DNA of 64,000 nucleotides, from assembly GCA_977862235.1 (NCBI GenBank), contig OZ374562.1, positions 930,001 through 994,000 on the forward strand, read 5' to 3'. The notes under the pieces were generated by a model. The model was not told the origin of the DNA, ran no database searches, and saw nothing but the letters and a program-made list of their open reading frames with translations. The stretch comes from Dudresnaya verticillata (lineage: Eukaryota). How positions within the stretch are numbered: position 1 is the first letter of the stretch; each line of letters starts with the position of its first letter. The position numbers and the translations under genes are program-made. Shown piece after piece: positions 1 through 64,000 of the stretch.

Positions 1-43
1 TGAAGCCACGAAGGTTGCCGGCCTTTCCAGGACAGAAGCCGCA

Positions 44-1830
44 ATGGCTATTGCGGACGTTCAATTCAACGTAGACAACGCACGGTGTGTTGAACAGGAC
101 AGAGCCATCGAGGTCCTAAGGAAAGAACTCGATGAGGAGAAGCGTCGTGTCAATTTTCTGGAATTGCAGATGCGGTGCGTAATCTGCGAAAGGGATACTA
201 TCCCTGAAGTCATGAGACGACGCTCACCGGTGCTTCGCGGCACGCGCGACAGGCGTAGGAGGCTACCCCATAGGGGGTCGGACAGTGGGTCCCAAGGTGA
301 AGTAGATGGAGGCCGTTGCCAACAGGGTTGCAAGTGCAACAGACCAATTGGGACTTCTGCGCACCGCGACCAAGTGGATTCTCATCGTCACCGATTCAAG
401 TCATCGTCACGAAGAGAATCCTCGGTCAGGGTCTCACCCTAATGCAGTTCCATCGGATGAAGAAGGACCGGGTTCCCGTTCGCATTCTAGACCTTCATGG
501 TCTTCCTGGAGGGGTCCCTGACGTTCCGGTGTGAAGGAGCTGACTCCTAGGAATCCCGTCTTCATACAGGTACTGTCCTATAGAAGATATAGGTTATTGA
601 ACCTGGATGATTGCCGCGGGCCCGAGGTGACCGAGGCGACCACGTAGAAAATCAAACGCGTCAAGTCCGTTATGCGGAGTCGCCGTTTTGACGGAAGTGA
701 TTCGGTGTCAATTATTGGCTTCTTAGCCACGCTGAAGAGGCAGCTTGATCAAGCCCACATCAGCGAAGGTGCCGCTATCCTCGTCATCCCCGAGTTCCTC
801 TAGAAGGATGCGAAGGATATGTTTGAAGCGAATTTTGACGCTACGGGTCACGACAATGGTGGTTTCACCGAATGGCCCGAAGCCGTGAATTACCTCCTTT
901 GGACTTATGCCAAGGACGTTTACATTGAGTGGATTGCCTCTGAGATGTACACTATGGCGCAGGAGCCAGATGAGGACGAGGTGACTTTTTCGCGAAGGTT
1001 GCAGAACAAAGCGCGTCGAGTCACTGGGGTATACACCGAACAAGATTTGATAACCAGGTTTATTCGTGGTTTGTTACCAGCTGTGAAGCCGCTTTTAAGC
1101 ACGTCGTCCTTGGACCCAAGGACTGCGGGACTGGCGTATTACGTCGAGCTTGCGACTGCACAGGGAGATTCCCATCGGGCGCTGGTGGGTGGCGGACGAA
1201 CGCCAAAAGCGAATAGGACGCTACCAAGGAATACCTTGAAGAACGTTCATACCCACAAGGCAGGACGGGCGCTCCTTATTCGCCAGGCGAAGGATGCATC
1301 CGCCTCCGATTCGGACACTTCAAAGAGCAGTGACTCTGATGCGGAAAGCGAAGGCGCAGTCGTGGCCGCAATTGCTAACAAAAGCGTCACCAACAACAGC
1401 GACCCAATCGGACTCGTGGTCGACAGGACAGTATTAATACGAACAACCGTATCACGGTGAAGCTGACGCGGTACTACAGACCTACAATCATAATCTCCCA
1501 GCCTGGGCACAGCCAACCAGGACTCAACGCCCTGGGTGGGTGAAGGTTGAAGACCAACCCAATGATATCTGCTTCGAATGCTACGGCATTGGCCATAAAA
1601 AGCCCAACTGTACACATTTGGCTCGTACCGATGAACAATCTTTTGAGAGTTTAAAAAGAAGACAGTTTCATCAACTATCATACGAGCATAAAGCGTGGTT
1701 GGCAACCGTTGGCCGACTGCCGGAGTTCGCTAACGAGTGGGAGCCCCCCGGGCCGCCCATAGGGCAACGGATGGAGCGCCGTCAAAATTTGGGTGCAAGT
1801 CAAGGGGGAAATCGACGTGTTCAATTTTAA
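44..1830 (+). pseudogene. gag: Gag with C-terminal CCHC zinc knuckle, broken by stops and frameshifts
   Basis: ORF pieces 44-442, 819-1460, 1540-1830; CFECYGIGHKKPNC = CX2CX4HX4C; immediately upstream of the protease. Confidence 0.85.
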
Positions 1831-2199
1831 CCTCGACTGAACCACCCCATTGACGCTCCGAGGCAAACGCCCAGGTCACCACGCCAAGGGTCTCGTCCCT
1901 TCCCACCACCTCCACCGCTACCGCTGTCGCCCGCAATGAAGGCGAAAAGCTAGCGAGGGGGGAACCGGTTTCGGTACATCACGTATCTCAGGTGGCATCA
2001 GAACCCCCAACCCCCCTCGGTACGTTGAATCCAGCTCCTCGGGCTACAGCTTCGAAAGCTTCTCCTCAACGGATCGACCGGTTATCAGTGAATCTGTAAC
2101 TTCTCTTCCTAAGAAGATCTTAGCGCGTCCCGTGGGCTTACCCCCTGGACGGAAATATCATGAGTATTGTAAGGATTCCGTTTGCTCCTTGTCGCGCTA

Positions 2200-5100
2200 C
2201 AACTATAAAGTAGCTTGCGTCCATCGGGGCCTCTGTTGACTACATTAATCGTGTGCTCTCCGTATTGGATACAGGGGCGGGCCCTAATCTCATCCGCGCC
2301 GATGTTATATCATCGAAAGACAAGAAACGGATTTCTGCAACGCGGTCAATTGTGAACTTGACCTCCGCGTCAAGTCATCGACTAACTACACTGGGAACAG
2401 TCTCCCTGATAATCAGGCTCGGGTCTTACACGGTTCGGCAACCTTTTGTTGTCGTAAGGGCATTGGCAGTAGATGCCAATTTGGGTTGCACGTTTATCGA
2501 TACCCACGTGGAAGGGTTACGCGTCCGCCAATAGAACATAGTTCTTCGCGAGGGATCTATTCACCGAATTATACGCCGCCGATGCGGTATCCCCCGTGAA
2601 GACAAGTCTGACGAACCAATGGAGGATCCCCCATTACCTAACTCGCGACTCATTCGCGTCGCACAAACTACTAATTTACTGCCCGGCAGTGAGTCATGGG
2701 TTCCTGTCACCTGTTCTGCCAAAGGAACACATTTCCTGGAATCCCTCCCCCACTTATACGAGCGCCGAGAAGTTGTTTTGACGAATGGCGTCGTCAACAT
2801 TCAGGTGAACCGAATTTTTCACGTCAAGGTCGCGAACTTTTCTTCGCGTTCTCAGGGGCTTTCCAAGAATCAAATCCTTGGCAAATCTGTACCGGCGCCC
2901 ACGCAGACGCCGGTCTACACTGTCTCCATCGAGGATAATGTTCCTGACAGTGACTCGCTTCCCTCGTCCGAAACATTCTCCGATGTAGGGGGCGGGGCTT
3001 GCTACTGCTCTGAAGACGGATATAGACTCTAAACCTGGAGTCAAAATCGCGACATCAGCGTCAACCGCTATTAAGGTCGATGACCTCGCGCTGGAACACC
3101 TGTCCACTTCGGACCGGCGCCGCGTGCGCAAAATGCTTAAACCGTTCGCAGGTATGTGGGACGGAAAACTCGGCACCATCAAGGTGATCGAACACCGTAT
3201 TGAGCTTCAAGAAGGTTCGAAACCTGTGTTTACGCAACCTTATCGGTCGGGCCCTAAAGCCGGTCAGGCAGAACAGGATGAGGTCTCAAAATGCTCAAAG
3301 AAGGCGTCATAGAGCCTGCACGCTCTGCATTTGCGAGCCCCATCGTCTTCGTTAAGAAGCCCGACGTGTCACTCCGCTTTTGCGTTGCCTATCGCAAGCT
3401 TAACGCTATTACAGTGAAGGATACGTATCCTCTGCCACGCATTGACGCGTGTTTGGACTCCATGGGCGAAGCCCAATATTTCACAACCTTGGATTGCAAC
3501 TCAGGCTGCTGGCAGATGCCGGTTTCACCGGAGGACAAGCATAAGACTGCTTTTACTTGCCACGCGGGCTGCTTCCAATTTTGCAGGATGCCCTTTGGGC
3601 TATGCAACACTCCGTCGACCTTTCAGCGAACGGTTGGCATCCTCTTATCAGGATTTCGATGGAAATCGTGCCTCGTATACCTCGACGATATTATGATATT
3701 CTTCGCGACAGTCGACGAGCATGTCACGCATGTAAGAGAGATTCTCTCTGTATTATAAGACGCAGGGGTCTCCTTGAAACTTAAGAAGTGTAACTTCTTC
3801 ACAAAGAGTGTCGACTACTTAGGGTACGTCATCCGTCCGGGTTTATTAGAAGTGGCGGCTAAGAATACGCAAGACATCGAAGGCTTCAAGGCGTAGACCA
3901 CCCAGACCCAGTTACGGTTTTTCATCGGTCTATGAAACGTCTACAGGCGATTCGTACCCAACTTCGCTCGCGTGGTAGCTCAACTCAATGCCCTCCTGCA
4001 GAAGGAAGTGGGCTTTGAACTCCCGCAGTTCAATGAACGTCAACGCGAGGCGTTCGGATTGCTGAAGAAAGCGCTAATAGCGCCTCCTATTCTTAGGTTG
4101 CCACAGGATGGTAAGGCCCTATCGATGGATACCGACGCGTGCGACTACCAAATTGTTTGCGTGCTAATTCAAGCCGAAGAATCACCAGATAGGCTTCTGG
4201 AGCCGAAGGCTGACGAAGGCAGAGAAGAACTATTCTGTAGGCGAAAAGGAGTGCCTAGCAGTGGTCTGGGCGGCACAATTGCTCAGACCCTATCTATAAA
4301 GGTCCAACTTTGACCTGTATACAGACCATCAAGCGCTGAAATGGATGATGAGCATGGCAGATGCTTCCGGACGGTTGGCCTGTTGGAGATTACGCCTCCT
4401 GAAATACTACTTCACGGTCCAGTATCGAAAAGGCAAAAAGAATCAGGTTGCTGATGCCATATCTCGGTTGCCCACGTATGGCTTCACGTCATGGGAACCG
4501 GACCTTGAGATCCCGTGTTTGGTCCTCGAGACTGATCAGAGGGACGAACCCTGCGAAAGGTCGCGACCGGAACCCAATACGCGACCGTTGGAAGCGTGGG
4601 AAATCGAACCCGTCGATGAGTCCGATTCGGATGACGAAATGTTCATCGCCCAAGTGGCCGAGAAGGAATCTAGACAAAAGGGACTATCCCTCCTAACCAC
4701 AGAAGAATTGCTCCGTGAGCAGAAAACAGATGAATTCTGCATCTGAGTCCGACGGAACCTCGAAGCCGGGAAGCCTGGTTGCTATCTAGAGGACGAACGA
4801 GGACTTCTAGTCCGGAGTCGTATATCGAAAAGGCGATACAGGTTCTCATACATCGTTCTCTTAAGGAAAGGGCGTTACACTTAGCCCACTACCCCGAGAT
4901 GGGGGGACACCCAGGTGGCACGCGGATGTACCACAACCTGAGAAGACAGGTATATTGGCCAGAGATGGCATTGGATGTGTACGCCACAGTGCGTAATTGT
5001 GTCAAGTGCGCGCAAGAGCGGGTGAAGTTGCGGAAACATGCTTCGCATATGAAACTCTTCCCGGCGACCATGCCGCTGGAGTTTGTAGGAATCGATATCC

Positions 5101-5930
5101 TGGGTCCGTTACCCCGCTCTGGGAAAGGAAACGAGTTCCTGTTGGTTATGATGGATCGCTTCTCAAAGCTGACGCGAGCGATACCGATGAAAACGGTAAC
5201 CGCCTATACAGTGGCGAAGGAGCTTTGCGACCATTGGGTCTTTATCTATGGACCGCCCCGTTACGTCCTTTCAGACAATGGGTCTCAATTTGCCTCTAAG
5301 TTCTTTCTCGCTGTGTGCGATATCCTACGGATTCGAAATATGTTCACGTCGACATACCATCCCCAAACTAATGGGCAAACCGAGAGGTTCAACTGCCCCA
5401 TCCTAGCGGGCCTTCGTCACTTCCTAGCGGAAGACCAGAGGGACTGGGACGAGTTCACCTCAGCGCTCACGTACGCTTACAATAGGACAGTGCATCACGC
5501 TACAGGGTGAGCCCCTTTTGACTTGGTTTTGTCAAATCAGCCGACTTCCATACTATTGGAACAAGCGGAAACGGTAGAAATTGACGGAATACCCGCTACG
5601 AACGTTAAGAAACGCCTAACCGCTCGGCGGGAAACGTTCATGGATACGGCTCTGCCTAGGATGCAACTAGCGCAAAACTATGAAACCAACTTCAATAACC
5701 GCATCCGACCGGCCAACCAAAATGTATGTCCTGGGTCAGGGGTATTCCTCGAACAGAAAACCAAAGTGAAGGACGCTTCAAGTGTGGCAAGAGAACGGAA
5801 ACTGTTCCCGAAACCCCTTGGGCCATATAAGGTTCTCGAGAGAGGAACCCATGTGGTGGTTCTCGACATCAAGGGCGACAGAGAAACAATCTCTTTGGAT
5901 CGAGTCACTTTGGATCCATCGCCACATTAA
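2200..5930 (+). pseudogene. pol: Pol: aspartic protease, reverse transcriptase, RNase H, integrase; multiple stops and frameshifts
   Basis: VLDTGAGPNLI (PR); SPIVFVKK..LRFCV, MPFGLCN, VYLDD (RT); MDTDAC (RH); HYPEMGGHPG..CVKC, GIDILGP, SDNGSQF, YHPQTNGQTERFN (IN). Confidence 0.97.
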
Positions 5931-5948
5931 GCACCGTTATCACTAGAC

Positions 5949-6467
5949 ATGAGTCCCACTGTAGTGGGATTGCCACCGGAGACAGATGCAGCACCTTCAA
6001 GTAGCCGAACTGTGCCAGCCGACGGGCCCAGCACAAACGCCACTAGCCCCCCGATGAACACCGCATCAGGCGGTAACGAACCGGCGCACACCGAAGCACC
6101 TGGTGTCGAAGGCGAGACGCTGGCTGACACACGTGGGGATGTGCAACCTAACGGTGCTCATACGGTGCTTGTTGTCCCACAACGACAGGAGAATGCTCCC
6201 AGGGACGATGAATTGGACGCGCCATCACCTACGCCGACAGTAGCTGAAGGGACGTCAAGCCGCAAATTCTCGCGCTTCAAGAAGGCACCACCACGCGAAA
6301 ACATGTACGAAAGGATCGTTTCCTATGACCCCGACACACACCTCTATTGGGTGCGGTGGTTCCAGAGCCCGGCTTCAAAGGACACATGGGAGCCAAAAGG
6401 GTATCTCCCTCGAAATTTGGTGACGAGGTACCACCGCCAAAAAGGGATACTTTTCCCTGACAATTAG
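5949..6467 (+). pseudogene. Integrase C-terminal linker and chromodomain
   Basis: YERIVSYDPDTHLYWVRWFQSPASKDTWEPKGYLPRNLV matches the chromodomain YxVxW...TWEP pattern, downstream of IN. Confidence 0.85.
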
Positions 6468-6754
6468 CGTGGCGAACAACCGCGTTGAGTAGGGCCCGGG
6501 CCTACAAGTGGTCTCAATCGGGCGTACGCGCCCAATCTAACAGCAGTTAGGCTGTATGGAGTCGGATCTCCCAACTGTTAGATTAACCTCATATGCGTTG
6601 AGGTAGAACTTTGGTTCCAGGTTCCGAAGTCGACGCCCTCGAGCAAATAGGACTTCAGCCTATGGGCTAAGGACGGCATTCGCCGATTACCGAGCACAAG
6701 GAAGTAGGGGTTAGCCTCTCAAGAGATGAGCCAATGTATACGGCTACAGAAGGG

Positions 6755-6960
6755 AGGACCGTGGATAGATGTAAAATATGGACTGATGAAAGAAGAGTCA
6801 AACCTCTGGATAGATGTCGAATTGGATAGATGAAAGAAGAGTCAAGACTCTGGATAGATGTATAACATGGATAGATGTCAGAAGGATTGGATCCTGGATA
6901 GATGCATGGAAATGGATAGATGTAATCAAGAGGTGAACTCTGTAAGATGGATTCTACCAA
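6755..6960. repeat. Degenerate tandem repeats (GGATAGATG core) in the G1 3' internal region
   Basis: About 7 copies of GGATAGATG; two copies of GATGAAAGAAGAGTCAA..CTCTGGATAGATGT. Confidence 0.8.
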
Positions 6961-8011
6961 AGTGAGCGTGCGCTTCAGAGCTAGGAGTCGATCCTACGTT
7001 AGCAAAGTAACTGTGTACAGTACAGAAACTATCGCTATTCATAAGGTTGGCGACCTTACTCAAGGCCGGATTAAGAAATAAGGCCAACCTCGAGCACATA
7101 GGCCATCGTTGGGCATAGTTGCCAGAACGTGGCTACCCCAAGGAATCAATCCTGAAAGGCAAAAGCTATGGCGACCACTCTCTCCTCGGTGCGGGTAAGG
7201 AACAGTGGCGATGGCCAACTGGTAAGTTGCTACAACCATAACTACCAGTACGATGACGCTTGATGGCAGCTGGACTGCCAAAAGCGATGCCGTCGCTGGA
7301 ACCTGGACGGGGCATTGCGCCCGAAGTTTTGCTAGCTACCTCCCACGAAAAGGGCGCTAGCGCCAAACCCAGTGAGGGCGTAAGGCAAAAGGACGCCAAT
7401 CCCAGACTCATGAGTCTTGATACCACGACTCCCACCCCAGTTGGGACAGCTGTGGGAAATCGCGTGAGACCCCATTGATATAGGAGGAGTAAGCGCCAAG
7501 CGTATTTACGCCGAAAATTCTGGAGGCCGCGCGCGCTTGAAGCCGATGGCGCTGATCTCTACCTTGTGGTTGTGGCGATGGGTAAAGCCCATGGCGCTGG
7601 CATCCAAATTTTGCTTGCAACGAGAGACCCAAGCCCATGGAAGGGCCACAGCAAGGCGGCGGAGCGGTGTGGCCAATTGGCAGCCATAAAGGGTTTCGCG
7701 CCAAAATACGCTACAATGCCTGGCTCTGCACTGTAGAGCAACTTCTGACATTGCTGTCACGCTCTCAAGCCGCGACAGACGCTGTGGAGGCGTATTGGTC
7801 AACCAATAGTAGACGGTCACACGATGCCTGAACAGGCAAAGGCATCACTGTCTTACTAGGAAGGAAAGTGGAACCAGACGTGAAGGCTCGAAGCCTACCA
7901 AGGCAATGTGTTGCGTATACAAGACGAAGTTTATTGATACGCGGTTAAGCCGCTAGTGTAGGCTTCTAATCCCTGTCAGGCTCGATGCCTCAAGACAAGG
8001 GCCTGACTCAG

Positions 8012-10293
8012 CTAATCCGATAGGAGGTCAATGACCTCGTCATCGCCAAGAGGCGGGTTAGGCGCAGAAGGAGCCCGCGTCGTCACGATGCGGCGCACCT
8101 CGCGGATGACCCGCCGACCCTGACGACGACGCGGGCCGCAACCTCGGCGGATACCCTCCATTGCTGCACCACAAGCCTCGTTGGCTGGAAATTCAACGTC
8201 CATCGGCTTCACTTCAGGTGCAACACCCCCGCCCTCAGGCTCCAACTCCTCCTCCTCCTTGAGGACCAGTTCCGTCTTGACGATCAAGTCGTCATTAGCC
8301 TTAAGCTCATCGCTCGTCGGCGACGATGTAACCTCCTTGGCCCCATCTGAAGGCAGCCCAGCCTGACCCGGCATAGACGGCAGCGCTACTGTAGGGCTTG
8401 GCCCTGACGAAGCCTCCACTGTCTCGCTGGTAGTAGACGGATTCGGTTGCAACGGCCCGGATGGCGCCACGCTAGAAGTAGGCACGGCGCCTATAAGAAC
8501 GGAGCGCAGAGGGAAGCCGATGGCTGAGCCGGACCACCGGTCTTGGATGATATAGTTGCCGCAGCGGGCGGCCCGGCAGTTCCAACCTCGCCGGAAGCCC
8601 CAGCCGAAGGCTCTTCGCGTGGAATCTTAGACGCGTCAGCCTCAGTGGCTTCACGAGCATCTAGCGCTAGAATGGCACCAGAAGAGCCCTGGGCAGAAGA
8701 AACCGGCTTACCGTAGCCGATTCCACGGCGGACATTAGAGCCAGGCTCTTTCTTGATCTCCACTCCAGGCTCACCTTGAACGTTGACCCCGCCCAGCGGG
8801 GGCAACTTATTGAGGTGAGTGAAAAGGCGGTCAATGGGACCCGGTGTCCCAACCCAGTGAGCCTCATACTCGGCTAGGACCTCCTCAACCCAGTCAGTGA
8901 GACTGTGAAGGTTGAGGGAGTAGATAACCCAATGGGCAGCGAGCCGGATGGCTAAGCCACGACGTCCAAATAGTTCTCGGATCTCATTGTCGGCTCGATG
9001 ATGGTGAGTCAACACTGGGGCGTACGGCCCCTGAGGATCCCCTTCCACAGTGTCGTCGAAGGGAGGCACGGCATCAGGGTGTTTAGGCCCTTCATCCCGC
9101 CAGCGGACGCTGACCCACCCCTTGGTATAACCAGTCCGACGCTCGCCCTCATTCAACAAGATGGACTCACACTCCTCGGGTATAGGGTCCATTAAGTAGC
9201 CCGGCAGGACTGGGTGCCACTTGGCGGCGCTGAACTCTGCCCAGTCGTCGGGGTCTTATACCGGCGTCACGTGGCCGGTATTCTCAGGCAAGTGCCTATT
9301 GCGTTTTGAAATGCCACTCCAGCGAATGCGCTCTACATATAGCAAGAGTTGGTCCAGGTCCTGAGCATCCTCCGCGGTGGCGCAAAAGGCAGATGCGCCT
9401 ATAGTGCGGAGGGTCCCTCGAAGTCGGGAATTAATGAAATACAACAGCCCCCGACGGGCTTTGTACACCAACACCTGCGTCACCAGGACGATCCTTTCGT
9501 GGCGGCATATCGACCACACGACACTCTCGTCTTCGTGACCGTCCATCATCTCCAAGACAAGGTAGGCTACGATGGTGGGCGTCCCCACTGGCATGGAGTA
9601 CGACACTTCAAGGTCCATGTGGTCCCCGGCGACTTGAGGGTACTTGATCCTATAAAACTCCGGTTGGATAGAGGGAACCTCTTGGCAATGCGCCGGCACG
9701 AAACAGCCGGTGCGGTGGCGGTTCCGACGTTCGAAACGTACTAAGTCGGACGGAATTGCCGTTTGGGGGTTGTCCGGGGCATACTTGAAGTTTGAAGTTT
9801 CATCCCAACGGACAACCCGGGCTGTGATGTAAGGGTAGTTGTCCCTACCGCTGGGGATCAGCGGGCGCTCGTGCGCCTCCATACCAAGGTCGAATTCCCC
9901 AACGTCATGAACGTGTTGGATTTTTTCTAGCTCATAATTGAGCTTGTTACATAAGGTGGCTGTATAGCGCACCTCATGACGGAAGCGCGGGTACGCTAGA
10001 TCCCACTGCCACGGCCCCGTGAGGGTGAGCAGACCACGAGTCAATCCCGTTAATTGGCTCACGCGGGCACGGGCATGCGAATGCCACGTACGACGCTGCA
10101 CGTTGCGCGTTCCATGCCGGCGGATATCCATGCGGTCAGCGCCAGCATGCGTTTTCAGGTGCGCCAAGTCGGTGCGCACCGTCCAGTCGTGACTCTCCTT
10201 AACGGAGAAGGGGACGCCAAAATCGTCGACGTCCAGGCCTAGCACACCGATGCTTGAGCCGGCGGCCCCATAAGCCATCTGGCTGTTACTCAT
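8012..10293 (-). pseudogene. Antisense accessory ORF of G1 (~760 codons, unknown function)
   Basis: 9256-10293 reads in frame through one TAA into 8491-9192 (DPDDWAEFSAAKWHPVLPGYLMDP), then frameshifts to 8012-8485; lies between pol and the PPT. Confidence 0.75.
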
Positions 10294-10856
10294 CCGACTT
10301 CGACGGGACGAACGAGTCGACCATAATAGTCAAGATGACTCTTCTTTCCGAACGAAACTCGACGGCGCAGCCGTAGAATGACAGTTTGTCAGGCTAGGAC
10401 ACCGGAGGACCGCAGCCGGAGAATGGCCCTCGTACCCACGCACAGCCACCGCGGCTCGTTAAGATGAGCGGTTTGAACACCGCGTGGCGGTAGACTTGAG
10501 AAGGAATGAGAGTGCAGGGCGCGCAGGTTGTGTTTGGAGATGATGAGAAAGTGCGGGCGTGCACTGGGAACTGCAGCGGAAGCCGCTGTGACGCTGCTGA
10601 TGTATGCAGCCGCTTGGGGCTTTCCGCGCGAGCGCACAACGTTCGTCGGAATAATTAGACGGGCGCCGTCGAGATTGGGACGGCGAACCAAGTGATTTGT
10701 CACTATTGAGAACCGTTAGAGAACGGCCGCCCGTGGTGGCGGTTACAAGTGAGCCGTTGGCCCAATGTCCCACTGGGATTTCAACCTCGCCCAAGACGGG
10801 CCAATAGAAACAGCCTTGCTGGCTTCGCAGGTCTCTCAGTCTTAATGAGGGGGCCG

Positions 10857-11679
10857 TGTGGAAGAATGAGCCGCAGTAGAAGTGCTGGCGCACTGTAAGT
10901 CATGTGTGTGCATTAAGGTGTAAGACGCCCACCCGCATCAAGCTGTAAGGCGCGCACAAGCGCCGTGCGCTGTAAGGACGATGAGCCCCGCTGGCGTCCC
11001 TGCTGGCACCAAATATGATGGCGAATTTGCATAGGGTATTTTATTGTGGCCGCTCACGCGGCCCGACGCGGTATTACCACGAATCCGTATTTATAACTGA
11101 CAACAGTACTAATAGATTAATAATTACAGCTAGAATAGCTTAGAATAGCTCATAGGAGGTAAGAGCATTTCCGTCTCTGCCATACTTAATAGGCCCCTGA
11201 GTAGCAGGGGCCTCCTGAATAGAACCCTACGGTGAGTTTGGGTCTTTTGCCCTTTTTCTGTAATTCACGGACTCACCGTACCTTTTTCCCCTTTCAGGCG
11301 CTCTACGAGCCTTGTCTCCGCACGACGGAAGCTCTGCGCGAGCTGGGTAGCGCCGCCCTTCCCTTTTCCCCTTTTTCCTAGGCTTTGTGCCTTTTCCCCA
11401 AGTCTCTACCAACTCCCTTTTTCCCCCCGACCTACCAAAGCTAGTGTTGGCCATAGGACAGGTGTCCTGGTTGTTTCCGTTCTACTTGGCCCCGTGGCCA
11501 TTCTACTAGAGCTGAAAGGATTGTATGTCCACGTATGCGTGTAGGCACCCACGTGGCAAGCTCTGCGTGACTCTGTCAGAAGCGCGGGTGCATAACGGAC
11601 GGAACTTGTCAGACGCCCCTCGGGACACCACTTGTTAAGAGTTCCCGCGCGATGTGTCCGACTTGGGGCTGAGTCCACA
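10857..11679 (+). repeat. 3' LTR of G1 (823 bp)
   Basis: Begins TGTGGA directly after the PPT and ends TCCACA; TATA-like TATTTATAA near 11088; no second copy in the window to confirm the 3' end. Confidence 0.75.
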
Positions 11680-11687
11680 CGCAGAGC

Positions 11688-12529
11688 TGTGGTAGAACGA
11701 AGTCCACGGTGACGCAGGGAAGTCTCGCACTGTAAGGAATGGCCTCGGAGCCTAACGAATGGCCTCGTAGCCTAGCGGAGAAACGAAAGGGGTGGTAGCG
11801 TGGTAGAGCGGAGCGACCAACACGAAGGGTCACGGTGTCAACGTTTTCGTGTGCGGAAGGGAGAACTCAAGCGATCGATCACCAGGGATGACTCCGGGTG
11901 CGCGGGGCTATCGAAAGCGAGGCTCGACCGTACCCGCGGTCACGAACACGAAGACACCGAACTCGAAGAAACAGGCGTTTACCGAAGACTCCGTGGTCCG
12001 GGCGCTAGTCGCTTACCGGAAACCCTCGGAGGTTGTGCCAGACGACTGGCTAAGTAATGCTACGTGAGCACGAAGACACGTCAACGCGGGAGATGGTTCG
12101 TACTCGAATGATTCGTAACAGACCCGGTTCCAACGAACGGTCGTCTCACGTATGGTGGTGGTTACGAAGTGCACCAGCGATGCATACGGAGGTGCACGCG
12201 CGTCGTGGGCCTCGGTGCCGTTATGCGCGGGAAACAACGGGAAAATCACGAAGGTGTCAGCGATTTCGTATCGGGTGCGCACTGTAATGCGAATGCCATC
12301 GTGGCGCGCGCGATCACGAAGTCAGCTCGCAATTCGTCCGGAGGTGTCAGCGATTTCGTATCGCGTGCGTGCTGTAATGCGAATGCAATCGTGGCGCTCG
12401 CAAAGTATGCGCAGTGTAATACGTTTGCCATCGTGGCGTGCGTATTCACGGAGTCACTTCGAAATTCGTATTTCTCGATTATTTTCACGTAGACCACGGA
12501 GTCGTTTTGCGCACAACGTCTATACCACA
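11688..12529 (-). repeat. 3' LTR (842 bp) of a minus-strand Gypsy element (LTR family L2)
   Basis: TGTGGTA...TACCACA ends; minus-strand PPT GAGGAGGGGGCCG abuts at 12530-12542; homologous copy at 28122-28236 plus 53402-53995; internal tandem duplication at ~12250-12440. Confidence 0.88.
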
Positions 12530-13230
12530 CGGCCCCCTCCTCAAGAGCGAACGTCCCGGTCGCGGGTTACGAACCACGAATTGGCGTGGCCCGGTTTCCC
12601 TCTGTGGTGCCCGGATGGAGCCATCCGAGAGGCGGCGCGGAGATTGCTTCGAGCTCACTTCGTCGCGCAGCTTTGCCTCGGGGCTTACGAATTTGAATTC
12701 GGATCACGTGTGCGATGGCGACTTCGTATTGGCTAATCACGAAGATATTTCGCGTACGTAGAACGGGTTAGGGCTTCGGCGCCGTCCGGCGATGCGTGCG
12801 CGCGCGGATCACGGAGACGGGGCGCAAGCCGCGTGCGTTATTTCAACTTCGTGTTGCGCTGGGTCCGAGCCCCTTGCTTTTCCGGTCATCGCGCTCACAC
12901 ACAACTCGCTCCAGCTCCTTGGCCTTCGGATTTTTGCGTCTTCCGTCGGCTCCTTCGTGTTGCGCTGTTGCGTCCGTGCGCATCTCTTTTCGCATCGTTC
13001 GCTCCGCTCCGTGGCGTTCGTATTGTTGCTTCGTAGATCCTCTTCAGGGGCCCAACTTTCAAGAATGCAAATTGCGGCTAACATTGACCCGAAGTTTAGT
13101 CTGAACGTCCCACTTGGAACAGTACGGATGCTACCAAACCAACTTAATCTGGAGTTGTACTCGTTGGTCGGTCATTACAGGAATTGATTGCTTCTTGTAA
13201 GCTCAACTTCAATAATGATTATAAGAAGTA

Positions 13231-16000
13231 CAAGGGAAGACATCGCGGCGCGTAGCGTAGCGCCGCGATGTGTCCCCGGAGCCCTTTACAGTTTCGCAAA
13301 GTAGTTTTCTGTGTGCAGATGGTTCTGATGTGAACGTTTGACAGGGGTCTGGACGTGGCAGATTGTCATTTTGACAGGGTGCCTGGTCACAACTTGCCAG
13401 TTTGTCATTTTGACAGGCTGCTTAGACGTACCATTTTGTCATTTTGGCATGTTGCCTTAGTGTGCTTGTCTCGCATTTAGACAGTTTGTTTTACCTCGGT
13501 GTTCCACTCTCCTGTTTAGACAGGGTGTTTGTGTACCAGGCTGTCACGGCAGGGCATGTAAGGTGTCAAGACGATTTAATGCAAGAAAAAGAAGAAAGAG
13601 AACACACATCGTCGTTCTGTAAGAGAATGTCCAAGATGCACTAAGATATGAAAGGAATTATCGACGCCTTTAAGAGGCTGTGATTTTCTAAGTAGTAGAA
13701 TCATCCATCACGTCTGCCTTCAACAAAGTCAACAGCCTCTGGGAGAAACGGGTTGCTGACGGGAACAGGCATATTATGGAATGGATGTTCGGGGTCGGAT
13801 GTACGATCTTCCTCCTTATGTAGCAGAAGCATATCGCCAGATTTCTTTGCTCGGGAGAGCGCAACGTATATCTGCCCTGGAGAGAAATCGTTGGAACGCA
13901 GGTCGACGATCATTCTACTTAAGGTATGTCCTTGTGCCTTACGCACCGTAGCGCTGAACGCCTGGCGGATAGGGAACGGCCTTCTCGTGACGCGAACTCC
14001 GTGAAATTCAAACTGAAAGTCTATGCGATGTAACGCGAAGTATTCCAGTTCGCTTCCAGATTGACAAATCTTCGCACCGTAAACCATCCTGCGTGTATAG
14101 CGCTTGACGACAAACATTGCTCCATTGACAATGTGAGGGTGAAGAACGTTTCTGATAACCATGACTGGAACACCGAGTTTAAGTTGTAGATCATGCGGCG
14201 GAACCCCTGTCGGCATATACCGGTACGTCATTTCTGCCACAATATTGTTGCTGATAGGGTTGGAACTGCTGCCGCTGCGTCGGGCCGGAACAATGCTGGT
14301 TGCCGGCTTGAGTGAGAACATTGTTCCCGGGAATCGTTTCAAGCATTCCTCATTGTGATCATCGACGAGCGCGTTGGTGGGACAAACAATCATGCAGTTC
14401 GGCTCGACATCCCTCGGATTTCCGGTTCTAGCCCACTTCCAAAGACCTTCGTACGCTGCTGTCATATCGCCGGTGGAATAAAGAGGAAGCGGGCGTGTGG
14501 CTGGGAACCTCCCAGTCGCGATAGACACCAACATTCTACTGAATCTCTGGTCTTCTGCCTGCCGGACCTGCTGAGTAATGCGGAGGACATTCACACGGGG
14601 CCAAAGGGAGGAAGCCCACGGACGTTCGTCCAAAAGTGATACGTTAACGTAGCGTGTAGTCCCCTGTTCATCTTCCTGCAGTCTCCTTGACGGCACTACG
14701 GGGAGAAGCTGAAGATAGTCTCCCGCAAACACGATACTCAAGCCTCCAAATAGCGGCTTGTCTTGTGCAGAATCCGAGCTACTGCTGGTACCCCCACCAC
14801 CGGTCCTTGAATGTCCCGGTCTCACTCTAAGGTCCTTCAGAATTGCGTCAACGTGCCCAAATAGAACGCGTTGCATCATCGAGGCCTCATCAACAATGAG
14901 AAGTGCCATGTTTCGAAGCATCTCTGCTCTTTACGAACGTGGCCCATACTTTGGATGCTTCGCATGTCGCTCAGAACCATCTTTGTCATCGACTCCAAGA
15001 CCAAGTAAGCTGTGGAGTGTGCGCCCCCCTGAGTACAGCGATGCCACAATACCTATAGTCGCAGTAATCTCCACGTGCATTCCCTTAACCTGTGCCATGT
15101 CTGTCGCGTAGTAGAGAAAGAAGATAAGTCTTCCCTGTTCCAGCGTGTCCTTGTAAGAAGAATACTTTTCCATCTGTCCCTAGTGTGTCTTGCCGACGTC
15201 GTTCGATTAAGTTGGTCATGAGCCTGTCAAACACACGCTTCTGTTGTGAGTTTAAAGTACGGTACTTGTCCTCCAGGCGTGTTCGTGTACTCCTAGATGA
15301 AGAAGCGAGATTGATCTCGTTCTGTACCCTTTCAGTCTGCGTGGATCGTTCCGGAGAACTGACGAAAGAATGGAATGAACGGTGATGCCGTAGTAGATAC
15401 CCGCCATGACGGTCGTATATCTCAATGGGTCTGCGGATAAGCTCGGCCTTGTTGCTAGCAGTAGAGCCCAGGTTAATATCGGATGTCAAATAGTCCATGT
15501 GCCTCTCTAACATTCTATTTGGATGCCCTACCTGCTGTTAAAGCTTCAATATCATGAAGCGCAGGCTTCCAGGAGTTGAATGCATTCGCACTGCTTCATC
15601 GAAGGACCGGTCATACTCATTTCCATCGGCATAGGTATCGTTTTCATACGTAAGCGTTTCCCATAACGTTTGGAACTTGAAAGGGATAGACGGATTCATA
15701 CTTGACAAACTCCGCAGTCCATTCTCATTAGTTCGTGAACAGAAACAACTCCAAGACATAGGCCTTAAATGGGCCTATGCAGTTATGAAGGCTCTTATCA
15801 TTGTCCGAAGAAGTCTTGGAGACGACGGGGTTTGCAGCTCGAATTTCAAGACACGGTGACCTACCCAGCTTCCGTGACAATGGTGACAATAGTAAGCTGG
15901 ACTTTGAATTGGACAAGGCTTGGGCACCATCAATGTACCCTTCGAGTAAGGACATGTCTGGGAAGAAGGGACGAGTAAAGAAGCTGGCAGAAATTATATC
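13231..16000 (-). mobile_element. Helitron remnant: 3' end plus part of RepHel; 5' end not located
   Basis: 12-bp stem hairpin ACATCGCGGCGC/GCGCCGCGATGT (13240-13271) followed on the minus strand by CTTG|T; TTTGACAGG subterminal repeats; helicase gene points toward this end. Confidence 0.8.
13701..15760 (-). pseudogene. Pif1-family SF1B helicase of Helitron RepHel, frameshifted
   Basis: GHAGTGKT (Walker A), IVDEASM (Walker B), AGDYLQLLPV, PPHDLQLKLGVPVMVIRN, KAQGHTL..GQIYVALSR; upstream DGNEYDRSFDEAV..LR linker resembles Helitron RepHel. Confidence 0.93.
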
Positions 16001-16449
16001 CGGTTGCTTTCCACTTCTCTTTCAGACAAGGCTTGGATTGCTTAAGGGTGAAACTGTTAGAAGTAGTCCCCAGTGACACTATGTAAATCAAAGGTACCTC
16101 TAAACGCTACCCAAACACTAAACGCTGGTAAACTGGCAGTAGCTCTGTAACGACAGCGTTGGGACAAAGGCAACTTACGCATCCCTAGCCGGCTTGAACG
16201 GTATACCCAGATGTCACGTGCACGAGAACATACTTCTCTAGGCCTAGAACAGCCAGACCCCATTACTGGCGGTATTGGTGCTAACACTGAAAATAAGCGT
16301 TTTTGGAAAATCACCAACAAACGGGCATTTTCCGAATTTGTTGTTGTCCCTTGTAAGCCCGCTCCCGAGGACCGCTCCGCCGTTTCTGGTATTTCAGTTC
16401 CCTTCCTGGGTTGTTGGTACACATTCTATACAAATATTCTCACATAAAG

Positions 16450-17345
16450 TCTTCATTAGCTGCTTCGCTGCTCTCTGCAGCACAGTGGACTACTACACGC
16501 ACCAATGCTTCAACCACGGACTCCTTCTTTGACCACAAGATGTCATCGGCTCATTTCCGTAACCGTGCTGTCCGTAAGACGTGGGTTTAGGCGTGGGTTC
16601 ATGAGATGGCGTACTAAAGCCTCCCGATGGAGACCCCGAGCATAGCTTGTTCAGAACGCGACTTCCGTACATATTTTCCAGAGGGCCTTTTGGAGAAGAG
16701 CGAAGTTGACCTGAATGTTTCTCTCATACTTGCATATAGAGAGAAGGCGGAACCCACACGAGCTGCCTCGATGCTCGAAAATGTCCGTCAAGAAAACCCC
16801 TAAGAGTTCTTATCTGCACATGCCCTTGCCAACCTCTACATTGAGAACCGCGGTAATCGTTTTTGGGAAGAAGGGACTAATCCGAGGCCTTCGACTGTTG
16901 TAGGACGGAATCGGCCGTGGTGACTTGAAGGCTACTGCCGCATATTTGCACTTCTCGGATGAAAACAAGTTCGGGTCGATAACGAATCCAATCAAACATC
17001 GAACTGCCCTCCTTGAACGCGTAATTAGGTGCGGTGAGGGCGAGGAGAGGTACCACGCAAGTCTGATGCTGTCGAAGAGCTTTCACAGGGGAACACAATT
17101 CTCTACCAGGGACAGGGCTCGAGCACTGCCACTGTACGAGATAGCCGCAGAGCTAAGGGGCTTTTCTGGAAAGCGAGACTTTCTACCGCTGAAAACATTG
17201 GCCTAAATGCTGTATGAGGCCGAAGGGATTGAGACTCCCGACTATCTCCGTGCCAAGAAAGCACTCGAGCTCCTTGTGGAGCTTGATGCTGGGGCGCTCC
17301 CTCGCATGGTATTATACGACGTTTGCGAAACGTTAGGGGAGATGC
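16450..17345 (+). pseudogene. Decayed unknown gene, possibly with Sel1-like helical repeats
   Basis: In-frame pieces 16715-16903 and 16925-17206; RDRARALPLYEIAAE weakly resembles a Sel1 repeat. Confidence 0.3.
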
Positions 17346-17347
17346 AC

Positions 17348-19400
17348 TTAAAAGGCCAGGGATGCAAGAAGGATTTTTAATGCGCGAAGAGAATATTCAC
17401 CAGAGCAGAGATGATTGCAGATCATTCGTTCTTGGAGGCGACCATGCGGAAACGGGTTCCAGAAATTGATGGAACGATGTTCTGTGGCGGGAGGGACCGG
17501 TTTATAGCCCTCAAGGTATGCCGTAGGGATCATCGTCATTTCAATTTCATTCATGCATAGCCCCTTTAACGCACTGACAACGGATGGGCAAGGTCTACTT
17601 GCGCATCCCCAGCCGACCGGCACTGTATAGAAAATCATGACACTTTGTTAGTACAGTTTCAGTAAGTGGATAAAGATGAGGGGCTGAGATGACTTCATGA
17701 AACGTCTCCACACAGCAGGGGGCAAAATGATCAATGCAGAAATATTTACCTAGCCTACACCTCTCTGTTCCCAATCTGTTCACCTACTTAAGTACAGGGG
17801 TTGTAGCGGCAACGCCAGCCGCGATAACCATTAGATCCTGTCTGGGGGCACAAAGGGTGGGACAAATGCTGACTAGTGAGTCAGCGATCTGTATTTGGGC
17901 CATCTCCACTGCCCACTCTTCCCATCGGATGTAACCATCGCTGGACAGCAGCTTTGATACGCCGTCTATGCGTGTGAACGAACAAAAGAGCAACCATGCA
18001 GAAGAGCAAGCAGAAGTGGAAGAAGTACACATGTTCCATGCTGCTATAAGTTGGATAATTTCTGGCATGCTCTGCTGTGTTGTGAACAGCAAGTCCCATA
18101 CTATCCCTGACTTATATACGTATATGTTAAGGATATTTAAAAGTATTTGTGTATGCATGAAGAGTGTTCATGAGGCTCTTCATTTGTTGTGATTTCCGTT
18201 TGGCGAGTCTACGTAACAATATTGAACTCCCGAACAAGTTGAAGAGTGAACTCCATGATGCATGATATAAACAAGTTTTGATAATCCGAGAATAAGTGCG
18301 CGGGCACGAAAGGCGGTAAGATGACGTTATTCTCGAAGAAGAAGCTCTTTTGGCCTGTATCCTTGCAGTGCCACCAGTCGTATGTCAGATTGCCGAGGGG
18401 ACTACTAATATATGCCTCTCCGATGTGGTGAACGCGACGGAGGGATTGGAGGAAGGAAGTCGAAATTGAGAGGATAGTGTCCCAGATACCGAAAACGTGT
18501 CTTTGTAGAGCGACGTTTCTGATGAGGACTTTGTCTCCACGCTTCTTGCGATAAGAACTCAGTGCCTTGGTTCCGTTGGCTTGGTGATGTATCTCGAAGC
18601 AGATATTATTGAGAGCGGCAGGGACGGAGATTTTGGTGAGTGCACAACGGGTGGTGGTGTCGGAACGATTAGTGGAGACTGCGTTGAAGATGCCCTTGAT
18701 GCTGGAAAAGAGCATATTTCTATTTTTATAGCGACGGTTTCGTAGAAAAGGTCCGTGTCCTCCTCTTTTTGACCAGCTGAGGATGGTGGGCAGGGAAAAG
18801 GGTCCTTCTAATCCCAGAGTCTTCTGCGCCGCTCTCGCGTAACCATGTCTTCTCCAGTTTATCTTTGACCTCCGAGTGCAAGAGGAAGATTGGGAATGCT
18901 TTGTTTAGGGCTATGGCCATGGTAGCCAAACTGTCGAACACGGCTGCAATATAATCACTTTTGATACGGCTTGTAGGGTCGAGTAGGTTTACTGGCACCT
19001 CGCAATCCCATCGCTCCTCAAAGGCTCTTCTTCTATTACATAAACGTTTGGTGAGGCGCGTCTTCACTGCGTGGACACTGGTGACGATGTCTGTGTGTGT
19101 TGCACAATTACCGAAGGGCGATTCTTTCATGCGGCTGGGTTGAGCCGACAGATATGGGGCCGTTTTTCCATCGCGCATAGGACGTCGCATACTATGCAGC
19201 GCAGGAAAAGGAGTACGTAGGATCGGAAAGCGCAGAGCCAGAGAGGTAGAGCCGTAGCACATGACTTGTACCTTTCCAGTTCGATACTAATGAGCTGCAT
19301 GCCTTGATGGGATATGTTCTCATCGCATCCAAGTAGGCCTTCCTCGTGGGCACAGCCCGCCTCCAAGAACAGGTTGACGACACGTGCAGCTATGCGGATT
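17348..19400 (-). pseudogene. Decayed unknown large gene
   Basis: Six abutting minus-strand ORF pieces with globular-protein composition; no recognisable motif. Confidence 0.4.
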
Positions 19401-19799
19401 CAGTGTTGAATGCGGACTGTGTTGCGGGTATGCAGCCTATTGTATGTGTCATGCTCTGTGTCGGTAAGAGCCGATCGGATGTTATCTATAAGCTGTGACG
19501 CATATAGAGTGCAACGAGCGGTACGGGAATCAACGTTTGTCGGTTGAAAACGTAGCGTCAGCCCTGACAGACAAAAACGGTGCATAGAGCTCCAGAACGC
19601 AGAAAGCCTGTTTCAACGTTTCCACCACCGGAATACGTTCCACAGCCCCCAGTACTCCCCGGTTTCATCGCCCTTTCCCTCGGTGAGAGCTCCGCTTTCA
19701 TCTACGTTTCGGCCATTGGTCCACTTAGGCCACAACCTCCTCCCCCATTTAACTACCCTTGTAAGCGCCACTGCCCCTACTAACCATACATGTAACCGG

Positions 19800-20450
19800 C
19801 GTAAACGACCCCTGGCCACAACGTAGGTATGCAGTGTCCTGTCGCAACGTCGACTTGACCACTTCCCTTCCGCATCGTACGATCTATCTACACGCTCCTC
19901 GAGCAACGTACACTCTAGCTAAACGCTCCTACGGCTACCTACGCTCTATGTAAAAGCTCTTGTGGCAACGTACGTTCTATCTACAAGCTCTTGGGGCAAT
20001 GAACGTTCTATCTACAAGGTCTTGTGGCAACGTATGTTCTATCTAACCGCCCCTCGGCAGCGTATTCCCTTTCTGACCGCTCCTGCGGAAATGTCGGCCC
20101 AAATACCCCCTGTGGCAACGTAGGCTCAAATGCCCCTGCCTCAGCGTATACGGAAACTCCGCCTGCTGCAAAGTAGGCCTTAACACTCTCCTGCCAAAAC
20201 GTCGTGCCAAACACCCCCTGCCGCAACGTAGGCCCAAACAGTGCCCTGCGGCAAAGTACGCTCTACCCAAACGCGCCTGCGGCAACGTATGCCCAAACAG
20301 TGCCCTGGGGAAAAGTACTCTCTACCCAAACGCCCCTGCGGCAACGTATGCCCAAACAGTGCCCTGCCGCAACGTAACCCGAACACCAATGCCACAACCT
20401 AGGCTTAAACAATGCCCTGCCCCCACGCCCCCTGCGCTAACATACCCTTT
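19800..20450. repeat. Degenerate minisatellite (GCAACGTA core, ~30-60 bp units)
   Basis: Repeated GGCAACGTA..CCCAAACAGTGCCCTG and CGTTCTATCTACAAG units. Confidence 0.85.
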
Positions 20451-20654
20451 ACGTTATTCGCTACCTACTGTAATCACTCCCTAATACAATAAATCTCTAA
20501 GAAACCGTATCAACTATGACTACAGCGCTCGCAGCGTCCCAACACATGGACACCCTGATGTTACATTGGCATACCGCAACCCCAGTAGCACGAGGCAAGG
20601 CTGCGTTGCAGAGCACTTGCCCTACAGTCTCCCGGTTGACACGTACCGTGTCAA

Positions 20655-20890
20655 CCGGGAGACTGTCTTTGGGGTTCTTCGTGTCTTACATTATTCTCCC
20701 AGGGACAGTTGTCTTTCAGCTGTAAGACAAAATGTCGTTGATGTTCTTCGTGTCTTACATTCATTCTCCCCGGGAGAGTTGTCTTTCAGCTGTAAGACAA
20801 AATGTCTTTGGGGTACTTCTTGCCTTACAATGTTCTCCACGGGACAGCTGTAAGACAAAATGTCTTTGGGGTAATTCGTGCCTTACATTG
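20655..20890. repeat. Tandem repeat, 3-4 units of ~60-70 bp
   Basis: CAGCTGTAAGACAAAATGTC occurs three times; TCGTG(T/C)CTTACATT repeated. Confidence 0.85.
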
Positions 20891-22300
20891 AACTTGTATA
20901 GAAACGAGCATGGCGAATGACAAGGCAACACATACCCCACAGAAGTGCATTACTGCCTTTCTGGTAACCCAACGTAACCCTAACTCATTCTCTCGCAGAA
21001 GATTGCCTGACAATCTCCGAACCTTCTTGAGCTTGCATGGTGCGACGATGAATCGCATCGACTTGGTGTCGATGACCACTCCCAGGTGCTCGACAGCTGT
21101 GCTCCCTTCCCCTTCCCCTTTTCGTGGGTGCCTTGTCAGCTCTAGTGCCTTCAACACCTGTTCAACAATTTCGCGGGCCTACAGGCAGTTTTCTGGGTCG
21201 CTTGAGTCCCATCTAGAGATGGGGCTTAAGACGTCTTACGCGCAATCCTGTACTCCGGAGAATCTTGATGAACAAGTCGATCAGCTGGATGAACCAAAGC
21301 GGAGAGCGCCCCCACCCAAAAGACAAGGCCACATATCGGCAATATCGCTTTCCATACCGGAAGATGAACCAATCCATCATCCGAGGGTGGAGGCGGAAAT
21401 GACGATACCCGTTTTTGATATTCATGGAAAGGAAGTGGTCACCTCGCTGGATGGACATTGCAAATCCAGAAAGCGACTCCGTTTGCAAACTGCTTTTTGG
21501 CCAGTGTTTGGACTGATTACTCAAGTTCACCGCCAGTCTTCCTTTCCGATCTCCTTCTGAAAGCGCTTGACACACTACTCAGGCTGAAGATATGATAGAT
21601 CCTCTTTGAATCGCCACTTTTGCCTCGCCTGCCGAGATCTCCTCGTAAATTCCGGACAAACACCTGTCGACGATGTCTGCTTGTGCGATGCTCCTGTCCT
21701 CTAGGGACTGGAGGATCTCTCCCATCTACATTCCGAAACCAGGCCGGAACGGAATTGATGGTTCTTAGATGATCCCGAACTGGATTGCCCCTCATAAGTA
21801 TTCGGAACAACCCAATTGGCGCCATGTTTCTACGCGAACCTGTGTCTCGCGCCATAGCGGGCGCCCTCCTCCACTGGCAACTAATTGTTGCTGGCGACTC
21901 CACCTTTTACAGAACGATTCGTGGCGTTACTGGCGCTAAGGGTGGCTACCGCCTTCATTAACGGGGCCTTCATGTGTGTGTCGAGCTTGTCCATTGTCTC
22001 GATCAAATCATCCGACGGAGTTCTATTGATTCTATTGAATTGGGTGCGCAGTACTACCACCCGCAAAGCATACCCTATGGTGATCGTGTCCCAGACATTG
22101 AAAATATTGGACTCATCCATATCTTTCTTCACAAAGCTCTCGTTCCTCAAGTCGATCCCGGCCTCGTGGAGGGCCAGCCAGTAACCTGAATCATTAGTGT
22201 AGTTGCTTCGTACTCGTGGATCGCCCTGAGGCCTGAGTACGTCTCCATCTAGCAACGAATGGGCCACTCTGTGTGGTCGGAAAAGCCACCTGAGAAGGAT
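20890..22300 (-). mobile_element. DIRS/Ngaro-type retroelement fragment (gag-like ORF plus RT), internally deleted
   Basis: GDHFLSMNIKNGYRHFRLHP..ALSFGWGRSPLWF and HLGVVIDTKSMRF..KLKKVR fit DIRS-class RT; YxDD deleted; no tyrosine recombinase seen. Confidence 0.75.
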
Positions 22301-22759
22301 GCTACTCCTTGGCCTTGCTCGTAAGGGTACGGCTTCACCACAAAGTCCTTATCATCACGGCAGCAGCGCACGCGATCTGTCCGTAGGCTCGGATTCACTT
22401 TCCGTCCAAATCAGCCTCTGCAAGGCTTTTGCGTTGCAGCTATGGAATTCGACAGGAACTCTTCAACCCACCTGCGGTTATCTTCAATGTCCATTGTGAT
22501 TAGTCTTGACTCGCCTTAGCGATTGGTCGCGAATCTTTTGACCGCTTCCCATGTACCCACCGCCAATGTTGCGGGGACTCTCCGCAAGAGAGAGGCATGC
22601 CCGGATTATCCCACGACGCCGGTGCCGCCGATCTCAAGTACAGTCGTTGAGACACCGTTGAAATCCAATTGGGCCGCGCCGTAGTGATCCAATTCATACG
22701 CATCGCGTCGTGCCAGGTTTCCTGGCCACTCTCGCTATTTAGGTCTATGTCGTTTCATC

Positions 22760-25740
22760 AGCATAAACTCGTGTCTATACAAGACGAAAAAGACCAAGGT
22801 AGTAGGACATGCATTACCCAGACCTCATCAGGTTTTGAGTATCGGTGCTCTCCAAGAAGTTGTCGGATACCCAGAAGGATAAACCTAACGCTGAACCGAG
22901 TTGGCAAGACACAGTCCATATAGGTATCGAAGACTCCGCGACCCGATCCCAAATTTTGGATATGCTGCAAGAGTACCATGAGATGTGGCCAGGACAATTA
23001 CGTACCATTAAGGAAAACTCAGCATAGGATTGATTTGATCAATGGGCAAAACCCATCTATCAAACACCCCAATAAGGCTGGTCTGAAAGCAAGAGAAGCC
23101 AAGAAACCGGAAGTACAACGCATGTTACGCGAAGGCGTCATTGAACCCTCCGACGAAGAATGGGCCAGCCCTGTGGTCCTTGTGCCAAAACCTGATGGGT
23201 CACTACGTTTATGCGTGGATTATAGCCGACTTAATAGTATTATTGGAAGAGATTTGTATTCGTTACCTCTAATGAATGTATTGACTCACTAGGAGACGAG
23301 AAGGTGTTCATAGCTCTCGACTGTAACAGTGGCTATTGGCAAGTAGAAGTTGATCCAGACGACCGCTATAAGACGATGTTCACTTCCCATGAAGGGTTAT
23401 AATGATTTATACGGATCCCATTTGGTCTCAAGAATGCGCCCGCCACGTTCCAACGAGCTGTCGACATCATCATGTCGCAATGGAAATGACAATATGCCTT
23501 CGCCTATCTGGACGACGTTATCGTATACTCTAAGATGTGAAAGATCATTGTCACCATTTGGGGACTGTACTGAATCTGCTCCGACCCGCCGGGGTTTCTC
23601 TTATGTTTTCGAAGTGCAAGCTTTTTGAGTCATCCGCCGATTACCTCGGACTTTTCATCAGCCCTGGGAAACGCGAAGTTACCTCCAAGAATGTGAACGC
23701 CCTACGTCAAGCGAAACCTCCTACGGATCAAACCGAGTTAAGGTCATTCCTTCGGTATGTAACGTCTATAGGCGTTTGGTCCCCAGTTATGCACCAATTT
23801 CGTCTCCTCTCTCACGGAAACTTCGAAAGGATCAACCTATCACTTTTGAGTCACTTACAGAGTATGAGTACGACACCTTCGACGAGCTTAGACGCCACCT
23901 TTTAACGGCACCAATATTGACTTTACCTCGAAAGGTATTCCGCTATTACGTTGAGACTGATGCGTGCGACCTCCAGGTTGGCAGCTGCATACTTCAAGAA
24001 AATGATCAAAGGGACAAGATACCTATCGGTTATTTGAATCGGAAACATAATTCCGCGGAGCGTAACTATTCAGCAACCGAACGGGAGTGTCTTGCAGTAG
24101 TATGGAGTCTTTTAACTCTCAGATCTTGCCTGAAAGGTGACCAATGTACGGTGAGAACCGACCACGGGCCCCCCATTGGCTGCTAAACCTCTCGGATGCA
24201 TCGGGTCGCCTTGCCCGTTGGTGATTAAGACTCTCCGAGTTCGACTTTCTAGTCACCTACAACCCTGGAAGGGATCACCGTTTGACAGCCACTATGTCGC
24301 GTCTTTCCACTACCGGGAGTGAGCAAACGCCATTAGACGATGACATCCCCTGTTTTACCCTAGCGGTTGAAAACATCACCCCACGTCACCTCAATTTCCC
24401 TACTGTTCGCGCATTGGCAAACCAAAAGGGGTTTCCACAACAGATTAGTAAGCAAGAACTCCTCGAGGAACAATCACGAGACTATTACCGCCAACAGATG
24501 GCTAACCAAGTTGGTATCTCCGGGTCACAATTACAGTGGGACCATAATGGTTTTCGGTCCTCGAAGCGACCCTTGATGGAGCGCTTCAGATCGCGGTACC
24601 AAAGTCACTGCGTCCGCACATACTATAATCACCCCACTATCATTTCCTTTCTGGTCACTGTGGCATTGACGTCAGGTTTAACTGACGTCTAGCTGCAATG
24701 TTCGGGGTTGCGTACAGGCCCGTCAATGGGCGGTGGTAGCTTGTAGTGGTAGAGCAGGGGTGTCGGCCGCGCGCGCCGTCGACGGTCGTGGATCTACAAC
24801 GTCGAACCTAAGCGCGCACGGGGCGGACCGTACGCGGGCGGCAGAGGCCGGAGCGCCTATACGGCTTCCTCTTTCCTCCAGGCGTCTAGGCTTTCTATTT
24901 CCTTTCCGACCGTCGGCTTCGTGCCGCCCCACGACGGGGAGTCAGGGATCCCGCCGCTGCCGCCCGCGTACGGTCCGCCCCGTGCGAGCTTAGACTTAGA
25001 CGCCGTAGATCCGCGACCGTTGACGGCGCGCGCGACCGACACCTCTGCTCTACCACTACAACCTACCACCGCCAGTCGACGGGTCTGGGCGCGACTCCGA
25101 ACAGCGCAGCTAGACGTCAGTTCGACCTGACGTCTATGCCACAGTCACCCTGATGGTTAACGAATGTATTACACCGTCCGAAGACAGTTTTATTGGCCAT
25201 ATATGGAAAATGACGCATATACCGTTGTTGGGGGCTGTACTAAGTGTGTCCAAAATCTGGGTACCTTACGGAAACATTAGAACTACCTTAAGTTGTCTCC
25301 GGCCGCAGGCCCCTCGGAATTCCTTTTTATGGACCTCGCTGGTCCTTTTACCAAAACCGAACATGGTAACCGCTTCGTCTCGGTTATTACCGATCAGTTT
25401 TCAAAGCTTATACGCGAAATACCTTTACGGAATACCAATTCCCGCTCGGTTGTCCAGGTTTTCCTTGAGTACTGGGTCTACCCATACGGTGTTCCGTTAT
25501 GCGCACTTTCCGATAATGGTCCACAGTTCGTGTCGAAACTGTTCGCCACGATCTGTCAAACCCTGGGGTTAGGTCAGTTATTTACCACAGCATACCATCC
25601 GCAGACCAATGGAAAGCCCGAGAGGTTTAATAAGATCCTTGTACGGCGGTGACGTCATTATGTAGCGGATCATCAACGACTGGGACAGTTACGTACATCC
25701 GCTCAAATATACGTAGAACGTTCAGGTTCGCCCTTTGACC
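22760..25740 (+). pseudogene. pol: Pol (RT, RNase H, integrase) of a second decayed Gypsy element (G2)
   Basis: WASPVVLVPKPDGSLRLCVDY, AYLDD, VETDAC, NYSATERECLAVVW, MDLAGP, SDNGPQF, YHPQTNG. Confidence 0.95.
24659..25143. mobile_element. 485-bp fold-back insertion with TGTGG...CCACA ends and 5-bp TSD GTCAC
   Basis: ~190-bp imperfect inverted arms; GTCAC at 24654-24658 and 25144-25148; removing it restores the integrase GHP-x-G codons. Confidence 0.92.
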
Positions 25741-26249
25741 TCATGCTATCCTGGGCGACTTACCTGATACCTCTGTAGGGTTCTCGCACATCGGGTTTAA
25801 CCAATGAAATGGATTCTCAACTCACCTCCGCAGCTTTCCAACGTCTAACCATTTCGGAAACAGGCCATTTCTATCGATAAGGTCACCCTCAAGACATCCC
25901 CAAAACGGTACAAAAACGGCCACAAATTTATGTTACGCTACTGGTGCCGGCTTGACAAGACACGACCGCCCGGAGCTGGGGGTGCAGACTTCGTGCACTT
26001 CGCGGACTTCAAAAGATCTAGTGTGAAACGTCACTCAGAGATTTCTTGCCGCGCGATCACAACGCCACGCGACGGCGTGATCTCATGAAATCAAACGAAA
26101 CGACACCATGGCCGCCCCTCGTTACGTTTTTATATATTTCACGCTGTTATTGTACAGTATTATTGTACTCTCGCAGTAACCAAGTCAAAGGAGAACCACA
26201 CAGGGAGTTACAACACAAGACTCAAGCTTTTTACTGGACACTCTTCAGA

Positions 26250-28121
26250 TCACCCGTGAGGTTGTTTTACTAACTGTATATACTGATAACACGGGCACTT
26301 CTCGCCCAACCCATCGATCTCGCCCGAGCGTAAATATGCCAGGCGGTGGGGTTGGAAAGGCGAAGCCCGAGGAGCCACCACTGAGATAAAAACTCCAGGA
26401 GTCGCCTCTCGAAGGGCCGCCGGAACAACTACCTCCATGGGTCAAGTCGCCAGGGGCTGATACACCTGATAGTCAGAGAGTCCAACCCCAGTGGCCTGCT
26501 CACCTCCAACTACAGTGTTAACCTTTTGGGTAGCATTCGGACGCCCTTGAAATTCTGGAATTGCACCCGTTGTCTCCAAAGCCAGCGGATCATCCGGTTG
26601 GCAATTGGCTGCTTGGGCTGGAGTCGCCGGAACACCCTGAGATCTGGTCATGGGGCTCAGGTCGCTCTTACGCAGAACCTAGCGGGTGGACTTTTTGCAG
26701 GAAGTGACAAATCGTGTGGAGATCTGCGGCATAGCAGCCGAAATGCTCGCAAGAGAAGCCTTGAGGGTCACCACTTCGGTTCCGAGGTGATTCATCGCTG
26801 CAATGTGGTTGCTCAGTTGATTAACTTGAACGTTCCCCATCTGGATCACCTCACGAGGTAATCCCTTGAGGAGAGCCTCTTTAGAAACCCACTCACGGAC
26901 AGCATCGAGAACATCCTCTACAGTCCTCGGAACAGGTACATTCGCGGCACGACAAGCCTCCTGAAGTCGTTCAATCCTGAGGTAAACCGAGGCCGGTAGT
27001 GCAATTCCTTAAGAAACCGTCGCGGTGCCAGAAGGACCACCTGGTTGATCCATCGGGTACCTCGCGAAGTCACCATTGCTGGGGTCGCCCTTACGGAAGT
27101 AGCCACAGACGTCACCACAGTTGGTATCACTGCAGGGGTGCTCGCACAGGTGTCGGCCGTCGTCCACCACGCATGTCTGTCACTGTCGCCGGTGCCACTC
27201 CAGGATCAGCAGCAGCTCGACGCGCTCCAATAACCGTTCGAGCAGCCCAGGCACGATTGGTGTCGCCACGGGCCTCACGAACCCGATCGGAAAAACCTCC
27301 ATAGGTTGCCGCCTACGGTTCTTCTTCCAGCCGCTTCCTTGTCGAGATTGGAGTGACTTCACCCCATTCCCGGTGAGTACCATATGGTTGCTCAAACGAG
27401 TAGAGTATGGGAACAGAATGGTTATCCGCAAGGTGGCGCCTACCAAATCCGTCAACCGCTTCGGAAACCTCGGGGTTATATGCAATCCAGACCTCGCTGA
27501 CAGCCCACTTGAAAGTCTCGGTGGCGGTCAACAGCCCCGCTAAGTCGTCACCAGCAAAGGTGCTGCCCTCAACAATAAAGGTAACCCCAAGGGTACGTAT
27601 GGACTCGGTGAGCGTCTTCGAGGGCCGAAACAGGCGACCATTAGGAAGGCCGTCTTGAGCACGGTAAAAATCTTTGGTGTAGGGTGTCGCGTCCCACAAA
27701 CCAAATTGGGCGGCCTGCAAGAAGGCCAGTGCTATATGGAGGACATGTTCGGTTTTCGCGATTGACCACACTGGGTAGTACCACTTTGAGGATAGGCCAC
27801 GCGCATGCGCGCCGTAACATGCCAGAACTACCGAAGTCAGAGACGGCAGTGAGTGCCGTCCTTTAAAGGAGTCTTACCAATTTGGTTTCTTGACATAGTG
27901 CTCACGTCGCCGACCCAGGGGCAAACTACACATCTCGACGTTGTAAAAACCTGCGAGGAGACCATCAGTACGGTTGTGCACTCGCGTCTCCGTCCAGATG
28001 TCAACCACCCACCGCCCGGTCAACCACTATAGGTCGGAGAAGGGCTTCGCTTCCACTAATAACTCTGGGAGTAACTTGATTCCCTTCACCCACTGGTTGC
28101 CCTCGGAGTAGTCATAGATGC
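26250..28121 (-). pseudogene. Antisense accessory ORF of G2, decayed; its upstream part continues beyond 53996
   Basis: Manual translation ..ETRVHNRTDGLL..SLPSLTSVVLACY..VWSIAKTEHVLHIALAFL resembles the G1 antisense ORF; the frame rejoins across the insertion as ..PIHYVPC-IYDYSEG. Confidence 0.65.
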
Positions 28122-28236
28122 TGTGGTATAGACGCTGTGCGCAAAACGGCTCCGTGGTCTACGTGAAAATAATCGAGAAATACGAATTTCGAAGTGACTC
28201 CGTGAATGCGCACGCCACGATGGCATTCGCATTACA
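28122..28236 (+). repeat. Solo LTR of family L2, 5' piece
   Basis: Reverse complement of the ~12430-12529 end and the ~12283-12306 repeat unit of the L2 LTR; preceded by TSD GATGC (28117-28121). Confidence 0.92.
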
Positions 28237-29162
28237 CACTACGAAGGCGATTTTAAAATGATTTGATAATTTCCATGGTAATATCCATTATATTTCTTGC
28301 GTCAGATTTTGCGCCGGGCCCGACGGATGCGCATCATTAAAATCCCAAATATGCAGCATGAATATCCTTGCGACACAGCCTCGCGCCGTTGATTTATGTT
28401 TCATTTCCCCAGCGCGTTTTGATCTCTTGTTTCCGGAGGTTTGGGGCATTATCGTTCATGTTTGGATTTGTCTTCGCAATACTTCAAATTGCCCAGGCCT
28501 GGGTCATGAAAATTACGAGTTGTTTTGCGAATCCTAATGAATCTGGTTCAAGGGAGTAATGCTTCATTTCCTTTGTTCTCTCGCTTACAACACACGTGTT
28601 GCGATGCGGCGGCATCTCGCCAAATCACGGGCTAGAAACATCTCATTAATGCTGTAGCGCATCGCATGGGCTTGCGCTTTACTCGGCAGTAAACACTGGT
28701 TTCCCGCGTTTCAGAATGTACTTTCAAAAACAGACTGAAATAAAACGCTTTGAAAGTACATGCGTTGGAAAGGGGAGCGTGCCCTGAGCACGCTGGTGCA
28801 AACGGAGTAGAAAACTAAGTAGTAGTTCTCGAGTTATGTTGGTTGGCGTGCTAACCCGGCAGCGGGTCTGAAATAATTAATTTTGCTATAATTTCTGAGA
28901 TTTTTAATTCGGATTTGCGGTAACCTAGGCTACTTCCATAGGCCCCTCACCGCGCAGTAATTGCTGCCGCAACATTGCAGAACTACTCGTCAGTGCAATG
29001 TCGCGCATCCACACAACATACAGAGTACTGCAGCACTGCCATGAATTCCTTTCCGCGCCTCACTCCCGAAAATCTTCACGCATTCTTCAGCAGAATAACG
29101 CTCGTCGTGAGCGGGGAAGAAGCCCGGGTCAAGCCTGTGAGTTTGCAGCTTGGGAGTTCAGG

Positions 29163-29301
29163 CGCATGGTGTTGGCGGGGCCGAGAGTGGAGCTGGCGGC
29201 GAGAGCATAGTAGGGAACAATTTTGAAGTGACGAAGATGCATGGTGTTGGAGGGGCCGAGAGTGCAACTGGCGGCGAGAGCAGTAGGGAACAATATTGAA
29301 G
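29163..29301. repeat. Two-copy direct repeat (~76-bp period)
   Basis: GCATGGTGTTGG.GGGGCCGAGAGTG.A.CTGGCGGCGAGAGCA..GTAGGGAACAA occurs twice. Confidence 0.85.
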
Positions 29302-29559
29302 GGACGAAGCATGAAGGAGCTCCAGTATGGAATAAATATTGCTGTCGTGGGGGGAAAGGTTGGACACGGCAAGGCTCAGTCTAGCTTGCCCTGGAATCTG
29401 CCTCGGTATTTCTGAAGGGTATTGTCAAAGCAGCAGGAAAGCAGCGGGTTTCTGCTGCTAAGGCGAGTCGGGTTGCCTTGAAGGGGAAGCTATAACGAAA
29501 TATTTCCGTGTATGTAGCTAGTTTGCTCCTTTCCTTAGGATACCTTTGTTCAGTTCTAG

Positions 29560-31705
29560 TGTCTGCGTCATGGTTTACGCGGGTGAATCATCTCTCTCCG
29601 CAGTCAACTGGAATCACTATAGTTGTGTGACAGAGCACGAAGACTGTGTCCCAATTCACAACAAGCGAACAGGGTTCAGGACAACATTACACATACAGTA
29701 AGACTCTACCCTCACTGGAGCTTCTCCAGAGCGATAGGAACCTAACGCGATACATCACATCTTCAATACGTTGACGGTGGTAGAACGATATGTCCGCCCG
29801 CTAATTGCTTTCTCAGCTCAGTCCACGATTCCGGAATATCAATCTGTGTTGTCCAACTATCTGGTGAACCCGAAGCCGCGCCGATCAGTTGACGGAGATG
29901 TCGTACATAGCCTGGTGCAGTATATTACCTCACTACTAATGCTGTGAACAGCGATGATATAATCATTTCACCAGAGGCGTAGCGCTGCCTCTCATGAGAT
30001 GACTATGCATAGTATTCATTTCGTACGTGTTCCTGGTCATGGTGCTAAAGCCGCTCTTCGAAGCCACATGCGAAGAAGCCACTTCTAGATTGATTAGAGG
30101 ACTTTCTCCGTCGATGCTGATAATTAAATGGCCCCTTGAAGCCGACGGGAGTTTTTTCACGTTTGTGTAGTTTAACGTATTCCGCTTCGAGCCACGAGAT
30201 GAAATTCATAGCGATTCAATCTCTACTCCACACTCTCTGCCTTCAAACCTTTACGCTTCATGACACGCGCTGTTGATGTAGAAAGAGTTCGGGCAATAGC
30301 GGGTTTACCAGCTGACTTCGGGCGCTGGAAAGCCTGCGCACCGTCTGTTTGGTTCGCATACTTGCCAACCAAACAGACGATATACATATCAACAGAATCT
30401 GCAAATATGTCTTCGTTACCCATCACATGCACGAGTGTTCTTTCATGTCTTTCCAAGCCACCTTCAGAAGGTTGTGGCGAGTCGAGGTCTATTTGAGAAG
30501 TATAAATCTGTTTGCCTCTGCTCTCGGTCTTCAATATGTGGCTAGTACTGCCGGAATGTCAGCTTGTGATATTTCATCCTGAACTCTTTCACGTATGCTG
30601 CGTCCTTCTTTCATGAACTGTTTCGCGTTTTCAACGAACCTCTTAATGACGCTGTGACCGTGGTACAATAACGCCGTACTTAACATGTTTGCTTATAGTG
30701 TTGTTTCCACGTTGAACAGAGTCCAGTCCTTGTCCGTGCTCCTTCTCACAGCAAGGAGCACGGGGCCATAAGCTTGAACACTGTCGCTATTCTTCCAAAC
30801 CGAATTGCGTCAAACTCTTAGCTGCCAACAGTCCCGTTTCTAACTCTTGCATGCAAAGACTATCTCTTTTCGACCCTTGTCATGCCCTTCGGGGTAGACC
30901 GGCTGGAAGCCAGCATTGCTACGTTGCACACTGTTCCTGTCTAGGGAGTTGGCTGCTCCCCCATATTTATCTTCTCGGTTTTAGATATTGTGCGGCCTGT
31001 CATTGAGAACGTTTGATTCGACAGGTCCCATGCTGTGGCCAGCACCTAATACAGGAGATCTGGCACCCTCAGAAGGACCGTGGGCATGCTGCCCATCATC
31101 TTCTGCTTGCGGTCGTGAATACTGATTTCCTGGGACGACTGTCGGCCTCTAGACGCTGTGGAATACCAATAGAAGATCTCTAGTAAGGCAGCATAGAGCC
31201 AATCCCATTCATCTACTCTTCACCGGAAAGGGTCTTGAGATGGTCCATAGCAGTGCCAAACTGGAAGGAAGACTCACTCATGTAAGTTGTTCAAATTGTA
31301 TTCCGGGACAGTCCCTGAATAGTTTCTGACGGTCAAAGCCGCCTTCAGAGTATCTGAGTCTTCTTTGTAGGGTCCCGGCGGTGTGTATTTGCCAGTATGA
31401 ATACCGCATTTGCTGCACTAACGTGCGCCCGGCTTAAGCCGGGACCGAATTCGGGCATCCATTTCTGAGGCAGAGCCGTTCAGGTAGATCAGATGATGAT
31501 GAAAATAGGGATTGTGCCCTATAAACTTCAGCCAGTCCTCATCAATCCAATTCGGGTTAGAACTCAGAACGATCGCTTTAGTGTTCAGGTTTGATGAGCA
31601 TGATTCTGCAAGGAACTCCTTCACAAATATCTGTAGCAACTCCCGCTTCACTCTTCCCTGACTACAACATGCCCTGTTACTGCCTAGTTTGCAGACATAT
31701 TTCAA
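29560..31705 (-). pseudogene. Heavily decayed unknown cargo gene(s)
   Basis: Series of minus-strand protein-like fragments (31418-31705, ~30530-30800, 30223-30534, 29963-30160) with many stops. Confidence 0.3.
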
Positions 31706-31873
31706 CTGTCACTGCGTGTTGTAGCAGGCGTGATCCAAATGTCTTTGCCCCGACCGGTTCATATGAGCTTGGTCGTGCATATTTGCGTGATCTCGTTCTG
31801 AAAATATCAGAACCTACTGGAATCAGACTGGCAACTCAGGTGGTTCCATGTCACTTTCCGATATCTCCTAGAC

Positions 31874-34800
31874 GTGCCACCAGTGCCGGCACCTGTCTTC
31901 GCCTCCTCAGCAGTAATTACCAGTTGTGTCATCAGCTGGAAGGAGATCTCCGCGACGCGGAGACGAAACGGTCGGCAAGCTGGACCAGAAATGTCGACAT
32001 CTTCAACTGCAGTGCGTGAAGATAATGACGGCAAGGAAACTGTTACTTCCCCTACTCGAAGGCGTGTTCAGTTGCTCGAAAAAGGGCTGATAGTCGGCAC
32101 AGCTGAGCCGCTCGTCCCGCCAGAGCCTAGTGGAGCGGACAGTACAGGATGCTATTGCACTAGACTACATGGGCAATATCTGCACGAAGTCGAGGAGGAA
32201 GGGCAAACATTGGCGGTCATTTACAAAGTCAAGATAGAGGAAAAGTTTTCTTCGAAGCCATACCGTTACACCTACAAGGGCGTAGAAGATCCACCTGCTA
32301 CTCTTCGAGGTCTTGAGGTTGGAATGCATGTTTAGGACGTGTCGCAGATGCGCAACAAACCCGTTGGCGGCCGCTCCAATAGTAAACCTCACACACCAAC
32401 CCCCGCGACACGTCGAAACAGGCGTAAACAGGCCGTGAAAACACCACCCAAGGCTGGGAGAGGAGGAAAGCGACTCACTGTGGATTCCCCGCAAACAGCA
32501 CCGTCGCCAGCATTAACAGCGTCACATCTGCAGTACACACCTCGATCCAGACCTGCATGGCGACCTCGGCCACAGGTTTTAAACCTGGCAGATGGACCTA
32601 CTCCGCAAGAAGAAGAATCTAGTGACGAGGCATATGTACCGGGGAGTGAGGCGGACGATAGCGATACGCTTGAAAAGGCGGAGGAGGGGGCTGAAACAGA
32701 AGGACTAGTGGAACCAAACGCAATGTCCAGCCCTCCTGCGGAGACAAATGCTGCTGCAAGCCCAGGGCCGGAAGAGGAGGAAATGTACATGGAATAACAA
32801 AACACTCGGCAGAAGCGACGCTACGTCTCTCACAACAGGCCGAGAGGTAACCCCACTGCACCGTTGATGGCCAGCAAGCGCCGGAAACTGCTCGAAGACC
32901 GTGAGAGCACAAACATCTCATCGTGGGTATGCTGTCAGTCCAAACAATGCTTTGGAACAATCGAAAGCACATATGTGAAGGAGGAAGCAAGGCGTACAAT
33001 TGCAATGAATGGGGCAGCTCGGTGGGCATATCTACGAAGCCTGTTGGAACGCAACTCGAATATGTACTTCTTCAACGCCAGGCCGGTGTGTTACACATTT
33101 CTGGAACGGGCATTTGGATTTTCGAGGGACTTACAGTCGTCGACGAAAGGGACAAGACATGCCCGAAGGCGAACTGGTCCCGGAAAGAGTTCGCGAGATG
33201 CTTCAACTGACTCTCTTGAACTTATTGTGAGTTTCTTGGAAAGGGTAGTGGAAGCCACATCTGACGCAATGCCAGACAAAGATGAGCTCCATCTGCCCTT
33301 CTTTCAAAAGCAGGCGGTCTACGACGTCTTTTTACGTAACCTTGCCGAATTGTACCGAGGAAAGACGCCGCCCTCTCAGAGTTACTTTTACACTGTTTGG
33401 ACTACACATTGCGCAAGGATCAAAGTGCGCAAAACCCACCGATTCGCGAAGTGTGCCGAGTGCAAGACTGTGAGGGACCAACTTGCCCGCATGACGTCAG
33501 GGGGTGCAGACCAGACGGCGACGAAGGGATTGAGACAGCGCCGCAGGCGGGATATAGAGATGGTAAGGCAGGAAATAATCGAGTACCGGAAGAAATGAGA
33601 CATGGCAAACCTCTCGCCGACAAGGTATTGCTCAATGATTATCGATGGTGCAGATCAATCGGCGTATGGTCTGCCGCACTTCCATGTTCGATCGAAAGCC
33701 ACAACGGGTCATGCGCTGGCAGCAAAGTTAATAGGAGTACTGGACCACAGTGCTGCAGATCGATTGTCGTTATTAACAATGACTGCAGAGTTCGAATCCG
33801 GTGCAGACCATATTGTTGAGGCGTTGCACCGCGTGTTAGCAACCAAATATGATAGAGGGGAGGTTCGGGGCACTCTCTTTCTGCAAGGAGACAACTGTAC
33901 ACGTGAAAACAAGAACACGTTCCTACTCGTGTACTTGGAGTCGCTCGTGTCGTGGGGGGTATTCACTGAAGTGCATATGTCTTTCTTGCCAATCGGGCAC
34001 ACACATGCCGACATCGACCAAACTTTTAGTTGCACCTCCAGGAGGCTTCGCGTCCACGACGCGGTGACTATGCAGGACTTGATGGAGGAACTACGCCAAT
34101 CGTACACACCCGCGCCTATAGTGACGCGCATGCGACACATCGTGAACTGGTCCGGAATCTGCAAACAGGAAAAGTGTATTGGGGGGTTGAGCCTTTCTCC
34201 CACTTTCGCTACTTCAAATTGTCCAGATCGGAACTGAACTCCGGCTCTACTGCAGCTTATTATAAGAAGAAGAGTGAGGTACGATTGGGTTGCAAGTATT
34301 CGTGGGAGGCGTTGAAAACAAAGGGACCTCAACAAGGATTCTTGCTATTCCCACCCGAATTGGGAAAGACACCTGCCACTGCGATAATCTCCCCTCCAGA
34401 TAAGGAAGAAGTAAGCAAGCGCTTACGCTCAGAGGAGCTGCGAATCCATGACTCCGCGAAGCTAAAGGACTTACAAAAGTTGCGCGATGAGGTCTTCCGC
34501 GATCGCGAGGAGCCTCTGCATTGGGACCTGACAAAGGTATTCGAGAAGAAGGGGGTATATATAAAGTCGGAGCAAGTTTTCGAAAGCGATGGTGAACTGG
34601 GGGAGGATGCAGATAGAGACGCTGAGGAGCAGGATGACGCTGAGCACGAGACTCAGCGTGCTGACTTGACGTATGGTGTCAACCTTTTCGTGGTGCTGAA
34701 CATTAAGGACAATAATGTGCCTTTCTGCATCGGACAGGTACAGGGCTGGGAGAAGGACAGAGCGGGTGTCGTTTGCACCCTGTCAATCAGGTGGTATGAG

Positions 34801-34998
34801 GTTGGTTCAGGACAGGACGCGTGGGACGGTAAATATCGCCCTTCTGTCTGCGCCAGAACCAAGAAGGCATGGACTGACGATGTTGATGCCGCGTCTGTCC
34901 TCGTTGAGTTTGAGAAGCTGTCTAATAATGCCTGCCCCAAGCCGTTAAGAAGAAGATACGAGACTCCTTACAGAAATCGTAGCACGATAGTCCATTAA
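31874..34998 (+). pseudogene. Sola-like (DUF7869-type) DDD transposase with extra N- and C-terminal domains
   Basis: 31874-34237 is one frame with three internal stops, then a frameshift to 34030-34998; KCAECK, IIDGADQ, LQGDNCTRENKN, FLPIGHTHADIDQTFS. Confidence 0.75.
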
Positions 34999-35779
34999 AG
35001 TCTTAACGCTCCTGGATTGAAGGAGAAGGGAATTGTTGTGAACCTCGGAATGCTAATCACCCAATACCTACTCTGAATGTCCTTGATGTGGCATAACGTA
35101 ACGCTGACATAAAGTAACGCTGATTTTCCTTGATGTGGCATAACGTACCACACTGCCACGAATACTTTCGATTTGGATGCCCTGCATATCCCGCTTTCGT
35201 TATGCATGACGCTGCAGAGTGAAGTAGACTGCCTCCCGTTTTTCTCACTACCTTGCTTAATATATGCACTCTGCCTCGCTGTCCAACTATGAAATGGCCC
35301 TTGACCTTTATGCTGAATTCGTCAAGGACGCTTTCATATTTGGTGGAGAACGCGATAGCTATTCATGCAATATACGCTTGAGTCATGAAAAACGCTGCAG
35401 GTCCAGCAAATATCTACCGGTGTTAATAGCTTCCTCCGCTATTTTGTCGCGAAAGAACTGGGCTTTGAGCATGTATGCTTTGTGCATGTATGAAGCATTG
35501 AGCGACCCGGCTCTAATGGCTACGGAGCTCGAGGAACTTGCGGAAGCCTGAGAAGAGCGTCGCCCTGCGGAACACCGTAGCCGGCACGGCCCCGGAACAG
35601 ACCAAGCAGCAAATATCCAACAAATGGAGCCGTCTTCTGTAGCCAAGCGTGCTACTGTCGGTTCACATCGTTGGCTGGGTCTTCGATTGTGGTCACAGCA
35701 AGATCGTTGAAAGTCAACTCAGGCGTTGACCGCTTCGCGTCTAGACTTTCCCTCTCACATAGTGTCAATTAAGCCATGT

Positions 35780-36110
35780 GACGAGTAGCCACGGGAACCT
35801 CGCGGGAAAGCTGTGCAACCAGACAGGATTTTACCAAAGAGAACAATTCTCTTGTATGAAAACCCTGAACTTCGCCTCAGTGTCTTCTTGTTTAGAGCTC
35901 TCCCACAGTGCGGCATGAAGAGCACGGTACAGGCCCCAGAAGGCGGGGCACGCACTGTGAAAGCGTCCGCCGCTACAGCGTCGAAGCCTGCCTAGCGTGC
36001 CATCTTGATGCCATCCTCATTCATAACCGCGTCGGTGTTGGTGCAATGCGAGGGGTTGCCTGTTGTCTCGCTCTCTGCGAGAGAGTCTCTCGTGGAAGCT
36101 ATTCCCAATC
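35780..36110 (-). pseudogene. SRR1-domain-like fragment
   Basis: Manual translation LGIAS..TDAVMNEDGIKMAR*AGF..TVLFMPHCGRAL..RIVLFG resembles the SRR1 DPV..LFYMPHC..GNS pattern. Confidence 0.4.
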
Positions 36111-37112
36111 AACTGACTCGCCACAGCCAACGCAAAAATCGCCCCATGCCTCTTCCCAAAAAGCGTCAGAGTAAAACACGCAGGCCTTCTTGCGGGCGCA
36201 GAGCACGAGCAGGTCGTCACGACCAAACATGCCATCGAGCCACTTACAGAAGTCCTCAAACTCTGGGTCCAGATCCGCAAGGGCCTTTCTGCAATCGCGC
36301 CACCGAACGCACTCACTGCTTCGGCGAATTACTATGCGCAGTAAGTTGTTGATACGGAGACCTGCGCGGGCAGCCATCGCGCGAGCGCGGTTGCTGCGTG
36401 TGGCTAGCGTGTTGCTGCGACGGGTGCCCCCTTTGCTGTAACGTTCTCAGCATACAGTCCCGCCGAGGGACTAACGGCCTCTGCGGAGCACTTGACGTTG
36501 ACCCCAGGAAGATCTCCATCCTCAATGCCGACCTGTTTCTCAGCCTCTAAAGAATTCTCCTCCGGAAAAATTTCCTCAATGCCCTCTCCCACTCCCTGAC
36601 TGTCGGCGAAGCAGTCCATAACAAACGCATCCGGCGTCTCCTTCCCAGCATCCCCAACGCAGCCAAAATATTCCTCCTCTTGTGCCCGTTCAAAAACGCC
36701 CTGTGAAGGCGAGAGTGAGCAGACGTGCGTGAAACCCGACGGAAGAGAGAAGCGGTGCGGGTAGTGCGTGTGTGCGTCGCGCAATGCGCGCAGTAGCGTC
36801 TTCAGCGTGGCGTATCCGACATCGGGGCGCAGCAGCTCGCTGAAGCGCAGCGAGGCGCGCGGGGAGCGCCGCGCCATCCGCCGCTGGGCGCCGCAGGGGT
36901 GTGCCTAGCGACAGGTATCCATGCCCAAACCAGGCGGACGTCGACGCTGCGCTGCGACTGCAGCCTGCTCAGGGCGGTACATACAGCTGAGGGTGTGGAT
37001 GGGTTGCGCAGGGGGTGTTTTGGGCAGGGAAGCAGATGCAGCTATTCTGATGTGTGTCATACCGACCGCGCTGCCGCGTGCCTGCAGCGATGGGACTGTA
37101 TGATTCCGAGAT

Positions 37113-37459
37113 GGCCGGATAGGTTTCTGCGAATGCGAGCCGCCAGGACCTATCCGGCAATATTGATATTAGTTTTTAGGTTTTCTCGACCCGGCGACGC
37201 AAAAACCTTTCTAATAGGTATTCTGGTTGCGTGCTTACAAATACCTACAAAGGTATTTCTGAAGCGCCGACAGCAAAACTTATTGCAATAGGTTTTGTGA
37301 AAGTGATTTGGAAAACACCTATATAGGTATTTCCAGATTCCGTGTAGAAATACCTATTAAACAGATATTCGATCTCTCGCGCCGTGAAAACCTATTTGTC
37401 AATATTGATATTAGTTTTTAGGTTTCTGCAAGGTCGTGCTGTGAAAACCTATCCGGGCT
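37113..37459. repeat. AT-rich MITE-like fold-back segment
   Basis: CCGGATAGGTTT at the left and AAACCTATCCGG at the right; AATATTGATATTAGTTTTTAGGTTT twice inside; no TSD seen. Confidence 0.6.
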
Positions 37460-37913
37460 CCCGGGGCTCGGTCGTACACAGTCCGCCGCCTGCCCGCGCT
37501 CGTCGCCATATTTGTGTGTGCACCTCGCGCACCATGCCGCGCACCATCCACACTGCCGCCAGTTCTTCCTGTTCACGCCAGACTATCGTTGCTGACCCCG
37601 CGGCGGGTTTAGAGCCGGCGCCCATGTGACGCAGAAATGCTCTCGCATGGCCAAATGTCCTGCGCACAGCGCACAGCGCAGGGAATCGTCCCCCGCGGCA
37701 TTACCATCAAGCACGGATACGGGCGCGTATCGTGTTGTTCGGGCGTGAGAAGAGATGGAAAGATGCAACACAACGCAGTTTACATTTCAGTTTCCGGCGA
37801 GTCACAGGACCACTCTAAAGATTGCCGATAGCTGCACATTTCCGGTATCCCCCCTCCATCCGAGCTGGGTTCTGTTCGTTCTGTGCTGGACCATACATTT
37901 CGGTAATCGCCCT

Positions 37914-38114
37914 TTATAGGGCACTGACTCTCCCCCTAATGCTCCTCAGCGCGTTCACAGCTCGCCTGCCTTCACCATACATAATCTCTCTCACGGCTTG
38001 TGCCACGGCCCGAAGTTGCTCATCGAGATAGTTTGCTCTCGTCTGCAGTTGTCGAACCTGCAGACGGAGGTCGTCAATCTCACCTCTCAGCTCCTGGAGT
38101 GTTTGACGCGTCAT
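37914..38114 (-). CDS. Small coiled-coil protein
   Basis: Heptad pattern LQELRGEIDDLRLQVRQLQTRANYL; similar to the neighbouring ORF. Confidence 0.4.
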   Translation of the reverse strand: MTRQTLQELRGEIDDLRLQVRQLQTRANYLDEQLRAVAQAVREIMYGEGRRAVNALRSIRGRVSAL

Positions 38115-38172
38115 TCTGATTTCTCTTCTAGCCCCTTCTCACTAGGCACGTCGGTGTGCAGTGCAATGGCGA

Positions 38173-38619
38173 TCAAACTGGAGGGGCAGGAAAATGTGAT
38201 TCTGGATCTGAATCCAACTCGATGTACACCTCTTCTCTGTGTTCAATTCCCAACCTTTCTTCAATTGAACGTAGTCTGTCCCGAGCCTGCCCGGCAAACC
38301 TCATGACGTGTACAACGACCTTTCCCACGCGGTTGAAAACATCGCTATATATGGCATCCAGGCGCAGTCGTGCGTCATCAATGAACGACCTCATCTCAAG
38401 AACCTCAGCCCGAAGAGTCTGAACTTCACGCAACATTGTCGTGGGGTCAAGACTCGGAATTCGGTCGCGATGTCCATGTGAGAAGTTCATGGGGTATATC
38501 TTTGTCCACGTTCGAGACATTGCAAGGCCATTGCAGCAAAGCCGCACTTGATCTGGAATAAACGCTGTAGACTGAGGATTCTGAAAAGCTCGTGCCAGGC
38601 GAATATACCCAATATGCAT
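38173..38619 (-). CDS. Small coiled-coil protein; real start may be ~38490 or 38435
   Basis: VQTLRAEVLEMRSFIDDARLRL..ARDRLRSIEERL. Confidence 0.45.
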   Translation of the reverse strand: MHIGYIRLARAFQNPQSTAFIPDQVRLCCNGLAMSRTWTKIYPMNFSHGHRDRIPSLDPTTMLREVQTLRAEVLEMRSFIDDARLRLDAIYSDVFNRVGKVVVHVMRFAGQARDRLRSIEERLGIEHREEVYIELDSDPESHFPAPPV

Positions 38620-38649
38620 CTCGGAGGTTACTCTGACGGTAATATCGTA

Positions 38650-39320
38650 CTACGATGATTCCAACTTGTTCAAATCCTATGCAAAGAACCCCACCAGCCC
38701 ACTCAGCGTCTCCGGCGCTTCCTCTTGGCCTGTGAAACTATACGGATACTTCCGGGACTCACATCCAGGTAATGCGCTGAATCCGTAAAGAGAGACGAGC
38801 TGTTCTCCTTCCCTCGCAACCTTCGACAACGACACTCCATGAAGAGTCTCAGTTATTTTGGAACTCTCAGCACTTCGTTGCAGATGCTGTTCCGACCTTG
38901 TCTCCGTCTTGAAGCAGGACTACCTTCGAAGCACCCCGCAGAGGATCAGATTCTGAGCCTTCCGGACTAGTTCGTTTCTGTTTGGCGGGTCGCTGGTCTG
39001 TTACAGTTGATGTTATAACATTCTCCTCATTATGTACTACTTTCCGTCTCTTCTCAGCGGAATCAGTATCGGTAGTCGTTTCGCGGTGTTGCCGTTTGAC
39101 GACAGTGAGTGTGGAAGAGCACTGATTTTCATTACACACATCGACTGCGATTTTCTTCAAACGATCATATGCCAGTCTGAATGTTGCGGGGTTCTGCTCG
39201 ATGCCCACAGTCGGACGCCCCGTTCTCAAACCTGTAATGCAAGTGGTCAGGGTACCTCCGTAGGCATCCAAAACGCGTCCACCATCGGGACAAAAAGTTG
39301 TCATGACCTCCATTTTTGCA
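38650..39320 (-). pseudogene. N4/N6 DNA methyltransferase-like SAM-binding half fused to a C-terminal domain shared with the 31874-32335 ORF
   Basis: FCPDGGRVLDAYGGTLTTCITGLRTGRPTVGIEQNPATFRLAYDRL fits the beta-class VLDPFxGSGTT..GR..IGIE..A..RL consensus; frameshift at ~38870. Confidence 0.7.
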
Positions 39321-39912
39321 GCGCAAGGGCAAGACGAAACCGAAGATAGCACAGGACTCGCTGACAACTCTCATCCAGGCCTGGATTAATACTGAGTTCG
39401 ATCCGTGCCGAGTTGCTTTGTACACCATTCTTGAGCGCTTCAACCTCTGTTGTCAAACTGGAATACCTGTCGCGAAGATTTTCCAGCTCTCCAATTGTCT
39501 TCGTATGTTGAACAGATTCGCGACCAGTCACTGGTATTGCCTGTTCCGTGTACACGTCTGTCTGATCTTCTCTGTCAGATATACGACCTCTTCGCGTAAA
39601 CCCATCAGACGGGCTCGTGTTTTTCCTCCACGACAGCAACAGGCTGTCGTTTGTTTCCCGATCTTCCTCCCAGACCCGAAGAAGCCTACCAGCCAGGAAC
39701 TCGACTTTTTCCACGGATGCCATATAGCCGTATTGGGCGTTTCCGGCATACTCTATTGTCGCGACAGCGATCACATCTCCTTCATCAATTTCATCAACGG
39801 CGAGTACCTCAGCATCCCACCACAGCTCATCCCCATTGTCCATCTCCCAGGCGACTTGCATCCATTCGTTCGCCAGCGGTAGTGCATTCCGCTCTCTGCA
39901 GGCGCGCCTCAT
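39301..39912 (-). CDS. Tudor/Agenet-like beta-barrel plus coiled coil, probably 3'-truncated
   Basis: WMQVAWEMDNGDELWWDAEVLAV..ATIEY; IGELENLRDRYSSLTTEVEALK. Confidence 0.5.
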   Translation of the reverse strand: MRRACRERNALPLANEWMQVAWEMDNGDELWWDAEVLAVDEIDEGDVIAVATIEYAGNAQYGYMASVEKVEFLAGRLLRVWEEDRETNDSLLLSWRKNTSPSDGFTRRGRISDREDQTDVYTEQAIPVTGRESVQHTKTIGELENLRDRYSSLTTEVEALKNGVQSNSARIELSINPGLDESCQRVLCYLRFRLALALQKWRS

Positions 39913-40751
39913 AATACCAACCGCAATTGTAATAACAATTGATTCATTCGGGAGCGGGAAAAGTTGGCTTCAGATCTCTGAAGGGAATTGCGAGAAAGCA
40001 ATCATTGCCATCATGCTCTGTCGAGTTCCGAATATGCGTATACGCCCGAACTTGCACGCTGTTTCAGGCACGATCAAAGAAATGCTTCACAGTACTCAAA
40101 TTTCATGGATTGCAGCAATATTTTCCCTCGCTGCACAAAATGCACCTGGACTGTCTTGCTGAGTGTGCTCAACGTCCATGGACGTACATCAGGTCCTCGA
40201 GGTTAACCTACTGGGAACGGCCGTTACTGTCTTCTACTCAAAACATCTCGAGTTATTGAAGACAATATGCGCGTCACCGGGAGGAAGACTTCCGAGAGAC
40301 GGCGTGAATTGCAAGCCAGTCCCTCCAAAACTCCCAGACAACGGAAGGGGTCTTCGAAGGGAAACGGCTTTGTTGGACCTCCTCGCGAACTTGCTGACAC
40401 TGTGGGAAAGAGGAACAAGTCCGGCTGGGCCTCAAAATTACAGGAATTGTAAATGCCTTCAACGGAACAGAACACACCGGGATCTGACATCATCACTCGA
40501 CGAAGTGATAGACATGGAAGAGAGCATGGTGCTGATCATAGCCCTAAGGGAAGTAAGCGGCCGCTTCTTCATACCCTTCCAGAGACGCAGCCACGACTGG
40601 GTGATGATATATATGACCCCACAACATCTCCGGAGTCACCTCCAATGAGGCGGAGAGCCACTCAAGCTGTAGGAGTTCTCCAGAACGAAGATAACCGAGG
40701 TAGTGATGCAGAGTACCATTCACCCGGGGCCCGGATATTTCCCTCGGTAAA

Positions 40752-42626
40752 ATGAGAAAGATAGCTCTAAAGGTTCCACGGTCTGTGCCCCTAGTACGCA
40801 TAAGTGACGGTGTGGGTGATGATGAAGAGATTGGCCGAAGAGAAGATGTGGATCCGAGGTACCCGACCCCGGGGTCGAAAGGATTACCTCTTGATAGCGG
40901 GGAAGACACTCCTTTGTACATCAGAGGTCGATCCATGTTTATTACTGCACCGAATACGATTAAGCCTGGCCCGGCGCGGATGTTCACTCAGTCTCTGGTT
41001 ATGAGAGACACAGCCGTGAATAACCTCATTGAGCAGATTGAGAGAAGCATCAAGCGTCATGTGGATGCGATTCAGGATGTCGTCTTAAAAACGTTTGCCG
41101 AGCTGGACAAGAATATGGCCGAGGTTCGAAGAGATGTGCAAGACATCCGGTCTGCGGCACAACTGAGGGGGTCCGGGCCCGGATCGTGGCCGGCAGGTGG
41201 CTCTAAGAAGACAGCTCGGGCCATTTTTGACGCCAAACTCGATAACTTCACACGTCATGCCAACTTGGTATTCAACCAAACAGTAATGTACAGAGTGTTC
41301 AGTACTTGCGTTTCCAACTGTGTCTCAAGTGCTGTTTCAAACAATGATGATACCTTGAGGGCGTCGGCCGACACTGTTTGTTCCATCCTATTTGCGAAAC
41401 AAGTTGATCAAGCCAAGAAGACATTCACGGAAGGCACCGGGAGAAGCATTGGTGCGTTTCGGTACTTGGTAGTAACGAATGCAGTATACAACGTTCAGCA
41501 GAACCGCTTCGGTCAGTTCAAGCCTCTACCTGAGATCGATGTGCCTGGAGGGCCTGGTGCCGGCCGGCCGGCCGGTCAAAGTCAGCCCTCGATATCCAAA
41601 TCCGGGGAGGCACCCGCTTCGCAGACGTCAGATATACAGGGCATACCCCCTGGAAACGGAGTAGCTGATGACACTATAGACCACCCCGACCGGCTCAAAC
41701 CGAAGATCATTGCTGAGGAGCATATCAAGAATGCCCGAATGTTATGCGAAATATCAAGTACGAAGACGAGCGATGTGGACGGCCGTCCAACGGTACACTT
41801 AGGCGCAGAACGCGAGGTGCAAGAACGCGCTAAGACAATTGTCGTGAAGGATATGCCGACAAGTCAAGATGTTGCATACTTCGGTGCCTCGAAGATATAC
41901 AAGATTGTTACAGAATGGCTCCGCGAAAGCAGGCAGAAGGCGAAGAACGCTTTGGCAGAAGACCTGACGTACCTTATGGTCAACTGGTCCCAGTTGAACT
42001 GTTCAGGTGTGGAGCAGACCACTGTGCGGGTGCGGTGGTCGACAACAGAAGCAAGTGATGGCACATCTCTGTTAAAAGACGACTTGAACCTTGTAGAAAT
42101 CCCGGAAACAACGCGAAACCCAAAGCGCACTATTTATATTGATGTCGCCAACACAAAGTTGTACAATGGGATACTGAAAGATAGGGTTGATATGATGGTA
42201 AGCGTGTGCCATGACGTCTTCGTGCTTCCATGCGCTGCCGACGGGCGCCAGAGCTCCGATAGGAAATTACGGAAGAGGCAGGGTGGCGAGAAGAAACCGC
42301 TTAAGAGAGTTGTCAACTTAGTTGAGGTGGCAATGAAGTTCTGTGTGGCGTTTACCCAAAGCACATCAAAGGAGTACTCTCCTGAGATTTGCCTTGGGGC
42401 ACATACAAAAGTGCTGCACACAGTGATGTCCATCGCTCATGTTCTGCGCGTTTTGGTGAAGAAGTTTGTCGCAGTGCACTTCGACGGGAGGGGGCGTTTC
42501 CGCGGCCGCGGAATAACGACGAAAGGAATAAAGGTCGGAGCATTGGCACTGGACAAATTATTTGCAGGAAACTCTAATATGAAAAGCGTTTTGACCAGTC
42601 GAGCGTTGCGAATGACCGAGAAGTAA
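40752..42626 (+). CDS. 624-aa unknown protein with N-terminal coiled coil; probably extends both ways past lesions
   Basis: Long uninterrupted ORF inside the CACTA element; heptads LIEQIERSI..LDKNMAEVRRDVQDI. Confidence 0.75.
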   Translation: MRKIALKVPRSVPLVRISDGVGDDEEIGRREDVDPRYPTPGSKGLPLDSGEDTPLYIRGRSMFITAPNTIKPGPARMFTQSLVMRDTAVNNLIEQIERSIKRHVDAIQDVVLKTFAELDKNMAEVRRDVQDIRSAAQLRGSGPGSWPAGGSKKTARAIFDAKLDNFTRHANLVFNQTVMYRVFSTCVSNCVSSAVSNNDDTLRASADTVCSILFAKQVDQAKKTFTEGTGRSIGAFRYLVVTNAVYNVQQNRFGQFKPLPEIDVPGGPGAGRPAGQSQPSISKSGEAPASQTSDIQGIPPGNGVADDTIDHPDRLKPKIIAEEHIKNARMLCEISSTKTSDVDGRPTVHLGAEREVQERAKTIVVKDMPTSQDVAYFGASKIYKIVTEWLRESRQKAKNALAEDLTYLMVNWSQLNCSGVEQTTVRVRWSTTEASDGTSLLKDDLNLVEIPETTRNPKRTIYIDVANTKLYNGILKDRVDMMVSVCHDVFVLPCAADGRQSSDRKLRKRQGGEKKPLKRVVNLVEVAMKFCVAFTQSTSKEYSPEICLGAHTKVLHTVMSIAHVLRVLVKKFVAVHFDGRGRFRGRGITTKGIKVGALALDKLFAGNSNMKSVLTSRALRMTEK

Positions 42627-42799
42627 TACGAGATTCGCAACATTGCAGATCCTATAGACGGCGGAGATGCCGCAACCTGCTGTGACACCGGTGATGTATC
42701 TGGGAGAGGCCTCTCCAAAGAAATTGTTGCAAGCGACAGGAATGGAATCATGGAGGTATAGATGAACAAGTGTTCATCTTTAAAGAAGTGAACTCATAC

Positions 42800-43810
42800 A
42801 GCCTAGGCCTAGGTAATCTGGGCCTACTGTTGTACAACGTGCACAACAGTTAGTTGTATCTGTTAATGAAACGTGAGGATATGTGTTAAACCGCTCCTCA
42901 CCGCCAGGTAGTAGTCACTACTGAGCTATCAAGAGTGGGCCCACTCCTTTCACAATGCATGCCGTCGTGCACAAAATGAAAGCAGGAAGGAGCTAGCTCC
43001 GCAGCAGCTGCTTCAGCCTAGGCTATAGCCTGCAACACCTGGTTGTAACCAAGCAATGTGTTAGACAGCAACTAGCTGCTGTTAGCTAGAAATTGCTTCA
43101 GTTGATAACGTTACAAGTACTTCAGGTATCAGTTCGAAGCCTAGGCTGGATGGGAACTGAAGGACCATGCCCACGCCTTCAACACCGCATGCCGTCGTGC
43201 ACAAAGTGAAAGCAGCAAGCAGCTGCTTTAACATAGGCTATAGCCTGGTTTCAATCTTCAGCCGCAGCTATTAGAGCACGGAGCGGAGCACAATTGAGCC
43301 ATTATGTTGCAAAGGTCTAGCTCCTCGCAGCTTGCAAGCTTAAGCTTTTGTACCACAATTGTACCAGGTAGAAAGAGTGGGCAAACTCCTTCATTATGCC
43401 GTCGTGCGCAACATGAAAGCAGCTGCTGGCAAGCAACTGCTTTAGCCTAGGCTACAGCCTGGTTTCAATGTTCAGTCGCAGTTATATAGCTGCATAGCTC
43501 TCATATGAGAGCACAGCGCGGAGCACAATTGAGCTGTTATGTTGTAAAGGTCTAGCTCCTCGCAGCTTGCAAGCTTAAGCTTTTATACCACAATCGTACC
43601 ATGGTAGAAAGAGTGGACCCACTCCTTCATTATGCCGTCGTGCACAAAACAAAAGCAGCTGCTAGCAAGCAACTGCTTTAGCATAGGCTATAGCCTGGTT
43701 GTAATCAAGCAATGTGAGCAATAAGCAGCAAGCAACTGCTTGACAATAGGCAACAGCCTGGTTGCAACCAAGAAACGTGTTTAACAGGAGCTAGCAGCTA
43801 GCTAGCAGGT
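42800..43810. repeat. Degenerate tandem array, about 4 units of ~200-240 bp
   Basis: ATGCCGTCGTGC(A/G)CAA at ~42959, 43188, 43396, 43632; repeated AGGCTA(T/C)AGCCTG; lies between convergent genes. Confidence 0.85.
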
Positions 43811-43860
43811 CATTATTTACATGTAAAGCTTTGCAAATATAGATGAAAACTGAAGGACAA

Positions 43861-46800
43861 TCAGTAGCGGCCCGGGCCCGGGTTGTGACTCGGACCAGCT
43901 CCTTTATCGCAGCCTCGCGGTAGGAACGGCATGTAAGGGTGAGCCTCGTCTCTCGGGTGAGCATCGCCCCTCGGGTGTGCCTCGCCTCTGGGGTGTCGCT
44001 CGCAGTCGATACCCGGCTCATGCGCACGTTCAACTTCCGTGTAACGGTCATCACGATGATAGGCGTATCCTGAGCGGTCCGCATTATGGCCGTTATGGTA
44101 CGGCGTTTCGCACTCGCGGCGGCCGCCGCCACCCCTTGTGGTACCATAGCTATTCATTGGAGGCCCGGGCCTCTGATGGCCATCGGTCATATGATCATAA
44201 GGGCGGCCACGAAACCTTCCAGCGTTATTGACTTTGTAGTTCCCGCGGTCGTATCCGTTATACTTGTCGCGGTCGTACCCACGATAGTTGCCACGGTCGT
44301 GCAAGAGGGAATGCCCTTGGTAGTTGCCACGGTCGGGCCCTTGATAGTTGCCACGGTCGTACCCTTCATAGGTGCGACGGGCACGAACCTCATCATGGAC
44401 ATGTCTAGGGTGCATGAACGCATTACGCCCACGTTGAGCAGGCCCACGTGGAGCACACGGGTCGCGATACCCCGGGCCCTGAGCAGGAGGCCTTGCGGCA
44501 GGCCGGCAGGAGGGCTCTCCATCACCCACTCTCCCAACGAACTGTGCTAAGTCATCTCTCTCAGCACGTAGCGCTTCCATGGAGAAAATAATCTCATTAA
44601 GATTCCGCGTCGTGTGCGTTACCGTCTCAAAAAGCTTTCTCGCCAGCCTCTCAACAGTAATGAAGTCATGCTGTATCCAACCGTGCAGCCTGATGTGTGT
44701 TTCCAGGCCTGGAATCTCGGCCAAGTCTCTGAGGCCGATGCGCAGTGGGAGCGGGGTGGAGGCGCGCATTTCCTGCCGACGGAATTGACGCACGCTGAGC
44801 TTAATATGACGGAACTTAGAGTCAAGCATGGCCTTCCTCCCGGCCGGGGGTTCCCAGCAATGTTGCCGGTTCCAATAACACTGTTAATGAAGAAGCTCCG
44901 TGTCAGACCTTCAAACGGTAACATCAACTCGTTCCGCTTCGACACGTGCATCGCATTCGAAGCTAGCATCCGCGAAATGACAACATCACAGTCCTTTCTG
45001 GTGCATGGAAAACCCTTCCCATTCATGCTAACAATCTGAACATCTCCCACAACCTGCTTGATCGTGTGGATGGTTTCCCTTTCCAAGATGAACGCGCGGC
45101 CGCCGCGAATCGCCTCATTATGCCAGGTAGCGGCCAGGAGACCAAGAAACGCAACCTTTAGGATCTCGTTCAAGCGCTCACGTCTATCCATGTTACTGCC
45201 GTCAACTATTTCCTGGTGATAGTACCACACACAAGGGGGGAGGGGGACTGGAAGCGTTGCTGGTACCTGGAGGTTGGATAACCACACAGGCGTCGCCGGG
45301 AAGACCTTCCTCATCTCCTGAAGTGTGTAGCGCTTTGTATCATACGCGTCAAAAGGTACGAACAGACCACAGGATTCTCGGGCCCAAGCTTCATAGATAA
45401 ACGCGGGTCTGTACCTGAATTCATTCCACCAACGGCCTAGAATGGGGTCACTGAAGAGAGGGTGGTCTTTACACAGCGCGGCAGCAGCTCGTGCAAGTAC
45501 ACGTCCATCTCATCATTGTAGTAACACTCTACCTCACCCCGAGCGAATGTTCTGTCGACCTGCATCGTGTTCGGAAGTCCATACCATGGTCTCTCGGCAG
45601 TCATGAGAGACCATGCATCATTCACTGATTGCTGATCCTGCTCGTAGAGGTTCAGATACCGCTTCGCGTATGCTTTCATGTCGGTCAGCTCCCGCTTCAG
45701 AAAATGTGTGAACGAAATGACGTGGAGCACTCCAGCACTCCACGAATGCCTTGCGCTCAACCGGGGCTTATCAAGCGCCATCGCATCAAGATTGTCCCTC
45801 CATTCGGGAGGAGCCCCTTCCCATCCTCCACGCGGCTGCATGCGTGGCAGCTTCGCCCACGCGGAATTGAAGGTTGGAACAACAGCAACCTGAGCATCAT
45901 GCGCGGCTGCGCCCTGACCATGGGGACCATCCATTGCGCGTGACGATCCCATTCGCATTTCTCCTGGAGTGCGTTGAATAACGCGCATCGACTCCGCGAA
46001 AGTCAGGTACGGAACAGGCGTTGCCTGCATCTGCAATGGCATTCCTGGCCTATCATCTCGAACCGCAGCAGAAGCTTGAGCAGCGCGACCATCGGCCGCT
46101 GGCCCAGACCTTGGCGCCTCACCAGGCGCGCCTCGTCGCGACGACGTGGCTTGACTTGTGCCCTTCGTGGGAGACCTTTTCCTCTTTCCCTGCGAATCTG
46201 TGTCCTGGGCGGCCGCCCTTTTCCGCTTTCCCAACGATGGAAGTTCTTCCAGGTCTGGTAGTTCCTCGGCGGTATTGTAGGGACCATAATTCTTCCGCAG
46301 CTTGGTCAACTGAGCTTCATTATCGACATCAATGACATCACTGAGCTCTCCATCTTCATTGGCCCGTGATTCCTCACCCTGGGTACTCTTCTGTGCTGGC
46401 ACCCCGGCCGGGGTCTTGCTCGCAGGCTGGACGTCTGCAGCCTTGTTAGCAACCTCAGACGCAGAGCGCGGCCCCGCGGGGGTGTGAAATCCAATTGTAC
46501 CCCCATCTGTCAAACGCCTGACAAAGTCCACGTTTTCAGGACTCGTGCCATTATCCAGCAACTTCTTCTTGAAAGCTTCTTTGCCCGCGCTGGAAGTGGC
46601 CACTTCCAGCTCCACCTCATGTGTTGCACCGCGGTCCCCGCCGGGGCCGGCCGGGGCTGGAGCCTCGCTCGCCACTGGGAGCTGCCTATCATGGAGCTCG
46701 TTCTGTGTGGCCATGGGGATGTCCGTTGCTTCTGCGGGCTGCTGAAGAACGACCTTCTTCGTCCTGGGTGATTCTCTACGCGTTGTCTGATTGCCTTCAT

Positions 46801-47640
46801 CAGAGGCTGCGGCTGCATCCTCGCCAGTAGACAAAGCGCGTTTGGGGGTTGGGGTCTTGTTCTTGACCACCGTACTCTTCGAGGCCGCCTGCTGCTCTGC
46901 GTCTGCTTCGGTCGGCGCAGCTTGACTACGAATACCGGTAACAGGGCCGGTAGCAGGGCCCTGCTTGGGAGGTACCGTAACAGCGGGGGCAGACCCTGAA
47001 GATCTAGTCTTCGGCTTCGAACGGGTAGGCTTCGATATCGAGGACCTCTTGGAAACCTTATTCTTGCCCAACGCTCTAGTGGCAGACTTAGTAGCGGCGG
47101 CCGCCGCCCTCGTCTTCGAACGCACCGGAGTCTTCACTGTCTTGTCTGTAACTCCGGATTTTCCCGGGCGTTTCCGCGTCGCCGAGCGCATCGCTCCAGG
47201 TTTTGGCGCCGCGGGAGCCGAGCTGGCGCAGAGGTCGAGCGTTTGGGAGCTGGCCGGTTCTTCTCCACATCTTCGGATGGAGCGGTGCGCGCGGGCGCAG
47301 GCGCGGACGCAGGCATGGGAGCGGGCGCGGGAGCGGGCGCAGGCGCGGGTGCAGGCGTGGGAGTGGGCGTGGGCGCGGGCGCGGGTGCAGGCCCAGGCCC
47401 GGGCGCGGGTGCAGGCGCAGGCGCGCCCGGAGCAAGCGCGGGTGCGAGCTCGGGTGCAGGCGCGGGCGCGGGAGAAGACACAGGAGCTGGAGCCAGCGCG
47501 GGCGCGGGTATAGGTGAGGCCGCGGGCGCGGGTACAGGTGAGGCCGCGGGCGCGGGTACAGGTGAGGCCGCGGGCGCGGCCGCGATGCCGTTCTTAGATG
47601 ACGTGCCCATGGGCACTTTGGAGTTGTCGGTACCCATCAC
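43861..47640 (-). pseudogene. Large cargo ORF (~1250 codons, frameshifted): Pro-Ala repeat, K/S/T-rich disordered region, core homologous to the Gypsy antisense ORFs, coiled coil, DRGNY and HPRG repeats
   Basis: Overlapping pieces 47134-47994, 45437-47191, 44619-45440 and 43861-44829. Confidence 0.75.
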
Positions 47641-48507
47641 GAAAACCTGGAGGTGGGAGGGTGTAGTCCGGGTTGTGGTTGCCGGAGAGAGGGAGCGGTG
47701 GGACTCATTTTGCTCTGATATGACGTATTTTGCAGGCTTGATGACGACCGAAAATCGCCGCTCAATGCCGTGCCAAATCATCGATCTGGGCTGGTATGAC
47801 AGATCTTGGGCCCTGCATGCAGGCTGCAGGCCCGGCCGGGCCCAGATTCCCTTTTTCTGGTAATAGTTCTGGAACAAACGGGCGGCAATGCGGCTCACAA
47901 CAGAGCCGTGATCGCGGCATGCGCCGCTGTGCACCAGGCAGGCCTGCCTGCAGGCGTACCGGCACGACCAATCACATCTACCCTCTTGTCCCATGGCACA
48001 CGTAAGGCGTGGCTGTACTCAAGTGAAAAACGTCATTGGCTCCAAATGGCCGAATGAGGCCCGCAATACGGGCAAACTATGCGCAGTTTCCAGTACTGGA
48101 CCGCCCAAATGCAAGTATTTGGATTTCAAACAGGCGGTTGTGCTTGTTTCACTGCGGCCGCAGTTTTGGCTCCCGAAAATCTGCTACGCTGCTACCGCTT
48201 TCCGCGTCGCTACGCTCTTCTCGCACACCGAACTCACTCCATGGTGAACAGTCTTCACCTCATCATCCGGTATCGCCATTAACGCTTCGTCCTGAGAGTG
48301 CAGCGCAGTAGTGCTGGCAGACTTGCAACCCAGAACGCGCTCCGTGATTCACCTTCTTCAAATCATCAACAGGGCCCGAGATTTGCTTTCCGCCGTGCTG
48401 CTCAAAACCTTGGAACGCGCCTCAGGGTACGTCCTGGCGAATAAGTATCCTATTTGGTCGCCATCCCCACGCGCGGCCGCGTCGCGGTATACGATTGAGT
48501 TTCGTTA

Positions 48508-51500
48508 ATGGATCAGCCGCATTGGAAAGCACAATATGGGCGTCGCAGAAGTCGCCAACATTCTCGGGTCGACTCTGTGGGAATGCGTGCCAATCTAACC
48601 CACCTATTCCAGTTCGAGAGCTCCAACGACGCATCGGCAATTGCAATTGATGAAGGACCAGCCGGTCCCAGCCCAAGCCGTTTACCCGGCTTCGAACCAG
48701 GGTCTCCTACCGTTCAGATTGCGAATGAAGACTCCGCATGCGCGCAAGACACCGCGTTCGTGAGTCCTTACCAGGAAAGCCTGGGCCCAGGCGAAGGGCC
48801 ATTCTCCACTGCGGTACAGCATAGACCTCTTCGAGCTTCGGACCCTCCCGGGAACCACGTGGCGGGAGAAAGGGGTGATGACGACTTCGGCATAGCCATA
48901 AAAGGGCCCCGCAGCGAAAGAAACGCATTTCTCCGAGACGAGGTGCTCCCGGGAGGCTCCTGTGAGGGGCCCCTTCCTGGAGCCGGGCAAGACAGTCCAG
49001 AATTCGATGAAGATGATGTGCCCCCCGAGTTGTTTGATTCTTTCGATGAGATCATCGACCTGGAAAATGGTTAATCTATGAGGAGGTGGGAGCAAGATAG
49101 GTTATGTGACCCTGTTGCACGAATCGAAGGGCCGCAGCCCTTCGCTTGCTTTGATTCGCGCAACAGGATGGACGCGTCGGGCCGGACTTCCGTTGGTTCT
49201 GCGGTGCCGGCGCCATTTTCTCGGCAGGATCTCGTGAAGTTTCTGCAGAAAAGAAGAACTCTGCTGAACTGGGAGGAGCTGTTCGCTCTGATTTGTGTTT
49301 GTGGAAGCGTCCGAATGACTGTGCGTCAGTATGAAACTTTGAAGAGACTGGGCAACTGGCTGGAGCGGCTTCAGAGTCGCGAGGCCTCGCTACCTGTGTA
49401 TTCTACCATCCAACGAACGATATTCCCGTTTTCAATCAAACATTGCTTCGTTGCGAGTTACAATGTTTCCCTTGCTGTTACGAAGCAAGATCTGAAGAAG
49501 AGGGGAAGTGGGATCTCTTTCACTGCCGTTGAAGAAGAGTATGGGCACATGAGAGGGCGGAATAAGAGAGTGAGAGCGGCCGCTCCCTGACCTCCTCAAC
49601 ACGCTGCAAGCCTTGAAGCAGACGAGACGGCACGACGATTTGCTCCTGTCAAGATCATATTCCCCTCGGAGTGGGCCAAGATGGATATAGCAACTTACCC
49701 TGTATTCAAAGATTTGTTTCCTAATTTCGACACCGGCAACCCCGGGGGCCCGGCGTCTGACTGCAGCTACGCCCAGAGTCCTGCTGACCCGAATCCGTCG
49801 AGATAACAAGAGTTGTGAGGCACCGCCGAAATGCTTTAAACGCTGCTGAGATGTTGTTCGTTTCAAAAGGGGAGAACATCGTTAGAGCGAACATAGGAAT
49901 AACGGTGGATGTTCATGTTCAGCGAGTTCCGAGGCGTGTTGTAACAAATCCGCGTTCAGCACGGTCCTGTGCCTTGAGGGCAAACCCCACCGGGGCCCCG
50001 GGTGTCATCTTGACTGGACAAATTGCTGCCTGCTGGTGTGTCGCTTCCAGAAGCTGCCAAACTGAAAGCTCAAAGCGAGCAGTTGAGGAGGAAAAAGGTG
50101 TTGAGAAGGACATCATCAACCTGTTAAGCGCTGGTACGAAAGTTGATTGTATCCACGGAGGCTGTAACGAAATCGCGGACGCTAACCAGACGATGACTAC
50201 AGACTTGCAAAGCACGGTCGTTCTTCCAGGGGACTTTTGCTCGCTTTTCAGTATTCCCGAGCGACGCCCAGAAGTCTTCGTGGTCTGTATGCTGGTCAGC
50301 CGGTTCTGGCGATATTGGGATGGGGAGCCTTCGCAGCTCTTAATATGGATAGATATGGACAACAGTTGGAGTTCAGGCGTTGATTTCTGCGGGGAGGGGT
50401 CGCTATTTCAAGTCCTGAAGGAAAGGACGCCAGTTAAGGAAGTTCACCTTGGCGTGTGTCGAGATGGAAGGGAGCGAGCACTCCGAAATGCCATTGATGA
50501 AGAAGACATGCCCATGGAATTCCTTTCTCGGCCGAGAAATATGGGGTTCCTTCATTCTGGAGAGAGATATGTCGAATATCGCCTTTTGTTGTACTGTGAC
50601 GACTTTCAACCCTGTACTTCTTTGCTCCCGCAAGGCTCTGCGGGTGGGTGCTACCTTCTCCCACTCGGTATTTCACCGCAAAGCCGTGCGAAGAGATCAG
50701 CTGTACGGCTTTTGGGACTGACGCCGCCCGGTGTGAGCACAAATGCGGTTCTGTGGGACATCGTACCAGACCTCGTGAAGGGATGTACTGAAGGCTTCAA
50801 AGGGAAGAGCCCAAACGGGGAGCATGTCAGGATCTTCCTTGACCCGGTCGGGTTCATTGCGGACTTCCCGGCGGCCGCCAAGTCTACAGATGCTGTTGGA
50901 CACACTGGCAAGGCCTCTTGTACCCACTGCAACTTTCTATGCGTATTCAGTGATGTTTCAGGTAAGTTCGGCTATACTGTGCGACTGCACTCCCAACATT
51001 ATTCAAGCGTTCGATGCAAAGAACGGCATAAGGCTTTGCGGGAGAGTGGAATTTGCGAGCACCAAGCACCATGTATGGGAATGTCGAAGGAGTATGACGA
51101 CAGTGGCATAAAATCGCTATTGTACTTGTCTGAGGAGTTGGAGAGAGTCCGGCCGGACGTGTCTCTTAACGCCAATGGAGAACGTGTCGTGCCGTGCACC
51201 TTCGACCCGTACCTATCACAGGTCGTTGCCCCAGATCACTTACTCACCGGCTTGATCAAGAATACTCTTACAACCTGCTTCCTGGTTTTATCTCCAAAGG
51301 GGAAAACCATTGCTGATATCATAATTTTCCAGGGACTTCGCGACAACGGGATGCTCACCCAGAATTCCGTCTTCGAGAGTATGTTACACTCCATGCCGCT
51401 TTCCGAACTGTACTGCGTTCTCACTGTGTCTATTTCTGCCTTTCGTATAACCATGGGAAAGGAGAGCGATGCTTACCGCTTGGCCAAGTGCCTGCAGGAA

Positions 51501-52771
51501 CTCATTGCAGGAACATTCTGGTGGCCTCTTGCACATGTGGACGGAGAAAAAGCTGTGGAGACGTTTCGAAAGTCGGGTGGCCACCCGTATCTGCGCCGCC
51601 TGCAGAATCTTGCGACGAAATATGTCAAGTTGTGCAACGAGTACATTGAGGCAAACGATCTTGGCGGCGATTTGGACAAGCCCAATCTACATCGCCTCAT
51701 GGAACTGTACTATCACACTATCCCAATGTTTGGGCATGCAAGACATGTCATGGAACTGGTATTCGAGTGTGCGCACTCACCTCTGAAACGATGTGTGACA
51801 AGAAGGAATCAGCACAATGCGCATATATCCGCCGTGGAGCATGTCCTCGGAAACGACTGGCAGGGCAGGCTTGCCCTCCTTAGACACACTTCGGAGCATG
51901 GAAAAAATCAAGAACGCATTATGGCGCGCAGAGGTCTCAGAAGGCTACTTCTCGGGCCCGAGATCTGCTCCGTTAAGGAAGAGGACCCCGAAGTCAGTAC
52001 CGTTATTCAGGACTTGGACGACAAGATAGAAGGGATGTTCGTGGAGCCGCTAATGGAAGAACTAAGGGCAGATGGAAAGGTGAATCCTTCCTGGTCGATA
52101 TCGGAAGCGGAGTGGACAGGGACGACAGTTGCCAAAGAGCTGAAAGGCGTAGAGCGAGCTACAACAGCTGGACATACGTGGGAAGATTTGCTTGAAGAGG
52201 CTGTGTCGGCAATCGAGGAGTACTACCTAGACTTCGACAGGCGAAATGGAGCTGCCGCCCCAGCCTTCATCATGCGCGGAGCGAAGCGAGTTAGAACGAC
52301 GACGGTTGCGGGCCCGCATCGGGCCTACAGGCACGATACAGTTGACCATGGGTCGGTATTAAGATGCCTTGTTTCGCCCGGGGATGAAAGCAGAAACGTC
52401 ATTGTACCAGAAAGTGATGGAAGTGGAAATGTGAAGCTGTTCGCAGTGTATGCTGCCTTCAGTTTGGAGGGAATGGAAGAAATGTGTCAGCTCGCGGGAC
52501 TTGGGCAATTGTTCTTCAGTGCTTGAAGACGGATGCGAGGCTGCAGGTGAGCGCGGCCGCGCTATGTGCGGATATTCAGGTGGTGAAATTGACAAGGGGC
52601 GTGAGGAGAGTCGCTGTGTACCACGTCTGCGTTTTTCAAGAGGACGGGTTGAATCTGGAATGCGAAGTCGATGAGGAACAAAGAACTATTAGGCACACGG
52701 AGTCAGTGTTGGATGGAGGGTTGTACTTTTTTCAGACGAAGGAGCAAGGGTACCCTCCGCGAATGGCGTAG
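48508..52771 (+). pseudogene. CACTA/CMC (Plavaka-like) DDE transposase with stops and frameshifts
   Basis: LLYCDDF, GSAGGCYLLPLG, IADFPAAAK, GHTGKASCTHC, APDHLLTG, KPNLHRL, FGHARHVMELVFECAH in the CMC order; 903-aa open core. Confidence 0.88.
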
Positions 52772-52889
52772 GCACAATCGCAAGCGTGCCAGCGCATGCT
52801 CCGGCCGGAAGCGTGGGCACCTGATAGTGCTATTGTCAAGGGCGCAGAAGGAGATTGACGCGTCGTGCGCGGCCGCGCGCGACGCGCCC

Positions 52890-52940
52890 GGGCGTGCGGC
52901 CGAACGCCGGCCGGCGCGCCCGGCGTTCGGCCGCACGCCC
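52890..52940. other. Perfect 21-bp GC-rich hairpin
   Basis: GGGCGTGCGGCCGAACGCCGG / CCGGCGTTCGGCCGCACGCCC with a 9-nt loop. Confidence 0.9.
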
Positions 52941-53401
52941 CGGCGAGTGCCGTTATAAGACCTACGAAACGGTCACTTGTTACAGTTGTGTAGGTTCATA
53001 GTCATGAAGTAAAGCATGTTTTCTGATGTGTACGAAGTGGCTGTGTCATTAAGTAATGTAGGCCAATGCATGCGTATAGATTCGATGGGCGCAAAATGTA
53101 AAGTGGAAATTGCGACGATACATGAAATATAATACTTGATGAAGTATAAAATCGCAGTAAGGCCGCAGGTGTTACAAAGCGCATGCGTAAATCTGCGGCG
53201 GTAATGAATCTGACTCAAAATTGTGACGCGCCAGAAATGAATTCCAATTATCGGGTATCATAATTTCTAATGCATTCCAAAATCACTTTGCAATTTCTGG
53301 CGCATGTTTTCAGACCCTGGCGCATCAAAATCCCATGGGCTAAATCCATTATTTTGCGATTTATTCTAATATGATCAAGCCGAATTCGCGTTCGTAGTGC
53401 A

Positions 53402-53995
53402 GTGCGCACACGATACGAAATCGCTGACACCTTCGTGGTTTTCCCGTTGTTTCCTGCTCGAACGGCTCCGAGGCCCACGACGCGCGTGCACCTCCATATG
53501 CATTGTTGGTGCACTCCGTAACCGTCACCATACGTGAGGCGACCGTTTGTTGGCACCGAGGCCGTTACGAATCATTCGAGTACCAACTGTCCCTCGTTTT
53601 GACGTGTATTCGTGCTCACGTAGTAGAAATTGGCTAGGCGTGGAACGACCTCCAAGGGTTTGCGGTAAGCGACTAGCGCCCGGACCTCGGAGTCTTCGGT
53701 AAACGCCTGTTTCTTCGAGTTCCGTGGCTTCGTGTTCGTGACCGCGGATACGGTCGAGCCTCGCTTTCGATGGCCCCGCGCACCTGGAGTCATCCCTGGT
53801 GATCGATCGCTTGAGGTATCCCTTCCGCGCACGAATAGGTTGACACCATGGTCCTTCGTGTTTGTCGCTCCGCTCTACCACGCTACCACCAATTTGCCTT
53901 TCTCCGTTAGGCTACAAGGCCACACGTTAGGCTCCGAGGCCATGCCCTGCAGTGTGAGACTTCCGCGTCTCTCGATGGACATTAATTATACCACA
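53402..53995 (+). repeat. Solo LTR of family L2, 3' piece
   Basis: Colinear reverse complement of 11688-12282; ends TATACCACA, followed by TSD GATGC (53996-54000). Confidence 0.92.
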
Positions 53996-54284
53996 GATGC
54001 AGGGTACGTAGTGTATAGGTAGTGTCGCTCTCGTACCATGTACGAAAGTTAGGCCAGCTGTCCGTTACGGAGTTCATGGGTTTTCAGTACACCGCACTTC
54101 TATTTAGGTTGTGAGGCCCCATCCTCCCTCTGCGTTTCTGCCGCTCTACCATTGGTACCCTATACTGGCTCTGTGGCTATGGCCCTGCGTCACTCCTATA
54201 GTATGCAAGAGACCCCAAGGCACTTTAGCACAGGGTGGAACTCCTCTCGCACCCGGAGTATCCCCGGTGCCGCTTGGTTCGCAA

Positions 54285-54433
54285 TTTGCCCTTCCACGTC
54301 CGCACGCGTTGACATCGTGGTCCTTGGCGCCGGTCTCGCAGCTTTACCACGCTACCACCCTATTAGTTTTCCCGTGTTTCGGGCTTAAAGCTGCCAGGGT
54401 TGCTCGCGTCTCCGTGGACTACGTTATACCACA
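54285..54433 (+). repeat. Diverged L2-related LTR 3' end; probable remnant of the G2 3' LTR
   Basis: TTGACA..GGTCCTT..TACCACGCTACCACC..CGTGGAC..TATACCACA parallels 53820-53995. Confidence 0.7.
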
Positions 54434-55379
54434 GGTAAACACTAGCGTAGGCTGCACAGAGAATATGATGTAGTTTGGCTTCAACGCGATTCTTGAAGAG
54501 CTGCGTGATTTTGGTTAGTATAGGTTTGTTTTTGGTGCTCTTTGCTCAGAAATTTCCGAGAGTGCGCGATCCGCAGAGCAAAAACTTCGTTTGCACATCT
54601 AAGGGACTGATCAAATCGCCGAGGCTACCCGGACTGTTTCGCACGATCAGACTCGTTTTTGATGAGATCAAGCGCACCTGTGCATTTATAAAGCCTAAAG
54701 CCTGCGCTTTATACATACTAGAGATTACTCGTGTTGCGACGGTCTTTGTGGAGCGTTTACAAATGCAGAGTCGTTTCGGACTTAAAATATACGACTTTGT
54801 TCAGGAGGACAAGGCTGGAGCATAGCCACAATTCCTTGCAGCCGATCATGCCCTCCGCCAAGTTGATGTTTAGCAACATCAATGACGTAGTCACCAGAGG
54901 TAGAAGGCCTGACAAAAACGGAGGTAGCTGTTTCACGCCGATTTTCATCCGTCATATGAGTGGTTGACGTGTCTCTCGCGAAGGAACTACTTTGTCTGGA
55001 AGTATTTAGAGAGCGAATGAAAAACTTAGATGAGACTAAGGGACAGTAAAAGTTTGGCTGCAGCGATTATATGCCTTCTAGCAAGCATCCCTTTAATCGC
55101 AAGATTTAGAGTAAGTCCCTTAATTGGACTTAATACGCACTGTTGCTATCGCGGCCGTCAACAAGCCTGCGCCAGTTACCAGAAACTGCGACACACTTCT
55201 TCTAGAGCGTCACTATTTGGCAGCAGTGGTACGTTCCGCATCATAAAGGTACAGTTCCAAATAGCATGCTCAAGTCTGCCCAACCCGTAACAACTCTTTT
55301 GGGTAGGTGCCTTATTTGGTTGTTGCTGCTTCACGACTCTCAGAAAGGTTCGCTACCCCTATTAAGGTCTTTTCACCAG

Positions 55380-55750
55380 TTTAGATGCATCGAGACACAA
55401 ATTGAATACAAGATCTTGACCACGCTCCTCGACTTACAAAACCGAGTGCCGCTCCCAACCCAACTCGCGCCCGCTGCTCTACTGGAACAAGCAGAGCCCC
55501 ACAATAGATCATACCCTGGGATCCATTCCGCCCTTGCAGACGGCACCCATGCTATTGACCATGCCCGGGTTCTAGTTATCGCAGCCCGCCTAAGTTCGGA
55601 CTTTCAACTTCTGGCCACCCGTCTCCACTCTACAATTACCCTTGCTGCTAGTGCGCCATTACACAGCCTCCCCAACAAGCATCGTGGGACAGGATTTGAA
55701 ACGGTAGATCATCGCCTGTGATCTCCGCCTCGGCAACCCGGGATTCACGT
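55380..55750 (+). mobile_element. Possible CRE-like non-LTR retrotransposon fragment (post-RT region)
   Basis: ATRLHSTITLAASAPLHSLP..F..LRLG resembles the ARL.S..A.AWL..P..F..RLG segment. Confidence 0.35.
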
Positions 55751-57065
55751 CAGCTAAACCGTGATTCTGAATGCCTGCAGGAAGTCGGGAGCGATGAACT
55801 TCGCGTGGAAATCTTCGTCGATGATCCCTCCTTCGCCCCTTGTGATGGTATACTTTTACTGGTTGTTTAAGGTGGTCACCCTTATGCCCAAGAATTTGAT
55901 GCCATGCCCTCACCTCGCTATCGACTAGTGACACAAGGAAAAACGTCCCCACTATCGCCAGCTCTGTGACAACAAAAACATCGGACTGTATCCAAATTGT
56001 TTGGATATCCATGGAGCAATCGGTACTGGTTTCGACCACTGAGCGCAGCACATCGCTACTTTTCTGACTATGTCGAAGGGAACGTCTTCGACAGCCAAAA
56101 AGATGAATACATTTCACTACTGACCTCTCTTGTTCTACTATGCGTAGCGGGCATGGTCAACTGAAGCAGGCTCGTTGACCTCATAGCACGTTACGGCAGA
56201 AATGAAGCCTCCTTAAGGGGCTCTACTTTTTCGTTGACTAAAGGGTTCTACATCCTATCTGAACTTGCCGTACTACAACAAACAAAGATCCCTTTTCTCT
56301 TCTGCGAAAGAAACGATGACACCGTGACACCAGAGAACGTGAAACAGGGTTGCTATTGCATCTACTTTATCCGGAACGGAACTTGTCGTGGCACCGTGCA
56401 CTCCTGCGAAAAAGGTCATATACTTACAATCAAAGAGCGAAAGCGTAATAACAGCGACCAACGAGTTATTGGAAGCATTTTGGTAGCTCAGTTACCGTGC
56501 CGGAGTGATCGCGAAGATGACTCATGCAGAGTGCTCGATAGAATGAAGGCGATACAGTGCTACCGGTCAGGGAGCTGCGGCTCAAATAAATGGTGCAGTT
56601 ATATCGCTTACGTTGGAACATGCTGTTTGTCTCTTGACGCTTCCGCTGGAGCAGACGTGGAAGCAGTGTCGGGTGGATCTACCCGTGCGCTTCACGCAAT
56701 TTTCGCAGCTCGCCGAGGTTGTTGTCAGTTAGGTGAACGGCGCAGGGCAGGCCACAAAGTCGAGAAACGTGCTTATTTTCTGGACGTAAATCCTTCCTGC
56801 AGGTGTGATTGAATGTGGTTGGCCCATAACCCTCCAGCAAGCCCCGTGCCACCGCGTCCGCATAAACATACTGTAAGCCAGAACGGTGTCGTTTCGGCGC
56901 TTCAGTCAAACGGTCGAGACCCGCCGTCGCCCCCGCTGCATATCAATAATGCTGCAGACCGCTCCGCTCCTGCAGCACATCTATCTCCCTTCCTTCTCCT
57001 ACCGGGCAGCCCCGTTGCCCCTCGCTGCCGTCCCACACCCGCTCTCCCGCTAACGTACTGGCGCG

Positions 57066-57434
57066 ATGGCTCGTAATCTGTCCAACTCGGAGAAGGACGT
57101 CGCCCAGCTCGCGCTTCGAGTGGCCACTGTTTCAAAGCCCCGTAGCCCTTCTACCAAGCTCGAATCCTCGCATTCATCTCTGGTGCGTCGGAGCTCGCGA
57201 GTGAGACATCGTAAGGAGCCACTCAACATGCGAGCAGAGTTGCTTCCCAAGCTAAAGAAGCCACAAGCCGGTGACTATGTCCACATCTACTGGCCAAAAG
57301 ATCAACGATTCTACCGTGGCATCCTCTTCTCCAAGTTTGCATTTGGTACCAACCAGTTTCTGCTCTTCTACGACGACGGCGAGAGGGACATTGTGGATCT
57401 TGATGAAGAGAATTGGCGCTTTGATGATGAGTGA
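57066..57434 (+). CDS. Small Tudor-domain protein
   Basis: GDYVHIYWPKDQRFYRG..FLLFYDDGERDIVDLDEENW matches the PDS5/MSH6-type Tudor consensus; intact ATG-to-TGA ORF. Confidence 0.8.
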   Translation: MARNLSNSEKDVAQLALRVATVSKPRSPSTKLESSHSSLVRRSSRVRHRKEPLNMRAELLPKLKKPQAGDYVHIYWPKDQRFYRGILFSKFAFGTNQFLLFYDDGERDIVDLDEENWRFDDE

Positions 57435-58109
57435 GTGCTCAAGTTGTTGTGTACGGCCGAACCGCATATCAGTACAATACCATAGTTGCTTCCTGGACTA
57501 GATTCTCGTGGAAAGGTTTGATCTGCATGAGTTGGATTGCATTATTCCCTACACTTCGAGACTTGTTCCTGCTGAGAAAATCGATTAAGGTGTACATATG
57601 GCTTTAGGAGCCGAGATCAAGTCAGACGCCTCCCTTTCTGCAAGGCCGGAAAGTGCAACGCATGCTTCCTTCAGAGCGTAACCCCCAATGTTTCACAATA
57701 TGTTCATGTCTTTACTGTCGTACATAAAGGCAAAATGGGTGTTTCTGACTTGAGCAGGACGTCAGGAGGTGGTCACAGCCCCATGAGTGCGGTGGGAGTT
57801 GCACTTACTAAGATTTTCCGGGCCTGTGCAACGGATACGAACAATACCGTAAGTGAGAGTGCATGTAGACGGTAGATTGCAAAACACAATGGGATCTTCC
57901 AGTGTTAATACATCAATTAATAAATTCCATATGCAACACCCCGTTGCAGCTGCAAGAAGGGACAGACAGAAGGGGAAACTCTATTGAGGAGGTAAAACGG
58001 GGCTCTACGAAGCTCTTGGGGTAGAAATCTGTACCGTGAATGGGACTATGAGTCAGGCCGGCTGCTCCTGGACAGAGCTCCAGTTTCTGGTTCCAAAGGG
58101 AGTTTGTGG

Positions 58110-58154
58110 ATTTTACGAAGTGCCTGTCTTTGGAGGTCAGCCGAGAAATATGAA

Positions 58155-58190
<36 letters not shown>

Positions 58191-58291
58191 GAGTTTTGTT
58201 GGGACCCTTCAAATGGTGAGGGAGGATATTATTAGAGTTCGTGTATTTTACGAAGCGCCAGTCTTTGGAGGTCAGCCGAGAAATATGAAAC
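58110..58291. repeat. ~46-bp direct repeat pair flanking a (GA)n microsatellite
   Basis: TTTTACGAAG.GCC.GTCTTTGGAGGTCAGCCGAGAAATATGAAAC occurs twice; (GA)n at ~58159-58185. Confidence 0.9.
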
Positions 58292-58324
58292 CGCACAAGA
58301 ATCATAGTCCGAGATAGTTATTGC

Positions 58325-58815
58325 CCTAGAATGTTCTAACCAGCGATGCTGGCGAGAATGCAGATGGCGTTGCGCTCAACAAGGACGGCGGCAAATGTGC
58401 GAGAAGCAACGATTGCGTGACGCACTGCGACTCTCATTGAATCGTGTAGCCCTCGAGTCAGCGATGCTTGTAAAGTACTTCCGGGCCTTCTTTAGTCATC
58501 CACCCGTGGTGTGTATGACAAGAGGCAGCAGCGTGTACTCAACGCCGAGGTTGGCGATGAGGGCTGCGTGATGAGTGACATTGGCAGTGGCCGCTAGATC
58601 AGGCATCTGAGCGGGAGAGACTGCCGTCGCGTTCACCCGTGCTGATGTCAGTAGATGTGGGATCTCCACCTCAATAAGGACGCGGTCGCCTTGGTCCCCC
58701 ATTACGGCAGTATCGGGATGCGTGCTGTGGTCACTGCCGATGTCTCGAGGCTCGACAGCTGGGTGTCGAGTGGCATCGACGAGTGTGACGGCTGCCTCCA
58801 GCACAACGGCGTCGG
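58325..58815 (-). mobile_element. Restriction-like endonuclease (RLE) fragment of a CRE/R2-type non-LTR retrotransposon
   Basis: VEPRD..HPDTAV..VLIEVEIPH..LLPLVIHTTGG matches the RLE EP..PD..D..P.V..T.G layout. Confidence 0.6.
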
Positions 58816-61800
58816 TTATTAGAGAGTTTGTAGAGTTTTACTGGGACCCTGTAGACGGGGAGCGAGGCTAATTCCTTGAATCGCATGTTGCGTGTGTGGT
58901 ATTCTAAATCGCTGTGCCGTTATCTGCGAGTTCAATAGTCGAACTCACTTGAGCGCTCCGCCCAGTAGCTTGGGCACCATGTCGCAGGCAGCATCACTCG
59001 ATACGGGCCGAACGGCCCACGGTCTCGGACTCGCACCAGCGCTGTCGTGGTTGCGGTTCGCGCAGCCTCTCCAGTAGACTTACTGACCTCACCCTCGCGC
59101 ACGGACATACGACCATGAGGTGGACTGGTTTTCTGAAAAGAGACGGCCCCCGAAGGGGACTGGGTTAAGGAGGTGTTGGGAACGGCCGATGACGGCTGTG
59201 GCTGCGAAACATTTGAGACTGATGTTGGGAAGAGCGACTGGAAAAGTTGCGACGCTAGATCGTGAGCTTCGCGGTGGAGCCTACGAATCGCCGTTTTCCA
59301 CCCGACACATCGTGGGAGAGTCTATTTGAAAAGTTCCCCCACACACCGGATCCAGGAGATGCCGAGAGCTCCTGAAGTTCGCTGTGCGAGGCGCGGTCGA
59401 GCGTTTTGCGCAACCCTGCGAGGTAGCGTAGACCCCGTTCCGCAGATCCTGGCGAGGGTGGCGATGTGTCAGAGACGAGGGGACACCTCTTGCAGTAGAG
59501 AAAGAGAGAGTTTTTGGATCTTTACTGAGTTCCTGTCTTGAGGTCAGCAGAGAGGTTTGATCCGTATCCTGGGAAGTAGTTTTCCAGGATTGTTACTGAG
59601 CATGAGCTCGGACACAGCAGTCCTTACTGTTTTACCTCTTAAAACGTTCTAGCCAGCGATACAGGGGAAGCAGCAGGGACGACTAAGATGCTTTGTATAA
59701 CCGATTACAAGTCACATAACCAATTGATGTGGTATGTCAGGCTCAAAAGAAGTGTGGAAGCCTTCGTTGTGAATGAGAGGGGCAGAACAGTAAGTCAGAA
59801 TGAAACATTACCTCGTTCTACCTGCAGTTGCGAAATCGTCAGACCTTTGTTTCGACGAGGCCATTGTGTATTTGAAGGCTGCAAGTCGAAGCTCAGTATC
59901 AGAAGAAATAGATTACGTTGCAGAGATTTAATTGTAGTAATGTCTTCGCTGCTTTGCGCGCATGTCAGAATAAGCTCAGCAAGCGCATTTTTACTGAGCG
60001 TTATTGATATGGCATAGGCCGTGCAGTTGAAACTAACAAAAGTCCTCTTCGTTTCGATTTTCTTTGTTTAGAAACAGCCTGCACGCTCTAGTTTGTCGTG
60101 TGTTGAATGTTTGATAATAAACGAACTGAGCTCCATGCGAATGTGATGTTGTATTGGTTAATGTCAATTTTTCGGTGGTCCATCGCGGGCGTCTAGGACG
60201 CGTTAGCAGGCGCACTACCGCGAGGCATGATAGAGAACGGGGGAAGATACAAGGGCTATTGGGGGTGGTGATGGGTACTCGATGCGTAGAGGGTGTAATT
60301 CGAATTTGTGCTATTGCGTTGGCTACGGCTTAGAGGAAGGATAGAGGCGGATCGGGGTGGCCAAGGACTTGCACCTTTGAGGTGTGCAGATGGAGATTTT
60401 TCGGGCTGTTGGGCAATGTGGCGGAACCGGAAGGTACCCAAATACCAGGATATTGCTAGTTTTCTGTCACCGTCGACCTGGAGCTGTAGCGCTAAGGGAG
60501 GGCATTCCTGATATTATCCAGAGGGGCTAAGCTCCGCAGATCAATCTGAATCTTTTCTGTCCTTGAAACGACGCCCTGTGAAAGAGCGGATGGCTCTGGC
60601 TTACGGCCCAGACTTGCTTGCTTGTAAAGGGACTCTCTATCAGATCTATAGCTCCTCCACTACACAAATTATTATAGAATCTAAGATTCTATTGTCTCCT
60701 TCTATTGAGTAGGGCTGAAGGGCTATTCTCTGAGTAAAACTGCATTCTCCGATGTAACCGAAAAGATAGCATAGAACGTTGCCCACAGTTTTTAAAGCCT
60801 CGTCTGGGCTTTCAGGAAGATCTAGTTCGCCTTTTATTGTACTGTTACAGCAACCCTCGTCCAAGCTCGCGCTGATCAAGTGGTCAGCCATGTGTGTCCG
60901 TGATGCAAAACGAAAGATTAAGGGCGCCGTAACATGTCTGTGTTTAGAGAGAATAGGAAGCAATATGCATCCGTCAATAAATATACCAGTCTGGGTTGGA
61001 CCAAATTGTAAACCTTGAACGCAAAAGGAAAACGTAGCATGTCGTAAACAGGTAGCGTCACACAACAATAATGTAGAAACCGATGTGAAATTAATGAAGA
61101 AAGTAGAGAAGCGAGTAATTGTAAAGGGGAGAGCTGTAGGTAACAAAGCGGGTCAAACCACTTAGCATATAACAGGACATCACCATCGAATTATGTATTA
61201 AAAGCAATTGTCGTCCCAGGTACGGAAGCTTGTACTAAGCGGTGTGAGAGTGAACTAATCGGGACATATTTTGGCGTGTCTGTGTGGCTGGCTATTCTCC
61301 CTCTGTCTACTGAAAAATAGTATGCGCTTACGCAGACAAGTGTGAGCTGGAATGCGGTAGGTAAGGACCTAAATCTAAATATAGAACAATATCATTCTTC
61401 AGCATCGACAAAACATGACCCATAGGCAATAATGAAGCGATAATTAACATTTGAAGACCTCGTTGAATCTGAAATGTTATGTAGCAGTACAAGATTGTAT
61501 CGGGCGCTGTGGCGGCCAATATTCCAGATGGTATTCGATACGCGATATCAGCGGCAGTCTTGTCACAGTAACGATAGCTAGTTGATAGAGAAGTAGAGAA
61601 TGTAGAGCAAGTTGGATGGCTATTTATTGTCTATCTGAAGAGGATCAGGACAGAGGGGAGGTATCTTGATTCTGAGTTCAATTCCGGATGTAAAGTCCCA
61701 TGTCCCGTTCCTATTCTACCCTGTATCCCTGTTCGACCTCGCTATTTTTCATGTCACATGACTTGTTAACAAAAACAAGGTGTTAAAGAGACGGATTGTC

Positions 61801-62155
61801 ACAATCCCGCAGAGCATGCAAAAAGATATGTATTTTGAATGCAAACAGCGCATACGTTTTCTCCGACAAACCTTAGCACGATTGAATTACTTGGTGGATC
61901 GTCAACAAATGTATTTTGAGTGTAACGATGTAGACTGCGGCATAGTAAGCATTGCAGTAGGCATTGGGGATAGGTGTAGATTGCGCCGGAAGTACATCAG
62001 AATGTAAGCGTTAGATATAGATAGGGAACCTAGGGCCACTGGAGGGCGATAAATATGCGTTTCTCTTTCATATTGTGAGCTCGTTCTTGTTGTAAATACC
62101 TTTTGCTCTGAACTGAGAATGGCTATTTTTTTTACAATGACGTAGTTCAGGCATC

Positions 62156-63332
62156 ATGAAATTAAGGGAGACCAGTACTTTCAAGTTACCGAGATCCTTT
62201 TACGAACGGTGGAAATACATTTTCTCTCGATTTGTGTACAGAAAAGAAATTGGCTTGCTTCCTGAGGGATTGCTACGATCTGCAATGAGAGAAATACTAC
62301 CAAAGCTTCCGACAACCTTGGTAGAACAAGACTGTCCACGAATATGCGACTTGTTTTCCAAAATCTTCAGATACGTACCCTCGTGCATGCGGATGTACTA
62401 CAATCTGCAAGAGACACGGTCGGCTGCAGCTTGCCAGCAAGACAGGAGGAGGCTTCTCCACATCGCGCCAAGGGTAGAACGATAGCATGGCACCGGGGTC
62501 GACTGAGGGCGGGCCAGTAAGGCTATTAGCAGAACTATGACGGATGCTAAGTCGACTGAAGGCCGAGAATGGCAAGTGCCGGGCGCATCGCAGATGGCGG
62601 AAGCGGAGGACAAACTCAAACTCACGGCCTGTCATTACAGTGGCACCATTGCGGCACTGGTGCAGCTCACGGGGCAGCGTTACGTGCCTCTGATTGGGCT
62701 AGGCTATCTCCAAAGACAGCTGTCGGTTGTTTACAGCACGTCGACCGAACTCAGAGGAGCCAACCCAAAACGGGCTTTTTCGCCCCGCGTCACGAGATCA
62801 ATCACCACGGACAGCTCTGTCGCACCTCTCAATCGCGATGCACCGCCGGGAGTAACCTCACGGCATGAGCGGTGGAGCCAATCCAATGGACCTTTCTCCA
62901 ACATGCAGAGAGGTGCTTTGAAGGCAGTCAACTGCGAGAAGACCTTTTTGCATGTCCATGGCAATCCAGGTAGTCTAATCTTGCAGTCAGGAGCTGTTCT
63001 CGGTAACGCAAGCAGTCTTTCGGATATCTTCTAGTCGTACCCTTGGCCTATGAGGCGAGAGAAACTTGCATAGGGCAAACAATCTGATCACGTTCTTCGT
63101 GGCAGCAGAATGTGCACGTATGTTTCTACGCAATACTGCTGACGGCTCACCGACATTGTCCTCACTGACATTCTCGTCATTCCATAGAGACTTGCAGCAC
63201 AACAGGACTCCCCATCATGAGCGGCTAGGCCAGTTCAGCAACCTGAAATTCATGCATGAGGTTTTCCCGTCATATCTATCCCAGAATGTCTCGGCTTCGA
63301 CAGTTTCGATCCCAATTTCCGAATGGGGTTAG
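62156..63332 (+). pseudogene. Decayed unknown gene
   Basis: Three successive plus-strand ORFs with protein-like composition; no recognised motif. Confidence 0.25.
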
Positions 63333-64000
63333 ATATGTGAGGATCCAGATCGTGTTCCCGTCAGCAGTAGTGAAATTCAGGTTGTTCAAGGCCTTCCTAT
63401 AACAAAACACCTTCTAGAGAGACCAGTCTGGCCCATGTTTAAACGGATATGCCATGCAGAAAACAGATAAACTGGGTGCAGAACAGCAGGAGAAGTCACC
63501 TCCACACCGAGGCCAGAAGGATTCCAGTCGCAGAAAGCCAATGGCAAGGATGACAGAAATGCATCTACGCAGTTATGTCCATGTCTTCTTCTGGCATTGC
63601 TGATGAAGCCGGTGGGGCGGTTTTGGCTGGGAGATTTCGCTAGATGAGGAATGGGATCAGTCTCCTACAGCTTGACACTTGAGCCTGATGCATGAGGGCA
63701 CTAAAAAATACGTCAAGACAGGTCTTCGACATTTGCAGGGACAAGGAAAACATCATCTCGAAGTAGTGTCCGGCGTTATGTTGTTGTCAATGCGAGGTGC
63801 ACGCTGTTGTGAGGTCTGTTTTGTTAAACATGGTTTAAGGAATGCGGAGACTTTCATGAGACTCAGGTATTGGACTACTGGGTCGCTGTGGCATTATTGC
63901 GGTGATACGAAGCGAAAGGCGCTTACCTATCGTAAAGCTACAAACACCGGCAACGCTCCAGCAGAAAAAGCGGGTGGAAACGCCTCCAGCAGATGGCCCG

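What the first reader, a model, noticed from the sequence alone, without database searches (positions are those of the whole stretch)
28237..53399. 25-kb cargo-carrying CACTA transposon with base-exact boundaries
Seen: imperfect 17-bp TIRs (CACTACGAA-g/c-GCGA-t/a-TT) and a 2-bp TSD (CA). The empty site can be read from the intact LTR copy at ~12275-12300, so both ends belong to one insertion. Between them lie the CMC transposase and roughly 8-10 other genes: a second transposase, a methyltransferase-like fragment, a Tudor-like ORF, coiled-coil ORFs, a 624-aa ORF and a ~1250-codon ORF. Established: CACTA elements usually encode a transposase plus one accessory protein, and 2-bp TSDs are typical of non-plant CMC elements. 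Inference: a multi-gene giant transposon family carrying its own chromatin or anti-silencing toolkit. Part of the content may be later nested insertions.
Basis: partly seen in the sequence, partly recalled or inferred. Interest (0 to 1): 0.9.

Follow-up and report, generated by a model that had tools for sequence, protein, structure and literature searches.

The report
Giant hybrid transposon studded with palindromes
A broken 25-kb cut-and-paste transposon, of a giant kind already known from red seaweeds, sits inside another mobile element; about 40% of it is likely captured debris rather than a gene toolkit, but its core is peppered with about 40 short GGCC-centred palindromes, likely written by a repeated copying process and not yet explained.

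Summary
The boundaries are exact. One 25,163-bp insertion (17-bp TIRs, 15/17; 2-bp CA duplication) splits a 709-bp solo LTR, and a second LTR copy shows the empty site. The broken transposase folds like RAG1/Transib (CMCT clade). Giant multi-gene EnSpm/Plavaka elements (16-20 kb) are published for red algae, and the scan noted several on other DNA, so size and cargo alone are not new. The 'toolkit' is unsupported: the methyltransferase is a ~55-residue tail, with no SET, ParB or oxygenase match. The element has two parts. A ~14-kb core carries four genes and a palindrome-rich array. A ~10.7-kb block holds a DUF7869 putative transposase, an SRR1-like remnant and the methyltransferase tail; it cuts off a conserved accessory gene and shows no ends of its own, most like Pack-CACTA capture. 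Unexpected: 38 of 93 GGCC sites in the core centre perfect 10-22-bp palindromes with arbitrary arms, also inside genes (block 0 of 26; flanks 2 of 159; 35 related loci 15 of 1287). I found no precedent. No genome was held, so other copies are untested. New variant of a known kind; interest 0.5.

The parts
28117..28121 (.). 5-bp target duplication GATGC of the host solo LTR (left; right copy 53996-54000)
28122..28236 (+). Left part of host solo LTR (TGTGGTATA...), ending in the CA target dinucleotide 28235-28236
28237..28253 (+). Left TIR CACTACGAAGGCGATTT
28237..28600 (.). Left terminal region; shares short AT-rich words with the right end; its two GGCC sites are one perfect palindrome (28496) and one near palindrome (28317); inner limit approximate
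28600..39315 (.). Likely captured block (~10.7 kb): 0 of 26 GGCC sites palindromic; no TIR/TSD pair above background; left limit approximate
31976..34965 (+). Broken DUF7869 gene (3 stops, at least 1 frameshift), putative Sola-like DDD transposase of a large separate family; N-terminal domain X at 32054-32317
   Evidence: E 1.7e-42; 68 relatives, 32-53%
35758..36110 (-). SRR1-like remnant, broken (likely host-gene fragment); below Pfam gathering cut-off
   Evidence: E 5e-4, 20.3 bits vs 24
37148..37451 (.). Short direct and inverted AT-rich repeats, unassigned
37917..38649 (-). Two coiled-coil-like ORF pieces, no family
38656..38932 (-). Second copy of domain X (unnamed; shared with the N-terminus of DUF7869 proteins), frameshifted
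   Evidence: (E 9e-14)
39149..39310 (-). C-terminal tail only (~55 aa) of an N6/N4 DNA methyltransferase, related to the ParB-methyltransferase accessory gene of L001
   Evidence: profile 177-219/221, E 1e-3; z 7.0
39304..39969 (-). Truncated accessory gene (beta-barrel/Tudor-looking motif plus coiled coil); relatives lie in transposase-bearing loci L001 and L036 (642 aa there); 3' part absent from the window
   Evidence: z 12.9; z 6.6
40752..42626 (+). 624-aa open ORF, predicted mostly helical (low-confidence model), no family; resemblance to the L010 accessory ORF not significant
   Evidence: (z 1.8)
42781..43860 (.). Tandem array (~200-235-bp units) rich in perfect palindromes, between two convergent genes
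   Evidence: 23 vs 1.6 expected, 0 of 500
43861..47593 (-). ~1244 codons in three frames (one gene with two frameshifts is inferred), low-complexity N-terminus, no family
48499..52771 (+). CMCT-clade DDE transposase, broken (stops at 49072 and 49588, frameshifts near 49760 and 52450); homology shown from 49201
39378..52912 (.). 43 GGCC-centred perfect palindromes of 10-22 bp (43 of 105 GGCC sites, arrays included), arbitrary arms, in coding and non-coding DNA
53383..53399 (-). Right TIR, followed by CA at 53400-53401
53402..53995 (+). Right part of host solo LTR (...TATACCACA)
11688..12529 (-). Uninterrupted copy of the LTR (purine tract before its TG) that shows the empty site

Best explanation
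This is one broken 25,163-bp CACTA-ended transposon inserted in a solo LTR, likely a hybrid in which a ~15-kb four-gene giant EnSpm/Plavaka-type element picked up ~10.7 kb of decayed chromosomal and transposon DNA before it jumped. Shown: the ends, the 2-bp duplication, the RAG1-like fold predicted for the transposase, the conserved accessory gene cut off at ~39.3 kb, and a sharp change of sequence signature there. Inferred: two nearby copies lost complementary ends (left end from one, 39.3-53.4 kb from the other) and moved as a unit with the DNA between them, as proposed for Pack-CACTA elements; filler copied during gap repair would look the same. The transposase would cut at the TIRs, using proteins from an intact copy. 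The core's GGCC-centred palindromes most likely arose by repeated short template switches at GGCC, each copying one flank onto the other without a length change; a finished palindrome would then be self-correcting. Confinement to this family suggests a trigger acting at GGCC on the element itself (about 55% for this mutational route, 35% for selection as a cis mark); no such factor was identified.
For: Ends and empty site. Transposase: 11 relatives at 26-43%; model pLDDT 75; listed Foldseek hits to rank 44 are all RAG1 or RAG-like; VIA Z 12.8, rmsd 4.8, 369 aligned to RAG1. Accessory gene at 39304-39969 has relatives in 2 of 36 transposase loci (L001 z 12.9; L036 z 6.6); it is 642 aa in L036, and a pooled profile finds no 3' remainder in the window. 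The methyltransferase tail starts directly at the cut. GGCC palindromes: core 38 of 93, block 0 of 26, flanks 2 of 159 (Fisher 2e-5 and 4e-17); other 15 four-base centres in the core at most 9%; 26 in core ORFs vs mean 1.7, max 8 in 500 synonymous shuffles; arm length bimodal (55 sites with 0-2 extra pairs, 38 with 3-9); no indel specific to the window sequence at the 8 palindromic transposase sites; coding 31 of 80, non-coding 12 of 25. DUF7869 belongs to a large separate family and was found in none of 36 related loci. The block holds mostly fragments. Precedents.
Against: No second copy of the family was available, so the 15-kb core unit is inferred from one locus. The left limit of the block rests on two GGCC sites. 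Region limits and the GGCC centre were chosen after seeing the data (the p values survive that, but the limits are approximate). Related loci are short (1-19 kb), so absence of DUF7869 there is weak. The block's greater decay was not tested statistically (DUF7869: 4 lesions in 3 kb; transposase: 4 in 4.3 kb). The 624-aa ORF and the 1244-codon gene have no identified relatives, so their standing as family genes rests on the palindrome signature only. Palindromes are slightly more evenly spaced than random (p 0.04-0.11 after merging clusters), which leans towards selection. The host is not identified; red seaweed is an inference (~65%).
Confidence: 0.62

Rival explanations
1. The left block is one or more later insertions (for example a giant Sola-like element carrying DUF7869 and a methyltransferase-domain-X gene) into this copy, followed by a deletion that removed its right end together with the 3' part of the accessory gene.
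For: Domain X occurs in both the DUF7869 gene and the methyltransferase remnant, which suggests one donor lineage; the window is a nest of elements; PAG genes are reported to move between TE families.
Against: No TIR/TSD pair above background (9 candidates vs 1-12 in five control pairs); the block looks at least as decayed as the core, whereas a later insertion should be younger; the SRR1-like piece is not a known TE gene.
Confidence: 0.2
2. A genuine 25-kb family whose 8-10 genes form a chromatin or anti-silencing toolkit.
For: One pair of ends and one TSD enclose everything; related elements do carry methyltransferase genes (L001; published PAG2).
Against: The methyltransferase is a tail without its catalytic half; no SET, ParB or oxygenase match; the accessory gene is cut; the family signature is absent from 10.7 kb.
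Confidence: 0.12
3. For the palindromes only: they are a selected self-recognition mark (hairpin with a GGCC tip in single-stranded DNA or RNA) read by an element-encoded protein, in the manner of VANC or TnpA target motifs but structure-based.
For: Confined to the element core and left end; about one per 330 bp; mildly over-even spacing; a palindrome-rich tandem array like those next to PAG3; GGCC itself is in excess in core ORFs (64 vs 51).
Against: Arms have no consensus; few intermediates (3 sites with two extra pairs), which stepwise selection should leave; VANC motifs are fixed words in non-coding repeats.
Confidence: 0.35
4. Assembly or library artefact (chimeric join, or GG^CC cutting and re-ligation producing the palindromes).
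For: No reads or runs could be checked.
Against: Exact TIR/TSD and a second TSD on the host LTR; palindromes stop at element-internal limits, keep reading frames and align with relatives without specific gaps.
Confidence: 0.04

Closest known systems
Giant Plavaka (EnSpm superfamily) elements of Florideophyceae with PAG1-3 (Bostrychia moritziana, bioRxiv 10.1101/2025.02.11.637652; abstract, passages and section 8 read, supplements closed)
   Same: Giant size, CMCT-type DDE transposase, several accessory genes, N6-methyltransferase homology, tandem array of inverted repeats, mostly degenerate copies. Related locus L001 shows transposase + ParB-methyltransferase + a gene with ParB/2OG-like motifs (by eye) + a relative of the Tudor-looking gene.
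   Different: Here only a methyltransferase tail, in the foreign block; no SET; no match to the ParB/oxygenase-like gene; two large unassigned core genes; dispersed GGCC palindromes, not mentioned in what I read.
16-20-kb En/Spm families with 4-5 ORFs in Chondrus crispus (Kojima et al. 2013, seen only as cited in one passage of PMC6431247)
   Same: CACTA superfamily; size and gene number of the inferred core.
   Different: Sequences not available for comparison; this copy is 25 kb because of the extra block.
Fungal EnSpm, PlavakaA/B and the CMCT clade (PMC12730594; passages read, supplement not opened)
   Same: CA..TG termini; CAC..GTG ends as in EnSpm; 2-bp TSD as in Plavaka; C(2)C motif; RAG1/Transib-like fold.
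   Different: Ends are neither TGT..ACA nor CATCA..TGATG; fungal EnSpm there make 3-bp TSDs; H(3-4)H appears here as H-x3-E; Pfam Plavaka and Transposase_21 hit only below threshold.
Pack-CACTA elements of Arabidopsis (PMC6379663 abstract; PMC13317346 passages)
   Same: CACTA ends enclosing captured chromosomal fragments; proposed capture between neighbouring copies that lose complementary ends.
   Different: Far larger; retains a transposase and accessory genes; mechanism inferred here from one copy.
Coding palindromes of Nematomorpha mitochondria (PMC6649704, abstract); quasi-palindrome template-switch mutations (PMC3820800, abstract); cyanobacterial HIP1 (PMC4390886, search listing); VANC motifs (PMC5735166, passages)
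   Same: Perfect inverted repeats inside protein genes; arm-perfecting by template switch; a palindromic word tied to a methyltransferase site; family-specific motifs in a transposon.
   Different: Here nuclear, confined to one transposon core, short (10-22 bp), a fixed 4-bp centre with free arms and no spacer.

Membership tests
CMCT clade (EnSpm/CACTA-Mirage-Chapaev-Transib-Plavaka) | 5'-CA..TG-3' termini with TIRs | tested here: met
   CACTA...TAGTG, 15 of 17
CMCT clade | 2-5-bp TSD | tested here: met
   2-bp CA with empty site
CMCT clade | DDE transposase of RAG1/Transib type | tested here: met
   Foldseek best E 1.6e-4 to RAG1; VIA Z 12.8, rmsd 4.8, 369 aligned; conserved acidic residues in A1
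CMCT clade | C(2)C and H(3-4)H motifs between second D and E | tested here: inconclusive
   CxxC present (second C missing in 1 of 12); the other motif reads H635-x3-E639, invariant in 12 of 12; equivalence inferred
Plant-type En/Spm | 3-bp TSD and Transposase_21 / TnpA domains | tested here: not met
   TSD is 2 bp; Transposase_21 only in 1 of 12 members at E 0.022, not the window protein; no TnpA-type Pfam hit
Plavaka lineage | Transposase groups with Plavaka in a tree or hits PF18759 | tested here: inconclusive
   1 of 12 members at E 0.19; no reference sequences in session, so no tree
Fungal PlavakaA/B | TGT..ACA or CATCA..TGATG termini | tested here: not met
   Termini are CACTA..TAGTG
Red-algal PAG cassette | PAG2: N6-methyltransferase plus SET | tested here: not met
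   Only the last ~55 methyltransferase residues; no SET hit among 118 ORF pieces
Red-algal PAG cassette | PAG3: ParB-like plus 2OG oxygenase | tested here: inconclusive
   The L001 candidate finds nothing in the window (best E 3.2), but two core genes are unassigned and PAG3 itself has no Pfam hit in the preprint
Red-algal PAG cassette | Tandem array of inverted repeats | tested here: met
   23 palindromes vs 1.6 expected at 42.8-43.9 kb; adjacency to a PAG3 not shown
Red-algal PAG cassette | PAG1 homology | not testable with these tools
   PAG sequences lie in closed bioRxiv supplements; the Tudor-looking gene is a candidate only
Sola superfamily (DUF7869 gene) | DDD motifs, short TIRs, 4-bp TSD | tested here: inconclusive
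   Motif order D / DNCxxENKN / GHTxxDID recalls but differs from Sola2 (PMC3627910 file S10, part 1 of 2); no ends found; no PDB hit
Pack-CACTA | Captured fragments traceable to a donor locus and shared by mobilised copies | not testable with these tools
   No genome held

The most novel reading that the evidence does not exclude
A giant algal CACTA-type family encodes a factor (one of its two unassigned core genes) that acts at GGCC on its own DNA and converts these sites into perfect hairpin-forming palindromes throughout its genes, creating a structure-based self mark for protection or activation, a way of self-recognition not described for any transposon.
Probability: 0.25. Interest if true: 0.85.

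Novelty: new variant of a known kind. Interest (0 to 1): 0.5.

Why it matters
The giant, cargo-bearing CACTA itself adds one more case to a published group, and this copy shows how such giants can swell by capturing debris, a caution against reading every ORF between two TIRs as a toolkit. The palindrome signature is the part a specialist would find surprising: about 40% of GGCC sites in 14 kb, genes included, are centres of perfect palindromes with free arms, and the pattern stops at internal junctions. Whether it is a site-specific mutational process or a selected mark, it can be tested at once with the family's other copies, and it gives a handle on the open question of what the accessory genes of red-algal giant elements do to their own DNA.

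Tried and rejected
No genome held and no sequencing run was listed, so no copy comparison or read check. The 624-aa ORF: no relatives among 7989 candidates; single-sequence model pLDDT 38, not used for a fold search; apparent colinearity with the L010/L020 accessory ORF was not significant (z 1.8 and 0.1; profile), so not claimed. A link from the Tudor-looking gene to the reverse-strand accessory family of L003/L010/L018/L020/L027 is weak (via L036, z 1.0-3.8). Pfam, PHROGs, NCBIfam and PDB gave nothing for the 1244-codon gene or 28.9-31.8 kb. My recalled idea that domain X is the plant TnpA/DUF8039 domain got no Pfam support. No nested TIR/TSD above background; an 8-bp match at 29142/39315 is expected by chance. 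Nucleosome-like periodicity of the palindromes was not significant (p 0.36 and 0.11); strong evenness (p 0.0025) fell to p 0.04-0.11 once GGCC clusters were merged. CTAG palindromes in L001 (5 of 30) are one cell among 560 tested and likely come partly from its tandem repeat. Viral collection scans were empty; the first metagenome scan was empty. The deep protein search and the Atlas gave no answer, so the two core genes remain unassigned rather than shown to be orphan. Literature searches GGCC+methylation+red alga+transposable element and palindrom+coding sequence+EnSpm+red alga returned 0 papers; GGCC/short palindrom/template switch/transposon listed 15 of 85, none on point by title; scan notes held no match.


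Full report
OBSERVATION. The element starts CACTACGAAGGCGATTT at 28237 and ends with the reverse complement of CACTACGAACGCGAATT at 53399 (15 of 17). CA lies on both sides. With the element and one CA removed, the flanks align continuously (655 bp, 87.3%) to another copy of the same repeat at 12337->11687. The interrupted repeat is a 709-bp solo LTR, 28122-53995, TG...CA, with its own duplication GATGC. So the 25,163 bp are one insertion. The rest of the window holds Gypsy pol and Pif1 helicase remnants. No genome is held and no run was listed.

TRANSPOSASE. It lies at 48499-52771(+) with two stops and two frameshifts. It has 11 relatives at 26-43% among 7993 candidates, the full-length ones 1225-1367 aa. 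Pfam does not name it; of 12 aligned members one hits Transposase_21 (E 0.022) and one Plavaka (E 0.19). A model of the core from 23 sequences (pLDDT 75) matches RAG1 first, then RAG-like, P-element and Transib transposases (Z 12.8, rmsd 4.8, 369 aligned). With CAC..GTG ends and a 2-bp TSD this places it in the CMCT clade as defined in PMC12730594 (passages), between EnSpm-like ends and a Plavaka-like TSD. No tree could be built against references.

WHAT IS KNOWN. En/Spm families of 16-20 kb with 4-5 ORFs were reported in Chondrus (one passage of PMC6431247). Bostrychia has 17.4-19.1-kb Plavaka/EnSpm families with PAG1 (unknown), PAG2 (N6-methylase + SET), PAG3 (ParB + 2OG oxygenase) and tandem arrays of inverted repeats, and PAG genes move between TE families (bioRxiv 10.1101/2025.02.11.637652, section 8; supplements closed, and they may hold the PAG sequences and termini needed for a direct test). 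Among 36 related loci, L001 carries transposase, a ParB-methyltransferase gene, a gene with ParB- and oxygenase-like motifs (by eye) and a Tudor-looking gene. Five other loci share a different reverse-strand accessory gene. Earlier scan notes list similar giants in other genomes (unchecked). A red-seaweed host is an inference (~65%).

CARGO. Right of 39.3 kb: a Tudor-looking/coiled-coil gene (relatives in L001, z 12.9, and L036, z 6.6), a 624-aa ORF, a tandem array with 23 perfect palindromes against 1.6 expected, about 1244 codons in three frames, and the transposase. The first gene is 642 aa in L036 but stops after about 210 residues here, and no remainder is found in the window. At the cut begins a ~55-residue methyltransferase tail (Pfam 177-219 of 221; z 7.0 to L001), followed by an unnamed domain X that also forms the N-terminus of DUF7869 proteins. 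Further left are coiled-coil pieces, an SRR1-like remnant (E 5e-4, below cut-off), a broken DUF7869 gene of a large separate family (68 relatives; putative Sola-like transposase by motif order only) and 3 kb without recognisable genes. DUF7869 was found in none of the 36 loci, though they are short. No TIR/TSD pair stands above background around it. No SET hit was found, and the L001 oxygenase-like gene finds nothing. A working toolkit is therefore not shown.

AN UNEXPECTED SIGNATURE. Perfect palindromes of at least 10 bp occur at about 5 per kb in 38.6-53.4 kb against 1 per kb outside. The excess is centred on GGCC: 38 of 93 sites in the core (array and a GC-rich repeat left out), 0 of 26 in 28.6-39.3 kb, 2 of 159 in the flanks (Fisher p 2e-5 and 4e-17); the other 15 four-base centres reach at most 9%. 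Arms are arbitrary, mostly 3-6 pairs beyond GGCC, and the distribution is bimodal. In core ORFs there are 26 against a mean of 1.7 (max 8) in 500 synonymous-codon shuffles. At the 8 palindromic transposase sites no indel specific to the window sequence is seen against relatives. Coding 31 of 80 and non-coding 12 of 25 sites are palindromic. Of the two GGCC sites in the left terminal 260 bp one is perfect and one nearly so. The 35 metagenome loci show 15 of 1287 (summed by hand; many loci redundant) and L036 0 of 2. Limits and centre were chosen after seeing the data. Periodicity is not significant and evenness is borderline. Three paper searches and two note searches gave no precedent; the nearest cases are coding palindromes in Nematomorpha mitochondria (abstract), template-switch mutations (abstract), HIP1 (listing) and VANC or TnpA motifs (passages).

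HOW IT LIKELY WORKS. The signature marks the left end and 39.3-53.4 kb as one family (~15 kb) and the 10.7 kb between as foreign. Because the block cuts a conserved gene with no remainder, has no ends of its own, mixes TE and host-like fragments and looks no younger than the core, capture before the last jump fits best. The route proposed for Pack-CACTA, loss of complementary ends by two neighbouring copies (abstract; passages), or filler copying during gap repair would give this (inferred, 0.62). Later nested insertion plus deletion (0.2) and a true 25-kb family (0.12) remain open. For the palindromes I favour one-step template switching at GGCC, because the arms are free, intermediates are rare and length is kept (0.55). 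Selection for a hairpin mark is the rival (0.35). Either needs something that singles out this family, and the two unassigned core proteins are the untested candidates.

VERDICT. Observation confirmed; interpretation partly supported. The giant cargo-bearing CACTA is a known kind, and this copy is dead and probably padded. The GGCC-centred palindromes are a real, strong and unexplained feature. New variant of a known kind, interest 0.5; most novel reading 0.25 probable, 0.85 if true.

Noticed in passing
window 804-6467 (+): Decayed Gypsy element with gag, RT, RNase H, integrase and a weak chromodomain hit.
   Followed up: no
window 13701-15537 (-): Broken Pif1 helicase gene, possibly Helitron-derived.
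   Followed up: no
window 12249-12469: The uninterrupted LTR copy holds internal duplications around the same site at which the CACTA element inserted in the other copy.
   Followed up: no
window 24653-25149: Inverted pair of ~200 bp at 87% identity inside a Gypsy-related stretch.
   Followed up: no
window 19872-20890: Several tandem arrays with periods 27-31, 59 and 70.
   Followed up: no
window 28237-31800: Mild excess of palindromes without a preferred centre (10 vs 3.5-4 expected) and a 73-bp direct repeat at 29164/29239.
   Followed up: partly
window 52871-52948: 32-bp-arm GC-rich hairpin just after the transposase stop, built around GGCC palindromes.
   Followed up: partly
L001:136-12130: Apparently intact cassette: transposase, ParB-N6/N4-methyltransferase (971 aa), ParB/2OG-like gene (973 aa, by eye), 60-bp tandem repeat with a palindrome, Tudor-looking gene; L002 shares the methyltransferase at 59%.
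   Followed up: partly
L003, L010, L018, L020, L027: A different conserved accessory pair upstream of the transposase (a ~380-470-aa reverse gene in five loci, a ~700-aa forward gene in two), with no Pfam family in the ORFs scanned.
   Followed up: partly
L036:1-5652: Transposase plus 642-aa Tudor-looking gene on a contig filed in a Chlamydiota MAG, probably eukaryotic contamination.
   Followed up: partly
window 32054-32317 and 38692-38932: Unnamed ~100-aa domain X, in 11 stored DUF7869 proteins and fused behind the methyltransferase tail.
   Followed up: partly

Follow-up and report, generated by a model that had tools for sequence, protein, structure and literature searches.

Introduction

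The closest described counterpart of the locus reported here is Sola1-1_Ec32 of Ectocarpus, in which a gene for a 1,104-residue protein with a ParB-like and an N4/N6 DNA methyltransferase domain lies opposite the transposase, and for which it has been proposed that such proteins bind and modify (methylate) their own element (PMC12477816). In red algae, a preprint on Bostrychia describes two further cargo genes, PAG2, with a PF01555 domain (a putative N6-adenine methylase) and a SET domain, and PAG3, with a ParB and a 2OG oxygenase domain, both carried by giant Plavaka/EnSpm, Mutator, Zisupton and Fanzor elements; the copies are mostly degenerate, and tandem inverted-repeat arrays occur beside PAG3 (10.1101/2025.02.11.637652). 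Giant En/Spm elements of 16-20 kb with 4-5 ORFs are described from Chondrus (PMC6431247), and N6_N4_Mtase genes number 66 in Asparagopsis and 4-6 in three other red seaweeds (PMC12115072). A relative of a different kind is N4CMT of bdelloid rotifers, a host gene with an SPPY motif and a C-terminal chromodomain (PMC8885841). The clade treated below is not listed in the accessible text of Iyer et al. (PMC4738411), the accessible parts of PMC8566409, PMC13519894 and PMC12636532 contain nothing on this methylase family, and a literature search with most subscription papers outside its scope found no experimental study of these algal enzymes.

Here, we analyze a 64,000-nucleotide stretch of Dudresnaya verticillata DNA (contig OZ374562.1 of assembly GCA_977862235.1, positions 930,001 to 994,000), hereafter the window. 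The original prediction, made from the letters alone, had placed a bacterial-type amino-methyltransferase next to a Tudor-like reader inside a eukaryotic transposon and had called such enzymes rare in eukaryotes, a rarity that was overstated in view of the red-algal PF01555 cargo, the Ectocarpus ParB-methylase cargo and the 66 genes of a single red seaweed. We conclude with good confidence that the locus represents the 3′ quarter of a broken gene for a ParB-like plus beta-class DNA methyltransferase, which was likely cargo of a giant cut-and-paste transposon and was likely brought up against an unrelated upstream gene by a deletion.

The window holds the last quarter of a methylase gene

The peptide RVLDAYGGTLTT...TGRPTVGIEQNPATFRLAYDRL lies within the minus-strand ORF 38,867-39,370, and the suggested comparison of this ORF with PF01555 returned a match to profile positions 177-219 of 221 (E 9.6e-4, 19.6 bits), which falls below the gathering cut-off of 26.7 bits. 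The fragment also matched the C-terminal part of PDB 8URK (M.BceJIV; E 3.9e-7), and a profile of the family described below, run in six frames over the whole window, aligned with columns 668-824 at 39,313-38,864 (97.9 bits). Together these matches bear out the assignment to the SAM-binding C-terminal part of a beta-class amino-methyltransferase; the motif I region is present in the C-terminal part of the PF01555 domain, and the methylase piece starts abruptly at MEVMTTFCP. The same search returned columns 816-894 at 38,895-38,659 in a second frame (24.2 bits, iE 2.4e-9). This is the C-terminal beta domain of the same gene behind a frameshift, overlooked in the original prediction, and it scores 44.7 bits with a domain-only profile. 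The frameshift, near 38,885-38,895, splits the domain, and a stop codon at 38,677-38,679 replaces its conserved Trp (Table 1).

Table 1 Features of the window around the methylase remnant (positions in the window; a dot marks a feature given no strand).
Feature	Position	Strand	Basis or remark
Second, methylase-free copy of the C-terminal beta domain	32,003-32,359	+	Family profile; domain-only profile 57.2 bits
Broken DUF7869 gene, candidate owner of the methylase gene	32,798-34,998	+	PF25273, E 1.7e-42
Array of fixed-spacer inverted repeats TAGGT-N23-ACCTA, candidate for protein binding (ParB-type site or subterminal repeat)	37,120-37,451	.	6 units at ≤1 mismatch, 8 loosely
Short helical ORF directly after the methylase remnant	38,173-38,649	-	No Pfam family
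Methylase remnant as a whole	39,313-38,659	-	Last quarter of the family protein
Remaining C-terminal beta domain (LHG...YPY...PP...WD)	38,659-38,895	-	Second frame; family profile
Low-complexity linker, then first strands of the C-terminal beta domain	38,896-39,099	-	In frame with the methylase piece
C-terminal beta-class amino-methyltransferase part, SAM-binding motif I region to domain end	39,100-39,313	-	PF01555, 8URK, family profile
Upstream ORF, beta-rich, Trp-rich N-terminal region plus probable coiled coil	39,301-39,969 (Met at 39,912)	-	Frame separate from the methylase
639-codon ORF, divergent from the upstream ORF	40,707-42,623	+	No Pfam family
EnSpm/Plavaka-like transposase candidate, other candidate owner	49,075-52,523	+	Motifs only: CDDF, ADFPA, CxxC, FExxH

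For profile columns 1-667 of 897, nothing significant was found in the six-frame search of the whole window, and the copy lacks the ParB motif (column 109), the DPPY motif (column 508) and the EKN/EK motif (column 661). Catalytic motif IV (D/S/N-P-P-Y/F; column 508) was covered nowhere in the window by the profile search or a motif scan. The original prediction was thus right that the fragment has no DPPY or SPPY and that the N-terminal part is lost, as the six-frame matches cover columns 668-894 only. Two candidates for motif IV were set aside: IMTSPPY at -25,652 occurs 13 kb further downstream, antisense to a Gypsy-like ORF, has no family-profile score and is regarded as a chance occurrence, and a loose SPPH at -40,656 runs into a stop codon two codons further on. 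Against the missing profile segment, the 300 nt that precede the break scored 1.4 bits, a value equalled by 7 of 300 shuffles, while six intact controls gave 34-70 bits in five cases and 6.0 in the sixth; a decayed remnant of about 20 codons may lie upstream of the break.

The locus is homologous to the family and has lost about 667 of the 897 profile columns, with one frameshift and one nonsense codon in what is left. The catalytic half is absent, and the copy, judged by its sequence, is dead and unable to make an active enzyme. Over 60 columns, the fragment shares 55-57% identity with the two relatives closest to it, and it keeps 15 of the 17 highly conserved columns within its span, indicating that the parent gene was an ordinary family member. 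As a side observation, the decayed genes of the window contain stops at 32,333, 33,596 and 38,677, two of which are TAG at conserved Trp positions; these fit a G-to-A change, yet CpG is not depleted in the window.

Full-length relatives combine a ParB-like domain with a methylase

With the 90-residue fragment as query, a search of 1.84 billion representative proteins gave 164 matches at E up to 0.001, the best 150 of which were examined. Among the matches listed, the best form one family of 850-1,050-residue proteins and fragments thereof, 42-60% identical over the fragment. The top-ranked match, P0001, and a few others were set aside as multi-stretch matches to repeat proteins with no similarity to the family. 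The family proteins consist of an N-terminal ParB/sulfiredoxin-like domain, a helical region, a beta-class methyltransferase and a C-terminal beta domain of about 100 residues; the last has no Pfam or Atlas match and presumably resembles the Tnp1/En/Spm-like domain of CACTA TnpA. In a structure model of P0003 derived from an alignment of 33 members (mean pLDDT 79), residues 563-817 superpose on CcrM (Z 20.6, rmsd 3.5, 229 residues aligned), and residues 18-165 match ParB-like PadC (Z 9.5), pNOB8 ParB (Z 8.4) and KorB and sulfiredoxin (Z 7.7), scores that are modestly above background. At least 100 bits on the family profile were reached by 74 of 173 proteins, 33 of which had served to build it; 29 of the 74 span the ParB motif, motif IV and motif I, and 16 of these 29 also the C-terminal domain, counts that include near-identical cluster members. 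The ParB-like domain is thus fused to the methylase in the relatives (29/74; fold Z 7.7-9.5) and deleted in the window copy.

The relatives have complete PF01555 domains with DPPY, in which motif IV precedes motif I and the fold is CcrM-like. In 37 chosen members that span the site, motif IV reads DPPY in 22 and DPPF in 2, is degenerate in 13 and is never SPPY, a distribution (24/37 against 0/37) that by the usual rule points to 6mA rather than 4mC. The rule assigns DPPY to N6-adenine and SPPY to N4-cytosine methylation, and the domain has switched specificity repeatedly (PMC8885841). The family thus likely methylates N6-adenine rather than N4-cytosine, as far as the motifs tell, and the earlier suggestion that an intact member may methylate DNA gains support from the same 24 proteins. 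The 13 without DPPY/F suggest that some family members may be without catalytic activity. In a side comparison of P0002-P0164, the ParB DGxxR motif and DPPY/F tended to be lost together, DPPY/F being kept in 14 of 16 proteins with DGxxR and in 2 of 9 without it, although most of these losses fall into two clades and are not independent. Long intact ORFs that have lost both motifs suggest catalytically dead DNA-binding subfamilies.

Motif I, examined in 36 members, conforms to [YF][AG]GT in 28 and to YGGT in 8, while [FY]xGxG occurs in none. The YGGTL of the window copy, which the original prediction took for an altered FxGxG, is therefore the family norm and not a sign of decay. The full-length relatives likewise supplied the motif IV looked for, whereas the Tudor fusion looked for with it is absent: Pfam scans of 40, 33 and 32 proteins, in sets that overlap and include some non-family proteins, detected no Tudor, chromo or SET domain in the family. 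The proposed module of a Tudor reader and a methylase, modeled on bdelloid N4CMT, finds no support in these relatives. Both are permuted beta-class N6_N4_Mtase proteins in eukaryotes (PMC8885841), and the fold match to 8S9N reaches Z 16.9, but the family here has DPPY, with SPPY in 0 of 37 members, carries its ParB-like domain at the N terminus and lacks chromo and Tudor domains, in contrast to the SPPY-bearing, chromodomain-fused host gene as described in the accessible text.

Bacterial beta-class N6A methyltransferases (CcrM, M.BceJIV, M1.HpyAVI) share the fold and the motif order (Z 19.7-20.6), and a phage protein annotated as ParB/Sulfiredoxin aligns over 812 columns (E 3e-10). However, identity to bacterial and phage proteins is only 12-27%, and the family differs from the bacterial enzymes in its [YF][AG]GT instead of FxGxG and in its extra helical and C-terminal beta domains. 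The bacterial- and phage-type fold might suggest contamination or a recent bacterial insertion, but this explanation is effectively refuted: the fragment is continuous with Gypsy, Helitron and DUF7869 sequence, the best 20 of 205 phage records match the methylase domain only (23-28% identity), no phage record covers 80% of the query, and a search of 185,579 prokaryote genomes with the family motif pattern, which 27 of 49 family proteins match, returned nothing. In a FastTree phylogeny, the window fragment clusters with 34 family rows, and 23 other matches fall outside this group (support 0.84), a result that the profile favors; on 72 shared columns, the non-family protein P0046 is drawn next to the fragment. 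A word-index search returned no longer relatives of the methylase piece, and loci of the relatives were not found in viral contigs, metagenome contigs or prokaryote genomes. As no DNA context was found for them, the link of the family to transposons comes from the published elements and from this window.

The upstream reading frame is likely an unrelated gene

The original prediction described the fragment as abutting, out of frame, an ORF with a Tudor-like domain and a coiled coil. The abutment and the frame hold: the upstream ORF overlaps the methylase ORF by 70 nt in a different frame, and the two meet in a short run of A that directly precedes the region of homology. A coiled coil is modestly supported by TPR_MLP1_2 (E 0.0023) and a heptad pattern. 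The Tudor fold was not confirmed. The ORF matched neither a Tudor nor any other Pfam family and had no PDB match below E 1.4, a single-sequence model reached pLDDT 36, and nothing could be learned from aligning its domain to the BAH-like end of the DUF7869 gene. Atlas leads scored 0.81-0.89, all below 0.9, with Tudor-knot, Agenet and Spin-Ssty clusters at 0.81-0.85, where shuffled proteins reach 0.8 in a third of cases. The ORF may encode a Tudor/SH3-like barrel.

The overlap of the frames and the A run, together with the Tudor-type Atlas leads, could be read as a natural reader-methylase fusion of the N4CMT type that was split by a one-base indel or a sequencing error, since a single-base indel would join both frames. 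We consider this very unlikely. The joined product would still have neither motif IV nor the EK motif, another frameshift and a stop codon follow downstream, no relative carries a Tudor or chromo domain, and the Atlas leads lie in the range that shuffled sequences reach. Furthermore, the upstream ORF matched none of the 173 collected proteins (best E 1.7) and, as weaker evidence from a word-index search, nothing among 1,239 longer candidates. The neighboring Tudor-like gene is thus likely unrelated to the methylase piece, and the simplest reading of the junction is that a deletion of about 2 kb or more likely left two unrelated genes abutting.

The surroundings are rich in transposons

The window is eukaryotic and transposon-dense, with Gypsy reverse transcriptase/RNase H, Helitron, PIF1 helicase, DUF7869 and transposase-like ORFs. 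This transposon landscape, viewed with the published algal elements, suggests a red-algal host. Two loci are candidate owners of the methylase gene. One is the broken DUF7869 gene, DUF7869 being a domain that we take to be transposase-like; the other is the EnSpm/Plavaka-like candidate, whose 912-codon ORF (49,788-52,523) contains a C(2)C motif, candidate D/D/E motifs and, as the sole HxxxH, one after the candidate E, and has no Pfam match. The two loci flank the fragment and lie on the strand opposite to it. No element termini or target duplications were found in the window, and inverted-repeat searches gave short matches only. Accordingly, of the claim that the methylase gene lies inside a eukaryotic transposon, the setting is plausible from the flanks, while the ends of the element were not found. 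The 639-codon ORF and the short helical ORF are possibly further cargo genes. Elsewhere in the window, two non-coding inverted copies of about 600 bp (11,687-12,296 and 53,388-53,996) are 87% identical and 41 kb apart, and a partial third copy lies at 28,122-28,237.

The second copy of the beta domain lies just upstream of the DUF7869 gene, 6 kb from the fragment, and it too has a stop at the conserved Trp. That a methylase-free copy exists so close by tells us that modules of the family do occur apart, as they would if the fragment were a gene piece captured, in the manner of a Pack-MULE, by a non-autonomous element that never held the full gene here; the inverted-repeat array described below would then be a subterminal repeat to which a transposase or TnpA-like protein binds. 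En/Spm elements typically carry subterminal arrays of repeats in both direct and inverted orientation, and no termini could be tied to either transposase, both of which agree with capture. However, the family order of methylase, linker and beta domain is kept over about 650 nt, as in a truncated gene, and we consider capture improbable. It differs from a truncated cargo gene, which we prefer, in history alone, and the copy is dead in both cases.

Inverted-repeat arrays and comparison with described elements

The TAGGT-N23-ACCTA array lies 1.2 kb past the end of the methylase gene. Its six units compare with a mean of 0.75 and a maximum of 3 in shuffled sequences, and none of 100 shuffles reached six, for a pattern that was chosen after viewing the region. 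When spacers of 5-44 nt were scanned, 23 alone gave more than one match in the window. The eight units of the loose count align without gaps, and their spacer sequences are divergent. The array is a candidate for a ParB-type or dimer-binding array and equally a candidate for a subterminal repeat serving the transposition machinery. A second array, at 42,800-43,790 between the 639-codon ORF and the next gene, consists of tandem units of about 235 bp with AGCCTAGGCT-type palindromes and has a CCTA/TAGG core in common with the first.

In intact relatives, the ParB-like domain would bind repeats within the element, the DPPY methylase would write N6-methyladenine near the bound repeats, and this methylation would protect or mark the element; locally, the candidate site for such an intact enzyme would be the TAGGT-N23-ACCTA array. 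More specifically, the array might be a cognate parS-like loading site of the element's own ParB-methylase. An intact enzyme would clamp onto the DNA there and extend N6-adenine methylation along the transposon that carries it, a tentative reading that we consider unlikely.

Among the described systems, Sola1-1_Ec32 resembles the family in its two-domain architecture, in its size class (1,104 residues compared with 850-1,050 here) and in the position of the gene opposite the transposase strand, as is the case here with respect to both candidate transposases. It differs in coming from a brown alga, and the likeness is one of description, not of sequence; the accessible description mentions neither a C-terminal beta domain nor a DPPY census, and the window copy is a dead quarter of a gene. 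With PAG2 and PAG3, as far as the accessible text describes them, the locus shares PF01555 as transposon cargo, a setting that is likely here, mostly degenerate copies and inverted-repeat arrays beside a ParB-domain gene (PAG3). However, PAG2 has a SET domain, which was seen in none of the overlapping sets of 40, 33 and 32 proteins scanned here, and the partner of ParB is a 2OG oxygenase in PAG3 and a methylase in our family, again compared by description only.

Conclusion

The methylase fragment of the window is real but dead, and genes of its kind have already been published as transposon cargo. The proposed Tudor-methylase parallel with the rotifer N4CMT is removed. What is new is the motif census, which favors 6mA over 4mC, and the conserved C-terminal beta domain, together with a candidate binding array, its spacer fixed at 23 nt, through which the self-marking idea can be tested in vitro. 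The family matters as transposon-borne ParB-methylases have been proposed, in the accessible account of the Ectocarpus element, to bind and methylate the element that carries them; self-binding and self-methylation by the intact relatives described here would follow that published proposal. If the array is indeed the loading site of such an enzyme, it would give the published hypothesis, as yet only a proposal, a concrete target sequence, and a self-marking system of bacterial or phage design would be at work in a eukaryotic nucleus.

Follow-up and report, generated by a model that had tools for sequence, protein, structure and literature searches.

Remnants of one uncatalogued protein family in a giant CACTA transposon and two Gypsy retrotransposons of Dudresnaya verticillata

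Overview of the locus

The window analysed here (64,000 bp of contig OZ374562.1, positions 930,001 to 994,000) consists of nested, degraded mobile elements of eukaryotic type. A Pfam scan of 99 ORFs identified two Gypsy pol regions (belonging to the elements designated G1 and G2) and a PIF1 helicase; there was also a match to DUF7869 and a weak one to a methylase. Three levels of nesting, with every duplication intact, are found between 28122 and 53995: a CACTA element is inserted in a solo long terminal repeat (LTR), which is itself inserted in the antisense ORF of G2. This arrangement gives the order of insertion, with G2 the oldest element and the CACTA element the youngest. The solo LTR (+ strand) is split into two pieces (28122-28236 and 53400-53995) and has TGTGGTA...TACCACA ends and a 5-bp duplication, GATGC. 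Excision of the CACTA element in silico produces a continuous repeat that is 87% identical to a second LTR at 11688-12529 (- strand). The latter has a polypurine tract on its right, which marks it as the 3' LTR of an element on the minus strand that has lost its body; it lies 8 bp beyond the inferred G1 3' LTR.

Several smaller features surround these elements. The PIF1 helicase pieces (13701-15537, - strand; Pfam) are likely to represent a Helitron. Tandem arrays with 31-, 59- and 70-bp units (19838-20909) lie upstream of G2, as does a LINE-like reverse transcriptase (RT) fragment (21213-21578, - strand). A MITE-like element of approximately 500 bp with 200-bp inverted arms (24653-25149) is inserted in the G2 integrase.

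The CACTA element and its cargo

The giant CACTA/EnSpm-type DNA transposon is 25.2 kb in length (28237-53399) and is delimited by matching ends (CACTACGAAGGCGA and, as the reverse complement, CACTACGAACGCGA) and a 2-bp duplication. Its terminal inverted repeats (TIRs), CACTACGAA at 28237 and the reverse complement ending at 53399, have the form 5'-CAC..GTG-3', and the target site duplication (TSD) is CA on both sides. Both features agree with the definition of the CMCT clade given in PMC12730594 (5'-CAC..GTG-3' TIRs and a 2-5-bp TSD), and the termini are unlike those reported there for the fungal PlavakaA (TGT) and PlavakaB (CATCA). A CMCT/EnSpm-type transposase is encoded at 48499-52770 (+ strand), with a 912-codon open stretch at 49788-52526. 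It contains the motifs LYCDDF (50589), IADFP (50856), CTHC (50919), KPNLHRLME (51678) and FECAH (51762), the labels of which are in part presumed. CTHC is labelled as the C(2)C motif after PMC12730594; the His motif KPNLHRLME has no second His at the canonical spacing. The transposase has no Pfam match at E≤5, and no window ORF matches the Pfam Plavaka model. A GC-rich hairpin (52882-52948) directly follows the transposase. Mid-element, at 37287-37358, lies an AT-rich palindrome flanked by repeats.

Broken ORFs at 31582-34998 (+ strand), inside the CACTA element, have a strong match to DUF7869 (Pfam E 1.7e-42), and no TIR/TSD pair of a nested element was found around them; they may be cargo or an insertion. 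The 639-codon ORF at 40707-42626 (+ strand) is intact; it has no Pfam match and is outside the gene family described below. This second long cargo ORF converges on the cargo gene C across a palindrome array. A C-terminal fragment of an N6-adenine methyltransferase is found at 38867-39370 (- strand; PF01555, E 0.00096, under the curated cut-off), and is abutted by an ORF with a coiled coil (39301-39969, - strand). This ORF also carries what we take to be a Tudor/chromo-barrel-like segment, without Pfam support. The element resembles the Plavaka PAG1-3 elements (10.1101/2025.02.11.637652) as described there, which are also giant and EnSpm-type, with several cargo genes and an N6-methylase. The methylase fragment may be PAG2-like cargo, and together with the abutting ORF looks like a deletion junction in such cargo; ORF 40707-42626 is another candidate for PAG1 or PAG3.

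Gene C (43861-47637, - strand) is approximately 1260 codons long, lies head-to-head with the transposase, and consists of four frame pieces separated by three frame switches. Read through with X, it is 31% identical over 457 aa to a natural protein, P0026 (E 2e-76), which identifies the pieces as a single gene. By composition, the product has a low-complexity N-terminal arm (with PA repeats, two KRKR clusters and DVIDVD), a folded core and an RG/P-rich tail; the natural relative P0166 (1180 aa) shares this long-arm/core/tail layout. Motifs in gene C include RWWNEFRYRP (45434-45405), YEAWARESCGLFVP (45395-45354), LQVP..EIVDG (45272-45198) and EAIRG (45116-45102). As the ends of the element match and are flanked by the 2-bp duplication, gene C is placed in the CACTA element by physical boundaries and not just by its neighbourhood.

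The Gypsy elements and their antisense ORFs

G1 has a degraded gag-pol region at 600-6467 (+ strand) encoding an RT, RNase H, integrase and weak chromodomain (Pfam: RVT_1, 5.5e-24; rve, 1.8e-10; Chromo, 0.003, under the cut-off). The Pfam order of the pol domains is RT - RNase H - integrase, as in Ty3/Gypsy elements. An antisense ORF of approximately 750 codons (8012-10293, - strand) lies between pol and the 3' LTR. Its core is at approximately 9316-10002 and its tail ends in VIDLLSD; it is damaged by an in-frame stop (9256-9258) and a frame switch near 8.5-8.6 kb. The ORF has a GC3 of 0.67 and one stop, versus 18-32 in the other five frames, and contains the motifs FERRNRHRTGCFVP (9735-9694) and VWSICRHE (9519-9496). 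Seven copies of TGGATAGAT, out of eight in the window, are found at 6762-6923 (+ strand) between pol and the 3' end of this ORF. A polypurine tract (10847-10856) and TG..CA-type 3' LTR (10857-11679; TGTGG...CCACA), both on the + strand, are likely those of G1; the end point of this LTR is estimated from the one copy in the window, and the 5' end of G1 is outside it. The junction GAGGGGGCCG/TGTGG at the LTR is the same as that at the LTR at 12529.

The degraded G2 pol (22848-25751, + strand) has the same Ty3/Gypsy order, with RNase H and integrase recognized by Pfam and RT by its similarity to G1. The two pol regions are 44-58% identical in RT and integrase, and the antisense ORFs are at the same place. 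The G2 antisense ORF remnant (27313-28121, - strand) has two in-frame stops and contains VWSIAKTE (27771-27748); it ends at 28121 because the solo LTR inserted there, cutting off the 5' part. Element ends for G2 (paired LTRs, TSD) were not found in the window.

Evidence for a common protein family

The initial annotation, from an alignment made by eye, proposed that gene C and the two antisense ORFs share an uncharacterized domain, and all of the motifs that it quoted are present at the respective ORFs. Direct pairwise scores are weak: C and G1 are 27% identical over 66 ungapped aa (BLASTP, E 2e-4; Smith-Waterman shuffle P 4e-4 to 1.4e-3), G1 and G2 are borderline (shuffle P 0.03-0.07), and C and G2 are not significantly similar in pairwise comparison or shuffles. 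Homology was instead established through relatives. A profile of the three cores was searched against 1.84 billion proteins (cut-off E≤1e-3) and retrieved 131 relatives, a set for which a mixed profile favours cross-similar sequences. To guard against circularity, relatives were assigned by single-sequence search against one window ORF alone. In this way 68 of the 131 were assigned (16 C-type, 47 G1-side and 5 G2-type), with the other 63 significant to none.

Member-only profiles were then built from the relatives of each ORF, with the window ORFs left out. HHalign probabilities between these profiles are 98.5% for C-G1 (E 2.8e-15, 206 columns), 99.5% for G2-G1 (E 1.9e-22) and 95.0% for C-G2 (E 3.6e-8), while the maxima among 11 reversed or shuffled controls per pair are 0.27, 1.84 and 0.66%, respectively. 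With the window ORFs and some weaker members included, the values are 99.4% (C-G1), 99.7% (G2-G1) and 98.1% (C-G2). At library-scale E, the G1-member profile detects 6 of the 16 C members, the best at E 2e-9, and 3 of the 5 G2 members, the best at 2e-17; among the window ORFs it detects G2 at 8e-4 and C at 0.04. The C-member profile detects 3 of the 47 G1-side members, and the G2-member profile detects 18 of these and none of the 16 C members. The C-G2 link is mainly transitive through the G1 side. On the same scale, the window C and G1 ORFs miss cross-profile significance (E 0.04 and 0.3). Of 426 reversed or shuffled decoys run against the member-only profiles, none passed E 1e-3 (best, 15.4 bits).

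Weak or absent pairwise scores are what would be expected if the similarity were due to chance or an alignment artefact. This reading, to which we assign a negligible probability, is effectively refuted by the member-only matches of 95-99.5% against controls under 2%, and by six-frame scans of the window: the only match above 5 bits other than the C, G1 and G2 loci is to the G2 profile at 54000-54146, a sequence which partly built that profile. Gene C and the G1 and G2 antisense ORFs are thus almost certainly broken copies of one protein family.

The domain placed by the initial annotation at 44900-45700 is indeed present but wider: a six-frame scan with the C profile covers a C-type folded region of 44668-45967 (- strand) in three frames, within which the core common to C, G1 and G2 is at about 44950-45560 (HHalign). 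Profile alignments reproduce the register of the ERR/GxFVP, P..PP..Y, VWSI..E and A.RG blocks, but the first block (RWWNEFRY against RWDETSNFKY) does not align cleanly. Of the disordered or coiled-coil flanks that had been described, those of C and G1 are low-complexity, whereas the G2 tail is coiled-coil-like by eye but not significantly so. The assignment of the family to both classes of element was borne out: gene C is inside CACTA ends with a TSD (class II), and the antisense ORFs follow pol in two class I elements, in G1 also preceding the polypurine tract and 3' LTR.

Core, predicted fold and phylogeny

The shared core of approximately 200-230 aa begins with a D-x4-R-x3-E-x2-Y helix, followed by E-x3-R, Y-x3-P-x-W, P-x4-Y and W-x5-E, and ends in an A-x2-G-R-hydrophobic strand. 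Despite 15-30% identity, 18 positions are common to all three groups at ≥60%. Residues R103, E107, Y110, E188, R192, Y218, Y244, W260 and E266 (G1 numbering) are near-invariant across clades, with E266 present in 100, 100 and 91% of the three groups. AF2 models of the G1 protein (pLDDT 82.6, pTM 0.85) and of P0026 (about 85-95 in most blocks of the core) are mostly helical, with few strands and one long central helix. Structure searches with the core gave no clear match, the family has no match among PDB sequences, and Pfam searches of all 131 relatives (117 + 14) gave nothing meaningful (one member has a sub-threshold ADIP match). DUF4007 (PF13182) was considered and rejected: the Atlas score for a C fragment is 0.95, but recognition is 1565, below 2300, no member has a Pfam match to it, and an intact relative has no usable ESM Atlas match. 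Among near-identical copies, variation in the core is not significantly lower than in the flanks (26/2405 versus 54/3913, p 0.35).

The near-invariant charged and aromatic residues in all clades would suit an enzyme with a fold not yet catalogued, acting on DNA, on RNA or on a protein of chromatin. Other red-algal Plavaka cargo is described as enzymatic (methylase, SET, 2OG; 10.1101/2025.02.11.637652). However, no metal, SAM or nucleotide-binding motif is recognizable, and paired R/E and W/P conservation is also expected from holding a loop-rich fold together; we consider an enzymatic function to be unlikely.

Core trees were constructed from the 113 of 134 rows with ≥150 aa of core, and from 35 chosen rows. 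Both are unrooted and contain four supported clades: C (100), G2 (96-98), G1 (95-97) and a fourth (98-99) that has no member in the window and accounts for 40 of the 113 rows (e.g. P0010, P0090 and P0125). The depth of these clades in the unrooted trees suggests that sharing of the family is old and is not the result of recent capture. C-type proteins form their own clade with a long stem (support 100), a distinct N-terminal extension and a layout of up to 1180 aa, and this clade is not nested in G1 or G2. Among 30 representatives looked up, the two named members are both from red algae: a Gracilaria changii ORF, from a transcript assembly, and Pyropia vietnamensis MMPV_008760. P0116 and P0168 correspond to MMPV_008760-008761, two near-identical proteins whose locus tags follow one another on a contig of 428 kb.

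These data bear on whether the family is confined to LTR retrotransposons, gene C then being a captured or nested remnant of a third such lineage that plays no lasting part in the CACTA element. The initial annotation had named such a nested remnant as the alternative identity of the region. It would fit with 115 of the 131 relatives being outside the significant C set, with the context of a C-type gene being seen in this window alone, and with gene capture by DNA transposons being common (PMC6431247). Against it, no direct or inverted repeats (LTR pair or duplication) bracket gene C, the G1 and G2 gag-pol sequences have no match in the CACTA interior, and the 1180-aa relative has the same layout. 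The separate clade, with its long stem, N-terminal extension and layout, points to long separate maintenance. The absence of flanking repeats and gag-pol traces together with this clade favours a stable cargo gene, and the remnant explanation appears to have only a slight chance of being correct. The family is probably a stable passenger gene of both element classes, each clade being assigned to its class from one window.

Possible function

An env-like role is excluded, as the ORFs are antisense and not membrane-anchored: 7 of the 131 relatives reach a hydropathy of 1.8 over 19 residues, and the median maximum is 1.18. A gene retained in a retrotransposon as well as in a cut-and-paste element is expected to act on something that the two share, such as the nucleus, host silencing or target chromatin, and a chromatin-level function would explain why elements of unrelated transposition chemistry both keep it. 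VANC proteins provide a precedent, with targets that form element-specific tandem repeats (PMC5735166), and the reported cargo of red-algal Plavaka elements includes methyltransferase, SET and 2OG genes and passes from one transposable element (TE) family to another (10.1101/2025.02.11.637652). From this precedent, the chromatin-type Plavaka cargo and the element-specific arrays described below, counter-silencing was ranked first, an enzyme second and targeting third.

A non-coding array of approximately 215-235-bp units rich in 10-16-bp palindromes is located at 42931-43780, just past the 3' end of gene C. In 9-mer counts of 125 sub-windows of 1.5 kb, a count of ≥6 is reached in 11, which fall at four sites. 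Two of these sites are the spacers beside the C and G1 genes; the G2 spacer has no array. Element-specific tandem motifs in the non-coding regions of the carrier, a feature of VANC-type systems, are present beside C and G1 and absent in the G2 spacer. The motif K[KR]x[KR] is found in 19 of 51 long non-C members (8.7 expected). A SUMO-type motif is present in 7 of 49 tails (0.9 expected), the pattern being narrow and chosen after the tails had been seen; a generic SIM rule gives 8 tails against 5.3 expected, which is reached in 44 of 300 shuffles, making the SUMO signal fragile.

Our preferred interpretation, which is tentative and falls a little short of an even chance, is that the three genes are broken copies of a factor that acts in the nucleus to protect the element encoding it, sustaining that element's transcription in the face of host silencing. 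Transcription of the gene would start at a promoter of its own and run divergently from the transposase in the CACTA element, and antisense to gag-pol in the Gypsy elements. The protein would enter the nucleus by means of its K/R clusters, and the core, with its conserved R/E/Y/W residues, would recognize element-specific non-coding motifs, candidates for which are the palindromic units beside C and the TGGATAGAT copies beside G1. The arms may recruit or block host chromatin factors, possibly via SUMO contacts. Several points weigh against this mechanism. No anti-silencing or DNA-binding family in Pfam resembles the core, whose median net charge of -3 (slightly acidic) is unlike that of a simple DNA binder. 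The lack of an array in the G2 spacer, the fragile SUMO signal and the non-significant comparison of core and flank variation count against it too. Furthermore, the array beside gene C lies next to ORF 40707-42626 as well and could belong to that ORF rather than to gene C, and tandem arrays also occur away from the C, G1 and G2 genes (19.8-20.9 kb).

The head-to-head position of gene C and the transposase would also suit a cofactor for integration or targeting, one that anchors the transposase or integrase complex on selected chromatin. Both classes finish with a DDE strand-transfer step, and the elements in the window nest into one another. Nesting is, however, common in repeat-rich regions; the G1 integrase already has a chromodomain-like end (a weak match), and one core would need two unrelated enzyme partners. 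We regard a targeting role as improbable. A factor with an effect on the whole cell, whether for selfish persistence (toxin-antidote or drive-like) or as a general suppressor of RNA silencing, would likewise be independent of transposition chemistry. The gene C tail is RG-rich, and RG-rich tails occur in RNA-binding proteins. Such a factor is very unlikely to be the answer here: the three elements have no partner gene in common, and element-specific arrays fit self-specific action better.

Relation to known systems and significance

Few accessory genes are known to be common to retrotransposons and DNA transposons, and those few, the plant mobile domain (PMD) and VANC-like genes among them, are central to evading silencing. 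PMD is also present in Mutator-like elements, and TRP28, named Transposase_28 in Pfam, is linked to DNA transposons. PMD (MAIN/MAIL1), a domain whose function is unknown, is associated with Ty3/Gypsy elements, and a role as a TE counter-silencing tool has been proposed for it (PMC8616336); it is described there as angiosperm-only, unlike the family here, and its Pfam model matches none of the 131 relatives or window ORFs. VANC, from the Mutator-like VANDAL elements, pairs a TE-encoded accessory protein with element-specific non-coding tandem motifs, as here; it is described as removing DNA methylation in Arabidopsis DNA transposons (PMC5735166), and this family has no Pfam or PDB sequence match to it. 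The link to PMD and VANC drawn in the initial annotation is an analogy, with no homology by Pfam. Retand TRP28 elements also combine an antisense ORF with tandem arrays between pol and the 3' LTR (PMC11963269). The function of TRP28 is given there as unknown, with DNA binding proposed; it is a different domain (no Pfam match), and Retand belongs to a non-chromovirus lineage of flowering plants, in contrast to the chromodomain-like G1 integrase end. The likeness to all three systems appears to be one of position and logic, with membership of none by Pfam. By this analogy, counter-silencing may be the job of the family, a proposal that we hold with less than even confidence.

Among red-algal elements, both the Plavaka PAG elements and the CACTA element here have an inverted-repeat array beside a cargo gene, and in Bostrychia such arrays are reported to accompany PAG3 (10.1101/2025.02.11.637652). 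PAG1, compared by its description in that source, has no identified domain, like gene C, and gene C may be this published domain-less gene. It lacks the PAG2 domains: PF01555 methylase and PF00856 SET are absent from the gene C pieces and the 131 relatives. PAG3 domains (ParB-like N-terminal, 2OG oxygenase) also have no Pfam match here, and the family models, mostly helical with few strands, are unlike a double-stranded beta-helix; the published HHpred calls are, however, weak (E 0.29 and 0.016) and would also be missed by Pfam. Plavaka cargo is described as mobile among TE families, and the part of the source dealing with carriers names Plavaka, Mutator, Zisupton, Fanzor-encoding and "various TE families", with Gypsy antisense ORFs not named there. 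Our literature search likewise found no description of the gene C family in Gypsy antisense ORFs. En/Spm elements of the red alga Chondrus crispus (16-20 kb, 4-5 ORFs) also have extra ORFs (PMC6431247), and gene C may be one of those of the large Chondrus families, deposited without a domain name.

The analysis supports a diverse, uncatalogued protein family carried by both class I and class II elements, to which a function is ascribed by inference. Its deep clades number at least four, it is absent from Pfam, and its core is predicted with confidence and has no clear structural match; candidate target motifs adjoin the C and G1 genes. Whereas VANC acts on DNA methylation, TEs of the red alga C. 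merolae are silenced by H3K27me3 (10.1101/2025.02.11.637652). A bolder proposal, which we consider unlikely, is that mobile elements of red seaweeds, whichever their class, encode an ancient anti-silencing protein that is structurally new and sequence-programmable, the clades of which have co-evolved with their own arrays and lift Polycomb-type silencing from their own family, as an independent red-algal counterpart of VANC. The family offers a way into the question of whether and how the genomes of red seaweeds silence the elements that have enlarged them; if it proves to be sequence-specific, it would also provide a new scaffold for targeted chromatin change.
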